In this document: one piece after another, positions 1 through 64,000 of the stretch | Layout: the number at the start of each line of letters is the position of its first letter | How positions within the stretch are numbered: the stretch's first letter is position 1 | Translations under genes and position numbers: made by a program | Notes under the pieces: model-generated | What the model saw: only the letters and a program-made list of their open reading frames with translations | Told to the model about the DNA's origin: nothing | Database searches by the model: none | Source of the DNA: Lophium mytilinum | Taxonomy: Eukaryota | Assembly: GCA_010093605.1 (NCBI GenBank) | Contig: MU004186.1 | Coordinates: forward strand, 2,088,616-2,152,615 | DNA: 64,000 nucleotides | Reading direction: 5' to 3'

Positions 1-1819
1 GCTTACATCGAAGACGATCCCTCCACCCGCCTGAAGATAAGCGACCCCATCTTTCACAAGCATCGTCCGTAATGCGATGCATGTCTACCACTGTGTCAGC
101 TCGTTTTCTCACTCACTGACTCTGCGCGTGCACTCACATCCATCGCCCCTTCAACCTCCCTATCGCCGTCCACGGAGCCGTATCCAAAGTAGCCGACTGC
201 CCCCGCGTAGACCCCTCTCTTCTCGCCCTCCAGCTCCGCGATCAGCTGCATCGCGCGCACCTTGGGCGCCCCGCTCACCGTACCCGCAGGAAAAATTGAC
301 CTGAAGGCGTCGAATCGGCTCTTGCCGGGCCGGAGCACTCCAGATACCTCTGAGACGAGATGCTGCACATGTGAGAACTGCAGCGGGGTCAATCCTATCA
401 CACTCGGGCGGGGTTCCGATTTTCTGCGTGTCTCACCTTCTGGACCACCATCAACCGGTCCACGCGTGTCGACAGTGGGTCGCACACTCGATTTACGTCA
501 TTTCGCGCCAGATCCACCAACATGACCTGTGAAGAGGAACCGTGGTCAGCGTTTTCTTATTGCATCGAAAATTCTTCGACTCACGTGCTCTGCCCTGTCT
601 TTGAGCGAGTTCTGAAGCTCCTTCGCAAGAGCCTCGTCCTCCCGCAACGTCTTGCCCCTCTTGACTGTGCCAGCGATTGGATGTGTGATGATGCGACCTA
701 GCTCCTCCTTCACTAGAAGCTCTGGACTAGCTCCTACTATATGGAAGTCTACGCAGTCGAGGAAGAACAAGTACGGCGATGGATTCACATTGCGCAGATG
801 ACGGTAGATATTGAACGGATGCAGCGATGTTGGCCTTGAAAACCGCTGCGATGGAACAGCCTGGATAATGTCACCTTTCGTGATATGTTCCTTCAACTTC
901 TTGACGTGGTTCTCGTATCCGTTCTGGCCGATGTTCGAGGTATACTCTTGGTTTTCCTTTATAGGGCCCTGCTCCGGCATCGGTATGTCCTTGCTCTTAA
1001 GGATTGTTACCAGCCCGTGAAGCTCTGCCTTGGCCTTTTCATACGCAGGTTCAAGGTCGTCCAAGCTCGCCGGCACCTTCAGGTACGTTATGACCTTCAC
1101 AACCTGGAAGAAGTGGTCAAAGGCGATGATGGTGTCGCAGAGCATGAAGAAGCTCTCTGGAACCTTGAGGATGTCCTTCATGTCGTCTCTCCTTGTCTTT
1201 GGCTCGAAATACTTGACGCAGTCTACATGCACGTTAGTAAGTGCCATAATTGAGGGTCAGGACAGTTGCTGACCATAGCCAACATAACCAACAGCCCCTC
1301 CTGTCATAGGAGGGAGCTGTATGGAGGGGACTGTAGCTACCCTGCTTTTCGCAAGCTCTTTCTCCAGAGCGGGAAGTGGGTCAACTTCGTCACCGAACCC
1401 TGGACCGGTCTGCAGGACATCTCGAGGATCTAGAGGCGTCAAAAGGGTGCTTTGGGGGAGACATAGTATGACCGACCTGCACCGATGAAGCTATATCTCC
1501 CGATGGTCTCCGTTGTAGCAGCACTCTCAAATAGAAATGAGAGCCCTGATTTCGACCTATGCTGCTCTTAACAAATGTTCCTTGTCTCTGCGCCGATGAC
1601 TCACTGACTTCGAGGACACTTTCAGGTATATGGACGACGGGGTCAGGAACTCGGCGGAGATGGAGGAGAAGACGGGAACGAGGTTCGGGGGGTTCGGCGA
1701 CTGTATGGCAGAGGCCAGCACCTCTCGGATGGTGTCGAGAGATGGTTGGACACCTAGCTGTTCACGCGGTCAGTAACGGTTTAGGACAGTATGACTGGAC
1801 GGCTTACTTGCGAGGCCAT
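1..1819 (-). CDS. TRP2: Anthranilate synthase component I (multi-exon; 3' end runs off the window)
   Basis: Exons translate to [98 protein letters not shown] and [14 protein letters not shown] introns; ATG at 1819. Confidence 0.95.
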
Positions 1820-2260
1820 GGCAGCACGCAGTCAATCAAGAGTCAATATCAGCACCAAATGGGCACGCAGAGATCAATGCAACGAGAATATGAGAGGTGC
1901 TGGTGTCACGAAGGTTCAAATTGACGTGAGAACCAGAGGCTAAAAAAGATGCTTACTTCGGTACCGGCAGCGGGACAAGCAGATCCATGCCGTTTTAATG
2001 GCGGGGCGGTCTGGTGGGGCACGTCAGTTCGAAGCGCCCCAGCCTCCTCGAACGACCTCTCGTCGCAAGTGAAGAGCTTCACGGGCACACGAGGCCACAC
2101 CCCGCCCAACAATACCAAGCTGGCTATTCACGCCTTATTCACTCTGCTCGCTCCTCGCCGTCGTCAACAAGATGCGCCGGCGCCTGCAACCGCCATGCGA
2201 CACATCCTTCCTCCTTCTCACTCCATCCGCACTCGCGATAAGGCAGTAACCGCAACCACG

Positions 2261-3677
2261 ATGCAGTACCCGTACTCTCCGCAGACTCCGCCGTTCAGCG
2301 CCCAGTCCTTCGGTCGCAGCTTGTTCGACTCTCCCTTCTCCGACTATGGCACCGAACCATCTCACTCCCCGGACGTCTCATTGTCTCCGGCGCAAAAGCT
2401 TATCCTCAATCGCCTTACCTTAATCGGCCACCAGATTCTTCGCAAGGACATTAGCAAGGAGAGAATGCGCTTGCTGAGCGAACGCCTTGACGCCGTCGAC
2501 GGCGTAGTCCATGCTCCCGAGACCCAGAGCAGGTCTGAACTCGAAGACTCGGCCCTGTTCATCGATAGCGACGACGACGAAGCGATGGACATCGCTTCAG
2601 GACTTGGCCTCTCTGGCAATACTCTTTACGACTCTAAGGATGCCAAGAAGGACGACCGCAAAGACAATGGCGGCGGAGAAGAGCTGGGCTGTCGTACGGA
2701 ATGGGAGGAGGGAAGCACCCTTGGTGACGTTGAAGCTGACCACAACCTCGACGATGTGTTCTATACGCCTGTGAGGAAGAGCTTCTCTCGCCTGAGCCGA
2801 CCTCCACCAGCAACTTCTGTCGCTGAGGAAGGGACTGTGGATGAGATTCTGGCTAGCATTGCAGAGGTGTGCATGCGACACCAAGAGACCAAAGTAAGTA
2901 GCACGATCCTTGACATATTACCTCGTCAAGTCCACCGTTCAGCTTCTGACATTCTTTCAGTATCTCAACTCGCTCATGCTGGAAGAGCTTGATGTGGCCA
3001 ATGCAGAGAATACTACCCTTCGCAACCTTAACGACAAACTGATTCTCGATCTCCACCTCGACTACTCTGAGCTTCTCTTCCTCAAGGTCCAACTCCAGAC
3101 GATTGAGACTCACGCCTTACCACTCGAAGACGAAGACTCGGAATTCTCCTTCGTCCGCGCAATCGAACGTCTTGAGCTTAACTGGCGTGACGTGGAGAAG
3201 CACTTGGCCACCCGCATGGAGACGCATGGCCAAGACAAGTATGCCGAGAAGCTGAGGGCTACTTTGCCAAGGGATCTCCGAGAATCTCTCAGAAGGGCTC
3301 GGAGCGTGTCTCCCATCCGACCTCCTAATGATATCCTGGAACGCCTGTCTCGTGCCTCGACTCGATCCAACTCACGCACGAGAGCCGACTCTGCTGCTAG
3401 CGCCACTTCTATCGTGGATATCGCCAATTCTGTGGTCGACTCTACTCTCGGACCAGTCGAGTCCATCGAGGAGGCAGACCATGACGAAGCGGCCAACTTG
3501 CACGAGGCAACCGACCTTCCCGAAGCAGACGAGGAGGACGATGGAGAAGAGCTCGATGAGCAAGCAGAGCAAGAGAGTTCAAGGCCTGCTATAGGCTTCT
3601 GGGATGCTCTCGCTAGAGCCGCTGGTATCGTCGACTACTACGACCTCCTCGCCGACAACGACGACACCTCGACTTGA
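2261..3677 (+). CDS. Hypothetical protein (acidic, predicted coiled-coil segment), 2 exons
   Basis: Two long ORFs joined by an intron at 2894-2960 (GTAAGT...CTGAC...TTTCAG) that restores the frame; start codon uncertain; no recognisable domain. Confidence 0.7.
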
Positions 3678-4096
3678 TCACCACTTTCTCACCTTCTTAT
3701 CATTTCAAGCACCAGCACATCCAAAAGCGACATCTGAAGTACTAGTAGGAACTTCTGTTGATGCTTGATCTTCTTGTCATGTTCCTTTGGCACGAATTGG
3801 ACGAGTTGGAGTTCAGGGTAAGGGATTGCTTGGACACGAATACACGACTGTACGACTGCATCATGCTTTTTCATTGATTCGTTTCCATCAGCTAACGACG
3901 ACATGGCCCTTCCTGTATCATAGTTCGATTACTCTTGCCACTTTCGAGCGGCCTCTAGGGCAAGGATTGGGGCGGCTTTTTGGGATAGCGTTCACGATAC
4001 CCCAGCAAAGCAATTGGCGCCAGGCTTTTCCATTCTGTATGTAGTAATACAAACCCCGTAGGGCTAAACTTCTGAACTGCAACGCTCTCTATCATA

Positions 4097-5114
4097 TCAA
4101 ACCGTCGGCTGGTACTCCTTCTTATGCGCCTGCGTCGCCCCCGACGCTTTCCACGCGCTTAGTAGCAGGTTCACGATATGATCCACCGCCACCCCATTCT
4201 TCACCTGCGCAAATATCGTCGGGCCTCCTTCCCTACAAATCACCCTCTTGTTAGCCACATAACATCCCCCCCATCACAGCAACGGAAAATCGACGAGCAG
4301 AACTCACCTCATCTTCCTCGCATCCCGCTCCATAACCCCCAAATCCGCGCCCACAATCTCCGCCAAATCCGTCTTATTCACCACCAGCAAATCGCTCTGC
4401 GTGATCCCCGGCCCGCCCTTCCTCGGAATCTTATCCCCGCCACTGACATCAATCACGTATATGATAAAATCCGCCAGCTCTCTGCTGTAATTCGCGGCGA
4501 GGTTGTCGCCCCCGCTTTCGATGAGCAGGATGTCGGCGTCAAAGTCCTTGTGTAAGTCTTCGAGTGCCGCGAGGTTCGTCGAGATGTCTTCGCGCACGGC
4601 GGCGTGCGGGCAGCCTCCGGTTTCGATGGCGCGGATGCGTGGTGCCGGGAGCGCGGATGCGCGGGTGAGGAATTCGGCGTCTTCGCGCGTGAAGATGTCG
4701 TTGGTTACCGCGGCGATGGAGTAGGTGTTGCGGAGGGCGAGGCAGAGGGCGAGCATGAGGGCGGTTTTGCCGGAGCCGACGGGGCTGGAGATGGGGTGTT
4801 AACCGCCTGGTAGCCTTTTCTTTGATTGAAGCAGGGAGTTGAGGATTTTGGGTGGGGACGATGCGTATAGAGCTTGAGGTTGAAGTTTGAAAGGGGGGTG
4901 GGAAGAAGGGGAGGGGATTGATGTTTACACACCCTCCTATTCCAACGGTGAAGGCGCGGTCGGACCATGTCCGGCCTTCGATCAGTGGCATCTCGCGCCC
5001 GAGGAACGAGCCGGGGCCGTCGAGGATCTCGTGGGTGTGGCCGTGGTCGGCCGGGGTGGGGTTGTGGGAGTGGCTGTGGCTGTGGCTGCCGTCGTGGGAG
5101 TGGGAGTGTGCCAT
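4097..5114 (-). CDS. ureG: Urease accessory GTPase UreG, 3 exons
   Basis: His-rich N-terminus, P-loop [59 protein letters not shown]; introns 4785-4932 and 4233-4307. Confidence 0.96.
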
Positions 5115-6063
5115 GATGAACCGTTATAAAAGGGATCTAGTACAAGTTGGAGTGCAAATGAGATTGGGATATACAGAAGAGAGAGCTGTGGTGGTGTCGT
5201 GGATACACGGAGCTCAGGAACAGAAGATGGCGGGGTACCTATGGTGGGGTTGCTTTTTGGAGCATAGAGCTCCGAATGGACCAATCATGCGCACTCAGCA
5301 TGCATTATGCTCCAATTGGTACAGGAGGATACTGACTCTCGTTTTTGTAGCTCGAGATTGTCGTGTTAATGTGGTCTAGCTAGGTGGTGTTTGTGAGATG
5401 TCAACTGCTTCATGGTCTCTGTTGGTTCAGGGCCTAGGTGTAACGTCAAGTAAGAAGCAATAAGGACTTCACGCGACATTATGTATACGATGGCCTTATT
5501 TGCTGCTAGCATTAATTGTTGTAGGTAATTGTTACAATCCAGCACTTTTAATATGCGTCTACTCAATGAATGCCCGATGAAGAAGAGGTCGAGGGAGTTG
5601 AATAGGGGCTGCTTTAACAGTGGCGGAGACTCTGTTTGAGGGTTCGAGGGGGTGGGATGGTTGGGGGATTGATTAGGATAAAAGGAGGACGGATCTAGTG
5701 AAGCTTTTGCGAAGGGTTTAGCCGTTTATAAAAGGGTTACTGATTATTGATTACAAGGCGGAGGATTTGATGGGTGGTATTCGAGTAACCTCTTTGCATG
5801 CACAAGAAGTAACTCTGGAAAAGGTATTCAAGCTTAACCACCTATCCTACGAGTATTGCGAGTAGTCTAGACACTATACAAGATATCGCATCAGCCCGTG
5901 ACCCACCCTCCTCAATATGGAGATGTCGCAAAGCAGATACACGCCGCCGAAAATGCTGCAGAAAGGACCACCATAACGGTTTCGCTACCCCGAAGGAAAA
6001 TATGCATTGTAAGAGAAGGCAGTTCGGCGAGTCGACATAACAAAGGCGTCTGTTCAACGATAC

Positions 6064-9000
6064 TCAGGTCTTCTTCGGGCGTCCCTTCGCCTTCGCCTTC
6101 GGTTTCGGCTTGACGTCCTCGTCAATCTCCATGTCGTCGTCGTCGTCCTTCACTTTCTTCCCTTTACCCTTGCCCGCGGCAGCCTTCTTCTTCTTGGGCT
6201 GCTTAACGTATTTGTCCTTACTCAGGTCATTTTCCGCGTCATCGTCCTTGGCTTCCTCAACAACCTCTTCCTCGTCGGACTCCTCGATAGCCTCTTCAAG
6301 ATCCGGCTTCTCCTTTGCCGCTTTCTTGGGCGCTGCAACCGAGCTGGCTTTCATGAATGAAAGAGGGTGAGACTGTTGATTGTACCTAGAGATGACCACA
6401 TTAGCGTTGAACATCAAGAACACCTTAAAACGGGAAACGTACGATCTCGTGAAACTAGCCTTCGCCTGTGTTTCTAGCTTCACCTTCTCTTGATCCATGT
6501 ACCCGACCCCCAGCTCCATGATTGCGTCGAAGTCGTCCCTAGTGAGGAAATAGCTATCCATGAGGTCGATAACATCTTGAACCGCATCCTTTCCTTCAAG
6601 TTGGAGCTTCTTAACCATTTTCTCCCAGAGTACCGGAACGTACTGCTGCCGAATCTCATGGCGGTCGCCGGATGAGCGCAGTCGCATATGTCCTTGGATC
6701 TCCTTGACGAAGCGAGTGAGCTTCTGCTGGTTGCTGTTCTTCCCGAGCCAGGACGTGAACCGAGTTTGGTTGCCGGCCAAGCTGCCCGAAACGAAGCTGG
6801 CTGGTCGGACAAAGCTGAAGACAGCGTGCGTGGGCATAAGGCTCCACTGCTGCTGGGAGCCGTGAATCATCCTATCAACGAGATCGCCATCGCTGATACT
6901 CTCTGCGGCCTGTTCGACAAGTTCCAGTTGCTTGAGGTTCCTCTCACGCCCCTGATATGACAAGGCTTGCATGGGATTGGTCCCCAGATAATTTTCCTCC
7001 AGCATGAGATAGCTGAACTCGTGGTCGTTGAAGTACAGCTCGATCTTATCATTTAGCGTTGCCTTGCTACTCTCAGCAAACATGCCGCCGCCGAGTATCT
7101 TGTTCGTGATGTCCCATGGCTTGAGAATGACGTGCTTTTCCCAGGACTTGGACATCTCCTTTCCTTTGTCGAAATTCATGGATGTCTGGTCCAGTTTGGC
7201 TGTTGATATCATGTTGACCACCTGACGGATGTCTGCGTGGCTACCTTCGATAAGGGCATTGATGACGTTCGGTGGGAGCTTCAAGCCCTCGCGGAAGGCA
7301 ATCGTGGATATACGCGACCGAATGTTGTCGACAGTCGGCCGTCTGAACTGCAGATCGAAAGTGCAGTAATCGAAAGGCTTCATCTTCGGAAGGCGGCGGT
7401 CGTTGCAGATGAGGATCATCGGGATTTGCGTCTTCTTGCAAACAGCAGCTAAAGCTCCCACGCCACCTCTATCTCCGGCTGACATACCGTCAACTTCATC
7501 CATGATTAGAACCAGCTTCTTCTTGGACGCTTCGACCTGCTTCCCGTCACCAGAAAAGTATCCTAGGAGAGACGTTGTGCTTAGGACTCCTTTGAGCCCG
7601 TTCTCAACCATCTTTTTGCTTCGAGTATCACTGGCATTGCTTTCGACCACATCATAACCTTCTAGCTTGGCAACTAGATGTGCTGCAGTTGTCTTGCCAA
7701 TTCCAGGTGGACCATGAATGATGACTGCTCGAAAGGTGCCGCTACCATCCGGACCAGCCATTCTAAAGCCTATCTTTTGATTCTTTTGAAACTTGTTGAG
7801 CCAACGCTGCAACTTTTCGACTGGTGCTTTGTTGCCACAAATCTGGCCCAGACTAGAGGGCGCGTATTTGACAGTCCAGAGCCTACTGTCCACCTCGGGC
7901 TCTTTGCCTTTGGCCGCAGGCAATGGCGCTTTGCTGGCGCTCGCTCCACCAAGTGCTTTCTGCTTGAGGTCTACCTCCTTCTTGCGCTGGGCTGCCAGCT
8001 TTCGCTCCTCTTTCTCCATTTCAGCCGCAGCTTCCTCTATCTTCTTTGCTTCCGTTGCTAGCTTTTTCTCATACTCGGCAGCCGCTTTGCCGTCACCACC
8101 GTTGGGAGGTAATCGACGAATTAGTTCCGCAAGTCCGTTCTCGTCGATTGTCTTGATGCCATTCTCTTTGATCTTACGAAGCTTGCTCGGTCCCGCATCG
8201 CTGCCTAGTACAACGTAACTCGTCTTCTTACTCGGCGCTCCGGTAACCTTGCCACCATATCTCTTTACCAGGGCTTGCGCCTCCTCTCGTTGCCAGAACT
8301 GACCGACCCCAGTAAAGACGAAAGTCAAGCCTGCGAGACAGTTCTCAGCTCCTGTAGGCATCTCCATGCTACCACCAGTGGGCTGAGCACCTTGATTGCC
8401 TCCGCCAAATTTGAACTTGGCCGCTTCTCCATTTTGGGGTGGTGGAGTTGGGGGGCGAACAAGTGGAATGCTATCATAAATAGCCTGAACTGCGGAACTC
8501 TCGGTTGCTTCTTCTTTCTTCGCCTTCTTCTTGACGGGTGACTTCTTAGTATCTTGAGCTTTCCGGCCCCTACCCTTCTTTGGCGTTTCTTCTTCCTCGT
8601 CGTCAAGTTCCACTGATTTGCGCTTCAGACCGGCACGAGGTTTCTTCGCGTTAGCCTTCCCAGGCTTGTCGGCCAATATACGCTCATCATCATCCGGATC
8701 AAGAAAGTCGTCCTCTGGGTCTGCGTCTTTCATATCGACATCCTCGTCCGGCTCAAAATCATCTTCATCTTGGATAGACTTCTTCTGGGCACTCTTCTTC
8801 GGAGTGGCACGAACCGGTAGAACAATGGGATCCTCATCTTGTTCATCCTCAATCTCAACATAATCGTCCCTCTTTCCGTTCTTTTTGAAGTTGGCGGTAA
8901 ATATATCATCTCCACCATCGAGATCATCGTCGAAGAAGTCCTCGTCTTCGTCTTTCAGCGCAGCGTACGTGACTGGTTTCTTTGTCCGAGTGGAGGTTTT

Positions 9001-9625
9001 GCCATTTGTAGGCGGTGTATATGGTAGAGCTTTCGTAGTTTTGCCATTGGTCTTCGAGGGTGTAGGCTTCGGAGTGGATTCGGTAGCCTTCTTCGGCTTG
9101 ACTACCACCTCGGATCGCTTTGGCTTGTTCTTGCTACCGAAGAACTCAGATGTAGTGGTAGCTTCACCTTCCGGAGATGGGGCTCGCTTTCTGGAAACAA
9201 AAAACAGATTAGTTCTGCCGATCAGCATACAATGGCGGGGGAAGCTTACATCTGCTTCTTTGGTGTCGCTTTCTTAGGGGTAGTTTTCTTTGGCCTAGGA
9301 GGCGTCAGTTCAGGGCTATTGCCTCACTTGAACAGGCACTAACTTCTCCTCAAGTCCCTCTTCATCATCGTCAGAGTCATCAATGATCTTTCGCGCGGGC
9401 CTGCCAGGCTTCTTCTTCGGACCAGTCTGTAATCGCGTGTGTGCCATGTCAGCGCTGCCTAATTGGATGGTCGAGAAGGAAAGTGAGGGCAATAAACTAC
9501 AGAGGAAAGTGAAGAACAGTAGCTCATACCTCTGCCTTCTTTACAGGCGGCTTTTGGCTCTGTTGGCTCCCCTGACTTCTGCCCTGCGCGCCACCGCCAA
9601 AAAAGCTGCGAATATCCGCCGGCAT
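6064..9625 (-). CDS. RFC1: Replication factor C large subunit
   Basis: N-terminus MPADIRSFFGGG, BRCT domain (CLAGLTFVFTG...GGKVTGAPSKKTSYVVLG), LWTVKYAP, Walker A GPPGIGKTT, Walker B LIMDEVDGMS and RFC1 C-terminal domain; several introns near the 5' end and one near 6386-6441. Confidence 0.96.
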
Positions 9626-9765
9626 GGCGCCCGATTGTACTCAGACAGTCCTCCCGAAGAGTTGAATTGACGAACAATGGATGCTGCACCAGCAATTATT
9701 GTACAACGTCGTTGTGGTGGGTTTCGATGGGGGTGTTGAAATTCACGCTGAGGGGAAGAAAGTCG

Positions 9766-9771
9766 ACGCGT
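9766..9771. promoter_or_regulatory. MCB (MluI cell-cycle box) ACGCGT in the RFC1/MRPL16 bidirectional promoter
   Basis: Exact ACGCGT about 140 bp upstream of the RFC1 ATG; MCB boxes are typical of fungal DNA-replication genes. Confidence 0.5.
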
Positions 9772-9923
9772 CCATGACGCCGGATCAGACGGGCAAGCGC
9801 GACGAGCTGCACTTTATTAAATTACGACGCTAGTCCTATTTACAAAGTCTTGGCGTAATGTATTTTATCGAACCTCCGTCTGAAAGCTCACCACCAAGCC
9901 TGCATCGCCAACAGCCAACAGCC

Positions 9924-10767
9924 ATGCCGCCCCCGAGGATATGTCCGTCGCTGACGGCTCAATTGAGTCGCCTGGCAGTCTCTCCAGCACGCCCCAGACG
10001 TACCATTCCCAATACCCCCCATCTGAGTAGTAGCTGAACAATTCATAGTCCTCCCCCGGCCTCAACCACTTCTCCGCTCCTCCATCCGCGCCTTCTCCAC
10101 AACCCCAACTCGCTTCAATTGGCTCATGCCGAAAGGCGGCGAAAACAAGAAGTCCCGAAAAGGCCGTTGCCGTGTCCCCACTGGCGGCAGCACGCGCGGC
10201 ACGACCGTCGTCTGGGGCGACTATGGGCTGCGGATGCGCGACCACGATCGGCGCATCTCCGCACATCAGCTCAAGATTGCCGAAGAGACTATCAGGAAGC
10301 GGCTACGTGGAATGAAGTTCCGCCTGTATATGCGGATCGCCGCGAACATTGGCGTGTACACGAGTGGTAACGAGAGCAGAATGGGAAAGGGAAAGGGCAG
10401 TTTCGACCATTGGGCAAGCAGAGTGGCAGTTAGCAAGATTCTGTTCGAGATACAGGGGGATTTGCATGAGCAGGTTGTAAAGGATGCTTTTAGGTTGGCT
10501 GGGAATAAGTTACCTGGTATGTTGGGCCTCTTCAATCTCTTGGGTTGAACTTCCGGTGGAGAAGCCAAGACTAACAAAGTCATAGGTCTATATGAGTTCG
10601 TAAAGAAGGGCGACCCCCCGGTAATGGGCATCACAAAAGTGGGGATAAATGGTATCACGGAGGCAGATCTAAGAAGGCCGAGGAGGAAGCTGCCGCTTGA
10701 AGAAACAGCTGCAAGATTACCATCAGCTACGCCTGCAGTTATCTCTACACCCGCAGTTGTTTCATGA
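9924..10767 (+). CDS. MRPL16: Mitochondrial ribosomal protein uL16m, 3 exons
   Basis: KSRKGRCRVPTGGSTRGTTVVWGDYGLR, SGNESRMGKGKGSFDHWASRV, AFRLAGNKLPG; introns at about 9997-10048 and 10517-10585; TGA at 10765-10767. Confidence 0.93.
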
Positions 10768-11478
10768 GTATGTATATATAGGAGCTGTATATCACTGTAG
10801 AAATGTCAGGTTCCGTCAGCGTCATCCTGGCTATCTTGTTCTGTCTCTCATCTGACGGTGCAATTCGATAGAGCTCTTTTCGTTGTTCGACTCTGGATTA
10901 TGGCACGTTGCGCTCAATCAAAGACATATCCGGTTGACATGCGTCTCGAACACAAAAGCCGAGGTGAGCAAAGGGTGGTGATGCAAACACGATCGCAACA
11001 GGGCAAAAGGAAAGGATTTTAGAAGGAACACTATGTACAGCGGAGTTGGGATTTCAGCCACTTTCCTAGCAATGCACGCAATTTGTTCCGTACATAAAGG
11101 TATATGCGAGCAACGTGACGCATGAGGAGTGGCTGCGGATATCCGCGAACAAACAAATCGCTAGAGAGTTGCGGGCATGTCCCTGCTACTATGTGCCACA
11201 TTGTTGAAATACCGATCCTCACAGGTGGTGGTTAACAGTACTTTGATGTGACTTATAAATACTAGGGCAGTGTGACGCTTATAAGCAGTAGAAGCCTGCA
11301 TGATCATGACAGCCATACTCTGGGGTCCAATCGCAGATGACAGCCCAGGTAGCTGCCCAAACGATTTTGAAGGCAGCTGAGAGAAACGATTACATTACAC
11401 TATCCTTAGATTATGTGTAGACTTTTCCCAACGCCTTTCGCCCGCTAACATCAAGAAACAGACTCACTCTTTCATCCC

Positions 11479-12169
11479 TCATTCTTCACCAGGATATTCC
11501 TTTGCAACCCTTCTCTCCCTCCTTGTCAATTCCACCTCCATCTTTTTCTTACCATCAGCGAATCCTGTCAGCCCATCATCGTTATAATCGAAATAGAGCG
11601 CCCACGATCCATCTTCTTCCTTTACTGCCATAAAGCCCTCCCATCCATCCAGTGTCGTGCGACGTTCAATCGGTGTCACCGTCCATGGCCCTACAATGTT
11701 TGGCTCTGCGTCAACGCGCAGCCCATACCGGAGTTCGCAAGTATAAGAGTCCATATACACCCAGTTGAGTTGTGGAGGGTCGTCAGATATTGTGGTAACC
11801 ATGCCTTCGCCCTTTCGACCCCAGTTCTCCTCAGGGAATGGGAGGAAGTAGCCGGCGAAAAGGTGGCCTCCAGGATTTGAGCGAGTGGCGTCTGGTGATG
11901 CGATGTAAAGCTAACATTCGGTCGCAATTAGTAACTGCAGGTCTTGATGAATCTTTGCGCGGTTCAAGTACCTTTCCATCTCGCAGCACTACCAAACAGC
12001 CATTTATCTCGCTAGCGCTTTTTGATCTACTGAAACAGCCGACTATCATGTTCGACTTTACGCCCCGATGCTTTTCTTTGGCGTTTTTGTTTTGACCTGA
12101 TCTCACAGCTTCTGTCGTGCCGATAATAGCTGGACACGCCGCTATGGCGGTCATGATCCCTAGAACCAT
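11479..12169 (-). CDS. Conserved fungal hypothetical protein, 2 exons
   Basis: MVLGIMTAIAACPAIIGTTEAVR...HLFAGYFLPFP...GMVTTISDDPPQLNWVYMD...GWEGFMAVKE...WALYFD; intron 11911-11971 joins the two ORFs in frame. Confidence 0.85.
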
Positions 12170-13418
12170 CTTGTTTACTGTTTGAGTTTTTGAGCTGTGG
12201 TTTTGAGGTGATGATTCGAAAAGTTGACACGAAGGAGCGATTAGATGCAAACGTTTAATGACACAAGTTCTAGATTGAGAGATGGAAGAAGAGTAGCACG
12301 AAGTCTTGTCGAGTTCGAGCGTTCTAGGAAGAGCTAACGCGTCCGGCGTAGAATAGTCTAGCAGCGGGCACCCATCCGTCCCCACGTACTGGACGACACT
12401 CTGCCCACTTCGCCCCATGACGACGTAATGCAGTGTTCAAGTTTGACCAGGGGCATAGGGGCTGTTTCGATCCAAAAGCAAGATTACCGAATGGCCGTGC
12501 AGGTCACCCCCAGGACCCCCGCTCATATCTGCCAAGCCCTCGTCTCGCTCCTAAAACTCAAACCTCCTGTCCAAACTCTCTGAGTGGAGAGCAAGTTGAA
12601 CGCAGAGCAGCCTAGCAACCTGCCACATGTACTTCCGCTTCAGCAATCTGCTAATATCATGTTCAATGTAACTATTACAGGTTACAACAGTCACCTTATC
12701 GACGATGCGTTCGGACCTTTGCAGGGTCATGCTATACCCTGTGCAACCATCGTCATCCCGCGTCCCGGAGACGCCTCCAAACGGCCACTTACCGGATTAT
12801 CCTGAGATCAGTGCCGCAGAAGGCAGACCCACCACCAGTGTCTCAGAAAAGATACAGAAATACTTGGAAGCGTGCAAGGATCCCCCACCATTAAAGTTGG
12901 TTCTCGTGCAGAATGGCGGGGGGATCCATTCCGACGCCGCTGTGGATCAGGGTCTGGTGTGCTAAGTGGTGCACGATGACCCTTTTGCTAAAGCACAAGG
13001 ACCCTGTTAATCGGTGCAATCGAGGCAAGATGAACCGTTCACCGGTATGATCCGGGCAGGTGGGTGCGGATATCTCAGACTGGAGCCAGAAGCAGGATTT
13101 TGGTGACCCAGTACGTTCGGTTTTCTGCCTATTCGAATCGTTCGCCGCGTTGACATGCCTGCTCGAAAAGCTAGGGAGATCTAGTGGGTATGGGATGGTA
13201 CCAAGAAACGATGCTTGACGCGGCGTCGTCATAGTGGTTAGACATTCGATGGCACCCTTCATAAATACTACTGTTCTCAGCTTAAACCCTCTCTTCTCAT
13301 CAGCAACTATCAATCCACCAATTCCCACTCCAATCTACGCCGCAATTCCCGGCCTCCATCCCTCATCACGGTCCTCCCTCCTGAATATCCGCAGAAGAAG
13401 AAGCAGAACACCACAGCC

Positions 13419-13930
13419 ATGTCTCAAACCAAAAGGTTCGTACCCGACCTTTCAATAGCTGGGATCCCATTGTCTATTAGTAGCTAACACTAGACTTCAG
13501 CCAAGAAAAGCAGCAGAACAGCGCCCAAGACTCCAATGCCGAGGGTTCCGATTCCGATAACGATGACCAGCAATTGGCAGCACCCACAGCTCCTCAACAA
13601 ATGGGTACGTTCTACTTCTTCACTACCCACATCTACTATCAATGTAGCCTATCCTTTCCACACTATCGTCATGTCATCCACGTCACATTGTGTCATCCAT
13701 CACTAGTCACTATTCACCCAACTGCCGCCCACCCATACTAACCCATCTCAGCCAAGCCCCGCGGAGGTTCCAAGCGCATAGTTCCTGTGCACCAATCCCG
13801 CATCGCGGACCGCCCTGCCAAAGTCGGCGAGAAAGATTCGTCACTAAAGATTAAGATCGAGCTGGACTTGGAAGTTGAGGTAGAAATTTATGCCCGCGTG
13901 AAGGGCGACATCACGATCGGACTTATGTAG
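13419..13930 (+). CDS. Small conserved fungal protein ending SSLKIKIELDLEVEVEIYARVKGDITIGLM; alternative terminal exon at 14004-14054
   Basis: ATG 13419; introns about 13436-13500 (GTTCGT...CTAAC...CAG) and 13604-13751 (GTACGT...CTAAC...CAG) give an open frame to TAG at 13930. Absent from the ORF track because the exons are short. Confidence 0.8.
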
Positions 13931-15335
13931 ATATGTAAGTCCTGCATCATGAGTGTCGTGCTAGCGCACCCTTTGGTGTGGACCGGGGTTGACGTTTGGA
14001 TAGGTCGAGATCTATGCGAGGGTCAAGGGTGATATCGTTATCGGGCTATTGTGAGTAAGTTTGCCCTATATCCTGCACCTGCGCGTGCCATGAATGCAGC
14101 AGCTAACGGGCTTGATAGTACCACTTAGTGATTGCTTTCGGAACATGGTACTATGCAGGTGGGAGGACCGTGATCGACGGGGGAGTAATGTATTTTTATG
14201 GCTTCTTGGGGAGCATGTGCCAGGCTTGCATGGCGTTTCCTTCCTATTAAACGATCTTGGTGCTTTTTCCAAAACCGAGCTCTTGGAACAGTCCTCCGAA
14301 TATTACAGAACGAATGAAAGCATCCTTCCAAGAAGACTTCGCTCGCTATGTCCTTGTGTCTGACTGCCTTTTATATCGAGCATTCGCGTGATTGAATAAA
14401 GTATCACCAACCTATAGCCCTAGGTGTTGGATCCTAGCGGTACTAATTGAGTTAACAGAGTAGGATCTAGCCCGTAGAGCTATTAGGTGTGTTGACATTG
14501 TGGTTTTCTAATTCACAACAATATACCAGGGGACCTCAAACGGTGCCAAGCAAGTACACAGAACCCCAGAGATAGTGTGTATCTATAGCATCGAAAGTTA
14601 TGGACAATATAGTTACCTCGTCTTCATCAGACCGCACTCAAGGAAGGATAGGCCACCTCTTTTAAGCCTAAAGCGAACCTCACGGATTCGGAGCTTGCTC
14701 TTTTCTACCAGCATATCCGCCAACAGCGCTCGACCGGCCTCGATGATTGGGAACAGCACTACGCTGGCTGGCTACTTACGTGGGTGACCTTACCCGCCCT
14801 GGCTTGTTTCCAGTGTGCCCCGGTTATGAGAGAGGAGCCAGTTTCGGCCTAGAAGATGACACAAAGGTCCGCGGAATGGACGAGACCCTCCGATGGGAGG
14901 ATATCGAGTGGAATCCGGATGGATGGCGGTATCGCCGCCCAAATCACCTTTCGCTTCCTAAAGAACCACCGGGACCCATATACGCGAATACTGGTTGAAG
15001 GGAAGCGGGCTTTTACCCTGCTTCCAACCAAGGGATCACGGTTTGAGTTTGATCTAAGCGTTACACTCTTCGGAAATCGCCTTCAACCGCGGGCTTTTCC
15101 GAGAGTGTCGATGAAAGTCATCGCCGGGAATAGCTTCTAAATCGACAACAATCGATTTGTGTTCGAGGAAGCCTGACAGGCTGACTTCTAAAGGTGTGCG
15201 GTCATTTCATTCTGCACATGAAAGAAGTAAATTGTTGCGTGAATTCTACCCCTAATGTACCGATTTGGCGAGAATGCTTTTTAACTTGCAAATAAAGAAT
15301 AAAAAGAAGGCCAAAAGGTAAAAAGAAAGGTCATG

Positions 15336-15407
15336 TGATCGCGGCAGGGATCGAACCTGCAATCTCTTGATTCGTAGTCAAGCGCCTTGCCATTGGGCCA
15401 CGCGACC
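15336..15407 (-). tRNA. tRNA-Arg(ACG)
   Basis: Reverse complement GGTCGCGTGGCCCAATGGCAAGGCGCTTGACTACGAATCAAGAGATTGCAGGTTCGATCCCTGCCGCGATCA: full cloverleaf, A and B boxes, anticodon ACG, downstream T-runs. Confidence 0.97.
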
Positions 15408-16251
15408 TGTTTGATATGATATAGATGAGAAATATATAGTATATAATGGCTGGTTCTGGGATTGGGTAGGCTCGATCCCTGGCGCGTTCGCATGAAATTT
15501 CTTCCGACAACCAACACGCCCGCACCCCTGTTCCTCAGTAGCGCATCTAGAGCCTCCTAGCCTCTAATGTCCTTTACATCCCAAGAAGAATAACTATCTA
15601 TGAGTGCATTTCTTCGAGATGTAGCAACTAGCGCCTGTTAACCTCAATGCCTACGCTTCCAACTTTAGACCAGCTTTCAGCTAACGTCATATTAGTTCTC
15701 TTACAATTGTAGAACACAATGGCCCTAAACCGCCCGCAGCAAGCCTATTAGGCTCCGTTGACTAAGAGGTGACAGTCTACGAACAAGCTAGGTACATATT
15801 TCAAAGCTATCGAGACTGTAGGTATACACGTTCCTAGGTTACCTACACTTGCCTGGCACCGCTTGAGGGTCCCTGGTATGTTATTGCGAATCAGAAAACC
15901 ACAATCTCGACACGCCCGATAGCTCTACAGGCCACCTCAGATGGTGTCGGAATAGACTACCACTTCATGTTCAACGAAGCCTGCCTATTCTAGAGATCAG
16001 CTTGGTTGCAGTTTCAAATATCTTCGACTGCCATCTTAATAGAGATTTGCCCTTACCCATTGCAATGCCTCGTTATAGAAATCACTAGACCCGTTTACCG
16101 CTGTTTGAAGTGTCTTATAGTGTTTTCGGTATCCCAAATAGGAGAGAAGCTCGGCCTTTTGGAATACTAGTAAATTCACGAGGCTACTCCAGACAGTGTC
16201 AACATGGTGTATGCAGATCGGAAGCGTGTGCGGTTTGTAAGAGTACATGGG

Positions 16252-16320
16252 GTTCGCGTGGCCCAATGGCAAGGCGCTTGACTACGAATGAAGAGATTCA
16301 GCTTCGATCTTGCTGGACCT
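16252..16320 (+). pseudogene. Degenerate tRNA-Arg(ACG) copy
   Basis: TCGCGTGGCCCAATGGCAAGGCGCTTGACTACGAAT is identical to the 5' half of the tRNA at 15336-15407; the T-arm/B box and acceptor stem are mutated (GATTCAGCTTCGATCTTGCTGG). Confidence 0.85.
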
Positions 16321-17020
16321 GCCAAGCGGCATTACAGAGGTGTACACCAGGGGTATAGTTCAAGCAACGAGTTACTCCGTTTATGAAGATCAATTGAACT
16401 CTTAGCAGTTGATTCATTGAATTCATTCGTATTACTTTAGTGGCTCGTACAAACATCACGACTTTCAGCTTCAAGGTTGGCCCTCTTAACGTTGTTCACG
16501 CATATAATCGAGTCACTGAGTCCCGGCCTGTGCTAAATGCAGTTTTGTAATAATCTGTCTTAAGAGGCACCCCTTGTTGCATTTATTATTTTTCGGCATT
16601 GGTGGTGTACCCAGGTCGGACCTGTGGCCCATTGCTTTGGATATGTTTTGGCACATTGAAGCACTACACGCGATGTCAAGAGGGGGCAAACATGGAAGGG
16701 TGTGAATCAGACCATGGAGTTAGGGAAGCTTTGGAGGTGTAACAAGTGCTAACGGTAGCCAGTCGGTACGATTTAGGGTCGCTTTTGGTATACTATTGCG
16801 TGACGCCGTGAACTGACTTGATTTCGGTGTATATGATCGATGTCCAGCAATATCAAAGCATCCACACATTATCAGATTAAATTTGTAGAACAATATGATA
16901 GATGCTAATACCGCGCTCTAAATGTCTCTAATCTATCTATGTATAATCAAAACGCCGTTCCATGCCTACTCTAAATTTTCAACCCCATCTACTCGAGTCT
17001 ACTTCTAATTATGCGATCAC

Positions 17021-18178
17021 CTATATCTGCGCCTTCTCCACCCGCCTCCCTGTCTCATCAAACCAAATCTTCTTCCCACTCCTCAAGCTCTCCTGCAGCG
17101 CACACCCGATCGCAACCGCCTGCACCGCGCCCTTCAGCTTAAACGGCAGCTCGGTGTTCTCCAAGCATGCCGCCGTGAACTCGTTCGCCTCAACCACAAA
17201 CGCATGCTCGAAGCGTCCATAGTAGTTCGGCGGGATCTCGCGCCTAATACCCGTCGACTCGCTCAACTCAACCAGGTTGGTCTGGGGGTTCGCATTCACG
17301 GTGATCTTGCCCTCAGTACCGATGATCTCAGTCATGTCGTGCTGGCCGGCCGCCATCATGCGCGAGCTGTAGAAGTACGCGATCTTGCCGCCCCAGAACT
17401 CGACGACGCCGACGCCGTTGTCGACGTCGCCGTGGGTGCGGAGTTCCGGCTGCACGGCCGTGATGCCGACGGCGTAGCACGACTTGACCACCGAGTCTTG
17501 GCCGAAGAACCATAGCGCCAGATCGATGTCGTGGATGTTGCAGTCGACGAAGATGCCGCCGCTGAACTCGGCGTAGGCGACGAAGAAGCCCGAGGGGTCG
17601 AGCTTGTCGCAGGTCTGGGAGCGGAAGACGGAGGGGCGGCCGATGGTGGAGTCGTTGACGCGCGCGAAGGCGTCGCGGTAGGAGGGGTCGAAGCGGCGGG
17701 AGAAGCCGCAGAGGACTTTGAGGTGGGGTTTTGCGCGGGCGGCGTCGAGTACGGATTGGGACTGGTAACATGTTAGTGAGAGGTACGTTGGAAAGGTTTG
17801 ACCTGAGACTGGATGGTGACGGTATGGGGCGATGATGGGTGAAAAACTCACAATTTCAACACTTGTGCTTAGGGGCTTCTCGCATAGAACGTGCTTGTCC
17901 GCGTTTATGGCCTTGATGGCCTGCTCGGCGTGCACAGTGGTGACGGTCGCAACGACAACGGCCTCGAGGCCTGGGTGTTTGAGCATCTCATCGTAGTCGG
18001 TGTAGATCTTGGTGCCGAAGGGAACCAGGTTCGTCTGTGCCCAGGCGATTTCGCTCTCCTCGGGCGTGAAAGCGGCAACCAGCTCAGCCCGCGGAGTGCG
18101 GTTGAGGAAGTGCAGGGCGTGACGGGCACCCATGCGGCCTAGGCCGGAGACAGCGACTTGGAGCTTGCGAGGACCCAT
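17021..18178 (-). CDS. Gfo/Idh/MocA-family (myo/scyllo/chiro-)inositol dehydrogenase, 2 exons
   Basis: GLGRMG NAD-binding motif, HVLCEKP, CGFSRRFD and GGIFVDCNIHDID (D-x3-H catalytic motif); intron 17762-17851. Confidence 0.9.
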   Translation of the reverse strand: MGPRKLQVAVSGLGRMGARHALHFLNRTPRAELVAAFTPEESEIAWAQTNLVPFGTKIYTDYDEMLKHPGLEAVVVATVTTVHAEQAIKAINADKHVLCEKPLSTSVEIVSFSPIIAPYRHHPVSGQTFPTYLSLTCYQSQSVLDAARAKPHLKVLCGFSRRFDPSYRDAFARVNDSTIGRPSVFRSQTCDKLDPSGFFVAYAEFSGGIFVDCNIHDIDLALWFFGQDSVVKSCYAVGITAVQPELRTHGDVDNGVGVVEFWGGKIAYFYSSRMMAAGQHDMTEIIGTEGKITVNANPQTNLVELSESTGIRREIPPNYYGRFEHAFVVEANEFTAACLENTELPFKLKGAVQAVAIGCALQESLRSGKKIWFDETGRRVEKAQI

Positions 18179-19156
18179 GGTGGTAGATTTGGGGAGAATT
18201 GAGGGATTGAACGGGGGAATTGGAGAGGAATTGGGCAGAAGAGGTAGAAGAGATAGCTCAGAGGATCTGAGAAGGCGAGCGAGAAGGATATGGAGGAAGT
18301 GACGAAGCTATCTCTATCAGTCTCAACGAAAAGTGGGAGCGGTGAGGTGCACGTACAGTAGCCAGTCGAGCTCAATTTCAATCACCAGGGATCGTCAATG
18401 CTTGGATCGCGGGAGAAAAAGGGTGGATGTAGATGAAGATGGCGGTCCACAGCAGGCGGACGATTTCAAGACTTATAGTCTTCACGAGCAGCAGCTAGAC
18501 ACGGTACATGCACGACAAGAACACGTCTGGCTACATATTTTCTCCCCACCTGGTGGGAGAAGCTCGGTCCCTGCCTCCCCCAAACCTTCCGTAACAAAGC
18601 TCCCCCGGCCGTTGAGGTGTTCCATCCCCGATGTGGCCATGGCGTAGCCAGGAAGCAGGAATATTCGCCTAGATCCCACGCCATGTGGAGTTTTGGTGGA
18701 GTCCCTGGCGCGTATCGTGGCAAGGGGTAAACTCGGCATATGACCCCGCCGCGGGGTGAATGGCGGGGAGCCCGTGTCGGGCGCATAATCTATGTGGGTT
18801 CTGGTCAGCTGGAGGCTTCACGATGGGCAGAGTTGCTGTATTGAGTGGAGGTTTGGCTTAAGTTCGGTGCCTGGCACATGACTGCTAGAAGGAGCTTTGA
18901 CCATTCTCATAACTCCGAGCTTCGAGCTGTCCATTTCCGTCCATCGTGAAGCTTGGATGCTTCAGATTGCTTTTGGCATTTCCAAATCAGTCGCTTCGGG
19001 AAGAAGTTGTGACCACGCGTCGTCCTAGGTCAGGGGTTGCGCAATTTGCATTTGGTAGACAGCGCCAGCATTCACAAGATGGTCAGTGTAGTAGAACGAG
19101 CTCCAGAAGAGAGGTGATGTACAGCTAAGTTGTCTACAAAGCTAGGAAATCGAAAA

Positions 19157-20491
19157 CTATAGACGCGCCTTGTCCTCTTCATCAGTCTCAATGACCACCT
19201 TGATCACCAGCTTGCCGTCCACATCTTTTGTGTTGCCCGCCATGTCGAATGCCTGCACGGCAGACTCGAGGCCCTTGTACCTATGTGTGACCAACTTAGA
19301 GAAGTCGGGGTAGTCTGGTCCCTTCTTTGATACGACCTCAATGCCTGTGGGATACGTGTTGGCGTAGCGAAAGACGCCGACGAGGTCAACTTCGCGGAGT
19401 GCGGCAGCTGATATGGGGAGGGTTTGGATTGGCGTGCCCATGCCTATTAACAACACTTTACCGCCAGGGCGAGTAGCCTGTTATATTAGCTTTCGAATTG
19501 AAGGGTGGAGGAAGGTTCACTCACAAATATAGCTGCTTGGAGGCATGACGGCACTCCGGTGCACTCGAACACGGCATCAACCTCCACCGCAGGCTGACCG
19601 CTTGACTTCTTCACCTTGCCAACTTCAGCTGCCGTCTCTTTTGCTATGGCCAGATTCTCCTCGATAGTGCTTCCTCGCTTCATGGAGACTGTGTATCCCT
19701 TATGCGCAAACGAGTTCTTGACGGCAAAGTCCACGCGTCCGGAATCAATGTCAGCTATTATGACAGTGCTCGCGCCAGAAATCTTTGCCATTGCGGCCAC
19801 CAAAAGCCCCACGGCGCCTGCTCCGAAAACCAGAACTGTACTCCCAGTCGGAAGGTTTGCTCTTCTTGTCGCATGAATTGCTACACCCAGTGGTTCTAGA
19901 ATTGCTCCCAGGTCTAGTGAGACATCTTCCGGTAGTCTTTCTAATTAGCTTCCGAGGACTCAGATCATGGCAGAAAGACCTACCTGTGACACCACGCCGC
20001 AGGGTGGTTGATTCTATCTTGCAGTGTACCTTGCGCGTGAGGAAATGCTTTCGCAGAGCTCCTGAAGCTCATAGCTTTGCAAATGTTGTACCTCCCTTCT
20101 CCACACCTGTCACACTCTCCACAAGGCAACCCGACTTCTAGCGCTACCTTATCCCCAACTTTGAAGTCTTTGACTGAAGAACCCACACCAACTACGACAC
20201 CTGCGGATTCGTGGCCCAGGGCCATAGGCTCTCGCACCAAGATGTCGCCATTGCGGTAATGACGGTAGTAATGGAGGTCAGAGCCGCAAAGACCAGTGGC
20301 CCGAATTGCTACCTGGAGCTCATCTGCGTTTGGTGGAAACAGACTTCTACTTTCCTACATAATGTCAGAAAGCTTCACCACGAAATGAGCATGTGACATA
20401 CAATCCTCAAATCTTTCGCACCGTGTAGTACTGAGGCTCTGATCTGACGTGTATTCTGCTGTGTGTCAGGCGACTTGGTTGAGGAAGACAT
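19157..20491 (-). CDS. Zn-dependent medium-chain polyol/sugar-acid dehydrogenase (sorbitol dehydrogenase family; L-idonate 5-dehydrogenase/GluE-like), multi-exon
   Basis: GLCGSDLHYY, LGHESAG, structural Zn motif CGECDRCGEGRYNIC, FGAGAVG, ADID (NAD preference), FECTG, GVFRYAN; ends KARL. The exact substrate is an inference. Confidence 0.88.
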
Positions 20492-20995
20492 GATGGAGGA
20501 TGCTGAGTGTTAATTGAATTGTATGGTAGTAGTACTGGTAGTAGCAGAAAAGTTAGAAAAATTAGCTGTGAACAATCTTCAAACTTTTGAATAACGCGAC
20601 GCACGCGCCGAGGCCACCTGTATGACCGAGAAAGCCATGGATGGCCTCGACGCAAACCCGCCCCGAAGGATGCATGACGGGCTGCGGGGTTTCTTTCCTG
20701 TTGCGAGTGGCAATAGGAAGAATTCTGGTCACTGTCGGCGAATGAAGCGGGACATCAGACACCGACGATCCACTCACGATGCTCTCTCTCCCATTTGCCT
20801 CACCCGCAGCAGCACGGCCCGGCCAGCCCACGGATTAACTGACGCCGTGCCATCCGTTGAAGACCAGCCCAGGTACACGCGCCCCGATGGCTCTGACACC
20901 GCGACTAAAGACATCTCGTGCTCATGGCTTCTGGTCGTCTTCAGCAGATCCAACACCAGATTGACCCGAAGCGTCCCACTACTACCACCAACACC

Positions 20996-21845
20996 ATGAC
21001 TTCCGTACAGCATTTGTTCTCTCTAGAGGGCCAGACGGCTCTCGTCACAGGCGGCACCCGAGGGATAGGTCAAGCAATGACCCTCGCCCTCGCTGAAGCT
21101 GGCGCAGACATCCTCCTCGTCCAGGTACACATTCGCTCCAACAACCTCGAAAACCAACAATACTTACTAAAGCTCCCAGCGCGACACCTCCAACCAATCC
21201 ACCAAAGAAGCCATCGAAGCCCTCGGCCGCCGCGCAACTATATACGCCGCCGACCTCTCTTCTCCCGCCTCCGTCGCCGCCCTCCTCCCATCTATCCTCA
21301 AGAGCGAACCCAATACCCGCATCTCCATCCTCCTCAACTGCGGCGGCATTCAGAAGCGCCATCCCTCCCACCAATTCCCAACCGAAGACTGGGACGCCGT
21401 CATCCAAGTCAATCTCAACGCCGTCTTCACCCTTGCCCGCGATGTGGGCGCACATATGCTTGCCCAACCTGCAGACCTCCCCGGCGGCCGGAGGGGTAGT
21501 ATCATCAACATCGCCTCCCTCCTCTCCTTCCAAGGCGGGCTCACCGTTCCCGCCTATGCCGCTTCAAAAGGTGGTGTTGCACAACTCACAAAAGCGTTGA
21601 GCAATGAGTGGGCTGGGAAGGGCCTCACGGTCAACGGGATTGCACCAGGGTATATTGCGACGGAGATGAATACGGCGCTTATGGAAGACAAAGACCGCGC
21701 TACAAGCATATTGGCGAGGATTCCGGCGGGTAGGTGGGGAAGGCCGGAGGACTTTAAGGGTGCTGTGGTGTTTTTGGCGGCGGCGGCGAGTGCGTATGTG
21801 AGTGGGGAGATTTTGACGGTAGATGGGGGGTGGATGGGACGGTAG
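20996..21845 (+). CDS. SDR of the gluconate 5-dehydrogenase / KduD group (5-keto-D-gluconate reductase, GluF-like), 2 exons
   Basis: [54 protein letters not shown] (YxxxK), [19 protein letters not shown]; intron 21125-21179. Confidence 0.9.
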
Positions 21846-22090
21846 AGGGGGTCGGGTTGAAAAAGTATGATTTGGATAATGAATGAGTATTAGATCTCGA
21901 TAATGAAGTTTCAGACTACTGGGTAGGGCCTCATGGGGTGCTGTGGCCAATGTTCAGGACGTCTGAGAGAGACATATGATATGCGCAGTAAGAAAAGGGG
22001 ATCGACCTTATGGCTCCGGTTCGCTGCATATGACAGATAGCTACGTGACGGCCATACAGACCCTCTCATTGTTCCTCTCAGTTTTCCTAC

Positions 22091-22460
22091 TCGCGAATGA
22101 CATCGAGCGACCTCATGAGCAAGAACGTCGACCTTTGCTCGGATTCAATTTCCGCAGTCTTGATACCTCCAACTCTTTGGTTCCGCTTTGCTCGATCGCA
22201 TATCACCTCGAGGGTCTCCATGCTCGTCAAATGACCGAAAGAGTCGATTTGATTTCATAACCTCTCATATTTGCCTTTTTTCCTCCCACTTTTCTTGTTC
22301 GCATATGACCTCGAAGGTCTTCAGGACTTGTTAAGTGACCGCCAGAGTCGATGTCAGCTCTCGGAGTTTCCATGTTTGCTATCTTTTCCCTCATTTTTCC
22401 CATTCGCATATGACCTCGAGGCTCTCTAGGACTTGTCGAATGACCTTACAAAGAACATTT
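22091..22460. repeat. Degenerate tandem repeat, period about 105 bp, 4 copies
   Basis: Core TCGCATATGACCTCGAG-like starts at 22091, 22196, 22299 and 22404. Confidence 0.75.
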
Positions 22461-25400
22461 GAAGCAAACCTGATCTACATGTGACCAAGAGAGCCTTCTA
22501 TATGACAGCCTCAGATCTTTCCTTTGGCATCTATCTCATCAGCTCACTGCAAATCACACGCTTTCTTATACTCATTTTCTCCTTTTTATAACACTGCAGA
22601 GAACGCCAAGTATAATGAGCAAAACCCAATCTGTAAGGTTTCATGATTTCATACCATTCTTCATCTAGGGACGTACTAATTGCATATCAGGAACAAGCTG
22701 AACGTGCGTCTGTTTTGCTCCAGCGCGGGCTCTAGAACTGCACGTCCGGTCGTCCAAGCACGGTTGTCAAAAAATGGGCATTCACATCCACGATGGTTCC
22801 GCGTGGACAGTGAGACTTCCTTTCGCAGACCTTTACGAATTGGCGGTGGGCCTACGTGTTGTTCTGGGGTCCTTCCGAATGAACACTTGCTGCTCAGGGC
22901 CTGTATGTCTTCTCTTTGCGTTCGTCTGGAGCAATGTTCGAATCAAAACCTGCTAGACATCCATTACATGGCTCGTCCCTCTGTTTCTGGTCGGCGGACA
23001 GATCACTTCAACTCTCCTTGGACGAAACCTTCTGGGACGGTTACCCGCTCCTGACGCAAAACCTTGTTCGCTTAGGTAGGAATCTGTGGGACAACAAGCC
23101 TTTGCCCGGATATCTGGTGCCAGCTGGTGACCTGGTCAGGAATCAAACCGACCTACCAAACTCCGCATGGATCGTTCCCTTCTTCGGTCTGTAATCAAAG
23201 TTCTGCAAAACCACTCCACATCCCACTCCATGACCCATCCTCCGATTTTGTTTATGCGGTGGGAACTTGTTTAGTAAAACTTGGCAATCAGGAACCCAAT
23301 GGCTCGTCATTCTCCTGTCCGAAAACCCTTCAATTCAGAAACCTGCACTGCAAGCGCTTGACAAATTGGCATCCTGCTCTCTATCCAAATCGGATTGCCT
23401 CACAACAGGCTCCCCGATGACCTCATGGCTCGGCTTCGGTTCCCGTTCTTGTCTTGACTTTCGACTGGGTCGAAATGAGCAGTGGTAGAGGCACATGAAC
23501 CAATCTTTCGCGTCTCGACGCCTCGGTTCAATATACTCCAACACGCTCAAAACTGCAACCGCTGCACCTTCATGGTCTTCTCTCTTCTCTAAACTGCGTC
23601 ACACTGCAGACTTAAGCCCTTCTGGAGAGCGAGAAGCATGAACAGATATCCTGGCACTCCGTCGGCTTGAATCAGGTTATATTCGGTATAAACTCACCCG
23701 TAGCAAGTTGATGGTGGCCTGCGCTCGTTCGCGTTCCGCAGACAATAATCCGTGGCTCAGTTGAGATCTGCGAGTCAAACTCAACTTCCATGACTGTAAC
23801 GTTTCAGAGTCTTGTCGCTGTCTCTCTATGCACCTTTATATTAGAAACTGAAGCAGAAAGAACCGATGGATTGCTTCTTCCGAAATCAGGCTCGGTTGAT
23901 TTTAGGTTCAAAAGACAACAACGAACCGTACAATGGTCCCCTGTTCCGGTCCTGGCACTTCGCCGCCTTCGGTTTGGCTATACTCGCTCAAAACTATTGG
24001 TGGCCAGACCCGATGACTGTCCACCCTCGTCTGCGCTCTTCAAATAGAGAAAGCCTATCTCCTCATGGATCCGCCGATTGAGAGAAAAGTTCGTTGGAAG
24101 GAATGGTCCAGCACTCGGACGCTGCCCCTTGCCGTATCTGCTGCATCAAAACCACGGCAAATGATTTCACATGGCTCTTTTCCTCCCTTCAGGCTGGCTC
24201 GGTTGTATGATCGATAGACAACGATACGCACTATGGTCACCGTTTTGGTGCCTGTCTGGGTCTGGTCAGACGGCACCCGGTCAAACACGGGATCTTGAAA
24301 GCATTGATGGCAATTCGCGCTCTTCTGGCGTTATAAACACCGTCTTCCAAATGTACACTTGGGCCGACTGCCGACGGAATGTTGTCCTACCTCGGACGTG
24401 GATACCACTCGACGGATCAGGGTGGATACTATACCGGAGAGAATGTGCCGTTCATCGATCACCAGGAGTTGAGTGGGTTGTATGGACAAGACGTTCCGCC
24501 AAGCTCCATCGAGGAAGGCATGTAAGTGGTGCTCACTGACGATACACGTCGCTATCAAACTAGAGAGAGTTTGACTTCCCCTACAAGCAGCTGGTCTTTC
24601 CGTGGCGTAGGGGATAAGTAGCCGTTCTGTCGGTGACACTAACAGCTTGCCCCTTATACATCTGGAACAAGATAGTGGTTATACGTTGTCCAAGCAAGTT
24701 TTCCGGCGCGTCGGACCTGATCCCTTGACTCTATATCTAGCATCTGCCGAGAATCAAATACTGGAAGCAGAGCTCAATGGAGATTAAGTCAAAAGAGCGA
24801 GTACAGACAACCGATGGACCAGCGACTGAACCGAGCAGTATAAGCATCGCAAGCGTTTCACTTTGCCCTGTGAAGTGGTAGTACTACAAAATCGCTTCTC
24901 AGTGACGGCGTTCAAATCTGAGCACACCCTCTTGCCGTGGAGTGACATAAAAAATCTAGACCCGAAGAAGCTGATGGCTCGAGACCGGCATCTGGACCTC
25001 TATTTACCATCTGGCAGGCAGTCAAACTGGAAAGGGAAAAGAGACATGCAGTGGTGCATCAGTGCTCAGCTTTATTCACCTAAGAAGAACAGCTAGCCTA
25101 CTGAGCGACCCGTTATAACCGAACTGCGACTCCGAGAATTCGACAATCATCGATTCACCGCCACGAAGTCTATGGTTTCTCTAGTCTGAGTCTAGGTCGA
25201 CTATTTTACTTATAACTTCATTACTACTTCGATATACTGCTCTCTTTATATCAAATGGCTATACAAGCTGTCATCATGGTCATGCCCAGAGGTTCCTTTT
25301 CGCCGGATAGCGGATCGCAAAGTCCAAAATCTCGCTCAGTGTCCAGAGTTTAAACTATCTTTCAAACTTGCTGCAATCAACGCTCATGGTACTCGGATTG

Positions 25401-28303
25401 TAGAAACCTCCGAGGAGCTGCTTGCGAATAGCTGCTACTACGTCTGACGGTACTTGGGAAGGGGGGTTTGCAAAACGTCGCAATGCCAGCGGCCATGGGG
25501 AGGACCTCCAAGCCGTGCCGTCATTGGGTGTCTGATGGCCCGCGGCGCGGAGAAGACTTCCGCAATCACCTTCCCATGTTGACACCGATCATTCCGTCCG
25601 GCAACTTGCGGTTCTCATGTCGATCGAAGACGATGGAACCAGAACCGTGAGAGACACCTAGTGATACTATCAACATCGCGCGGCAAGTTAATCGAAGGCA
25701 GCGTGAAGGAGGGTCAGTAAAACGTCCAACACTCGAACCTCATGTCCGTCCCTCGTTCTGGCCGACTCCGAGTCATCAAACTTGATGTATACATCCTACT
25801 TTATATCAATCAGCATCACCGGGTATACCTTTCAAAACTCAGTCTGAGATTCCCGAATAGGGCAAGAATTGAGGGGGAGGGGAATCGAAAAATATAATAC
25901 GGAGTTCTACAATGTCACCTTCTCTGGAGGGGATTGAAAAATGCGACCGAGAGCACATCAATATCTCCTTTTCCGGAAAGGCTTGGATAATGCAACCGAG
26001 AACACTACAATCTTCGTTCTTTTCCGGAGGAGCTGGTATACCCAGCCCACTGATACTTCCTGATCGGAACTGATCAGTACGCTCAGGGCATCTTTCAAAT
26101 GATCCTGAACGGCCAGCTCATGGTTCCAGAACCGGAGCAGCGTTCTAGGATTAGATCAAAACATCCTCCACAAGCTCTGCATGTGCTGCGGCGCAGTGTG
26201 GAGAGGAAGATCAAAAACGCCAACATCGCCACCGTATGTTGCAGAGCTTCAACATTCCACTTCGTCAAATAATGGTTGCTTGTTTGTCGCAGCCGTGGCT
26301 AAGCTCACCTTGCTTCCACTCGTATATTCAAATCGAGCATTACAGCCAAGCATACACTTCAAAACGCCAATCTACACCTTTCCATGGGACCGGAGTCTGC
26401 ATCGGGTCAAAACTTGCCTCAAATGAGGCATTTCCAGGCTACCATGGCCTTTTACGGATGCGAGATATCACAACCCGACAATCAGGAGCAGTTGTTCTAG
26501 AAGCAAAACCTATCCACCCGGAACACACACTATCCGTCTGTCTTCCGGAGCCGTGGCTTAAAGTACTGGACTGATACTCGAATATCAAGCAATTCCAGTA
26601 TCTTTGAAAATAGAACACGATGCAGAAGCCATGGACCAGGATTCCATGCTGTGTCGAGAACTCAACTCAAATCAGCACTTACTCCTGATCTATTACTATA
26701 ATCTACTAGTGGAGGAGGTGGATCAACAGTATCCACCCCACTGATCTATGTTCGTTCGTTTTCCGAAGAAGCGGTCTTTTGAAAACGTCGAGATCGGCAG
26801 TTAAATGTGATTGGAGGCACCGACAGCGCCCGGGAGCTTTGCGTAAACTATAACCCCTGAAAGCGCATCCTAGCTGCGGGAGAAGGGGATCAAAATCGAG
26901 GACGTACACTAGCCATGGGAAGGAGTCGTAAAAATGAACGCAACTCCATCTAATGATCGCACCGCTCTGTGGATCGAGCGAGAGGGTTCAAAAGAAGCAA
27001 TCCAGGTTATTGATGAGTTCCGGACCTTGGAAAATAATTCTTCAACACCACCGAATGGATTGGGAGAAGAAGTACTGCAAACGCTGCACACAAACTTGTG
27101 ATGGAGAGCACTGTTGGGTTTGCCCGGCTTCGTGGGCATGTTCCTGCTTGTGGCAAAGCCTCTGACAATTTGTGTACTCGCGTAGTGGTTTCTGGAACGC
27201 ATGAGTCTCAGGACTTGCAAAATTCCACCCGACAGCTTCTAATGGACTGGGATCTGCGGTGGGAAGAAGGACATCGAAACCTAGCTCCGAGAACTGTCAT
27301 GTGGAGAGCGAGTAATATCTCACTTCGTCCAGATCCATGGTTGTCTGCCGCAGTCACCAGCGACGATAACAATCAGGACACACCTGCCCAGATGAGCCGT
27401 AGAAGTTCAAACTCACCGACTCAGTCATCTATGAGCCGGGAGCTGTTGCTGAGAGTACGCGGCTAATCCGCTAGTGAGCATCAGGATATCAAACCACAGC
27501 ATCAAGATGTCGAATGACCTCGCATTGGTGTATCGATATCCTAGATCTGCAAAAGGTGAAGCATGCGGGAACAATGGTTGGGAGTATCCCGGGAATCTCT
27601 TTCAGGAAAGATGGGCTCTATCATCCAGCATGGAGTTTTGGGGGTTGGCGTCTGGCCTATTTCTTCGGAGGTCTGGATGTGTGAAACTCTGGCACGTGGA
27701 TGCATTGGCTAAGCGCATCCTGCTCGGCTCGTTCTAGAAACATGATCGTTGAGAACAATGAATGGAGTTGGGAGGTTTGTGCGGGTTTAAACTAGAACTA
27801 TTTATATGGAAATTTATTCATCAGATAGAAGCACGTTAGCAAGACTGTTTGACGTTCGAATTGAGATTGACGAAAGGGAAGTGATTGTTTAGGAACATGC
27901 TCTCTAATAGTGCTAACTTTTACGTGTCAAAACAACGTTACCAATCCTAATAGGTTTTGGACATGTATTGACTTAAAGGTCCAACTCTCTAAACTCCGCA
28001 CCCCATGCTTCTGACGTTTAGCGAATTCGGAATCGTAGACAGTATCGTCTACCTTTGCGTACTCCAGACTTGATTTACGCAGGTAGGTTCCTTACAACGT
28101 CGGCTTTATAATAGTTAGAAAGATGACTGCGAGGGAATATTTCACGCGTCTTGCTCCCAAATAGCATATCCGCGTCTTGCACGTGATGTAGAGAAGTCAA
28201 ATACAACTTTTGGCGCTTCTATAACTATTCATATTCTAGAGCCTGGATGCGGGTATCCTACAATCTATCATCAACTTCCGTCTCAATGCAACACCCCCAG
28301 CAC

Positions 28304-29330
28304 CTACTGCTTATCCGGGAAGCCCATGTTCACGCCGAATGCTGGATATACGAAACGCGTGAAGCCCTTCGCTTTCGATATGCCCTCTAGCTTCTCCATA
28401 TCGTCGGCGTCGAGGGTAGTGAGTTTGCGGTTCGATTCGATACGGGCGGGTGTTACTGATTTGGCGAGGACGGAGGAGCCGCGGGCAACTACATTCAATT
28501 AGTATGATTCTATGAAATGAGCACAAGGATTGAAACTTACCGTGGTAACTTAATAGCACCGTTCCCGGCTCCACCGAGTGCTTCTTCGCGACTTCAATCA
28601 CGACCTCCTCTTTCATCAATGGGCTGCCTGTGCTTCCTAACGGACTATACGCAGTGATGTGGATTCCCTTGCCCTTGCAAAAGTCGACGATTTCTTGCTG
28701 GGGCAGATACGGGTGGTTCTCAATCTGGTTAACCGCGGGCGTGATGGTGGTGGTTGGCAGCAGTTCCTCGAGGAACTTGACAGAGTAATTGGCCACGCCA
28801 ATGGCCTTCGCTTTGCCGGTTTCCGGGAGCTTCTCCATAGACTTCCACGTATCGATGTGGGTGGTGGACTTGTCGAGGTCACGCGATCCATCGGGGAACT
28901 TGGGGAAGAGGGGGTGGTTTCCTGGAGAAGTGTTAGATGTTGCGTCAATTGGGCACGCGATGTGGCGATTGCACTCACCCTTCGGGTTCATGGGTACCGG
29001 CCAATGCACCAGGAAGAGGTCCACGTAGTCCAGTCCCAGTGCTTTCAGGCTCTTGCCTAATCCCTCTTCTACGCGCGTGTGGAATGTGCACCATAGTTTC
29101 GTGGTTATGAACAGCTCTTCCCGCTTCACGACCTTCTTCGCCAGCACCTCCTTCAGCGCCTCTCCCACCTCATCCTCGTTCTGGTAGCAGAAAGCGCAGT
29201 CAATGTGCCTGTAGCCAGACTCAATCGCATGAACCACAGCAGCCTTGACCTGGCCAGGCTCCGATTGCCACGTCCCGAGCCCAAGGGCTGGGATGGTGGC
29301 GCCGGTGTTGAGGGGTAGCGGGGTATTCAT
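28304..29330 (-). CDS. NADPH aldo-keto reductase, GAR1-like hexuronate (D-glucuronate/D-galacturonate) reductase, 3 exons
   Basis: LNTGATIPALGLGTWQS, IDCAFCYQNE, TKLW, LVHWP, NQIENHPYLPQ, AYSPLGSTGSPL, RGSSVLAKSVTPARI and C-terminus RFVYPAFGVNMGFPDK; closely resembles my recollection of Trichoderma reesei GAR1. Confidence 0.88.
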
Positions 29331-30550
29331 AGTGGGTGTTGGATGGAGGATACGATCGGGAGTGCGCGCGAGCATGAACTTGGAGAGGGTGGGATTCATA
29401 GCGGGCGAGGGGCTGTGGTTGATATAGTCCGGGGAAAATCGCGGAGTCCCGCGAAATGTTACTTCATGTTTGCATGCCGTGTGGGTAGAGAGGGCGCGCT
29501 GCGGGTCGCCCCACGTATCGGGAGAAGTGTCGGCCCTGGACGCCGGTGAATGGGCGGCCGCTGTTCTCTCGCCGTTCTCTCGGGCCGGGCAGTCGTGCTG
29601 TGCTTAGAGGGGACTGTGACGCTGTTGTGCATTATTTCTGATACATTCACTCTAGACGCTGCCGTTTGGCTGGAGGGGAGTCGCACGGTTATTTTGCACG
29701 TGCTCTACTCCTAATTCGGATTGAAAACGGCGACGTGACCGGGCAATCATTGTTGCGAGAGGGGGCAAGTCTTCCGCCTGCTTCGCCTCTCCGCATCTTC
29801 TTCTCTCCATTATTTCATCATTCATCGCGGGGCACGAGATGCTACCCCTCCTTCCCCAAGCGGAATCTATATCGAAACATTCTCGAAGGCCGGCAGTCCC
29901 TGCATCGCAGCCACATGATCGCCACGCTCCAACGGCCCTCAGTCGCCTCCGCGCAGTCGGTGTTGCTCCAATCGCCCCAAAGAAATGCCGGGCACGCAGG
30001 TTGCGGCGAGAATTGACATTTTCGGCGGGCGCATGGCAAGTCGGATGTAGCCCTGCGGGAACAGTGGAGCCCCGGGAGCCACAACGGCGTCGCAAATCCA
30101 ACCATCCCTCCACCTGACGTAGACCAGTGCACGATATTTCCAATTGTGGACGCATCTCGTCCACGACCTGTTCGCCAGCCCCGCTGAGGGGCCGTCATGC
30201 CTGTCTGAAGACGGCGAACTGCAGAGATTGCGTTGCATCTGGCATGCATTCTGATATCGACCCGCACGAACATCGCCTGACGAGTGGAGTCTAGATTTGA
30301 TTCCAGATGCTCGTGGTAGGTAGGGGAGAATTGCGCTGTTGAGGGGCTGTTTCTTTCCATTTTTTCGTTGCTACGGAGCTGAACCGTGTGTCGCTGCTGA
30401 AGTGTCAAGTACACGCGAAGCTGCTTCTATTCAAATACTCAGCGTCGAGGTAGCTTTTAATCTCATCATCACTTTACTTCATCTCTTGCATCCTCAAGCC
30501 TGTCTTCTTTGATACCCATTTGCATACCTCAATCCCTCACTACCACCAAA

Positions 30551-31522
30551 ATGGCCCCCGCTCTCCTCGAAACCCCGAACATCAACGAGACCTTCAACGA
30601 CCGCGATGGCCTCGCTCTCGAAGCAACCTCCGACGCCATCGACGAGGTCAACGTCCTCAAGGCCGCTCTCAAAGTGAAGAAAGGCACCGCCACCCAAGAA
30701 GAGAAAGACATCTACGAAGCCTCCCAATTCGACGCCGAGAAGGACAAAACGCAGTTCCGACAATACGAGGAAGCCTGCGACCGCGTCAAGAACTTCTACC
30801 GCGAGCAGCACGAGAAGCAAACAGTCGCCTACAACCTCAAAGCACGCAACACCTTCCTCTCCTTCACGCGCGCCGAGATGACCATCTGGGAAGCCATGGA
30901 GAAGCTGAACACCCTCATCGACGAATCCGACCCGGACACCTCGCTGTCCCAGATCGAGCACCTCCTGCAGTCCGCCGAGGCGATCCGCCGCGACGGCAAG
31001 CCGCGCTGGATGCAGCTTACCGGCCTGATCCACGACCTAGGCAAGCTGCTCTTCTTCTTCGGTGCCGAGGGCCAGTGGGACGTCGTCGGCGACACGTTCC
31101 CCGTCGGCTGCGCCTTCGACCGCAAGATCATCTACCCAGACACCTTCGCGGGGAACTCGGACTCCACGGACCCTATCTACAGCACGAAAGAGGGCATCTA
31201 CACCCCGGGCTGCGGCATGGATAACGTCATGCTCAGCTGGGGCCACGACGAGTATCTCTACCACATCGCCAAGGCGCAGAGCACGATGCCTGATGAGGCG
31301 CTGGCGATGATAAGGTATCACTCGTTCTACCCGTGGCACTCGCAGGACGCGTATAGGTGGATGATGAATGAGAAGGATGAGAAGATGTTGGAGGCCGTGA
31401 GGGCGTTTAATCCGTATGATCTGTACTCGAAGAGCGATGAGGTGCCGAAGGCGGAGGAGCTGAAGCCGTATTATATGGAGCTTATTAAGGAGTTCTGGGG
31501 CGAGGGAAAGGTGAAGTGGTGA
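30551..31522 (+). CDS. MIOX: myo-Inositol oxygenase (intronless)
   Basis: FRQYE, FYREQHEKQT, DESDPD, QIEHLLQSAEAIR, LIHDLGK, QWDVVGDTFPVGC, SWGHDEY, IRYHSFYPWH and YDLYSK are the di-iron MIOX signatures. Confidence 0.97.
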   Translation: MAPALLETPNINETFNDRDGLALEATSDAIDEVNVLKAALKVKKGTATQEEKDIYEASQFDAEKDKTQFRQYEEACDRVKNFYREQHEKQTVAYNLKARNTFLSFTRAEMTIWEAMEKLNTLIDESDPDTSLSQIEHLLQSAEAIRRDGKPRWMQLTGLIHDLGKLLFFFGAEGQWDVVGDTFPVGCAFDRKIIYPDTFAGNSDSTDPIYSTKEGIYTPGCGMDNVMLSWGHDEYLYHIAKAQSTMPDEALAMIRYHSFYPWHSQDAYRWMMNEKDEKMLEAVRAFNPYDLYSKSDEVPKAEELKPYYMELIKEFWGEGKVKW

Positions 31523-33102
31523 GTGTGGGAAGTGGGTGGGCGGGGTAATTGGATTTGACTGGCATGATAGATGGGTTTTTTAGCGGTTGGGAATACATGG
31601 GTTGCGTTTGGATTAGATCTCACTGCGCGTGGACGCGGTTGGAGACTTCCTTTGAATGAACATATGGTTCGATCTCATATCGTCGTTTGCCTTACGTTCA
31701 CGTGCTTGACGGGTGAAATTATGTGACGTTGAATTTCTCTCGGGTGTATAAGAGTCTCCCAGAATGAGATCTTAGTTCTCATGGGTCGGAGTGGTCGGAG
31801 GGGTGTTCAACATGCAGTCAGTATACAGGCGAGAAATGTGTTGTGCCGTGTGGAAGAAGGTCTCCGTTGTCAAAGTATCATCTGAACAAACTGATGGAGT
31901 GGTGTGTCGGCGTACTCAAATCTCTTCATCCTCATCATCATGACTGGAATCAAAGCGACAACATCAACCAACGCACGGGAAGCCCTCGCGGCAACAGCTG
32001 GTGGATGGAGGAAGACGTCAAATTTCAACCTCGACCAGCTTATGGAGTGGAAAAGTGGGAGGACTGGTCATCACACACCCCTTGCTGATACCCATCCCCG
32101 CCTTTCCAAATCAATACTAATCACTATATCCTGGAAGTTCGTCATACCTTCATCGGTTTCATCAGATGATTGACACCATTGCGGCGAAATCGGTGCCCGC
32201 ACATGGGTTGAGCAATTCGAGATTGTTTCGATACCACCGACCCCGAACCCGAACCCGAACCATCAGCATTGGTCTATGTTCTTATTTAATCGATCGATGA
32301 CAGATCGATCCTCTTTGATCTGCTGAAAGTCGACGGAGGGGGGCTTATATACCTGGCGAAAGCTGAGTCCCGTGAGAGTTGCTTTTGTCACGAGGCTTGA
32401 TAATCTCAACCGAGGAGGGCAGGAAAGAGTCGAGTCCACAAGATTACACAAAAAGAGCGGATGAATCGAATTAGCGCAGTAATCCATCTCAATTCAGAGC
32501 ATCTTAACATATCACAGCCACACTGCCAGACCAAAAATGACTACTATTTTCATAAGCAGAGACGGAAGCATCTGTACGCTTTTTGCAGGAATTGACGAAA
32601 GATGGCGCAAGAATGGGGGAAGTGTGACAATGAGAAGCGCGCTTTCACTACGGCTAGCGTTGTTCAGACCACAGAGTGAATTGATTACCGCTTTTCGGTC
32701 TAAGCTGTGACTTTTGGAACAAAATGCGGCATTCTGAACTACGCCTTGGGCTTATGATGTATCATCTAGATCGTAAGCGTACGTCATTAGTATGCACCGC
32801 ATCTCCACGAAGAGGGTGCTAGAGGGGCGGCCATGAGAGCGCGAAAACATCATAGGACCGGCATGGGTTAAGAAGAAGTTTAGAAAAGCATAGTAGTGAC
32901 AGCACAGCAAAACCAAATCATGTCAAAAACGTAAGTAATGTATAAAAGTTCATTCCAGCATGGTATATAGGAAAGCGTCTACTATTAGGGAGAATCATCA
33001 ACCTCTCCCTGCCGAGAATGGTTGGTCCGTCCATCTAGCTCATCTTAGATATCTCAGATCAACTGAGCTCTTGCCAATCATTGTGGCTTCAATAATTTAA
33101 TC

Positions 33103-34745
33103 TCATAGTCCAACCTTCTCATCATCGACGGCCATCCTCTCGCGTCTCCATACCTTCAAAGGCATAGAATCCGGGCCACAGTTCATGCTCTCCTTCCACT
33201 CTGGCGTCCACGACTGGTCGGGGAGCGCAAACTCGTATCGGTGAAGCACACTGCTCAGCAACACAGTCTGCTCTAGGTAGCTGATGTTGCGGCCAATGCA
33301 GCCGCGAGCGCCCGCGCTGAACGCGATAAAGTACACTTGCAGGTCCTTGCTATCCGGCTGCAGCCAGCGCTCGGGGATGAACTTTTCTGGCTCAGGGAAG
33401 ATGGTCGGGTCGCGGTGGGCGACGTATGCAGACATAGAGACGGACGTCTCACCGGGGACGAAGGTGCCTTCGATGGAGTGGCCTCCAGGCGGTGTGCGGC
33501 GGGGCAGACCGAAGGTAGTTGGGGGGGTAATACGCATGCTCTCATCGAGACATGCGCGGAGGTATGGCAAGTGGCGCACCTTGTCATAGGGCGCAACCAC
33601 TTCGTCGTCATCGAGCACCGAGTCGATCTCGGCGCGAAGTTTCGCTAGGACAGTTGGGGTCTTGCACAGCCAGTACATGACATTGTTCATGGCGATGGCG
33701 GTGGTGTCGGAGCCGGCGTTCATCATGATGGACACCTCGGCAACGATTTCGCCCCACTCGAGGTTGTTGGGATGTCCGTTCTTGTCTTCCATCAGCGCTT
33801 GGAAGAAGTCGTCGAGCTTCTCGCCGGCTTGGTAGCGGCGCAGACGTTGCATGGCGCGATGCCAGACGATGTCGTTCCAGCCCTCGTTAAGTTTCCAGAG
33901 ATTCTTGAAGCAGGTGGGCAGTACGCGAGTGATCTTCTCATTGAAGTTGTACCAGTCGTAGGCCCAGACGATCTGAGACTGAGCGCGAGCGGTACCATGC
34001 AGGCAACTGCGGTAGGAGGGGATAGTGTGGAGTTCGCCGTTCATTTTCTCACCGGTGACGAGGTCTGAGCCTTGGTCTAGGAAACCAAGACGCTCGCTCA
34101 GTCCAATATCGGCGATGGCATCGAGAGTGAAGAAGTTGGACCAGGCGCGGTAGTCGAAGGTCAGGTCTTTTGGGTCTGGACGAGGGGCTTCTTTGGTAAG
34201 GGGTGCCGTGCAGTGCTTGTCACAGCCGGTGATGAAGCGAGCAGTTTTGTCGCTGACTTTGTGTTCCCAGCCCTCAAGGTTCTTAAGGGCGTAGGCGGAA
34301 GAGAGGACTTTCCGCTTGCGCGCGTGTTCGGGCTTGTCGAGCACATCTGCAAGATGGAAATGTGTGCCAGCGAGGGCTGAGTAAAAGAGATCCTTGGTGC
34401 AAGGGGAACCGTGGCCGTAGATATCCTGGAGGCTGTGTCAGTGATCGTTTCTCCGTATCATTTATAAGAGTTGCTCACCTTGATAGCTTGTGGACGCCCG
34501 TAGCTCAACGAATTTGGTCCAATGCGAATGACTGGGTGCGTCTTGTGCATTTCATAGAGAGTTTTCGACCGGAACCCCTTTCTGGCTTCCCACATGAAGC
34601 CCAGGTTTGTGATACCCGCAATGGGGTTGATGGCGGGGTACTTCCGGAAACCCTTAGGATCGCGGAAGTAGTTGGAAACGGGCCGGATGATGAAGTAGGT
34701 GACGAAGAAGAAGGCGGCACTCGCTGCCACAATGATGGAATACAT
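33103..34745 (-). CDS. Cytochrome P450 (about 529 aa, CYP53-clan-like, often annotated 'benzoate 4-monooxygenase'), 2 exons
   Basis: N-terminal membrane anchor, IRIGPN, I-helix AGSDTT, K-helix ESMR, PERW, heme motif FSAGARGCIG; intron 34426-34478. Confidence 0.95.
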
Positions 34746-35704
34746 CTTGAAAGACTTTCAGGGGGTGCGATCAGGTAGATAGGACAACGTCCTTTCGATA
34801 TAACGTTGGGTTGTACCCCTTGCCTCGGCAATCAGAGATTTTTTATGGATGTAGCCGTAGAGGCAAACACAGAAGTTTTAAGATCAAAGAGTAGAGGGAT
34901 GAATGGAGTAGAGAGTACGAAATGTGATGCTGATCAAAGGACTTCGAACGTGGTGTTCTCCTATATACCTTGATATCAGACAAGAGCCCAAAGAAGAAAC
35001 ATGGACAACGGAGGCACGCGGAGGGTGCCCAACACTGCCCCTCCTGCCCCACCACCCTCTTCCGAGGGACTCAAGACCTTTCTCTCCAGAAGGAGAACCT
35101 TACTCGCAGCAACCGCACCCGCAATCCTAGCCATCGAGATTCTGGGGAACCCGATGGCGTTGAGCTTTGGGCAGCAGTCCATGCACAGGGCTCGATTCAA
35201 GCTTTGCAGGGATGGCGGCGAGAATAGCTGCGTCGAGTCAGTCGTATCAGGCAATTCGGTCATGAAAGTTGCTGCTTTGAGAGGGCGAGGAAGGTTGAAG
35301 AGAGGTGCTGAGGCTGGGCAGGTCGGCCCGGGTGGCGTCCGATGCGGAAGTTTTAGACGACCAACCCCGGAGTTTTCTTTACCCCACAATTCTCCTTCAC
35401 CAGGTTCGATCCGCCCGGGTCTTAGGGTACCAACGTGGCCCTGCCATGGGGTCAGGCGACGCCGAACCGATATGCATGGTGGGGTGGTCTGGACAGGGTC
35501 TTCTAAATGCGGGATTGCCTCTTTTGACCGTCAACACCATTTCTGCCGATCTCAGTGGAGAATTGCTGTCATTTGCCTTCTCCGTTTCAACAGGCCTGAT
35601 TTCCTCTTGCTATATAGGGAATCCACAACGTTCCTGTTCATTACCTATGCCCTGATTCCTGCGTTCTCTTCCGTCCTCATTGTCTTTTTTGATACCCTAC
35701 AGTC

Positions 35705-37921
35705 ATGTCTGCCCCTCTATTTTCAAGCAATGGCTTGCCTGAGTCTCTGCTAGAGCTCACTCAGCTGGCAAAGCCTTCCTCCTACGCAGATATCGCTGCC
35801 TTGGGTCTAGTTGCTCTTGGTTCAGCAGGCTATCTATTGAGAGGAATCGCGTGGGACAAACCAGATCCGTATAACCACTTGTTTTACGAAAGACCACAAG
35901 AGAAGGACTCTGCTAGCAGAAATGCCCAAAAGGAGACTAGGAACATAGCCCAGAAGCTTGAGGAATCTGTAAGCATCTCTCCTGAACAGTTTTCTCTTCT
36001 CAGACACTGATAAGTGTAGGAAAAATCCCTCGTCATTTTCTGGGGATCGCAATCTGGTACTGCCGAAGCCATCGCGAACCGACTCGCAAGAGAATGCCAT
36101 CTCCGATTTGGCTTGAACTGCATGGCCGCAGATCTCTCCGACTACGATGCTGAAACCATCGCCCTCATTCCTCAGACGAAGTTTGCAATCTTCATCATGT
36201 CAACGTTCGGCGAGGGCGATCCGAGTGACAACTCCGCTGGCTTGTGGGAGTGGGTGTTGAAGTCCACCGACATCAAACTCGAAAACCTCCGGTACATGGC
36301 TTTCGGTCTTGGGAACAGCAACTACAAATACTACAACCGCGTTATCGACGTTGTGACAGAAGCGCTGGACAAGTTTGGCGCCCAGAAGTTGATGCCAGTA
36401 GGCCGAGCGGACGATGCCACAGGCGCCACAGAGGAAGACTTTATGGGATGGAGAGACGACCTCTTCACCGTTTTCCGAAGGGATTTGCACTTCGAGGAAC
36501 ACGAAATCGCATACGAGCCTACACTTTCTGTCGAAGAGGACGAGTCTCTCGATATCATCGACCTGCATCACGGTGAACCAATGCATCCACGAGAGAATGC
36601 CAAATCAGCAGCGAGCTGCTCGCCCATCAAAGCACTGAATATCCAATCTTCCCGCGAACTCTTCAACTCCTCGTCCCGCAATTGCATCCATATGGAGCTC
36701 GACATCAACGACCACTCAGAACTGCACTACAAGACAGGTGACCATCTCGCCGTCTGGCCAACAAACCCGGACAACGAAGTGGAACGACTTCTCCGCGTAT
36801 TGGGTCTCTCTGAGCGCCGTGATGTCCCCGTCAGTGTCAAGTCTCTGGACGAAACCGTCAAAGTCAAAGTCCCTACGCCAACGACCCTCTCCGCCCTCTT
36901 CCGCTACTACCTCGAGATCTGCGCACCCATCTCCCGTGATACCATGGCCAGCCTCGCACAATTCGCCCCTAACCCTGCAATAAAGACCTACCTCAGTACC
37001 CTCGCCACCTCAAAGGATGCCTATGCGGACTTTTTGACCCGCAACTACCTTACTCTCGGCCGTCTCCTCGAAGCCGCTCTCGCCTCCGACTCCTCAACCC
37101 CGTCCACCTGGCCCACTCTCCCCCTCTCCTGGCTCCTCGAAACTCTTCCCCACACCCAACCCCGCTACTACTCCATCTCCTCCTCCTCCGCCATCTCCCC
37201 CCGGACACCCGCAATCACCGCCCTTGTCTCCAGCACGCCCCTCCCCTCCGACCCCTCGCAATCCATCAACGGCGTCACAAGCAACTACCTCCTCGCCCTC
37301 TCCCAATCCCACAGCTCCTCCTCCTCCATCACCCAACCCACCTCATCCATCTACACCCTCACAAACCCCGCCCTCGCCCTCTCCGGCGACTCCCCAAGCG
37401 GCCACAAACTGCACGCCCACATCCGCAAATCGAAATTCAAGCTCCCCCTCTCCTCCCTCACGCCTCTCATCATGGTCGCTGCCGGAACCGGCCTCGCGCC
37501 CTTCCGCGCCTTCATCTCCGAGCGCGCGCGCCTCGCGTCCGTCGGCAAGGAGATCGGGCCCATGGTTCTCTTCTTCGGGTGCCGCGACCCGGCCGAAGAC
37601 TACATCTACCAGGACGAGCTGGAGGGATATGTGCGGCAGCTGGAGGGGAAGCTGAGGGTCGTGACGGCGTTTTCGAGAGTCGGAGGGGAGAAGGTGTATG
37701 TGCAGGACCGCGTGCAGCAGCATGAGGAGGAGGTGGTGAGGTTGTTGACGGAGGAGGCAGGGAATTTCTATGTTTGTGGGCGCGCGAGTATGGCGAGGGA
37801 GGTTGGGAAGGTGGTGCAGGGCGCGGTGGGGAGGAGGAAGGGGTGGGGGGAGGCGGAGGTGAAGCAATGGAGTGAGGGGGTGAAGAGGAGGGGAAAATGG
37901 GGGGAGGATGTTTGGGGTTAG
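35705..37921 (+). CDS. NADPH-cytochrome P450 reductase (accessory CPR-type paralogue), 2 exons
   Basis: Membrane anchor, FWGSQSGTAE, STFGEGDPSDN, FGLGNSNY, PRYYSISSS, AAGTGLAPFR, FFGCR, KVYVQDR, YVCG, EDVWG; intron 35969-36019. Confidence 0.95.
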
Positions 37922-38184
37922 AGCGCGGAATGGGAGGGGGTATTCGGAGGGCTGCATGGTTAGGATGTGTCTACAATGGAGTTTTGGGATAGATTTTTGG
38001 TCTCTTCGATGAGATGGTTCATAGGATTACGAGACTGGAATAATAGTTTCGTTATCACTACTTAGTATCCTCTTATTCAACGCAATCGGCGAATTGTTTC
38101 TTTCGTTCAAACCTTATGGACATTCCATAAAACTACATAGGGTATCGCAACAGGCTATCAAACCTTCAATTACGATGTAAAAGT

Positions 38185-38720
38185 AAATGCAGCGGAAACC
38201 AGACTACCCTCTAAATATCTACGGACTTGCTAGCTAAGGCACTCCTTACAGCGGCATTGAGCGCGCAAGAGAAAAGCTGTGACACTGATATTTCCATACA
38301 CCCAAAATGGGTTTCTGATACGGAATGTGAATATCGACGGAGTGAAGATCAGACTACCATTCAACTTAGCGAAGACAGACCAGCTGAGGCACTCCTGACA
38401 CCGGTATCGAGCACACGAGAGACAACTGACAGTAGTGATATATCCACACAAGTAAAACTACTCTCTAGTATAAGAAATGAGTGTTAGGATCGATGCTATG
38501 GAAATCAGACTACCCTTTTACTTACTACAGACCTGCTAGCTGAGGTACTCCTTACATTGTTATCGAGCAAGCAGAAATAATACCAAAATAGTAACATATC
38601 TACATTCCTAACTCTATCCTTAAATACAAGATTTCAGGTTTGATGCAGTGGACATTAGGCACCTTTCCACTTGAGAAAAATAAGCCAGCTGAAGTACTCC
38701 GTAATTCCGGGTGTTGTCGA
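38185..38720. repeat. Degenerate tandem repeat, period 150-156 bp, about 4 copies
   Basis: CAGACTACC...GCTGAGG(C/T)ACTCCT core recurs near 38200, 38350 and 38506, and more diverged near 38656. Confidence 0.8.
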
Positions 38721-39109
38721 CCCTCTCCCGAACATTCGCTCTTAGCTGTAGGCCGTGTACGTGATGTATTGGATGATGATGATGTTGATGATGTAGGAGA
38801 GAAGAGGTCTGGAGGAAGGTGAGGCTATATATAAGAGGTAATGTGCGCCTGCCTGCCGTAGCCCTCACCGCTATAGTGAAAGGCCACAAGTCTGGGCACC
38901 AGTGCCAGTGTATGCCACTGCTTGGGGTACCCCCTCAGGGTTTCGAAGGATCAAGGGCGATGTCTAGCTTCAAGTAGTGTAGATTAGACTGCCTCTTGAC
39001 TAATTGCCGGCTAAGTAGCCAGGCTACCCTCGACATTGGTGTTGAGTGGGCAAGTTGGAGCCGAGTGTGCCCAGATTTCTGGCCTAGGACTATACATACC
39101 TTAGGACAT

Positions 39110-39192
39110 AATGTTAGCTTTGATGGAAATGTTAGCTTTGATGGAAATGCTACTTTTGATGGAAATGTTACTTTTGATGGAAATGTTAGTTT
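39110..39192. repeat. 18-bp minisatellite (AATGTTASYTTTGATGGA), about 4.5 copies
   Basis: Near-perfect units start at 39110, 39128, 39146, 39164 and 39182. Confidence 0.92.
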
Positions 39193-39394
39193 AACGGAAA
39201 AGCAGGTTTGAGTTCTTCTTCACAGCATGCAAATCACCAAAATGCCCAGTTGTGTCTATGGAAGCAGTACATTTAGTCTACTCTATCGCCACATACAAAA
39301 AGATTCGTTCCATCTTAAAAAATCCAGCCCACGCTCCAAAACCGTGCCAAGCTCAAAGTATGTACAAAAGCACACCCTTTCTTTCTACTCTTCT

Positions 39395-41110
39395 CTAAAC
39401 ATTCACGGCCATCTTGGTGTCCGGGTCCACATGAGAGTGCATGCCCTGGGACTTGACCTCCTTCTGGATCTCGCGCGCCTTGCGCACACAGGCGCGGAGA
39501 GAGGGCTGAGCAAACACCTCGCGGATGTCCTCGAGGGTCATGCCCTTGACCTCAGGGTAGCACCACCAGACCGCCACCCAGCCGAGGATGCAGATAGCGG
39601 CGTAGAAGCCGAAGGCGCCGGAGGGAGTGGTGTTCTCCATCTGGGAGAGGAAGGTGGAGGCGACGATGACGTTGGAGCCCCAGCAGGTCATGGTCAACAT
39701 CATGGTGCCCATGGCGCGGACTTCCATAGGGAAGAACTCGGAGCTCAACCAGGCGGTGTTACCCATACCAGAAGAGTAGAATCCAACGTAGCAGACCATG
39801 GAGACGAGGACGATAATGGCGGGGGCGCCGACTTTGGTGCCTGCCTTTAGAGATAGATCGTGGTTGACTGGGATCCAGTGGAAAGCAACAGCTGCTACAA
39901 CAAGGAAGAAACCCATGAATTGCATGGTGCAGAGCAAAATCCGGCGGCGCCCAATTCGGTCGACAAGCATCAGGTTGACCCAGGTGAAAAAGAAGTTCGT
40001 TCCGGCGATAATAGTACCCACTGCGACGGGATTTGAGAAGCCTACGAGTGCGAAGAGGGTCGAGGAATAGTACATGAGCGAGTTGAAGCCACCAAGTTGA
40101 GAGATGGCCATGAGGCCGCAAGCGCAGACGAGAGCACGGAAATTGCCAGGGATGACGTAAAGCTGCTTGAGAACCCACCACTGGCTCTTGCCGGCGGTCA
40201 GGTCCTTGGACTCCTGGACGTGAATGGTGATGTGCTGGACCTTCTGGTCGACCTGGAGGTCGGTGGCGTGAGGGTAGATGGCGCGGATGACAACGCGGGC
40301 TTGGTCGGCCTTGCCATGGTAGATGAGCTGGCGAGGAGATTCAGGGCAGAATGGGAGAAGGCAGCAGAGAATGATGGCAGGGATAGCACCACCACCGACC
40401 ATGTAGCGCCAGCCACCTGTAATTTGTCAGTGATGCTCAGTGGTAAAGGGGGCCAGAAATGTCAACGTACCAACAACTTTTGCGAATCCAGCACCAATGC
40501 CGTAGGAAACCAATTGGCCACCAGTGATAGACATGTTGTCCAAGCCAATCATGCGTCCGCGATACTTGGCAGGGGAGACTTCAGCGATGTACCTGCAAAA
40601 CAGTTAGCTTGCGTTTTTCGGCAAAGGAAGCGGGAAGGCGCACATTGGCACGATCATAGCTGCTGATCCAACACCAAAGCCGACAACAAGACGTCCGACA
40701 GTCATCTGAGCGAGTCCAAAAGATGCAGCTTGAAGAATGGCCCCGAGGATGAAGAGAACGCATCCGACGTAGATAGCAGGCTTGCGGCCAAACCTGTCAG
40801 CCGTGGCACCGGCGAAGATGGCTCCGAAGAAAGCAGCACCAGAAGTGACGGAGGTGATCAGTTCTTTTTCGTTCGAGGAGAGAGTGTGACCGAGATCACG
40901 ACCGATGTAGACGAGGACGGCGGAGATGATTCCAGTGTCGTATCCGAAGAGCATACCGCCAATGGCAGCGGTGATGGAAACTAGCCATGAATATCTCCCG
41001 GTCTCGGTCTGCTCAATGGTGTCGAGGGAGTCGAGAGTCTGCCCTTCGCTGGCGACGTGCTCGACATGGTTGCTGCCGAGCTTCTCATCGACGAACTCAG
41101 AGTGGCCCAT
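39395..41110 (-). CDS. MFS sugar porter, myo-inositol transporter (ITR)-like, 3 exons
   Basis: GGMLFGYDTGIIS, ADRFGRK, YIAEVSPAKYRG, GWRYM, PESPR, SQLGGFNSLMYYS, VDRIGRR, SEFFPMEVR, YPEVKGMTLE; introns 40593-40643 and 40417-40470. Confidence 0.92.
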
Positions 41111-42497
41111 GATGAGGGAATAGGAGGTAGAAGACGGAGACGAAGACGGGGAAGACGAAGAGAGCCTAGAGATGGATGAGATGCTCTTGAAGAGTGTGGA
41201 GCTGATGCTGCTGATGATGGGCAAGAGCATGGCGATCAGGCCTGAGTTATATAGAAGTCAGAGTGTTGAAACATGCCACCCACACCCCAGATGGCCCACA
41301 CCAAAATGGCCCACATACCCCGGAGCGGGAATAGACTAGGTTTGCGGAGAAGATGGGTCTTGGAAACGGCAAGCAACTTGTTCCGCCCTGGGTCCAAGTG
41401 CCGTCAGAGGCTGGCCGAGTGGCCGAGGGGTTAGACTTCATCCCATCTGCACGCCACCATTGCAGACCACGCGACAAGGGAGATCCAGGCCATGCAGGTG
41501 CCGCGATCTGCCGCGTGGGAGTTGGTGAAGAGTCGTGGGAACCGACGTGAGGCCGACGCTTGGCCAACGCTTGGGGAGGCGATAGTATCGCCGGGGGTTG
41601 GTCTGGCTGCCGCATCCGCGCTCCACACCCTCCCAGCACATCGTGACGTCCAGAATGCGGGGACCCCAGACGACGCCTTGCATCCGGCCAGGCGGTCCAT
41701 CGTGGCTGGACGGCGCCGCCAGCACCAGGCGAGGCAGCACGGCAGACAAACTCGACGGCGCTCGGCATCCAGCACCTCAGACGTGAGTCGGATCGATGGC
41801 AAGAGGTAAGTCGGCCCGAGCAGTGAAGACGAGCGGGCTCGGACGACGGCTCGCAGCTCGGGCGGCGTCTGACTTGCCAGCGGGCGGAGAGGAGCCGGCC
41901 CCAGTAGATGCCCAGTCGCAAGGCGGCAATGATGGCAGGGAGTTCCTTGAGCAAGAAGTGGCAGGTAACGAGTCTTTGATCATACTCCGACCATTCTAAT
42001 ACTCTCGATAGATAGGATGATATATGTACATACATACACTGGCCTATCACCGCGTGAGGGCCCCTGATATGGTATCAACAACGTGAAAACGACGGTTTTG
42101 GCAAACCCGATAGCTCTCTGGGGTGCCTCCGACGAAATCCAGCTAGACTGCCACTTGATGGCCATGGTCACCGAAGTCTGGTACTGGGTACGGCAGTGGT
42201 GGCCTGGTTCCCCTCGTCCTCCACACCTCCCCGTAATGTTTGCGCCGCAAGTGGTCCAGCGGCTCGGCTAGCGTGAGCCATCTCCGCACGAATCGGCAGG
42301 CCCCAACCCCACACAGGCCAACCCCGCAAAATACTGCCCGCGTCAGCTGATTTAGGAAACTTCCTGTGCGGTCTGAAAGAGGATATCTTCAGCGGCCCTC
42401 GCCCTCTGTTGCTCCCCGCTGCCCTTGCTTCCCTCCAATTCCTTCCAGAACGTCGCTAACTCCCGGAACCACCTGCTCCATGCCGCGCGACCGCGCC

Positions 42498-45202
42498 ATG
42501 TCCAACTCGACTCCACGAACAAGAACCGGGTGCCAGGTAAGTCTACCGTGATGCTCAGGAGATCTGGTCCATTTCCTAATCTGGCATATCTTCAGAGTTG
42601 TCGTGTCAGGTATGCAGTCTGCGAACTGAAGTCTGAATCATTGAGTATTCGCTTATGATGCCGCCCCTGCTTTAGACACCTCAAATGTAAGCTTTTTCAG
42701 ACTCCCGTGATTGGCTGTGCTGATGAAGATGCTCTCCAGGTGATGAACAGCGGCCTTCGTGCTCTAGATGTCTTAAAAGCGGCATTGATTGTGTGCGGGG
42801 CTACAATATCAGATTTCGACACGGAGCCAATCCCAGGTGAGCTTTCTCACGCTTCAAGATTGATATCACCCAATATCAGCGTTCCACCACTTGGCAAGCA
42901 CGTGACTAGGGGACGTGCAATACTGCTCTTGCCCTGCCCTGTCTTTTCGTTTATTGCCATTATCAGATTGCTAACATCGACAAGCGTGGCTAACCAAAAG
43001 GGCTCTGGTCTCACCAAGTGCGACTACGACTTCGCCGAGAATCAGCCCTGGTGCCGGACAACACACACCCTCAGCTTCGTGGACGAGACTCAGGAACTGG
43101 TCAACATCTACGACCGCGACTCTGAGCCAGAGAATACGAACAATGCCGCCACTCCCGCCGAGTGGAATGGCAGCGTCCGCTCGGCCCCTGACTCTTTCAT
43201 GGTTCCCACTCCGTCAGCCACTTCTCACCCCACACCTCTCAAGACCAACAGCATAGACACCCCCAACACGTTCGATATTCCCTCACCCGCCAAAAGACGG
43301 AAGCTAGACTCGCCTTTCAACTTCTCCGATGTCTTCCATAACTCTCCAGACAGCAACTCTCGCCTGGTATCCTCTCCTGTAGCTAGTCATCACCGCCTCC
43401 GGGATTCGTTCTCTACTACTTCCGGCCACGAGCCCTTTCGGGATATACTAAACGGGGCCGACAGCTTCGAGCCGCTGGAACCAACAGATTCCCACTGCAG
43501 CGACTTTGCCACGGGCTACTCGGCTGTCTCAGAGACTCTGGCCAGGATCTACCTGGAGACACCGGCCTGGCCGCTGCAGGACCGACACGAGGCCCACTTA
43601 ATGCGGTACTTCATCGACAATCTGGCCACCTCGTTTGATTTGTGTGATCCCGATCGCCACTTTGCTCTAGTGGTCCCACAGAGGGCCGCTGTGTGTCCGA
43701 CGCTCCTGAATGCCATCTTTGCGGCGTCTGCAAGGCATCTGAGCCGAGTCTGCGAGTTCGATCCGTATGTGGCTGACAGATACCACCAAGAATGTCTGAA
43801 GCATCTCATTCCGATGCTGAACGATACTGCGGCTATCATGGACGAGAATCTACTCGCCGCTACTGTGATATTACGCTTTTTGGAGGAAGTTGAAGGTAGG
43901 GCGTCCTTTCCGTTCTCCATTCTCCAGTTTCCAAGTCTCTCCATCATACGGCCCTCTCTCTTCCTCGGAGGGGTGATTGTCCGCCAGTAGAGGAGTGGAG
44001 GTCTCGTGATGTGATCACCTCTGCGCTACCTTTGATGGTATCTCCTAGCCCTGGTTCATCGAGTTAGACTTTGCTCTGTGCATCGAGAGAAGATCCTACC
44101 CTCATTCTCCACGCGATCTACTGCACACTCCCTGAATCGGGAGCCGATATTCACTCCCATAGTCAGGTGGACAGGCAGCCCATGGCATTGGGCAGCAAGC
44201 ACATCAACAGTCTCGACCTCTCACTAACATCCCACAGTCCCGGTCTCAGGCACCGACACGCAGTCCCACCTAATCGGGACCCACATCTTCATCAGCGCAC
44301 AAGAGTCCTCGACCGTACTCGGCGGCCTGCGCCAAGCCGCCTTCTGGGTCGGTCTACGGCAGGAGGTGTACATGGCCTTTGTTAATCAGCGCTCCATCCT
44401 GCCCGCCCTGTCCCACTGTAACATCGACCGCTCCTTCGAGCCCGCCTCCGACTGCGTGTGGGCCAACCGCATTGTCGTCTTCTGCGCGGATGTGCTGCGG
44501 TACTGCTTCGGCGACACGGAGAACAGCACTAATAGAGACAGTGTGGCGACCTATAATCAGCTCGTCGAGTATAGCCAGGAATGGGCGGCGTACAAGCCGG
44601 ACTCGTTCCGGCCGATCTTTTATCGCGAGGCCAAGAGGGTCGCGGGGCCGGCGGGGGCTGATGCGTCGGGGTTTTTCCCGGAGGTGTGGTTGTTGAGTGA
44701 TAGTGTGGTGACTGGGCTGCAGCATTATCACCTTGCGAGGATACTGTTGACGGCGCATAACCCCAAGGTGCCGAGGTTGGGGCCGGCGCAGAGGGCGGCG
44801 TTGAGGATTATGGATGTTAGTTTCAGGCTGGCCCTGTTGAGAGTCACCCGTTGAAGTGAAGCATTACTGACAACGAGATAGGAGGAGATTAAAACCGATG
44901 TCCGTACGCTTTGTGGAATGGCAGAGTCGAACTCGAAGACTCCGCCGAACTATGTGTAAGTATTTCCTTGAGAGCTCGCCCTCCTTCTCTTGGGCCCCCT
45001 CTCCTGCCTGGCACCATCTGTCGCTTTCCTAATGCCTTGCAGGACCGCATCAATGGCCATAGCCATGGCCGGCGACCGCTTCACCGAACGCGCCGAGCAA
45101 GAAGCCCTGCTAGACATCATCCTGAAAACGGAGAAGATCCATGCCTGGCCGACCAGCACGGCCCAGACGCACTTGAAAGAGGCGTGGGGATGGGCGGAGT
45201 GA
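42498..45202 (+). CDS. Zn(II)2Cys6 transcription factor with fungal-specific C-terminal domain, 8 exons including two micro-exons
   Basis: Exons 42498-42536, 42596-42609, 42676-42686, 42740-42836, 42985-43895, 44238-44815, 44882-44955 and 45043-45202 assemble RTRTGCQSCRVRHLKCDEQRPSCSRCLKSGIDC, followed by EAHLMRYF...FDLCD...LLNAIFAASARHL...AAFWVGLRQEV. Confidence 0.88.
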
Positions 45203-47311
45203 CACTCTGTCTCCGAAAACATTCCAAGTATCGTTCGGTATAGGTTGAACAGGTATAGTAGGCATAGGGGGGGGCATGACGGCATTAAAAGTCAACCACC
45301 TAACAGGAAAGGGTAGGTACTAGGCTGGTGCTGTTAGAGATCAAGGAGGAAAGGGAGATGGAGGGGGGACTATACTACACCGTTTCTCAACCGAGTCTTC
45401 CAATCAATCAAAAGGTAGATTACTCTGTGCAGATCTGTATCGTGGCTAGGAGCGCTGCTCGTGACGGGAACATGACACAATCTCGCAGCGGGGTCGGGGT
45501 ATATAAATTCCTCTTTAGCTTTGATGGCTGTGCAGAGTGGTGGAGGAACTGGAAAATTCACCAACATCGGGACTAAAGCGATCAACTGTCGCTGGTGCGT
45601 TGGGAGTGCGAAACCGGCTTGCAGGAGGTATTTCCCTGGTGAACAATGTAAGCTTACATTGTATAGCGACTTCTCGAGCGGACGGAGATTTGATTTGATT
45701 ATAACAATCACCTTCAGCAAGCAATGCTAGTAGCAACCCTGGCACTCGTGCACGTAATTTTCATCTTCAATCAATACTGTGGCCTGCAAACTCATTAGAG
45801 GCTATGATACCCTATGCTTTCTGTCTTTTCCGCGAATGAAGTTTGCTCTTGCTTGTCTCCTATTCTCTACTTCAAGCGCTTGCTTAGCATCTGGAATTTA
45901 GATGAGACCACTAATTGAGGATCGACCCACTACACACAAATATTCGTCAATCCTTTATAGATTACGAGAAAGTAGGGATATTGCGTTACTCTCACTGTCT
46001 TCGTGATGGTCTTCATCATTCATGGCTCAATACCCAACCTCTTGTTTTTCTGAATTATGATTCTAATGACCGTCGCGGGCAATGATCCTTTTTAGCATCA
46101 CTAGAACAAGGTAATAATGGCGACCATGGCTAACATAGCCCCTAAACGCTTCCCGCAACAACCATGATGGGTCCGCGTGGCTATGTTACTTTCTTCAAAT
46201 CTGTCACCTCCACCACCAGATCCCCTCTTCTCGCTCGCTGATCCACTCCATAGCAGCAGTGGGTCGAATATGTTGTAGGCGCTCAGTCTCCTCGGAAGAC
46301 TTTAACGAAAAAGAGTTGATGTTAAAGGTCAGAACTATCCTTAATATACCTTCCAGAAGCTCCTCCCGTGCGCACTCAAAGTCACCATTCACTCTCCCCA
46401 TATACCCCACATGCTAAAGGTAAAAAATACATCATATCAGGGTATAGAGTTACTTTAATTTTCTGCTAAACCAAATCAACTGGGAAAGCTTTCCTAGGTC
46501 TAGGGATCTCCCTCCTTGTACGATGTCAGTCCCAAACGCAGTGAGTGCAGTGGACGACCGATGGCAGGGCGTTGCATCGTTGGTCCTCCCTATATCGAAG
46601 TTAGCCGTACCAGTGAGTCCCGGGACTCGCGCGCACCCTTTTTTGGGGGTTGGGTTCGAGTCCCGCACAAGGAAAAAGGAGGGCAATTCTTTTTGGCTTT
46701 CTCTATTACTTGGTGAATGAGGGTCGGCCATGATTGTTCCTCGCGTGCGTGCTAGCGGGAAGTATCGCGAATAGCTTGATTTCACTCTGCAAATCAAGTC
46801 AAGGAGCTCGCTCAATCGCTGCCACCTTACACTACCATAGTGGCGATTAACACTCTATAGCCGTGTGATGCAGTAGAATAGCCACTCGTTTCCGCATTGC
46901 CAGCACCGTCAGCACATTTTATTCCTCTGGGACTCTCCTATTACATACATATGCCCTTGGAAGACTACAGTATGCAGCCGCTCAGGGCAAGCTTTATCAC
47001 TGGTGTTCCAATAAGGTACCCTTTTGAGTGTCATTCAACCCAACGAGAGACTCTATCTATCTGTCTAGAAAGTCTCGGCATCGACCTCCTTCATATGACC
47101 CCTCTCTACTCGACATAATGTACGGGTTTTACGGCATTCGTACTTGGCTCTTTACTGGTAGACCTGAGTGGCTGGATTACTCTGACCATCGTGACCGTGG
47201 GTGTTGAAAGTAGTACAAGCAGTAGGAAAAGATGGGATGTCTCCCTACTACGAGGTAGTGAAGGAAGGAGGTACGAGAAAAACAAGCTGATGCTTGGTGT
47301 GATAAAATTCA

Positions 47312-48772
47312 CTATCCTCTAGGGCTTGGAGGCTTAAAAGGTCCATTAAGAATCCTGCTTCCAATAATGCCAACGGCTTCACCCCACATTCTATGCAGCT
47401 CCCCCTCCACGTTTGGCACATTGTAGTGTGGCCGAATTCTTTCTAAGAAATTGTCCAAGTCGCCAAAGGTGTGACGATACGCAGCTAACAAGGTAAGCAT
47501 GTTCCTGATCGCAATCCCCTGAACGTGACGCGCTCTGATGAGATCGGCAAATGGCCGGCCTAGGCCATCGTCAAACCCGCGATCGATGACACGCCCCTCA
47601 GAGTCTTGCAGCTTGTAGCTTTTCGGGAACAGCGTCCTCCGACAATTCGGGCATGTATCCGTAGCTCGGTGGGTTTTGTTCACCCATGTTTCCAGACACT
47701 GCGCCCCAAAGACATGGCCACACACCTCCAATTCCACCGCGTCGTTCTCGGCGTGAATCTCTTGACAGATAGTGCACTTCGCGTCTTCAATCAGCGGGCC
47801 ATCGTAGATATTCGAAAAACGTGCGATATCAAGGTCCAGACCCCTACGGTCTAGTCGGACATCCCTAGGTTCCTTCACTAATCTGGCGGCAGCTTCAGCA
47901 ACAACGCAGACGCTCTGCTGTACCTTCTCGAGTTCGGCGAGAGCGGCAGAGAGCCGCCGCGCACTTAGCACAGCGAGGTACCGCATTTCATCATCAAGCC
48001 ACTGTCTCATCTTTTCGTTCGGGTAGTTATCTTCTCGAGCACTTATGATCTTGAAATCGAGCAACAGCGCGGCGACTGCGTCCCGCATACACAGGCACTC
48101 TGATCCGGGGGTATTCAGCTTGTATTTTCGTTGAAAATGCCAGGCTCCAAACAGAGTGAAGGCATCCTTCTGGTCAGCGGTCCACTGGTTGTAGGGCCGG
48201 TTTCCGTAGAGCTGGCATTCCTGAAGGAGATAAGGCCAAGGAAATTCCCGAAGGAGATGAGGCCAAGGAAATTTCTCAGTAGTTTCGGCTGAGTTATCGC
48301 GCAATCGATCATTAAGGGCACCCATGCGTTTGTCGAGGTATCCTTTTCGCAGGTGCGTATACATCGAACGCCTACGCATCATGTTTTCGGGGGCCGAATG
48401 TTTTGCCTCTGGCTGACTCTCATCACTCTTTGGATCTCCAAAGACTGGGAAACCGTGTAGATCGAGCTCGAGCTCGAAGTAGGGCATAGCAAGTGAGACG
48501 TCAAAATTCTCCGGGCTCTCCATCCGAAAGTACCATAGGAAGTCTTCCTCTGCGGACGAATCAGAGTCCTGCTGTGCGGACGAATCAGAGTCCTTCTCTG
48601 CGGACGAATCAGAGTCCTCCTCTGCGTAGAAAACCACTGATTCAATGGCGCGCTTAATCTCGGTCATTGTGAATGGCGATCTGCGCGGGTGATTGATTGC
48701 GGGCAGGTTGTGGTAGATGGAGAGCAGTGTCTCGGCCGCCTGCTTCTCCGTCGTCGTCGGCCCGGCAGCCAT
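47312..48772 (-). CDS. RING-finger domain protein (intronless, 486 aa)
   Basis: CTICQE...CGHVFGAQCLETW...TCPNCR RING-like motif; internal acidic repeat. Confidence 0.75.
   Translation of the reverse strand: MAAGPTTTEKQAAETLLSIYHNLPAINHPRRSPFTMTEIKRAIESVVFYAEEDSDSSAEKDSDSSAQQDSDSSAEEDFLWYFRMESPENFDVSLAMPYFELELDLHGFPVFGDPKSDESQPEAKHSAPENMMRRRSMYTHLRKGYLDKRMGALNDRLRDNSAETTEKFPWPHLLREFPWPYLLQECQLYGNRPYNQWTADQKDAFTLFGAWHFQRKYKLNTPGSECLCMRDAVAALLLDFKIISAREDNYPNEKMRQWLDDEMRYLAVLSARRLSAALAELEKVQQSVCVVAEAAARLVKEPRDVRLDRRGLDLDIARFSNIYDGPLIEDAKCTICQEIHAENDAVELEVCGHVFGAQCLETWVNKTHRATDTCPNCRRTLFPKSYKLQDSEGRVIDRGFDDGLGRPFADLIRARHVQGIAIRNMLTLLAAYRHTFGDLDNFLERIRPHYNVPNVEGELHRMWGEAVGIIGSRILNGPFKPPSPRG
48546..48626. 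repeat. 24-bp coding tandem repeat x3 (A-E/Q-x-DSDSS) inside the RING gene
   Basis: TGCGGACGAATCAGAGTCC recurs three times at 24-bp spacing. Confidence 0.9.
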
Positions 48773-49440
48773 GCTGTGAAATGTGTATCTGAGAAATAAT
48801 GAATATGAATGCGGTTATGGGTGGGGTCGAAAGATTGCAGATGCGAATGGTTGTTACGGTCAAATAAACAAATACGAGACAAGATCAGGCTGGCCACACC
48901 GAGCCTTCGAGAAGGCACACCTGTGCATCGGAAATTGTGATGAGAAGGAGCAGAGTACATGCCGCAAGAAATCGTGGGCCGATGAATGGAAAAGATCTGC
49001 CCGACACTTTTGACCACTTTATGTAGTGTTTCGAAGGATCCCCAGAAGGTCAAGAGCTGGAAGGGGACCTCGCATCTTTGCAGTGTCGTCTGGCGAGGTG
49101 GAGGTGTTCAGGGTCTGTTTTCATCTCATCTTACTCTTGAAGAAAGGGCAGGGCGGTCTGCCATTGGTACAGGCAAGAAGACTTGTCCCGATCGTTAACT
49201 TGGCGCGTTACACCAGGAAAGGATCTGATTCACTATTTTATAGGGAGTGGCATTTTCAGTGATCCGGGAAATTACCGCCGCGAGCATGATTCCGAGGTCG
49301 CTTTGTGAGTTTATGAGTCCATTCATGTTCGAAATGACACCAGTTTGCATATACAAGAACAAAGCAGATTGGCGAACCTATCTAGAGAGTACACGCTTCG
49401 CCACGTCATGCGCAAGCTATCAAGTTTTCGAGGTATATAT

Positions 49441-50372
49441 TTACAGAGTGTCCTTGAGCATCTTGTTCATTTTGGCCATCCTGGACGAAACACTCAGATC
49501 GATAGTCCGGTCGCCAATCTCGACGACAAGGCCGCCACGGATATCGGGGTTGACCTGGTTTTATTAGCGTCAGGATACCTAGATTTTGAGGTGTAGGTAT
49601 ATATACGTACCTTGGGAACGACCTTCAGCTTCTTGCCTTGTCCGACGTATTGTGACTTGGAGATGGCGCTCTCCAACCGGCTGAGGGTTCTGTTGTCGAG
49701 AGGCTGTTATTTATGATATTGATTAGCAAAGTGGCCATGTAAGGCCATAGGCCCTTGATCCCCGATAGCCGGTCAGACTTACAGCAGCCGAAGTAACCGT
49801 GAGCTCAACCTCGCCCCTCGCAGCGCCCATGAGCACAGCAAACTTGTCGGTAACAGACTCCAAAACGCCCAGGCGGTTGTTGTCAGCAAGAGTCTTCAAG
49901 AAGTTCTTGACGATGTCCCCTTTATCCACATTGCCGATGTGCTTGGCCAACTCGGCGACGATCTGGTTCTTGTCGCCAACGGTGAGCATGGGGGCATGCA
50001 GGACAGTGTTGAGCTTGGCGTCCTTCTTGAAGACGGCGGCGAGCGTCTCGAGGGCTTTGGAGGTGCTGTCGAGAGCGGAGGTCTTTGCGGCGGCCGTGTA
50101 CTGCGAGGAAAAAGCGAGTTAGCTCGGATGTGCCATTGAAGCGCGTGGGGATCCGAATGGTCGAGTCCGCCATCTCGAATGACTCCACAGAGCTGACAGT
50201 CACATACCAGAGCACTGGCATAGGTTCCGTCAATGCCGTAGAGCGCAACCGGTGGCCTCGTCGTCGCGGAAGCGGCAGCTTGGGCATAGCATCGGAAGGA
50301 GGCCCGTGGAGCAATTGGAGCTTGGCTGGTAGCCGACCGCGCCGCCTGGGTGAGGACCCGACCAGAGAACAT
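49441..50372 (-). CDS. ATP5: Mitochondrial ATP synthase subunit 5 (OSCP), 4 exons
   Basis: Transit peptide, RPPVALYGIDGTYASALY, NFLKTLADNNRLG, GEVELTVTSA, VNPDIRGGLVVEIGDRTIDLSVSSRMAKMNKML. Confidence 0.95.
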
Positions 50373-51209
50373 GTTGTGGAGGAGTGGAGAGGTGTGTGGT
50401 GTCGGAATGGGATGTGGTGGAGCTGTTTGCTGATGGAGCGCGAGTGGAAGTTGATCGAGTTTGAGGTTGGATGACTAAGCCCGAAGACTTGGCACTACAT
50501 AGTTCCGACCCTCACTTCTTTTTGCAGTCTACGTCCATTACCCCGACTCCATCCTCATTCACATAATCCATGCCATTCAAGGCTCACACGTCTCGCCTCA
50601 ACTATCGGATCGCAAGGGTGGAAGGGTGACCGACCTTCTAGCTTTCAGTGATTGCCTCACTCGCATTCCCCTCGTCCGGAGCCCTCCACCGGTTCTAATA
50701 CATATAGTTTTATGAAGCTTGGGAACGCTATTTCTAGGGACTTCAGATCGCTCACTGTCTAGGCCAGCTGCTGAGATTGCGAACCTGGTTGTGGGAACTA
50801 TCTCCTACACCGAAGCGTAGTCTAGATACGTAGACATAGAGTAAACTTTGCTCACCTAGCGTCTCTATCTACTGTTCATATCTCGTGCATGGTTTATTTA
50901 GATACCATTTGTATGAGCGCGAAGCTCTTTTGAGTCCTCTTTGACCTTAGTAGGTTCTTCTCTGTTCTTCTAATCCGGAGCTCGCCCCTCTGTCCGCGTA
51001 ACTGGTACTGAATCATCAGCGGAAGCTGTCTTCGTTGGACAAATGGTGCTCAATCGAACCCCCCAGAATTCTCGTGGCATAATTACCCACCCAGTAAAAA
51101 CTGAACCTTTAACGCCGTTCCATCTGTCATGGCAAGAAAAAAGAGCTATGCTCAAGCTACATAGACACCCATAAAAGAAATATCGAGCAAAAAACAAAAA
51201 AGGTAGATG

Positions 51210-51300
51210 CGACACGAGCAGGATTCGAACCTGCGATCCCGAAGGAACTGCCTTACAAGCTTGTAGCAGGGCAGCGCTTGAACCACTCAGCCATCGTGCC
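51210..51300 (-). tRNA. tRNA-Ser(GCT) with a 10-nt intron (51254-51263)
   Basis: Reverse complement GGCACGATGGCTGAGTGGTTCAAGCGCTGCC-CTGCTA-[CAAGCTTGTA]-AGGCAG-TTCCTTCGGGAT (long variable arm)-CGCAGGTTCGAATCCTGCTCGTGTCG; downstream T-run. Confidence 0.93.
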
Positions 51301-52854
51301 GTGATTTTGAGTTGGGCTGCCTTTATTGTATTCACATTGTATGGTAGTATAGAGCATTAGGTCGTTTTGCCACTATCATGCTGTTGATGGAAGTGAGAAA
51401 CAAGGGAATCCTAAAGGTAGTATCTGATTGGCTACCCACATTCCCTTCTCGCTCATCTTAGCAAACAGCATGGTCACATGTGTTGTCACTATATGTCTCC
51501 TGATGGCATTCAAATAAGTCCACTACATGGGCATCCACGCTAAAATTTCGCCGTTGTAGTTGATCTGATAAAAATATTTGAATGCATACACACCAAGCTC
51601 CGCAATGTTCCTTTCGGCCGCTGCCTACAATCAGATGGGGGCCTGGGGCCTGTTCTAGGACTCGGAAAGTCACCCTTAATGTACTTCTCTGAGGGCCTGT
51701 TTTCTGTTTTCAATTAAGGGGCCCGCTGCATATCAGCTTGGTCTTTGGAGACAGTCTTCTCCCTAGTCCTAAACAAGTTCAAGAATATCTCACCATTCAA
51801 GGCTTTCTGGAACTGGCCCCCAATAGCTTTGAAAACTCCTGTCATCGGCGAAATGTCTGGGTCCCTAGAGGAGTTTGGCGGAATAGAGAGCAGAGCTCGA
51901 ATTGTTCTCGACTCCAAGGAAGCTAGCTGCTGTCACCCAGCATATCGTTATCCTAAATAAAACCTAGTATGAAGATGGCCGCGGTCAATGTCGCTGCGGA
52001 ATACCCGTAGACCAAGAGCTCGCTCCAACGGCACATGAAGCAAACAGTTAGCAAACACCCGTCATTCTCTTCTTGAAATCGCGCATCTTCTGGCACTCCC
52101 GTGCACCTGGCCGGAATACATCGCGACAAAGGTATAAACCCTCTTGTTGGCATCGCAGTTGCGTTTTTCCTCATCTGGCTCTTTCTGTGACTAGCACATG
52201 GGGCATGGACGGGTTGTTCGCTTCACGGTACGTACAGACGAGAATATTGCCTAAGCTCACTCTTGACAAAAAGGGATGCTTGGTTTGGGCTTATCAAGCT
52301 GTTCACCTAATCATCTACGAGATTGGTGTGGTGACAAGCTAGTTGCGATATCGTCGTTCATAAGTTGGACCGTCGTTCAGATCAATGCTTCACAGGATAA
52401 TACTTCGAAGATTACAATCAAAGCAGTCGACGATAGTGGGATTTCCGATATGCCAAATCATAATACACTCATACGTAGAGAGATCTAGGCTGTCATTCGA
52501 AAAGGATTGAGTGATGTTCACTATGGCTGCGCCGAACGAGCCTGCGATCGATGAGCTACCGAGCAAGGCGGGCGAAAAACTCCGCGCGTGGCCAGCGAAA
52601 CGTCGGCGATGCTTGATGATAGGGCGAGCGCTATAATCAAAAGCCGATCCCAGCAATGCATGCCATTTTCGGTCCGTCGGGAGGAACGCGCAATTGGATC
52701 CGGGGTAATCTCGATGCTGGTCACTCCTACCTGCTTAAAATATTTCATACGTTTAATATTGTTGGGTTCTGATGCCGTGGCTGTTGAGTTTCGATCCTCC
52801 GAGGCTTCAGACTTGAGCACGAGGAGACGGCAACTTCTTGGAATGAGCCCGAGG

Positions 52855-52920
52855 ACAACCATCACAACCATCACAACCATCACAACCATCACAACCATCA
52901 CAACCATCACAACCATCACA
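52855..52920. repeat. Perfect 9-bp tandem repeat (ACAACCATC), about 7.3 copies
   Basis: Directly visible perfect tandem array. Confidence 0.97.
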
Positions 52921-53766
52921 CCTAAAAAGCCACAGCAGGCCTGCCCACATCAGGCTTGAGCTGGCCCGTTCATGCCGTCGCCCCGGGCCGTACCCCAGGT
53001 TGGCGACCCATGGCACGAGGCATGAAGATCAAGCCATAACTAACATCAGGTCCCTGCGGGCCAACGGCCCTATCAGTGGTTTACATCCAAGCGACGTAGG
53101 GTGGTCTCGAGAGGATGCCAATCGGGAGGGTGGATGGACGAGAAGGATCAGGGGGATGCTTGGGAGGAAGTTTGAGGAAACCCTCTAACTCGATACAGAT
53201 TGGATCTACTCCCGATTAATCTGCGGCATGCACCGCACCGAAGCCACATCTCTCTGCCCTCGTCCACCCCCCCGCAGTCACTTGGGCAAGCTGGCTCTTC
53301 ATTGAGCACGTAGAAAGTCGATGGGTGTGAAGATCGCGGCATGCTCGTGCTGCAAGATGTGCATATTAGAGAGCGCCCGCACGCATCGGCGCGTGGTGAG
53401 TATGCCTCTTATTTTTCTCTTCGGGTCTTAGAATTGTCAAATGTTGCCTCGTCTGCTTCTCCTTAGTAAACAGCCCACCATTTCTGTGCCCCAGCCATCC
53501 CTGTAATTCTCATTGGAGAACCATGGCCCCAATTCCAGGTCGTCCCATGCCGCTGGAATTGTCCTCGAGTTTGTCGACCCGGGAGAGGAAGAGGGACTCG
53601 TATATTTCGCGCTTTTGTCGACCGCGCCACGGCCCCTCTGCTGTACGTACATCAGAGGCCGGTAGAGCTAACCCCTCTGCCTCCGGCTCAAGCCCATCAA
53701 CGCATCTCTCGTTTCTAGGAAGTGTGATACACAGCATGCAGGCTTCTATACGTACTAATCAAGAAA

Positions 53767-56060
53767 GCGCTTGCGCCTTCCATCGAATCAGAACTACCGC
53801 AGGACCTGATTCTTGCCCTCTATGGCGAGAAGCGGGTATCGATATCATCTTCGACTAGTACAACAGCGGCTCTATTCGATCCTCTCATTATTACGGCATG
53901 GGAAAACCAAGAACTTTTGATGGCCCGCGTCCTCACTAGCGTGGATATCATCGAAATGTATCTTAAACAGATCGAGCAACATAACCGACGCGGTCGACAG
54001 CTTCGAGCATTGATATCGGTTGCACCCAAGCACGAACTGCTGAAGATTGCGAAGAATCTTGACCACGAGCGCGCACAAGGGAGGGCGAGAAGTCCACTTC
54101 ATGGCATACCTATTGTTCTGAAAGACAACATTATGACGGATATGACTCTCGGTATGGACACTACTGTTGGATCTTACGCCTTTGTGGGGGCGATACCAAG
54201 GAAGAACGCGACAATAGTGGAGCGTCTTCAAAAGAAAGGAATGATCATTCTTGGAAAAAGCAACATGACCGAATTCTGTGGTATGCTGAAGCTACCCTGA
54301 AACTGTATTGGTGCTTGAGGACAGCGCTGATGAGCTGCTAAGTCTAAAAACCCCACTCATGCCTCCTGGATGGTAAATTTTAGCTCGACTTCTCGAGGAA
54401 TCGCTCTTATAGACTTTAGGTCATCAGTCGGGGGGCAGACACAGTCTCTTTTCGTTGCTAGACACATTGCGAAAAAGAAGCTGCATTAGGAATTATCGGC
54501 TCCAGGCGGGTAAGTTCTCCGTTCTTCGATTTCCGTTTCTGGAGCCATTTGACATCATTTTCTAGCTGATCCACTGGATCAGCGGTCAGCGTAGCAGCGG
54601 GCTTTAGTACTCTCGCAATCGGGACTGACACCATTGGATCTTTGATCACACCGGCAAATCGGGCGGCGCTGTACGCGCTGAAACCTACAGTTGGCGAAAT
54701 CCCCATGGACGGAGTGTTTACTCTCGGCAAGACATTCGATACTGCTGGAGGTATGGCGAAATCAGCAAAAGACCTCGTTCATCTCATGGATGCCTTGATG
54801 CTGCCCTCGCGCCACGAATACGGTACACGAGCTATAAGTAGCTATTTCAGGATCAAGGAAGGCTGGGGCAGCCTTCGGTTAGGTTTTACGGAACCGCTAG
54901 TGTGGAAGACATGGCTTCAGAATGGTCGGATAAATTCAGATGCGGAACGATATATGGTAGGTTATCAGTCCTAAACGAAGCCGGATGGATTCAAGATCAG
55001 ACGTCAGTCCCAGCAGACCTACCATATCCCTTGAGAGATCTCTAGTCCTCTTGTTGCGCCGAGCTGACAGCAAACAGAGGCAAAAGTATGAGATATGGTA
55101 AACTCGCTCATAGAGATGGGCGTCCACGTAATCACACCGGTTGAGCTTCTAGCTCCTTCTGCTTTGAATCTCGAGGGTCGAAACTGCTTCGAACCAATTG
55201 TGTGTAAGCTGTATTAGTGAGAGCTGTACTAGCTAGGGAGACTGTCTCGTAAATTATACTGATTCTAAGCTAGATCACGAGTTTAAGGATACTCTTAATT
55301 CCTTCATCAAAGATTTTAAATCAACGAAGGTCCACTCTCTGGCAGAAATCATAAACCTCAATCTGGAGCACCCAGAGCTATGCCTGGTCAGTGATCCTTT
55401 TCTGTAGCTTCATGTTCTGGCTGACCTCTCCCTAGCCACCTAAATCACCCAACCAAGACGACTTGACGGCAGCAGCGGGATTCAATAGTGGGGTCTTGAC
55501 AGAATCAGTTCAAACAGCAAGAGAACATCTCCAAAATGAGAATGGACTGGAAAGACTACTCGAGGAGCATGAATGCGATATCATTTGCGCTCCTGGTGAT
55601 AGTGCCCTCTCATCCCTCGCAGCTGCAGCCGGTAAGTTTCAAATCTTTTTGGAGCTGTCCTATATACACTCTCAAACTCACACCATCTAGGCTGGCCCAC
55701 TGCCGTCGCCCCCCTCGGCGCTCCGAAGTTGAACGGCCAACCTTTCGGTCTCGTCCTCACCTCTCCCCCGCATACAGAGCATCTCCTTCTCCAATTCCTC
55801 ACCGCATACGAGGCCACTTTCCCTCCCCGCGCGCAGCCACTTCCATTGCATACAGGTAAGTAAATTTACGCTATAAAAAGCTTCTAGGAGTCGTTCATTT
55901 GACTGTCTGTTCATTTGCAGTGCCTTTCATGTCCCCAGACGAAGAACTACTCCCCGACAAACCAATAGTCGAAATGATACTGCACGAATGGGATACGCGA
56001 CGGTTCAGCTGCTCCGCGGATGCCCTAGCAGATTGATTAAATGCTCGATGGCGGAAGTGA
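53767..56060 (+). pseudogene. Amidase-signature family pseudogene
   Basis: PLHGIPIVLKDN, ILGKSNMTEF and IGTDTIGSLITPANRAALYALKPTVG are present. Lesions: in-frame TAG at 54487, TGA at 54567 in the GG(S)STGS motif, an acceptor reading AA instead of AG at about 54341, and a frameshift near 55091. The 5' end is uncertain. Confidence 0.8.
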
Positions 56061-56386
56061 GAACCCCCCTCATCTGTGCTTTTATTACTTTCCTAATGCT
56101 ACTTCCAGGTCGGGCTATGAACTGAGCCCCGAAACAATCTGCGAAGTGCTAAGAAGCCATGGCAGGATTGCGTTTAGGGGATGGCGATGACGCCGAGGGC
56201 GCTTTCGAGGGGTAATGTTTATCAGGATGGCACGCCACGAAAGCGCAGGATCCTGATTAAGATGCGCATTTGTCGTGTGGTTTTCGTGATACGGCGTTTG
56301 AGCAATGTTCTTAAAGGGCCGCGGAACACAAAAATCGATCATAACAAATGCGTTCCTAACTTTTCACTCCCCCACCCCCGCCTGTC

Positions 56387-57858
56387 TTAATTACTATAGT
56401 AGGTCCCATTAGGATACGAGCATTGCCAGTATCCTGCACAATACGGCAACTCCTCCGTCTCTTCCCCCGTCTCCGGCCCCGCGTCATTCAACAACAACGC
56501 CGCAACCCCATGCGCTGGCAGCTCCAACGTCAAATTTCGCAGCGCCGTTCCCGTGTGCTGATGGCTCCACATGTCATACACCGAGTATACCCGCCCGGCC
56601 CTGATATCCCAGCTCTCCGTCAGGTTGAAAAACATTGTCGCCGGCTGGTCCTCAGTATTCAGGATCATGAAGACGGTGCCGTAGCTGCTCGGCCCGCTCC
56701 AGTACTGCGCAGGGTGGGTTGAGTTGGAGACGTAGTCCGGCCCTATACCCCAGCGGAATGGGGAGATACTCTGGCCAACATGGGGATCTTGGTTGATCTT
56801 AATCAAGTCTCTATTTCCTAATATCTCGATCGTCTGATCAGTGGCGTTGGTGAGGTCGGTGCCGATGATCAAGGGCGACTTGAGGAGCGCCCACGCCGTG
56901 AAGTGCGATTTCGCTTCTTCGTAGGTCAGGTTGCCGATGGGATTGCCTTGGCCCGTGTTGCCGACTTCGAGCATGTCGAGGTCGTTGTGGCCGTAGAAGT
57001 CTGAGGCCCAGTACTGGAAGCTCGTGAGGTCGATGATGGCGGCGAGGGCGTCCCACCAGGGCTTGATGTCGCCGTTTATGCGCCAGGATTGGCCGACCGT
57101 CTTGCCCCAGATCCAGGGTTGTTGCCAGCCCTGTAGTGGTAGTGTGCTTAGCTGGTGATTATAGAGGCGGAGTTGGGGGATTTGCATACCCATTCGCAGA
57201 GACCAAGCCAGAATGGGGTGCTATGTGTCTTGGCCGCGCGGTCCGCAATCGCGTCAGCCATACGCTGGTACCGACCCTTCACGTTCTGCTGCGTGACGTT
57301 GTCGAATGGTATGTAGCAGTTATCGTATTTGACGTAGTCAAAGCCCCATTCGGCCCATGTTGCTAGATCCTGTGCTTCGTGGCCATAAGCACCAGGGTAC
57401 CCAGCACATGTTTGATATCCGGCATCCGAATATGCAGCTCCGTTGATCCCGAGTTTGTTCAATTGCTTGTTGAACGCCTTGATGCCATCCGGGAACTTGT
57501 CAGGGTCTTTGGAGTTTTAGTCAGGGCTGTGAAAGTTCAAGCATTAGACGATACCTTCTACGAGTTTCCCGTCCTTGCTTCGGTTCCTAAGTGTGAAGCA
57601 GTCGTCGAGAATGATATGCTTATATCCTGCGTCTACGAGACCATGCTTTTTCATCGCTTGAGCCTGGGCGAGGACTTTATCGGCGTCGTAGTCACAAGCG
57701 AAGGCATTCCATGCTGTGGAGCTGTTAGACTCTTTTCTTTCTGACTTTAGGTAGGCTTCTGACATACTATCATAACCTAGAAAAGGAAGCTTGCCAACGC
57801 CATTATTGAGCGCCGCCACTGAGACTGTGAACGCGGCAGCGAAAAGGATCGAGTACAT
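56387..57858 (-). CDS. Secreted glycoside hydrolase family 27 alpha-galactosidase, multi-exon
   Basis: Signal peptide MYSILFAAAFTVSVAA-LNNG, LDDC, YSDAGYQTCAGYPG, DYVKYDNC, SWRINGDI, NDLDMLEVG, HFTAWALLKSPL, INQD. Confidence 0.93.
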
Positions 57859-59279
57859 GACGGCGGATTCACGAGAGACTTAGGCAGTAGATAGCTTGAC
57901 AAAAGACGGGGATGCGGAAATATAAATAGGAAGCTCGTTTTCCTCTACAATTCTCCTATTCGGCTAAGAAAGCCGTAGGAAGGGGAAAACATATGAAGAT
58001 CCATTTCGCCTTGCGATGGACGAGTAGAAATGCTTGTCACTGTGTCATGGCGTCGGTGAGAAAGACGCCAAAGACTATCCTAAGGTCTGGAGCCAACCTC
58101 CGTGTCAGTTTTGGTTAGCAGTCCCGCCTTGCAATCAAGGTATAAACACGGAGGCGGCTCCAAACGACACGGAACGAGGCATAGTACGCGGAGAACGATC
58201 GTCTATCGAGCCCGGTACTTCAACGTCTTGACGATTGTTCCGGGGATCTGAGGTGTGCCCCTGGTGTTGAATGCGAGATCAGTGACGAGACCCGCACGAA
58301 GGCCGGATGTTCGGCCAATTGAGGGGGAGGGTTTATATGAGCTTTAGAAGATGTATTTAGCCGGCTGGTACTATGCAGTTTCCCAGACGAGGCAGATTCG
58401 GGCTTAGGAGATTGGATACATGGGTGATGACAAGGAGAAAAGCTTGGAAAGGGATATATGAGTCTCTTCACACCACTCTGACCGTGCTGAGATTGTGGAC
58501 GCGCCTCAGATCTCGACCTGGTTGGACTTGGCTGTAGTGAGACGAAGAGGAAACAGAAGCGATTCAATCTGTCTTGTTGCTCGAAACCCGATCTTCTTAT
58601 AAGCTGTGCTTGTAAAGCACAAGCATCGGGTCTAGCGTATCGAGTTGAGGTCTGATTAGAGTGCTCACACTTACCAATCCTTCGCGCGGCCGATGGCGCA
58701 GATAGCTTGGAAGATCGCGTGCTTCGCTGTATATATAAAGCCGCCCGACTCCCCAGGTGCCTTCCCTTGATATCGCTGTTTGAATCCGCATACAGCATCA
58801 TCGTCGAACACTCATTGCTAGACAGGCGAAGCGTTGTTGGTGTTGAGTGCTATCCAAAGCCATACCTAAGATGCAATGCTCCAGCCCACTTGCTCAAGCA
58901 CTCGTATCCGGCCAGGAAATCATCCCAGAGGCAGCCTTCAACGCGTAACACATGCGCCCTCTCCCGCCAGCCTCGCAATGAAGCCCACAGTCACGAGCAT
59001 TAGGCGATAGCAATGGCATTGATGGTTGATAGAATTGCCCAATCCCGCCGCCGGGCAGTTTAGTCGCGCCGTTTCCGATGGCGTAGCGTGTCTCAATCGC
59101 CAGCACAGACGAAGATTCCGTCGCAGCTCGTCCGAGACTAGGAGACGTCGTCTGAAAGTTTCTTCGAGTTGTTTTTTCCTTAAAAGCTGTAGTATTCCGT
59201 CGACATCGTAGTAGTCCATTCTAAAACCCATCATCACACGAATATTAGAAGACAGCCCACGTCGCACAACACAGCCAAC

Positions 59280-59827
59280 ATGGTCACCGTCGAAGTCCCC
59301 AGCGAGTATGGGTACGTTACCACTTCCCCCCTCCAACACACCCCTCAATCCAGTCCTCCCAATTCTTTCTTTAAGACTAACAGTTCGCCCGCAGCTATGT
59401 CATCCTCACAGCCCTTTCCACCGTCTTCCTCGGCGTCTGGCACGGCCTCCGCGTCAACACCTTCCGCAAGGCCGCCGGGATCCCGTACCCCTACGAATAC
59501 GCCTCCTACGAGCAAACCACCACTGCGCCCCCGGCCAAGCAGAAGGCTATGTACCTCTTCAACTGCGCCCAGCGCGCGCACCAGAACTACAATGAGAACC
59601 ACCCCTCGGCGCTCGCGATGATTCTGGTCGCTGGGGTTGGGTACCCTCTATCGACGACCGCATTCGGCCTGTTTTGGGCGGTCAACAGGGCGATTTATGC
59701 CGTGGGGTACACGAAGCCGGATCTGGAGAGGGGCAAGGGACGGTATCGTGGGGCGGGGTGGTATCTTGGGGTTCTTGGGCTTGCGGGGCTGACGGTTAAG
59801 ACGGGGGTTGATATGCTGTTGGCGTGA
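59280..59827 (+). CDS. MAPEG-family microsomal glutathione S-transferase 3-like, 2 exons
   Basis: VPSEYGYV, RKAAGIPYP, FNCAQRAHQNYNE, RAIYAVGY, GRYRG; intron 59312-59394. Confidence 0.92.
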
Positions 59828-60656
59828 GCTTTGGGAGGATGGTGACAATGCGGGGGTCGGGGAGAGTTTGAGGTATAGCGAATCTAGGAGTGTAGAAAAT
59901 TCCGTGTCATTGCAGGTATTGTCCAACTCGACACTCTGGGTCTTATCCTCTACATGCTCTATATTTTGATGAGGTTGAGATGTGAACCCGTTCGAATAGC
60001 TTCAAGACTTCGAGATTAGTCGAATTCCATTGTTTCGGTACGTCGAAGGGCATGTAGCTAAGGTAGATATCATTTTCAACAGACCGCCAATGGCCCCGGA
60101 ATATCGAACGTAATACCGGGAGTAGCTCAACCTAGCTTCGGACATTCCCACTACCATGGCAAGTTCACGCCGCAGAGAAATAGTCTTTGAATAGATTAAG
60201 AAGTGTTATTGACTTCTAACACATTGAGAACCGCCGATTACTTCTAATTCCATAGCAGCTGGGGCTCACAACAACACCCCCTAGAGTGCTTCAATTAGAT
60301 GAGCTTAGCCTCGGGACATCACTCTTCGTTCAACCTCTTTACCTGTAAGTTCCCATCCGCATCCCTTCAATGGAAACAGTATTACCAGACCGTTCCATGT
60401 CCGTACGAGCCCTTCCATTGGACAAATAGCATCGACCCGCCCCCCTGATGCCCGATATGACTTCGCCCATGGATCTAACAGCCAAATCTCTCCAGCAAGC
60501 CAGTCTCCAGCTGTTCGATTTCCACGATATCGTGCTTTGTGGCACTATCTCCTACCCAACGCTGGTCTCTCTACGCCCTCCTTATCATATCGTCGTATTA
60601 CCCACCACTCTCTTCCCTCCATCCCTTTCCCCATACCCACATACTCTTGCCCTTCC

Positions 60657-61538
60657 TCAATCCTCAAACCCTCCACACCACCCACACTTTTCCCCCACAC
60701 ACGCCAGATTCGAGCAAACCTCCTGCTCCCACACCGTCTGCGCCCCACACTTACAGCACTGCCACCGCTTCCACGCCGTAACTATGATCCCACCCCTCAC
60801 CAACTGCCCGTGGCCATGGGGCCTCGGAAACTTCACAGCCGACACGTTCTCAACACGCGTAAGGAGGGAAGTCGAGGGTGCAGCGCGGAAAGAGCTGCTA
60901 CTCGGCGGAGTCGGCGACGTAGTGAGAGTCTGCGCGAGAGTCGGCGCCGGCGACGCCTTGACGGGCGAGAGGTCGAACGCGTACTGTTTCTGATCCGTGG
61001 AGCTGGAGAACAGCGGCGCGGGAGCGAGGAGCGCGTTGTCGATATCCGTCTGGCGCTGCGTCGCCCAGTCCGCCGTAGCCGTCGCGGCGTCCGTGTTCTC
61101 GAAGAATTTGCTTGCGGGCGACCTGGTTGCGGGAGACCTGCTTGGAGGGGTGATTGGGCTGCTGCTGCTGGAGATAGAGGAAGAGGAGCTGCGCGGTGGG
61201 TATCCGAGGTCTAGCGACTTCGATCGTGATGAGGAGGCGGTCGTTTCCTTGTCTTTTCCTCGTGAGCGCGGGCGCGCGTCGCTGGGCGGTGGCTGGAGCT
61301 TCGTAGGGGATGCTTCGGGCTTGCCGCGGGAAGGCGGGCGGAGCGCGTCGCAGAGAGCGTCTGAGAGCGCCTCTGAGAGGGAGAATCGGGGCTTGTCTTT
61401 TGTCGGGGTCTGTGTCGGGGTCGTGTTCGTGCTGGCGGGGGACGAGCTGCGGCTTCGCGACTTCTTGTGGGTGTGCTTGTCTGGGCTGTCGGAGCTTGAT
61501 GAGGAGAATGGGTTCAGGCCTTTCCTGAGCTTCGCCAT
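60657..61538 (-). CDS. Ser/Pro-rich hypothetical protein with C-terminal Cys cluster (possible zinc ribbon)
   Basis: Long ORF with coding-like composition; C-terminal WQCCKCG...CSNLACVGEKCGWC. Confidence 0.65.
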   Translation of the reverse strand: MAKLRKGLNPFSSSSSDSPDKHTHKKSRSRSSSPASTNTTPTQTPTKDKPRFSLSEALSDALCDALRPPSRGKPEASPTKLQPPPSDARPRSRGKDKETTASSSRSKSLDLGYPPRSSSSSISSSSSPITPPSRSPATRSPASKFFENTDAATATADWATQRQTDIDNALLAPAPLFSSSTDQKQYAFDLSPVKASPAPTLAQTLTTSPTPPSSSSFRAAPSTSLLTRVENVSAVKFPRPHGHGQLVRGGIIVTAWKRWQCCKCGAQTVWEQEVCSNLACVGEKCGWCGGFED

Positions 61539-62002
61539 CGTGACCGTGGCGAGAAGGTGGTAGGGGTTGAGGCAGAAGTTGTGGTGTAGTGTAGGTGTCA
61601 TAAACGAGTGGGGTGATGAGAAAAGATAGAAGGGAGCGGAGTAGCGGAAAGAAGACTGCCGAAGATCTTGGTCAGAGGGAGCGAAGGAAGAAGTCTAGCG
61701 AAAGCTCACTGTTCAGAGATTTCTATTCAGAGGATTCACCTTCACATCTGTGTGCACGGATCACCAAAACTACCGTCAAGTGTTATGTAACAACGCAGAA
61801 CCTCCGAAAATAGGTTCGTTGGGCTCGGGGTCAGTATATAGCTAGAAGGCAGTGAAGCTACCTCTTTGATATACCCGTACGCTTGTGACGATAAAAGAAT
61901 AGAAAGACACTGATAAAGAGCCTTTTCCAAGCGCACCAAAGCGCCGGTAGCCAAACGCCAGAGCTCCTTCGCCAGCAACTAGAATATACACGAAATGTGA
62001 CC

Positions 62003-64000
62003 TCACCGACTTCTCGTAAATTTCCCTCGCTTCATCTCCTGCTTCAAACTTTCCTGTTGGCTAGGTAGCGGTCCTCTCCGCCGAACACTCGCTGCACCAC
62101 CTCTATTACTTTCACCGTTACCATTCTCAGGAGTACCCTGCTGAGGGGGAAACGGAAGCATGGGCAAGCCCTGTGCTGTGTTCGGTAGAGGCGGCGGTAC
62201 GAAGCCAGGCGGCGGTTGAAAGCCAGGTGGTGGTTGGAAGCCAGGAGGAGGGTGGAAACCAAGTGGCGGCTGGAATCCAGGCGGCGGTTGGAATCCAGGA
62301 GGAAGCATCCCAGGAGGTAACATCCCAGGGGGAGGTGGAGGAGGTAAGAAGCCTGGCGGCATTTGGAATTGGCCCGGTGGTGCATTAGCAAGCATTTCAG
62401 CGAACTTGGCAAGATCTGGCATCTTGCTGGGGTCCATTCCTGGGATATTGGGGAGGCCGGCGGGGAGAGGAGGGAAGGATGGAGGTAGTTGGGGTGCGCC
62501 GCCAATTCCTGGTAGGTTTTGGGCACCGCCTACGCTTGTGCCATCCGCAGATAGACCTGGGAGGCCAGACATGACAGGCTGTTTCGGCGGCATTTTTTGG
62601 TCTACGAGCCCTTCAGCCTCGTCCTCTGCTTCTTGCTCTTCCTCTTCGCGCAACTGTCTGTGTCTGTCTCTCCTATCGTATGTGCCCTGTGCTTCTGCTT
62701 CCTTCTGCCCGATATGGTAACGGTCATTGAAACAAGCGCTGTCTCCGGGGCGAGGTCTTGTCCAGAATCGAGTTACGCGGTCGTTGGAACCGGATGCTAG
62801 AAGATGACCCAGCGGATGCCAATCCATTGCCCAAATAGTGAAATCGTGTGCATACTGTATGCTATGCGCTGGGTATATGGTTTGCGCGGGTGCGTTTGAA
62901 GGATCGTTACTGTCGTATGGCGATAATGTAGTTGCGACTCCAGGAGGAGGATTCTGCTCGTCCAAGAGGTAGTGGTTGAGGCTGCCATCGACACCGCCAG
63001 TCGACAACAGGTTCTTGTGGATTGGGTGCCATATCAAGGTGATGATGTCTTTTTCATGACCTCGTAGAAGAAGTACGTCACGCATCATACGTAGATCAAA
63101 TATCCGAGCCGTGTGATCTCTGGCACACGTAGCCAGGAGGTCCCCCTGGTTGGGTTCAAAAGATGTCTTCGAGATTGTGTTCTTATGTCCATGAAGTGTG
63201 GTCAGACAACGCCCAGTCCGAGGATCCCACAGCTTGACCTGGTGGTCCTTTGAGCCCGATACGAGCAGTCCTTTCGTAGGATGCCAATCTACAGACTTGG
63301 CTTCCCAGCCGTGCCCAGTCAAAGTCGACTCTTCCGTGCCTCCTGCAAAGTCGAATATCTTGAGACTCGCGTCGTCGGAGCAGGTGACGAACTTGGAGTC
63401 TGTGGGCGCGAATGCTAGGCCACGAATTGGCTCGCTATGTGCTTGTATCGCTTTAACATTGTTGAAGTTGGGTTGCCAGTATTTTACGATGCCATCTTGG
63501 TCCGCTGATACCAGCCAGTCGTCGCTGTGCGAGTATACCGCTGCTCTTATAGCCGCGTCATGCGCCTATTATGGATCAGTTATTTGTCTTCTCCATACAT
63601 ATCCTTTGTTCCTGACCTGCATGATAGTCTCGAAATTGAAACCCATTCCATTCCACAAAGTGAACTCGCCACTTGTAGAGCCTGTCAGAAGACGCCGGCC
63701 TTCTGGAGTCCATCGCACGACGTTGATGGGGTGCTTTACTTTGTTCAAGGAGGAATGGAGGGCTTTGGCGGGTATTGATTCGGCGGCACTCGACAGTCTA
63801 CCCAGGGGCGGGAGCATCTACAGGATGTCAGTGTGATGCTTGATTGCCTCCTTACAATCACATACATCCACAATATAGCTTGCGCTAGGCCTCTCCATCT
63901 CTAGGGTCGAGCTGCCCTTGTACCGCGGACGTCGATTGCGCATCCATTGCACCATGGTAGATCCATAATCTGTGACAGGGCCTGGATAATGATAGGTCAG
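62003..64000 (-). CDS. PFS2: Polyadenylation factor subunit 2 (WDR33/Pfs2), 5' end outside the window
   Basis: [75 protein letters not shown]; Pro-rich tail with PPGFQP repeats. Confidence 0.95.

Follow-up and report, generated by a model that had tools for sequence, protein, structure and literature searches.

Does the group of nine genes located between positions 17021 and 45202 of a 64,000-nucleotide stretch of Lophium mytilinum DNA (hereafter the window) serve as one unit for the utilisation of plant cyclitols, or did genes of separate functions come to lie side by side? A first-pass annotation had read them as a single module, leading from uptake of a modified inositol to gluconate, and had stated that no fungal cluster of this composition was described.

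Gene content and layout

Stop-to-stop open reading frames of at least 95 aa (sets of 150 and 40 ORFs) were scanned with Pfam, and gene models were built by hand with GT..AG introns, a single open frame being obtained for each gene. Nine intact genes were found, coding for a MocA dehydrogenase, an MDR, an SDR, an aldo-keto reductase (AKR), a myo-inositol oxygenase (MIOX), a P450, its reductase (CPR), a sugar-porter MFS and a Zn2Cys6 transcription factor (TF). All nine families gave Pfam matches where the annotation had placed them, the outermost models ended at its limits, 17021 and 45202, and eight of the nine genes formed four head-to-head pairs, as it had described. Likewise, no unrelated intact gene was recognised between the nine by Pfam on the gap ORFs, and 49 ORFs of 70–94 aa from all the gaps of the cluster gave no match either. 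The models were compared with a DNA run (X1) and an RNA-like run (X3) over 19.9 kb, the MocA, MDR and TF genes and the SDR intron falling outside this span. X1 was colinear with the window, and intron-less X3 contigs, whose depth over genes was 7–809, confirmed six out of six predicted introns of the AKR, P450, CPR and MFS genes. Gene structures and, at family level, gene identities are established, as are transcription and splicing for six genes.

The first gene (17021–18178, minus strand) codes for an IolG-like GFO/IDH/MocA dehydrogenase of 355 aa, with one in-frame 90-nt intron (17762–17851; Pfam GFO_IDH_MocA in ORF 17024–18307, minus). Its nearest solved structures are Lactobacillus inositol dehydrogenases (4n54/4mkx, E 4e-32), and it scored 236.5 bits with the NCBIfam iolG model TIGR04380, under the model's cut-off of 355. 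The first pair, separated by 504 bp, consists of a polyol-dehydrogenase-type zinc MDR (19157–20491, minus; 397 aa, 3 introns; ADH_N/ADH_zinc_N in ORF 19160–20354, minus) and an SDR of the KduD/gluconate 5-dehydrogenase type (20996–21845, plus; 264 aa, one intron, 21125–21179; adh_short in ORF 20909–21842, plus). The N-terminal exon of the MDR was closest to ketose reductase, xylitol dehydrogenase and L-arabinitol 4-dehydrogenase (E 1e-29 to 1e-28), with E. coli L-idonate 5-dehydrogenase at 7e-19, and among the NCBIfam models L-idonate 5-dehydrogenase came first, a 123-aa piece scoring 94 bits. The SDR matched KduD (4hp8, 9e-52) and gluconate 5-dehydrogenase (1vl8, 2e-41) in the PDB, and the corresponding NCBIfam models with 250.8 and 164 bits, exon 1 being omitted from the query.

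A 6.4-kb stretch with no recognisable gene (21846–28303) then divides the cluster. No Pfam match was obtained there with ORFs of at least 95 aa or with 20 ORFs of 70–94 aa, and X3 contig depth was 0–3 over 22164–27475. One 75-nt direct repeat pair is present (22266–22445), and the RIP signature is absent, TpA/ApT being 0.67, in the same range as the whole window (0.70).

The AKR and MIOX genes follow, 1220 bp apart. The AKR gene (28304–29330, minus; 305 aa; Aldo_ket_red in ORF 28314–29603, minus) contains two introns (28489–28540 and 28922–28978), both borne out by an X3 contig over 27900–29653, and its start codon is ambiguous, with a second in-frame ATG 69 nt upstream. Its nearest solved structures are aldose/aldehyde reductases (E 5e-64) and its top NCBIfam model is DkgA. 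MIOX (30551–31522, plus; 323 aa) is a single exon, spanned by an unspliced X3 contig over 29789–31505, and PF05153 matched with its full profile (8e-126, 419 bits; ORF 30461–31519, plus). It shares 98% identity with the MIOX of Mytilinidion resinicola, and 75–86% with the other MIOX among the matches listed. This canonical MIOX is placed 1.6 kb from the P450.

The P450, of the CYP630 family (33103–34745, minus; 529 aa; p450 in ORF 33106–34437, minus), and the CPR2-type NADPH-cytochrome P450 reductase (35705–37921, plus; 721 aa, N-terminal membrane anchor; Flavodoxin_1/FAD_binding_1/NAD_binding_1 in ORF 36020–37918, plus) have one X3-confirmed intron each (34426–34478 and 35969–36019). Exon 2 of the CPR is 100% identical to a 721-aa 'putative NADPH-cytochrome P450 reductase' of Lophium mytilinum. 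The P450 shares 64–94% identity with its best 120 homologues, Pezizomycotina-wide; the best Grosmannia clavigera and Ophiostoma piceae matches stand at 65% and 66%, and at 73% to one another. The 959 bp between the two genes (34746–35704) make up a common divergent promoter, with a conserved element, TGTGGGGTAA, at about 35380. This 10-mer or a near copy was found in 8 of 16 P450-CPR intergenic regions compared, where 8-mers reached 8–9 of the 16 regions against a maximum of 6 across 30 shuffles. It was not found in the four other promoters of the window, and no k-mer of at least 8 nt was common to all five.

In the last pair, 1369 bp apart, the sugar-porter MFS gene (39395–41110, minus; 536 aa; Sugar_tr in ORF 39398–41257, minus) has two X3-confirmed introns (40417–40470, 40593–40643). 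The Zn2Cys6/Fungal_trans_2 TF gene (42480–45202, plus; 633 aa; Fungal_trans_2 in ORF 42659–43987, plus) was modelled with 8 exons, and its Zn2Cys6 finger is present only in a model that admits two tiny ones, 14 and 11 nt long. The exon boundary that comes after these, at residue 28/29, is also present in the orthologues from two environmental loci, L003 and L054.

A conserved core with lineage-specific insertions

The P450 and CPR are the published CYP630-CPR2 pair (PMC4368105, PMC3680317), reported to be adjacent in about 30% of 204 genomes (PMC4368105). Its reported neighbours, a myo-inositol transporter, an ArcA-like TF and a Rossmann-fold dehydrogenase, are known in O. piceae, G. clavigera, Fusarium graminearum and aspergilli (PMC3680317, PMC4368105). 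'Cluster 8' of O. piceae groups a myo-inositol transporter, an ArcA-like protein, a P450, a CPR and a Rossmann-fold protein (PMC3680317, Table 4). Our MFS is the orthologue of that transporter, a label which comes from annotation in PMC3680317 and not from an assay; the Atlas and NCBIfam (TIGR00879) labels are 'sugar porter' only. The idea of an undescribed cluster holds only in part; the MIOX/AKR and MDR/SDR additions are not mentioned where these two papers deal with the cluster.

Next, 58 non-redundant environmental CYP630-like loci were compared, 18 of them with at least 10 kb of flank. In these 18, CYP630 was accompanied by CPR in 14 cases, TF in 15, MFS in 11 (50–81% identity to ours) and MocA in 3; over the 58 loci, MocA orthologues (62–82% identity) adjoined CYP630 in 7. 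Membership was kept while gene order varied (L003, L005, L014 and L077). P450 and CPR also have adjacent locus tags in Meristemomyces (LTR85_001294/5), Pycnora (M1827_005156/5) and Cosmosporella (Fc.00g039480/90). The conserved core thus consists of the P450, the CPR, the inositol-transporter-like MFS and the Zn2Cys6 TF, with the IolG-like dehydrogenase in a subset. MIOX, MDR and SDR were found beside CYP630 in none of the 58 loci (0/18 among the well-flanked), and AKR in one (0/18), a similar AKR adjoining the cluster in L054. The nine genes are therefore not one conserved unit. Since the four genes are missing from all 18 well-flanked loci, we conclude that these two pairs, MIOX/AKR and MDR/SDR, were inserted between MocA and P450 in this lineage specifically.

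The records of MIOX, P450 and CPR in Lepidopterella palustris all cite a 24,347-bp contig, and the close relatives Mytilinidion and Lepidopterella probably share the MIOX linkage. MIOX and CPR locus tags are far apart in Neofusicoccum ribis and Elasticomyces elasticus, so that the linkage could be a local accident. Chance juxtaposition is a possible, though rather doubtful, explanation. On this view CYP630-CPR2, together with the porter and the regulator, would perform oleic-acid omega-hydroxylation, for fatty-acid overflow or detoxification. The MIOX+AKR pair, leading from inositol to L-gulonate, and the MDR+SDR pair, for steps of sugar-acid metabolism, would be separately regulated and would have arrived by a rearrangement in an ancestor that Lophium shares with its relatives. 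Their absence from environmental loci (MIOX, MDR and SDR), the distant tags in these two other Dothideomycetes, promoters sharing no word, a P450-CPR element confined to its own promoter and the empty 6.4-kb gap all argue for it. Nevertheless, it is unlikely that the single canonical MIOX came by chance to within 2 kb of a cluster that already contained inositol-type genes, and a fatty-acid route has no need of two members of the core, the inositol-transporter-like porter and the IolG-like dehydrogenase.

Fatty acids or cyclitols

The function assigned to CYP630-CPR2 is oleic-acid omega-hydroxylation (PMC4368105, PMC3680317). In vitro, GsCYP630B18 hydroxylates oleic acid, and expression of the G. 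clavigera genes increases on triglyceride as well as on oleic acid (PMC4368105), which again favours juxtaposition. However, the reported substrate panel consists of nine fatty acids, without kinetics (PMC4368105), and neither a fatty-alcohol oxidase nor an aldehyde dehydrogenase was a recurrent neighbour of the core (95 ORFs of at least 160 aa, 12 of the 18 long loci). Moreover, induction by olive oil or triglyceride is 4 to 23 times that by oleic acid in both Ophiostomatales species, and the strongest inducer in O. piceae is pine sawdust.

The O. piceae comparison uses single values for 8 conditions, from rows hand-picked in a published differential-expression table. On mannose, olive oil, oleic acid and sawdust, values were 3.9, 47, 7.9 and 84 for the cluster P450, 0.24, 48, 4.9 and 41 for the cluster transporter, and 7.4, 45, 4.6 and 126 for the MIOX gene OPP_06612, which is unlinked. 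The unlinked MIOX thus shares the pattern of the CYP630 cluster, with values on pine sawdust and olive oil much higher than on oleic acid (r 0.85–0.87 over the 8 conditions), a point against juxtaposition. The neighbouring TF gene OPP_02429 differs, with a fatty-acid pattern (123, 180, 8.3).

On balance, we lean towards the view that the enlarged cluster works as a unit for cyclitol utilisation, built on the CYP630-CPR2 core and including the P450/CPR2 step; it is plausible that the cluster as a whole has such a role. Substrates, P450 reaction and co-regulation are here inferred. The MFS porter would bring in a cyclitol, from which the ER-bound P450/CPR2 would remove a substituent, or to which it would add one, to give plain inositol. 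Our leading guess is that a methyl-inositol of plant origin, for example D-pinitol, is O-demethylated at this step. The IolG-like enzyme may interconvert inositol isomers via inosose, MIOX would open the ring to D-glucuronate, the AKR would reduce the latter to L-gulonate, and the MDR and SDR may carry out late steps, from L-idonate to 5-keto-D-gluconate and D-gluconate. Two steps, from L-gulonate to L-idonate, are not encoded in the window. Because Pfam ORF scans of the window found no 2-keto-L-gulonate reductase or D-2-hydroxyacid dehydrogenase (GluC/GluD type), the pathway to gluconate, proposed as an uptake-to-gluconate module, is incomplete. In no fungus is the L-gulonate 2-dehydrogenase step known (PMC5814732). 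Overall, the first-pass annotation had genes and layout right and a reasonable cyclitol theme, but novelty, unity and a complete pathway were overstated.

A cyclitol-related cluster whose P450 is not a demethylase seems improbable to us. The enzyme might hydroxylate a deoxy-inositol of the quercitol or viburnitol type to inositol, or its substrate might be a lipid that contains inositol, or some other hydrophobic compound of plant origin, transporter and dehydrogenase dealing with the released inositol. The linkage and expression evidence applies here equally, a C18 lipid is accepted by the enzyme in vitro, and induction of both cluster and MIOX by olive oil would fit either a lipid of this kind or some minor constituent of the oil. 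Yet the evidence singles out no particular substrate, and among the same 95 ORFs the core has no recurrent glycosidase, lipase, phosphatase or acyltransferase neighbour. We also know of no precedent for C-H hydroxylation of a very polar cyclitol by a P450.

The O-methyl-cyclitol idea gains from the co-expression of MIOX with the CYP630 cluster in O. piceae. Inositol-breakdown genes inside a conserved CYP630 cluster hint that a cluster so far linked to fatty acids may serve plant cyclitols.

Comparison with known systems

At family level, the AKR, the polyol/L-idonate-type MDR and the 264-aa SDR resemble the D-glucuronate pathway of Aspergillus niger (GaaA, GluC/GluD, GluE, GluF), where GluF is a 265-aa SDR (PMC5814732). 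GluE pairs there with GluD, across a bidirectional gluD-gluE promoter of 455 bp (PMC5306355), whereas here GluC/GluD is missing and the MDR is paired with the SDR, across 504 bp. MIOX is not described as a member of the A. niger cluster.

In Leptographium procerum, D-pinitol use requires MIOX and iolT1 (PMC9788770), and the functions invoked there, an inositol porter, an inositol dehydrogenase (iolG), MIOX and a P450 postulated to act ahead of ring cleavage, all have counterparts here. The deduced demethylase was not found, single knock-outs of three 'pisatin demethylase' P450s being without effect (PMC9788770), from which the O-methyl-cyclitol idea also gains. In the relevant parts of that report CYP630/CPR2 is not considered, nor is clustering reported. 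Bacterial P450s demethylate 6-O-methyl-D-galactose (PMC6292453): in marine Bacteroidota, a P450 with its own electron donor, inside a sugar-utilisation locus, releases plain sugar and formaldehyde by oxidative O-demethylation. That soluble three-component system differs from an ER-bound eukaryotic P450/CPR, and the analogy is one of mechanism only.

The CYP630-CPR2 cluster itself (GsCYP630B18/GsCPR2; 'cluster 8', OPP_02424-02428) has a published role in fatty-acid hydroxylation, not cyclitol use, and differs from the Lophium locus, where MIOX+AKR, MDR+SDR and the 6.4-kb gap lie between dehydrogenase and P450, an arrangement seen in 0/58 environmental loci. It shares with it a P450 of 65–66% identity and a dedicated CPR paralogue, in the divergent orientation reported for Dothideomycetes (PMC4368105), and here too an inositol-transporter-like MFS, a Zn2Cys6 TF and a Rossmann-fold/MocA dehydrogenase adjoin the P450.

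Gene content, gene models and borders

Pfam scans covered every stop-to-stop ORF of 95 aa or longer in the whole window (150 + 40 = 190). The nine families announced by the first-pass annotation were all found where it had placed them: GFO_IDH_MocA (MocA), zinc-type MDR, SDR, aldo-keto reductase (AKR), MIOX, P450, a three-domain CPR, a sugar porter (MFS) and a Fungal_trans_2 regulator (TF). Gene models were then built by hand, using GT..AG introns with branch points. Each of the nine gave a single open frame, and their outermost coordinates, 17021 and 45202, are the cluster ends previously proposed. The four head-to-head gene pairs are likewise real, with intergenic distances of 504, 1220, 959 and 1369 bp.

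Contigs of two sequencing runs were compared with 19.9 kb of the window, MocA, MDR, the SDR intron and TF lying outside this part. X1, a DNA run, was colinear with the window. X3 is considered RNA-like because its contigs do not contain the predicted introns, those of AKR (2), P450 (1), CPR (1) and MFS (2) being missing exactly as modelled; MIOX, which is unspliced, was spanned by one X3 contig. Six of the nine genes are therefore transcribed and spliced as modelled. The depths of X3 contigs are unsuited to ranking the genes. CPR exon 2 is 100% identical to a 721-aa Lophium mytilinum protein, the length of our model, and the proteins of Mytilinidion resinicola are 94% (P450) and 98% (MIOX) identical to those of the window. 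The AKR transcript contig reaches at least 323 nt 5′ of the chosen ATG (window 29331-29653). An alternative in-frame ATG, 69 nt further 5′, would lengthen AKR by 23 residues; its start is thus ambiguous.

SDR and AKR are separated by a 6.4 kb gap (21846-28303), in whose ORFs no Pfam match was found, and which has almost no X3 cover. A RIP or transposon origin was rejected, since the dinucleotide ratios of the gap are ordinary and show no RIP bias, and it has no transposon domain. The gap may be a trace of the rearrangement by which the enzyme pairs entered the cluster. One pair of 75-nt direct repeats is present within it, at 22266-22445. Between CPR and MFS, at 38750-39050, X1 contigs break with several loose ends and X1 depth climbs from ∼146-149 to 265-917, as would be expected of a short repeat, either dispersed or simple; the ORFs in this stretch encode repeated ‘FPSK’ peptides.

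The genes flanking the cluster are unrelated to it (RFC1, ribosomal protein L10, tRNA-Arg, a RING protein and the OSCP subunit). On the left, a 45-nt stretch of tRNA-Arg(ACG) (15335-15407) recurs inverted 850 nt off, at 16254-16298, with 98% complementarity, and a second inverted repeat of 86 nt (14470-14555 / 15847-15932) brackets the tRNA-Arg region. A tRNA-derived or foldback element may thus mark this border. To the right were found tRNA-Ala (51209-51300), an amidase (53728-54971), an alpha-galactosidase (Melibiase_2, 56390-57879), a MAPEG protein (59381-59824) and a WD40 protein (62006-63565). Galactosyl cyclitols occur in plants, and this is the sole interest of the alpha-galactosidase.

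The CYP630-CPR2 core and its neighbours

By the nomenclature rule, a P450 belongs to a CYP family when it is more than 40% identical to its named members. The window P450 is 65% identical to its best Grosmannia clavigera homologue (P0114) and 66% to that of Ophiostoma piceae (P0096), which are 73% identical to each other, and it is accordingly a CYP630. P0096 has the source name of OPP_02426, the stated homologue of CYP630B18 (PMC3680317). Of 8000 candidates scored, 1598 had E ≤ 1e-30; the best 120 of these are 64-94% identical and come from Dothideomycetes, Sordariomycetes, Leotiomycetes, Eurotiomycetes and lichen fungi. On these identities, conservation of the P450 is unusually high.

P450 (− strand) and CPR (+ strand) are adjacent and divergent, sharing 959 bp. 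Their locus tags are also adjacent in Meristemomyces, Pycnora and Cosmosporella, and the two genes lie on equal-sized contigs in Lepidopterella and two further assemblies; by their locus tags the two are not neighbours in Rhinocladiella (Z518_05658 vs Z518_01309). Such a pair is known. According to PMC4368105, CYP630B18 and CPR2 are neighbours in G. clavigera, where they are induced 326- and 418-fold by triglyceride and 14- and 29-fold by oleic acid, and CYP630-CPR2 are adjacent in ∼30% of 204 Pezizomycotina genomes, in divergent orientation in Dothideomycetes. In O. piceae, cluster 8 (OPP_02424-02428) comprises a myo-inositol transporter, an ArcA-like protein, a CYP630 homologue, a CPR and a Rossmann-fold protein, and proximity of these genes is stated also for F. 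graminearum, A. niger and A. fumigatus (PMC3680317). The porter (39395-41110) and TF (42480-45202) next to our pair agree with Table 4 of that paper. No link to CYP630 was found in the A. fumigatus dendritic-cell papers.

The composition of the cluster had been thought undescribed in fungi. This does not hold for the P450/reductase pair, the porter and the TF, which form a described unit because they are published for CYP630-CPR2 and cluster 8; the dehydrogenase (MocA) probably belongs to it too. In searches of the open-access literature, neither MIOX inside a CYP630 cluster nor a link of CYP630 to cyclitols was found.

The extent to which these genes travel together was measured on environmental DNA. 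Twenty-four orthologues were aligned, JGI and ENA metagenome contigs were scanned, and the 79 loci obtained, taken with as much as 10 kb on either side, were searched by tblastn with the nine spliced models. Merging loci whose P450 DNA was at least 96% identical left 58, of which 18 had at least 10 kb of total flank; the loci being found through their P450, the most distant (48-55% identity) may represent other CYP families. In the 18 well-flanked loci, CPR was present in 14, TF in 15, MFS in 11 and MocA in 3, and tblastn detected AKR, MIOX, MDR and SDR in none (0/18 each). Over all 58 loci, the scores were 24 for CPR, 14 for MFS, 20 for TF, 7 for MocA and 1 for AKR, with no MIOX, MDR or SDR in the flanks covered, of at most 10 kb per side.

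Gene order among these loci varies, with membership kept: CPR and P450 divergent, then MocA, TF and MFS in locus L003; the same pair followed by TF, MFS and MocA in L005; TF, MFS, P450 and CPR, the latter two co-oriented, in L014. Kept members in variable order are what selection for clustering, and not inherited synteny, predicts. Of the 258 ORFs in 12 of the 18 long loci, the 95 that reach 160 aa were scanned: no extra family recurred beside the core, and neither a fatty-alcohol oxidase nor an aldehyde dehydrogenase was present.

The five-gene core is therefore widespread and already published. In Lophium, MIOX with AKR and MDR with SDR are located inside it, between MocA and P450, and the MIOX linkage probably extends to close relatives: MIOX, P450 and CPR of Lepidopterella report one and the same 24,347-bp contig, and MIOX and P450 of Mytilinidion share one 1.6-Mb scaffold. 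In Neofusicoccum ribis and Elasticomyces elasticus the locus tags of MIOX and CPR are distant. At 8413-9103 of environmental locus L054, an AKR 64% identical to that of the window abuts a P450-TF-MFS block, its 5′ end toward the contig end.

Enzyme identities and the glucuronate route

MIOX is canonical, matching PF05153 over profile positions 1-249 of 249 with 419.1 bits (cut-off 25); all 8000 candidates scored reach E ≤ 1e-30, and the 120 listed are 75-98% identical. For MocA, the nearest solved structures are inositol dehydrogenases (E 4e-32) and the nearest model is iolG. Its score on the IolG equivalog TIGR04380, obtained with a query that retained the in-frame intron and aligned as two separate pieces, was 236.5 bits, below the cut-off of 355. 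Judging from its sequence relatives MocA may work like IolG; a putative role as the missing L-gulonate 2-dehydrogenase was also considered. Protein Atlas matches were at the level of ‘sugar transporter’ and ‘Gfo/Idh/MocA’. The porter was resolved to ‘sugar porter’, its inositol label being taken from how the orthologues in O. piceae and G. clavigera are annotated. The SDR (264 aa) scores best on KduD and next on gluconate 5-dehydrogenase, MDR belongs to the polyol dehydrogenase group, with an N-terminal domain (123-aa piece) that scores highest on the L-idonate 5-dehydrogenase model, and AKR is a generic aldose/aldehyde-reductase relative. The D-glucuronate reductases GAR1/GaaA are presumably of the same AKR type.

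PMC5306355 and PMC5814732 describe the A. niger route as D-glucuronate, L-gulonate, 2-keto-L-gulonate, L-idonate, 5-keto-D-gluconate and D-gluconate, the successive steps being catalysed by GaaA, an unknown enzyme, GluC/GluD (2-hydroxyacid dehydrogenases), GluE (an MDR) and GluF (a 265-aa SDR). The proposal that the Lophium cluster leads from uptake to gluconate survives in part: its enzymes could cover the first step and the last two, but a 2-keto-L-gulonate reductase of the GluC/GluD type (2-Hacid_dh) was absent from all 190 ORFs scanned (≥ 95 aa, entire window). The pairing differs as well, MDR being paired with SDR in the window, whereas in A. niger the gluE gene shares a common 455-bp promoter with gluD (PMC5306355). 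The O. piceae expression table showed no clear AKR, MDR or SDR orthologues by name.

Does the P450 belong to inositol catabolism?

Of nine fatty acids offered to CYP630B18, oleic acid alone was converted, to 18-hydroxyoleic acid; the assays had fatty acids as sole substrate class and no kinetics (PMC4368105). This is the only assay result, and it speaks against an inositol theme. CYP630 biochemistry and RNA-seq are known from G. clavigera and O. piceae alone (PMC4368105, PMC3680317). In both of these Ophiostomatales, oil induces several-fold above oleic acid itself, and this does not fit an oleate-specific system.

The most telling point for the inositol theme is that the unlinked MIOX of O. 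piceae is expressed in the same peculiar pattern as cluster 8. On mannose, olive oil, oleic acid and sawdust, in this order, single values from self-chosen rows of Additional file 4 (PMC3680317) were 7.4, 45, 4.6 and 126 for MIOX, compared to 3.9, 47, 7.9 and 84 for P450, 0.24, 48, 4.9 and 41 for the porter, and 0.74, 10.9, 2.6 and 25 for CPR. Correlation of MIOX with P450, CPR and porter was 0.85-0.87 over eight conditions, again with single values and chosen rows. The TF adjoining cluster 8 (OPP_02429) gave 6.9, 123, 180 and 8.3: it was up on olive oil and oleic acid and not on sawdust, a true fatty-acid pattern that runs counter to the cluster genes and suggests a distinct fatty-acid regulator adjacent to the cluster.

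The promoters argue against the theme, as the five of the window have no common word: none of at least 8 nt was present in at least four of them. CGGCCCG, found in 4/5 (4 copies in 5 kb vs 6 in the other 59 kb), was rejected as a shared motif, since the number of 7-mers tried removes its significance. In the divergent P450-CPR promoter, TGTGGGGTAA(T) (window ∼35371-35390) is conserved in 8 of 16 loci compared, namely the window, L009, L016, L019, L022, L024, L026 and L061, with 8-mer counts of 8-9 of 16 vs at most 6 in shuffles; TGTGGGGTAA is absent from the window's other four promoters. Its core resembles the CreA-type SYGGRG site. This would be in keeping with carbon catabolite repression, and could account for the ‘induction’ seen when mannose is the reference.

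Limitation of the MIOX linkage to one lineage also weighs against the theme, and juxtaposition of the genes without functional meaning is a possible, though rather improbable, explanation. It has to be set against the following: the conserved core includes an IolG-like enzyme and a porter of inositol type, canonical MIOX has come within 1.6 kb of P450 in the Lophium lineage, and in L054 an AKR of the same type adjoins the cluster where the contig ends. On balance we lean slightly towards the enlarged cluster being a cyclitol-utilisation unit. That its P450 is a methyl-inositol demethylase is a more doubtful matter.

D-pinitol and other methyl-inositols rank with the most abundant soluble carbohydrates in conifers and legumes. 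Use of D-pinitol by Leptographium procerum requires MIOX and an inositol porter, and inositols accumulate when MIOX is lacking; the demethylation step was deduced, and deletion of three candidate P450s had no effect (PMC9788770). No fungal methyl-inositol demethylase is known, and this single study that looked for one was without success. For bacteria, O-demethylation of sugars by P450s is established (PMC6292453). CYP630 with CPR2 could be the missing fungal cyclitol-ether O-demethylase, which would convert D-pinitol and its relatives into inositol and formaldehyde. Our tentative extension, which we hold to be rather unlikely as it stands, is that the cluster, present in about a third of Pezizomycotina, serves methyl-inositol use, with oleate hydroxylation as a side activity. 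If true, a P450 system of many plant-associated, soil, lichen and clinical ascomycetes would acquire a new physiological role, the odd expression in bark-beetle fungi (sawdust and oil far above oleic acid) would be explained, and a route from pinitol to D-chiro-inositol would become available. Lophium would then show the complete logic, MIOX and the downstream sugar-acid enzymes having been drawn into the same locus. Should the link prove accidental, the window remains an example of how a conserved catabolic cluster can undergo splitting and enlargement in one lineage.

Altogether, what the first-pass annotation observed is confirmed, and its interpretation is partly supported. The locus is of value in that it links to inositol catabolism a P450 system of wide conservation that has been assigned to fatty-acid metabolism. 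Compared to the published CYP630-CPR2 unit and cluster 8, it varies a known cluster, and is not a cluster of a new kind.

Follow-up and report, generated by a model that had tools for sequence, protein, structure and literature searches.

One of the closest described relatives of the locus analysed here is a cluster of Grosmannia clavigera in which the gene for a CYP630 cytochrome P450 accompanies that for a second NADPH-cytochrome P450 reductase, CPR2. Its P450, CYP630B18, was reported together with CPR2 as an oleic acid omega-hydroxylase (Novak et al., 2015, PMC4368105). As described there, oleic acid was converted in vitro to 18-hydroxyoleate with either CPR, while none of eight other fatty acids was; only fatty acids were tried, the product was identified by MS alone, and the account gives neither kcat nor Km (PMC4368105). 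Induction of the P450 and CPR2, respectively, is given as 326-fold and 418-fold on triglyceride, 14-fold and 29-fold on oleic acid, and only 3.9-fold on monoterpenes (PMC4368105). The cluster is also induced by a methanol extract of pine phloem, and a role in specialised metabolism has been proposed for CPR2. According to the same report, the CYP630-CPR2 cluster occurs in about 30% of 204 Pezizomycotina genomes, including those of Aspergillus and Fusarium, and is divergently arranged in most Dothideomycetes (PMC4368105). In F. graminearum, deletion of CYP630A1 (Fg00012) weakens virulence on wheat heads; no expression data for AN5837/AN5838 or FGSG_00010-13 were found in the literature.

A second described cluster, the 'cluster 8' of Ophiostoma piceae (OPP_02424-02428), consists of genes annotated as a myo-inositol transporter, an ARCA-like regulator, a P450, a CPR and a 'NAD binding Rossmann fold' protein, and is reported to be induced on pine sawdust (Haridas et al., 2013, PMC3680317). 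The P450 of this cluster, OPP_02426, carries the name 'benzoate 4-monooxygenase P450' and is a stated homologue of CYP630B18, and the annotation of its neighbour as a 'myo-inositol transporter' has been in print since 2013 (PMC3680317).

Use of pinitol by the fungus Leptographium procerum, which matters in invasion by a bark beetle and its fungus, depends on an inositol transporter, on demethylation and then on myo-inositol oxygenase (MIOX), which is cited as acting on D-chiro-inositol (Sci Adv 2022, PMC9788770). Three candidate demethylases tested there gave no phenotype, and that work did not identify the demethylase; its authors suggested pisatin demethylases of the CYP57 type, though without genetic proof, found iolG to be induced by pinitol, and drew no link to CYP630 (PMC9788770). 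For O-demethylation of a carbohydrate by a P450 there is bacterial precedent in enzymes that act on 6-O-methyl-D-galactose (Robb et al., 2018, PMC6292453). These share the chemistry proposed below, in which the methyl ether is hydroxylated to give formaldehyde and free sugar, but they are soluble and use other redox partners, and their relationship in sequence to the present enzyme is shown only at the level of the P450 superfamily. Finally, the D-glucuronate pathway of Aspergillus niger, the route downstream of the MIOX product, includes the divergent gluD-gluE pair (Kuivanen et al., 2017, PMC5306355).

The window, a stretch of 64,000 nucleotides of Lophium mytilinum DNA, contains a P450 gene (33103..34745, minus strand) and a CPR gene (35705..37921, plus strand) that diverge from a common spacer. 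An earlier note on this DNA had described the pair as sharing a promoter of about 960 bp, and with the gene models fixed the spacer measures 959 bp from ATG to ATG (34746..35704, no strand). The P450 gene starts with the ATG at 34745 and comprises exon 1 (34745-34479), an intron (34478-34426) and exon 2 (34425-33103, including the stop codon), encoding 529 amino acids (Pfam p450, E 1.3e-61, 209 bits). Its length and intron junction are the same as those of the Mytilinidion resinicola protein P0006, with which it shares 94% identity. The CPR gene runs from the ATG at 35705 to the stop codon at 37921 with an intron at 35969-36019, and encodes a full-length reductase of the CPR2 type (721 aa; Flavodoxin_1, FAD_binding_1, NAD_binding_1). 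Over exon 2 it matches P0126, a Lophium mytilinum CPR that is likewise 721 aa long, with 100% identity. A hydrophobic N-terminal exon (the membrane anchor), FMN, FAD and NADPH domains and a C-terminal DVWG give this protein the anchor and the domain set of an NADPH-cytochrome P450 reductase. Intron joins were read from the contigs of a single public run, X1, presumed to be RNA; these contigs join exactly over the P450 intron (a 53-nt skip) and the CPR intron (a 51-nt skip), and they cover most of the spacer.

The P450 has an N-terminal membrane anchor and the motifs AGSDTT, ESMR, PERW and FSAGARGCIG, and is a membrane-anchored class II, microsomal enzyme. It is 65% identical (280/429) to the best G. 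clavigera homologue, P0119, and 66% identical to the O. piceae 'benzoate 4-monooxygenase P450'. A P450 is placed in a CYP family when it is at least 40% identical to named members, and the identity to P0119 places this one in CYP630. On the grounds of species, identity and synteny, P0119 is taken to be CYP630B18 (EFX05103). Among 20 aligned orthologues, which are 62-80% identical to the first sequence, AGSDTT, ExxR, PERW and FSAGARGCIG are kept, the heme-thiolate cysteine included, and the putative substrate-recognition residues are invariant. What Lophium mytilinum has here is its own version of CYP630-CPR2, a conserved and already described module of the Pezizomycotina. The mention in the earlier note of accessory CPR genes beside CYP630-type P450s was correct, but its description of CYP630 as an orphan family had been overtaken in 2015 by the report on CYP630B18 and CPR2.

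The neighbourhood resembles that of CYP630B18-CPR2 in G. clavigera, in that a P450 of the same family and a divergent second CPR adjoin a sugar transporter and an ARCA-like regulator; the order here is P450, CPR, porter, regulator, whereas in G. clavigera it is porter, regulator, P450, CPR. The transporter gene, of the sugar-porter family of the MFS (about 39395..41110, minus strand, three exons; Sugar_tr, TIGR00879), has introns near 40415-40468 and 40591-40641 and sits 1.5 kb past the 3' end of the CPR gene. Its profile and cluster matches reach the sugar-porter family only (Pfam, NCBIfam and, in the Atlas, generic Sugar_tr clusters); from the annotation of the O. piceae orthologue and an N-terminal motif it is a putative inositol transporter. 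Beyond it lies a fungal-specific, ARCA-like transcription factor gene with several introns (42242..44500, plus strand, coding start approximate; Fungal_trans_2). Three intron joins in X1 fall in this gene and include a 25-nt micro-exon among its first exons. A scan of the window with a regular expression found no complete Zn2Cys6 cluster, probably because the motif is split by these first exons. The AKR and porter introns are likewise joined exactly in X1 contigs, which cross every intron predicted.

On the other side, MIOX and an aldo-keto reductase (AKR) gene abut the P450, unlike in the G. clavigera cluster. MIOX (30548..31522, plus strand, a single exon, 324 aa; Pfam E 8.1e-126, 419 bits) sits 1.6 kb past the 3' end of the P450 gene. 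Divergent from it is the AKR transcript (27900..29653, minus strand; introns 28489-28540 and 28921-28977), which we infer to encode a glucuronate reductase. Farther out, 15 kb from the P450, a gene with an in-frame intron (17021..18178, minus strand) encodes an IolG-like inositol dehydrogenase of the Gfo/Idh/MocA family (GFO_IDH_MocA and C-terminal domains). Its CEKPL and DCNIH match the EKP lysine and DxxxH motif of such enzymes, and among proteins of solved structure it comes closest to inositol dehydrogenases (E 1.5e-49). The best NCBIfam match, TIGR04380 iolG, scores 235.9 bits for an ORF read through the in-frame intron, below the equivalog cut-off of 355, and the label is therefore kept at 'IolG-like'. 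A divergent Zn-ADH/SDR pair at 19.5-21.8 kb looks like the later steps of a uronate pathway; together with the AKR, it recalls the A. niger D-glucuronate genes by arrangement only. The composition of O. piceae cluster 8 matches that of metagenome locus L008, in which the fifth gene is IolG-like; MIOX, present in the window, is not reported in the O. piceae cluster.

The association of the P450 with its reductase extends well beyond this species. A metagenome locus counted as informative for pairing if its P450 reached 53% identity and its sequence extended 1160 bp or more upstream, and in all 19 such loci a CPR gene lies upstream of the P450 on the opposite strand, so the pairing is not a matter of chance. 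The spacers estimated for 13 of the 19 span 638-912 bp, and in three named genomes the P450 and CPR genes carry neighbouring locus tags. Of the seven loci that extend 5 kb or more outside the pair, six have a linked homologue of the porter (45-79% identity), and regulator homologues occur in six distinct loci. Nine distinct loci reach 2 kb or more downstream; four of them have a linked IolG-like homologue (54-77% identity) and the other five lack one. Such homologues adjoin the P450 in other fungi. The module is part of a neighbourhood whose conserved members are a sugar porter, a Zn-cluster-type regulator, CYP630 and CPR2; an IolG-like dehydrogenase often joins them, and in the Mytilinidiales MIOX and AKR do so too. 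According to the earlier note, its reading of the P450 would fall if orthologous pairs were never linked to inositol genes; the porter, annotated elsewhere as a myo-inositol transporter, and the IolG-like gene are repeatedly so linked. The position it gave the pair, between MIOX and an inositol porter, holds in the window, with the porter placed in the sugar-porter family, but the adjacency of MIOX does not generalise. Neither MIOX nor AKR appears in any of 80 metagenome loci with flanks of up to 10 kb, and in Elasticomyces elasticus and Neofusicoccum ribis MIOX is not adjacent to CPR, the two being far apart by locus tag. For Lepidopterella palustris, MIOX, P450 and CPR are reported with the same 24,347-bp longest contig, and for Mytilinidion, MIOX and P450 with the same 1,618,902-bp contig; by these matching contig records, the linkage of MIOX/AKR to the pair is found only within the Mytilinidiales.

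In conifers and legumes, few soluble carbohydrates are as abundant as methyl-inositols such as pinitol. From its gene content, the neighbourhood may be a catabolic island for O-methylated cyclitols, e.g., D-pinitol, with the P450 as the demethylase, a reading that we favour while rating it somewhat short of an even chance. In such an island, the porter would import the cyclitol and the P450, with electrons from CPR2, would hydroxylate the methyl group, the resulting hemiacetal collapsing to formaldehyde and free inositol. The IolG-like enzyme would interconvert chiro-, scyllo- and myo-inositol via an inosose, MIOX would open the ring to D-glucuronate, and the AKR would reduce D-glucuronate to L-gulonate; omega-hydroxylation of oleate would be a side or second activity. 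More tentatively still, CYP630-CPR2 could be the missing fungal demethylase of the pinitol type, the core of a widespread Pezizomycotina island for cyclitol ethers (porter, regulator, P450, private reductase and an IolG-like epimerising dehydrogenase) feeding MIOX, with oleate as a side activity. It would then be the first P450 of a eukaryote whose dedicated task is to demethylate a carbon source resembling a carbohydrate. The pairing of a P450 with a private reductase was known before; the conserved neighbours of inositol type make this pair a testable candidate for the demethylase. Were this reading true, the CYP630-CPR2 cluster would gain a coherent role, an enzyme would be available for making chiro-inositol from pinitol, and the retention of a second, co-regulated CPR would be accounted for, since a high-flux catabolic P450 would need one. 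Were it false, the oleate assignment would stand and the neighbours would need another explanation.

Several published observations favour demethylation: the induction by pine sawdust and phloem, the demethylation step in Leptographium procerum, the bacterial P450 precedent, the far stronger induction on triglyceride than on oleic acid, and, for CYP630B18, an oleate assay confined to fatty acids. Leptographium procerum is associated with pine, as are the relatives of Lophium mytilinum. Only rarely does a microsomal P450 act on a very polar substrate, which counts against the demethylase reading, as do the lack of MIOX and AKR at the metagenome loci, the patchy occurrence of the IolG-like gene, its distance here and its score below the TIGR04380 cut-off, the placement of the porter only in the sugar-porter family, and the fact that no formaldehyde-detoxification gene was recognised near the pair. 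The only activity shown in the family is hydroxylation of oleic acid, and strong induction was obtained on triglyceride and oleic acid media without cyclitol.

These last points lead to the foremost alternative, a serious if rather doubtful one, in which the P450 is a specific oleic acid omega-hydroxylase with a dedicated reductase that removes toxic free fatty acid, while the porter, IolG-like, MIOX and AKR genes are historical or regulatory passengers. The in vitro specificity of CYP630B18 speaks for it (PMC4368105), as do the induction in G. clavigera, with the same pattern described in O. piceae, the membrane-anchored class II nature of the enzyme, and a fatty-acid-hydroxylase-superfamily gene between porter and CPR in L013/L014, L016 and L018. 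Yet the assigned oleate function leaves the company of CYP630-CPR2 unexplained, giving no role to the porter or the inositol-dehydrogenase-like gene, whose induction along with the pair is reported for both O. piceae and G. clavigera. A scan of 99 of the 172 flanking ORFs of at least 140 aa found neither an acyl-CoA ligase nor an oxidase for fatty alcohols or aldehydes, triglyceride is described as inducing far above the proposed substrate, and the product was assigned as noted above, by MS and without kinetics. The docking model for CYP630B18 names the arginine that holds the substrate as Arg224 in its legend and as Arg256 in its text (PMC4368105). P0119 has R224 and not R256; Arg256, Asp137, Asp462 and Arg465 of the model mismatch P0119, so that only Arg224 fits, and the R224 column is variable among the 20 orthologues, whereas two positions beyond it all 20 have an Arg.

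It is unlikely that the P450 acts instead on another polar plant substrate brought in by the porter, such as 4-O-methyl-glucuronate, a methylated sugar to be demethylated or the aglycone of a glycoside, with the product entering the uronate route via the AKR. AKR and MIOX both touch D-glucuronate in the established pathway (fungal route, PMC5306355), the Zn-ADH/SDR pair would fit later uronate steps, L013 and L026 have DHDPS-family genes with a second sugar porter close to the cluster, and induction by pine phloem extract and sawdust would suit such a substrate. Against this, the recurrent dehydrogenase is nearest to inositol dehydrogenases and not to uronate enzymes, the porter orthologue is annotated as an inositol transporter (PMC3680317), and no glucuronidase or xylan-related gene was seen. 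General xenobiotic detoxification, with CPR2 as a stress-inducible auxiliary reductase and a P450 acting broadly on lipophilic host chemicals, is very improbable: induction by phloem extract, the virulence defect in F. graminearum and the proposed service of CPR2 to specialised metabolism are consistent with it, but the weak response to monoterpenes is not, and the high conservation of the P450 argues for one defined substrate.

The divergent spacer itself is rich in sites of the carbon-catabolite-repressor type, with nine CreA-type SYGGRG matches, and has the conserved element GTGGGGTAA once. Across 14 P450/CPR spacers, CreA-type sites are enriched (81, compared with a shuffle mean of 38.4 and a maximum of 59), whereas FarA-type CCTCGG is not (4 vs 4.8 expected). 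This pattern favours the demethylase reading, and the lack of FarA-type enrichment tells against the oleate hydroxylase. The three divergent promoters of the window have no specific k-mer in common beyond chance and no 9-mer common to all three, so they lend no support to a common regulon, which weighs against the demethylase reading. The AKR-MIOX and P450-CPR promoters, taken as two, have 20 9-mers in common, where shuffled sequences averaged 9.8 and reached 21 at most.

The P450 gene of the pair runs on the minus strand of the window from an ATG at 34745 to a stop codon at 33103–33105, is interrupted by one 53-nt intron (34478–34426), and encodes 529 amino acids (Pfam p450, E 1.3e-61). On the plus strand, the CPR gene extends from an ATG at 35705 to 37921 with a 51-nt intron (35969–36019), and its 721-residue product carries all three Pfam domains and has a hydrophobic N-terminal exon; exon 2 is 100% identical to a Lophium mytilinum 721-aa 'putative NADPH-cytochrome P450 reductase'. 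The two start codons are separated by a 959-bp spacer (34746–35704). On the P450 side lies MIOX (30548–31522), in a divergent pair with an aldo-keto reductase (AKR) gene, and on the CPR side a three-exon sugar porter gene (about 39395–41110, minus strand), divergently paired with a fungal-specific transcription factor gene (the regulator). Contigs of X1, the single public run that maps to the window, join exactly over the predicted introns of the AKR, P450, CPR, porter, and regulator genes, with GT..AG ends, so that spliced copies of these genes exist and the gene models hold; the run is RNA by guess only, and its depths were left out of gene comparison. An X1 contig also places an apparent 25-nt micro-exon in the regulator gene (42537–42739, 25 letters between the sides of a 203-nt skip), and CPR exon 2 contains a Ser/Thr-rich low-complexity insertion (about 37150–37450, residues about 380–480) inside the FAD-binding/connecting region.

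The divergent arrangement is conserved. When metagenomes were scanned with exon 2 of the P450 gene, 80 loci were returned, 29 of which encode a P450 that shares at least 53% identity with that of the window. A CPR gene was present upstream on the opposite strand in all 19 of these in which the second-coding-exon match is preceded by at least 1160 bp, the remaining 10 (less than 800 bp upstream) being uninformative on CPR. Among the 19, the CPR of L024 was found by its first exon only and that of L027 is far more divergent (36–50%). Spacer estimates for 13 of the loci range from 638 to 912 bp, and P450 and CPR bear adjacent locus tags in named genomes (LTR85_001294/95, M1827_005156/55, Fc.00g039480/490). 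The divergent pair with a full-length CPR described in the earlier note, placed between MIOX and the porter, is real.

The window P450 is 65% identical (280/429) to its best Grosmannia clavigera homologue and 66% identical to an Ophiostoma piceae 'benzoate 4-monooxygenase cytochrome P450', a name that, in the part of Haridas et al. (2013, PMC3680317) on these genes, is borne by OPP_02426, given there as a homologue of CMQ_5365 (CYP630B18). According to the sections of Novak et al. (2015, PMC4368105) on the CYP630–CPR2 cluster, about 30% of 204 Pezizomycotina genomes carry it, with a divergent orientation in most members of Dothideomycetes, the class to which Lophium mytilinum (Mytilinidiales) belongs; P450 and CPR2 were induced 326- and 418-fold on triglyceride and 14- and 29-fold on oleic acid. 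The pair thus adds another copy to a known gene cluster, arranged here in a new way. The earlier note was right that accessory CPR genes accompany CYP630-type P450s, but wrong to treat them as an orphan family: the same sections report activity on oleate.

All 80 metagenome loci were probed with the genes of the window. A porter homologue (45–79% identity) is linked to the pair at L008/L023, L012, L013/L014, L016, L017/L018, and L026 (a slash joins records of one distinct locus), that is, at six of the seven distinct loci where sequence outside the pair spans at least 5 kb (L027, the divergent one, is the sole miss); a regulator homologue occurs at six distinct loci. Homologues (54–77% identity) of the window's Gfo/Idh/MocA gene (17021–18178) lie directly beside the P450 gene at L007, L008/L023, L011, and L026, or four of nine distinct loci whose downstream sequence reaches at least 2 kb, and none was found in the available stretch of L012, L013, L017/L018, L020/L021, or L027. 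This protein looks like an inositol dehydrogenase, judged from sequence comparison: inositol dehydrogenases are its closest relatives of solved structure (4n54 and 4mkx, both near E 1.5e-49, and 3cea), iolG is its top NCBIfam model, although the score of 235.9 bits falls short of the cut-off of 355, and both the EKP and the DxxxH motif of the Gfo/Idh/MocA inositol-dehydrogenase type are retained. MIOX and AKR were found at none of the 80 loci. The MIOX and P450 of Mytilinidion resinicola each report a 1,618,902-bp contig, and the MIOX, P450, and CPR of Lepidopterella palustris, likewise in Mytilinidiales, all report '3 contigs, longest 24347', from which we infer that these three genes share a stretch of 24 kb; the locus tags of CPR and MIOX differ by thousands in Elasticomyces elasticus and Neofusicoccum ribis. 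Together these observations indicate that MIOX adjacency is one lineage-specific junction, unlike the porter and IolG-like genes, which recur widely. The earlier proposal of an O-methyl-inositol demethylase, which was to be given up if orthologous pairs were never linked to inositol genes, survives through this recurrent linkage.

CreA-type SYGGRG sites number 81 in 14 P450–CPR spacers; 200 shuffles gave 38.4 on average and 59 at most. The three divergent promoters of the window contain 12, 9, and 19 and two 3' intergenic regions 3 and 1, a pattern that fits carbon-catabolite-repressed catabolic genes. CCTCGG, the fatty-acid regulator core, was not enriched in the 14 spacers (4 vs. 4.8). The 9-mer GTGGGGTAA, which contains a CreA-type core, is present in 8 of the 14 (shuffle maximum 2), namely those of the window, L002, L003, L004, L010, L013, L016, and L017; L015 has only the 8-mer TGGGGTAA. 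In the loci, a distance of about 290–360 bp separates the element from the P450 ATG, and the window copy is inverted, 319 bp from the CPR ATG. The window's three divergent promoters share no specific element beyond chance. The lengths of the X1 contigs point to long 5' leaders: were they contiguous, that of the P450 would extend to about 35251 and that of CPR would begin at about 35398, so that no more than some 150 bp of the spacer would lie outside them.

Demethylation of a cyclitol ether such as a methyl-inositol is the function that we tentatively favor, based on the two recurrent inositol-type neighbors and on an enzymatic step left open in the literature. As reported in portions of a study of Leptographium procerum (2022, PMC9788770), the inositol transporter iolT1 is required for pinitol use, and a MIOX mutant builds up D-chiro-, scyllo-, and myo-inositol, placing demethylation upstream of MIOX; knocking out three pisatin-demethylase-like P450s one at a time was without effect, so that in this account the pinitol demethylase step is still open. 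P450-catalyzed sugar demethylation has a bacterial precedent (described in part of Robb et al., 2018, PMC6292453). In O. piceae, the cluster (myo-inositol transporter, ARCA-like, P450, CPR) and a 'NAD binding Rossmann fold' gene are up on pine sawdust, as stated in the relevant portion of Haridas et al. (2013, PMC3680317), and methanol extract of pine phloem induces the G. clavigera transporter, P450, and CPR (Hesse-Orce, 2010). Apart from the gene-proximity remark of Haridas et al., no tie of CYP630 to inositol or pinitol catabolism was found in the papers searched on CYP630, on pinitol demethylation by P450s, and on inositol transporter, P450 reductase, and inositol dehydrogenase genes. Against demethylation stand the lineage-specific MIOX linkage, induction of the cluster in lipid media without cyclitol, a fatty-acid-hydroxylase-superfamily gene within the cluster of L013/L014, L016, and L018, and the fact that activity on oleate is the only one demonstrated.

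That activity makes oleate hydroxylation a somewhat less likely, but still serious, candidate for the physiological role. It gives the conserved porter and IolG-like gene no role; of the arginines named as substrate anchor (Arg224 in a figure legend, Arg256 in the text), Arg224 is not conserved among 20 orthologues, but an Arg two residues further along is invariant in all of them; and the published assay, as presented in the sections concerned, comprised fatty acids only, without P450 kinetics (Novak et al., 2015, PMC4368105). Moreover, oleic acid, the supposed substrate, induces about 23-fold less than triglyceride; the stronger response may come from derepression of a 'scouting' cluster under carbon limitation. 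Invariant polar residues (His, Asp, Glu, Asn) occur in putative substrate-recognition stretches of 20 P450 orthologues, including Asn325 (numbering of the M. resinicola P450; window about 33770), which is invariant in 20 of 20, directly precedes the AGSDTT oxygen-activation motif, and aligns with CYP3A4 Phe304; their possible bearing on substrate is suggestive only. Action on another polar plant substrate is unlikely, and general detoxification is more improbable still.

Further genes lie around the cluster. A Zn-dependent dehydrogenase fragment (19489–19944, minus strand), with weak matches to L-idonate 5-dehydrogenase and IolM models, and an SDR gene (20909–21842, plus strand), best matched by KduD/gluconate 5-dehydrogenase-like proteins, form a divergent pair reminiscent of gluD–gluE as outlined in part of a report on the fungal D-glucuronate pathway (PMC5306355), so that the 17–44 kb region may form one cyclitol-to-gluconate island. 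Between porter and CPR, the fatty acid hydroxylase superfamily gene (PF04116, membrane di-iron oxygenases; L013 6007–6675, L016 5588–6664, L018 5617–6687) could provide the cluster with a further oxygenase that depends on CPR or b5. At two loci (L013 16359–19491, L026 14065–17046), a gene of the DHDPS family, for an aldolase or dehydratase, lies a few kb from the cluster together with an additional, unrelated sugar porter gene, an arrangement that resembles sugar-acid catabolic pairs. Alpha-galactosidases free cyclitols from galactosyl cyclitols, and a fragment of such a gene (Melibiase; 56390–57220, minus strand) lies 12 kb past the regulator, a proximity that may be coincidence.
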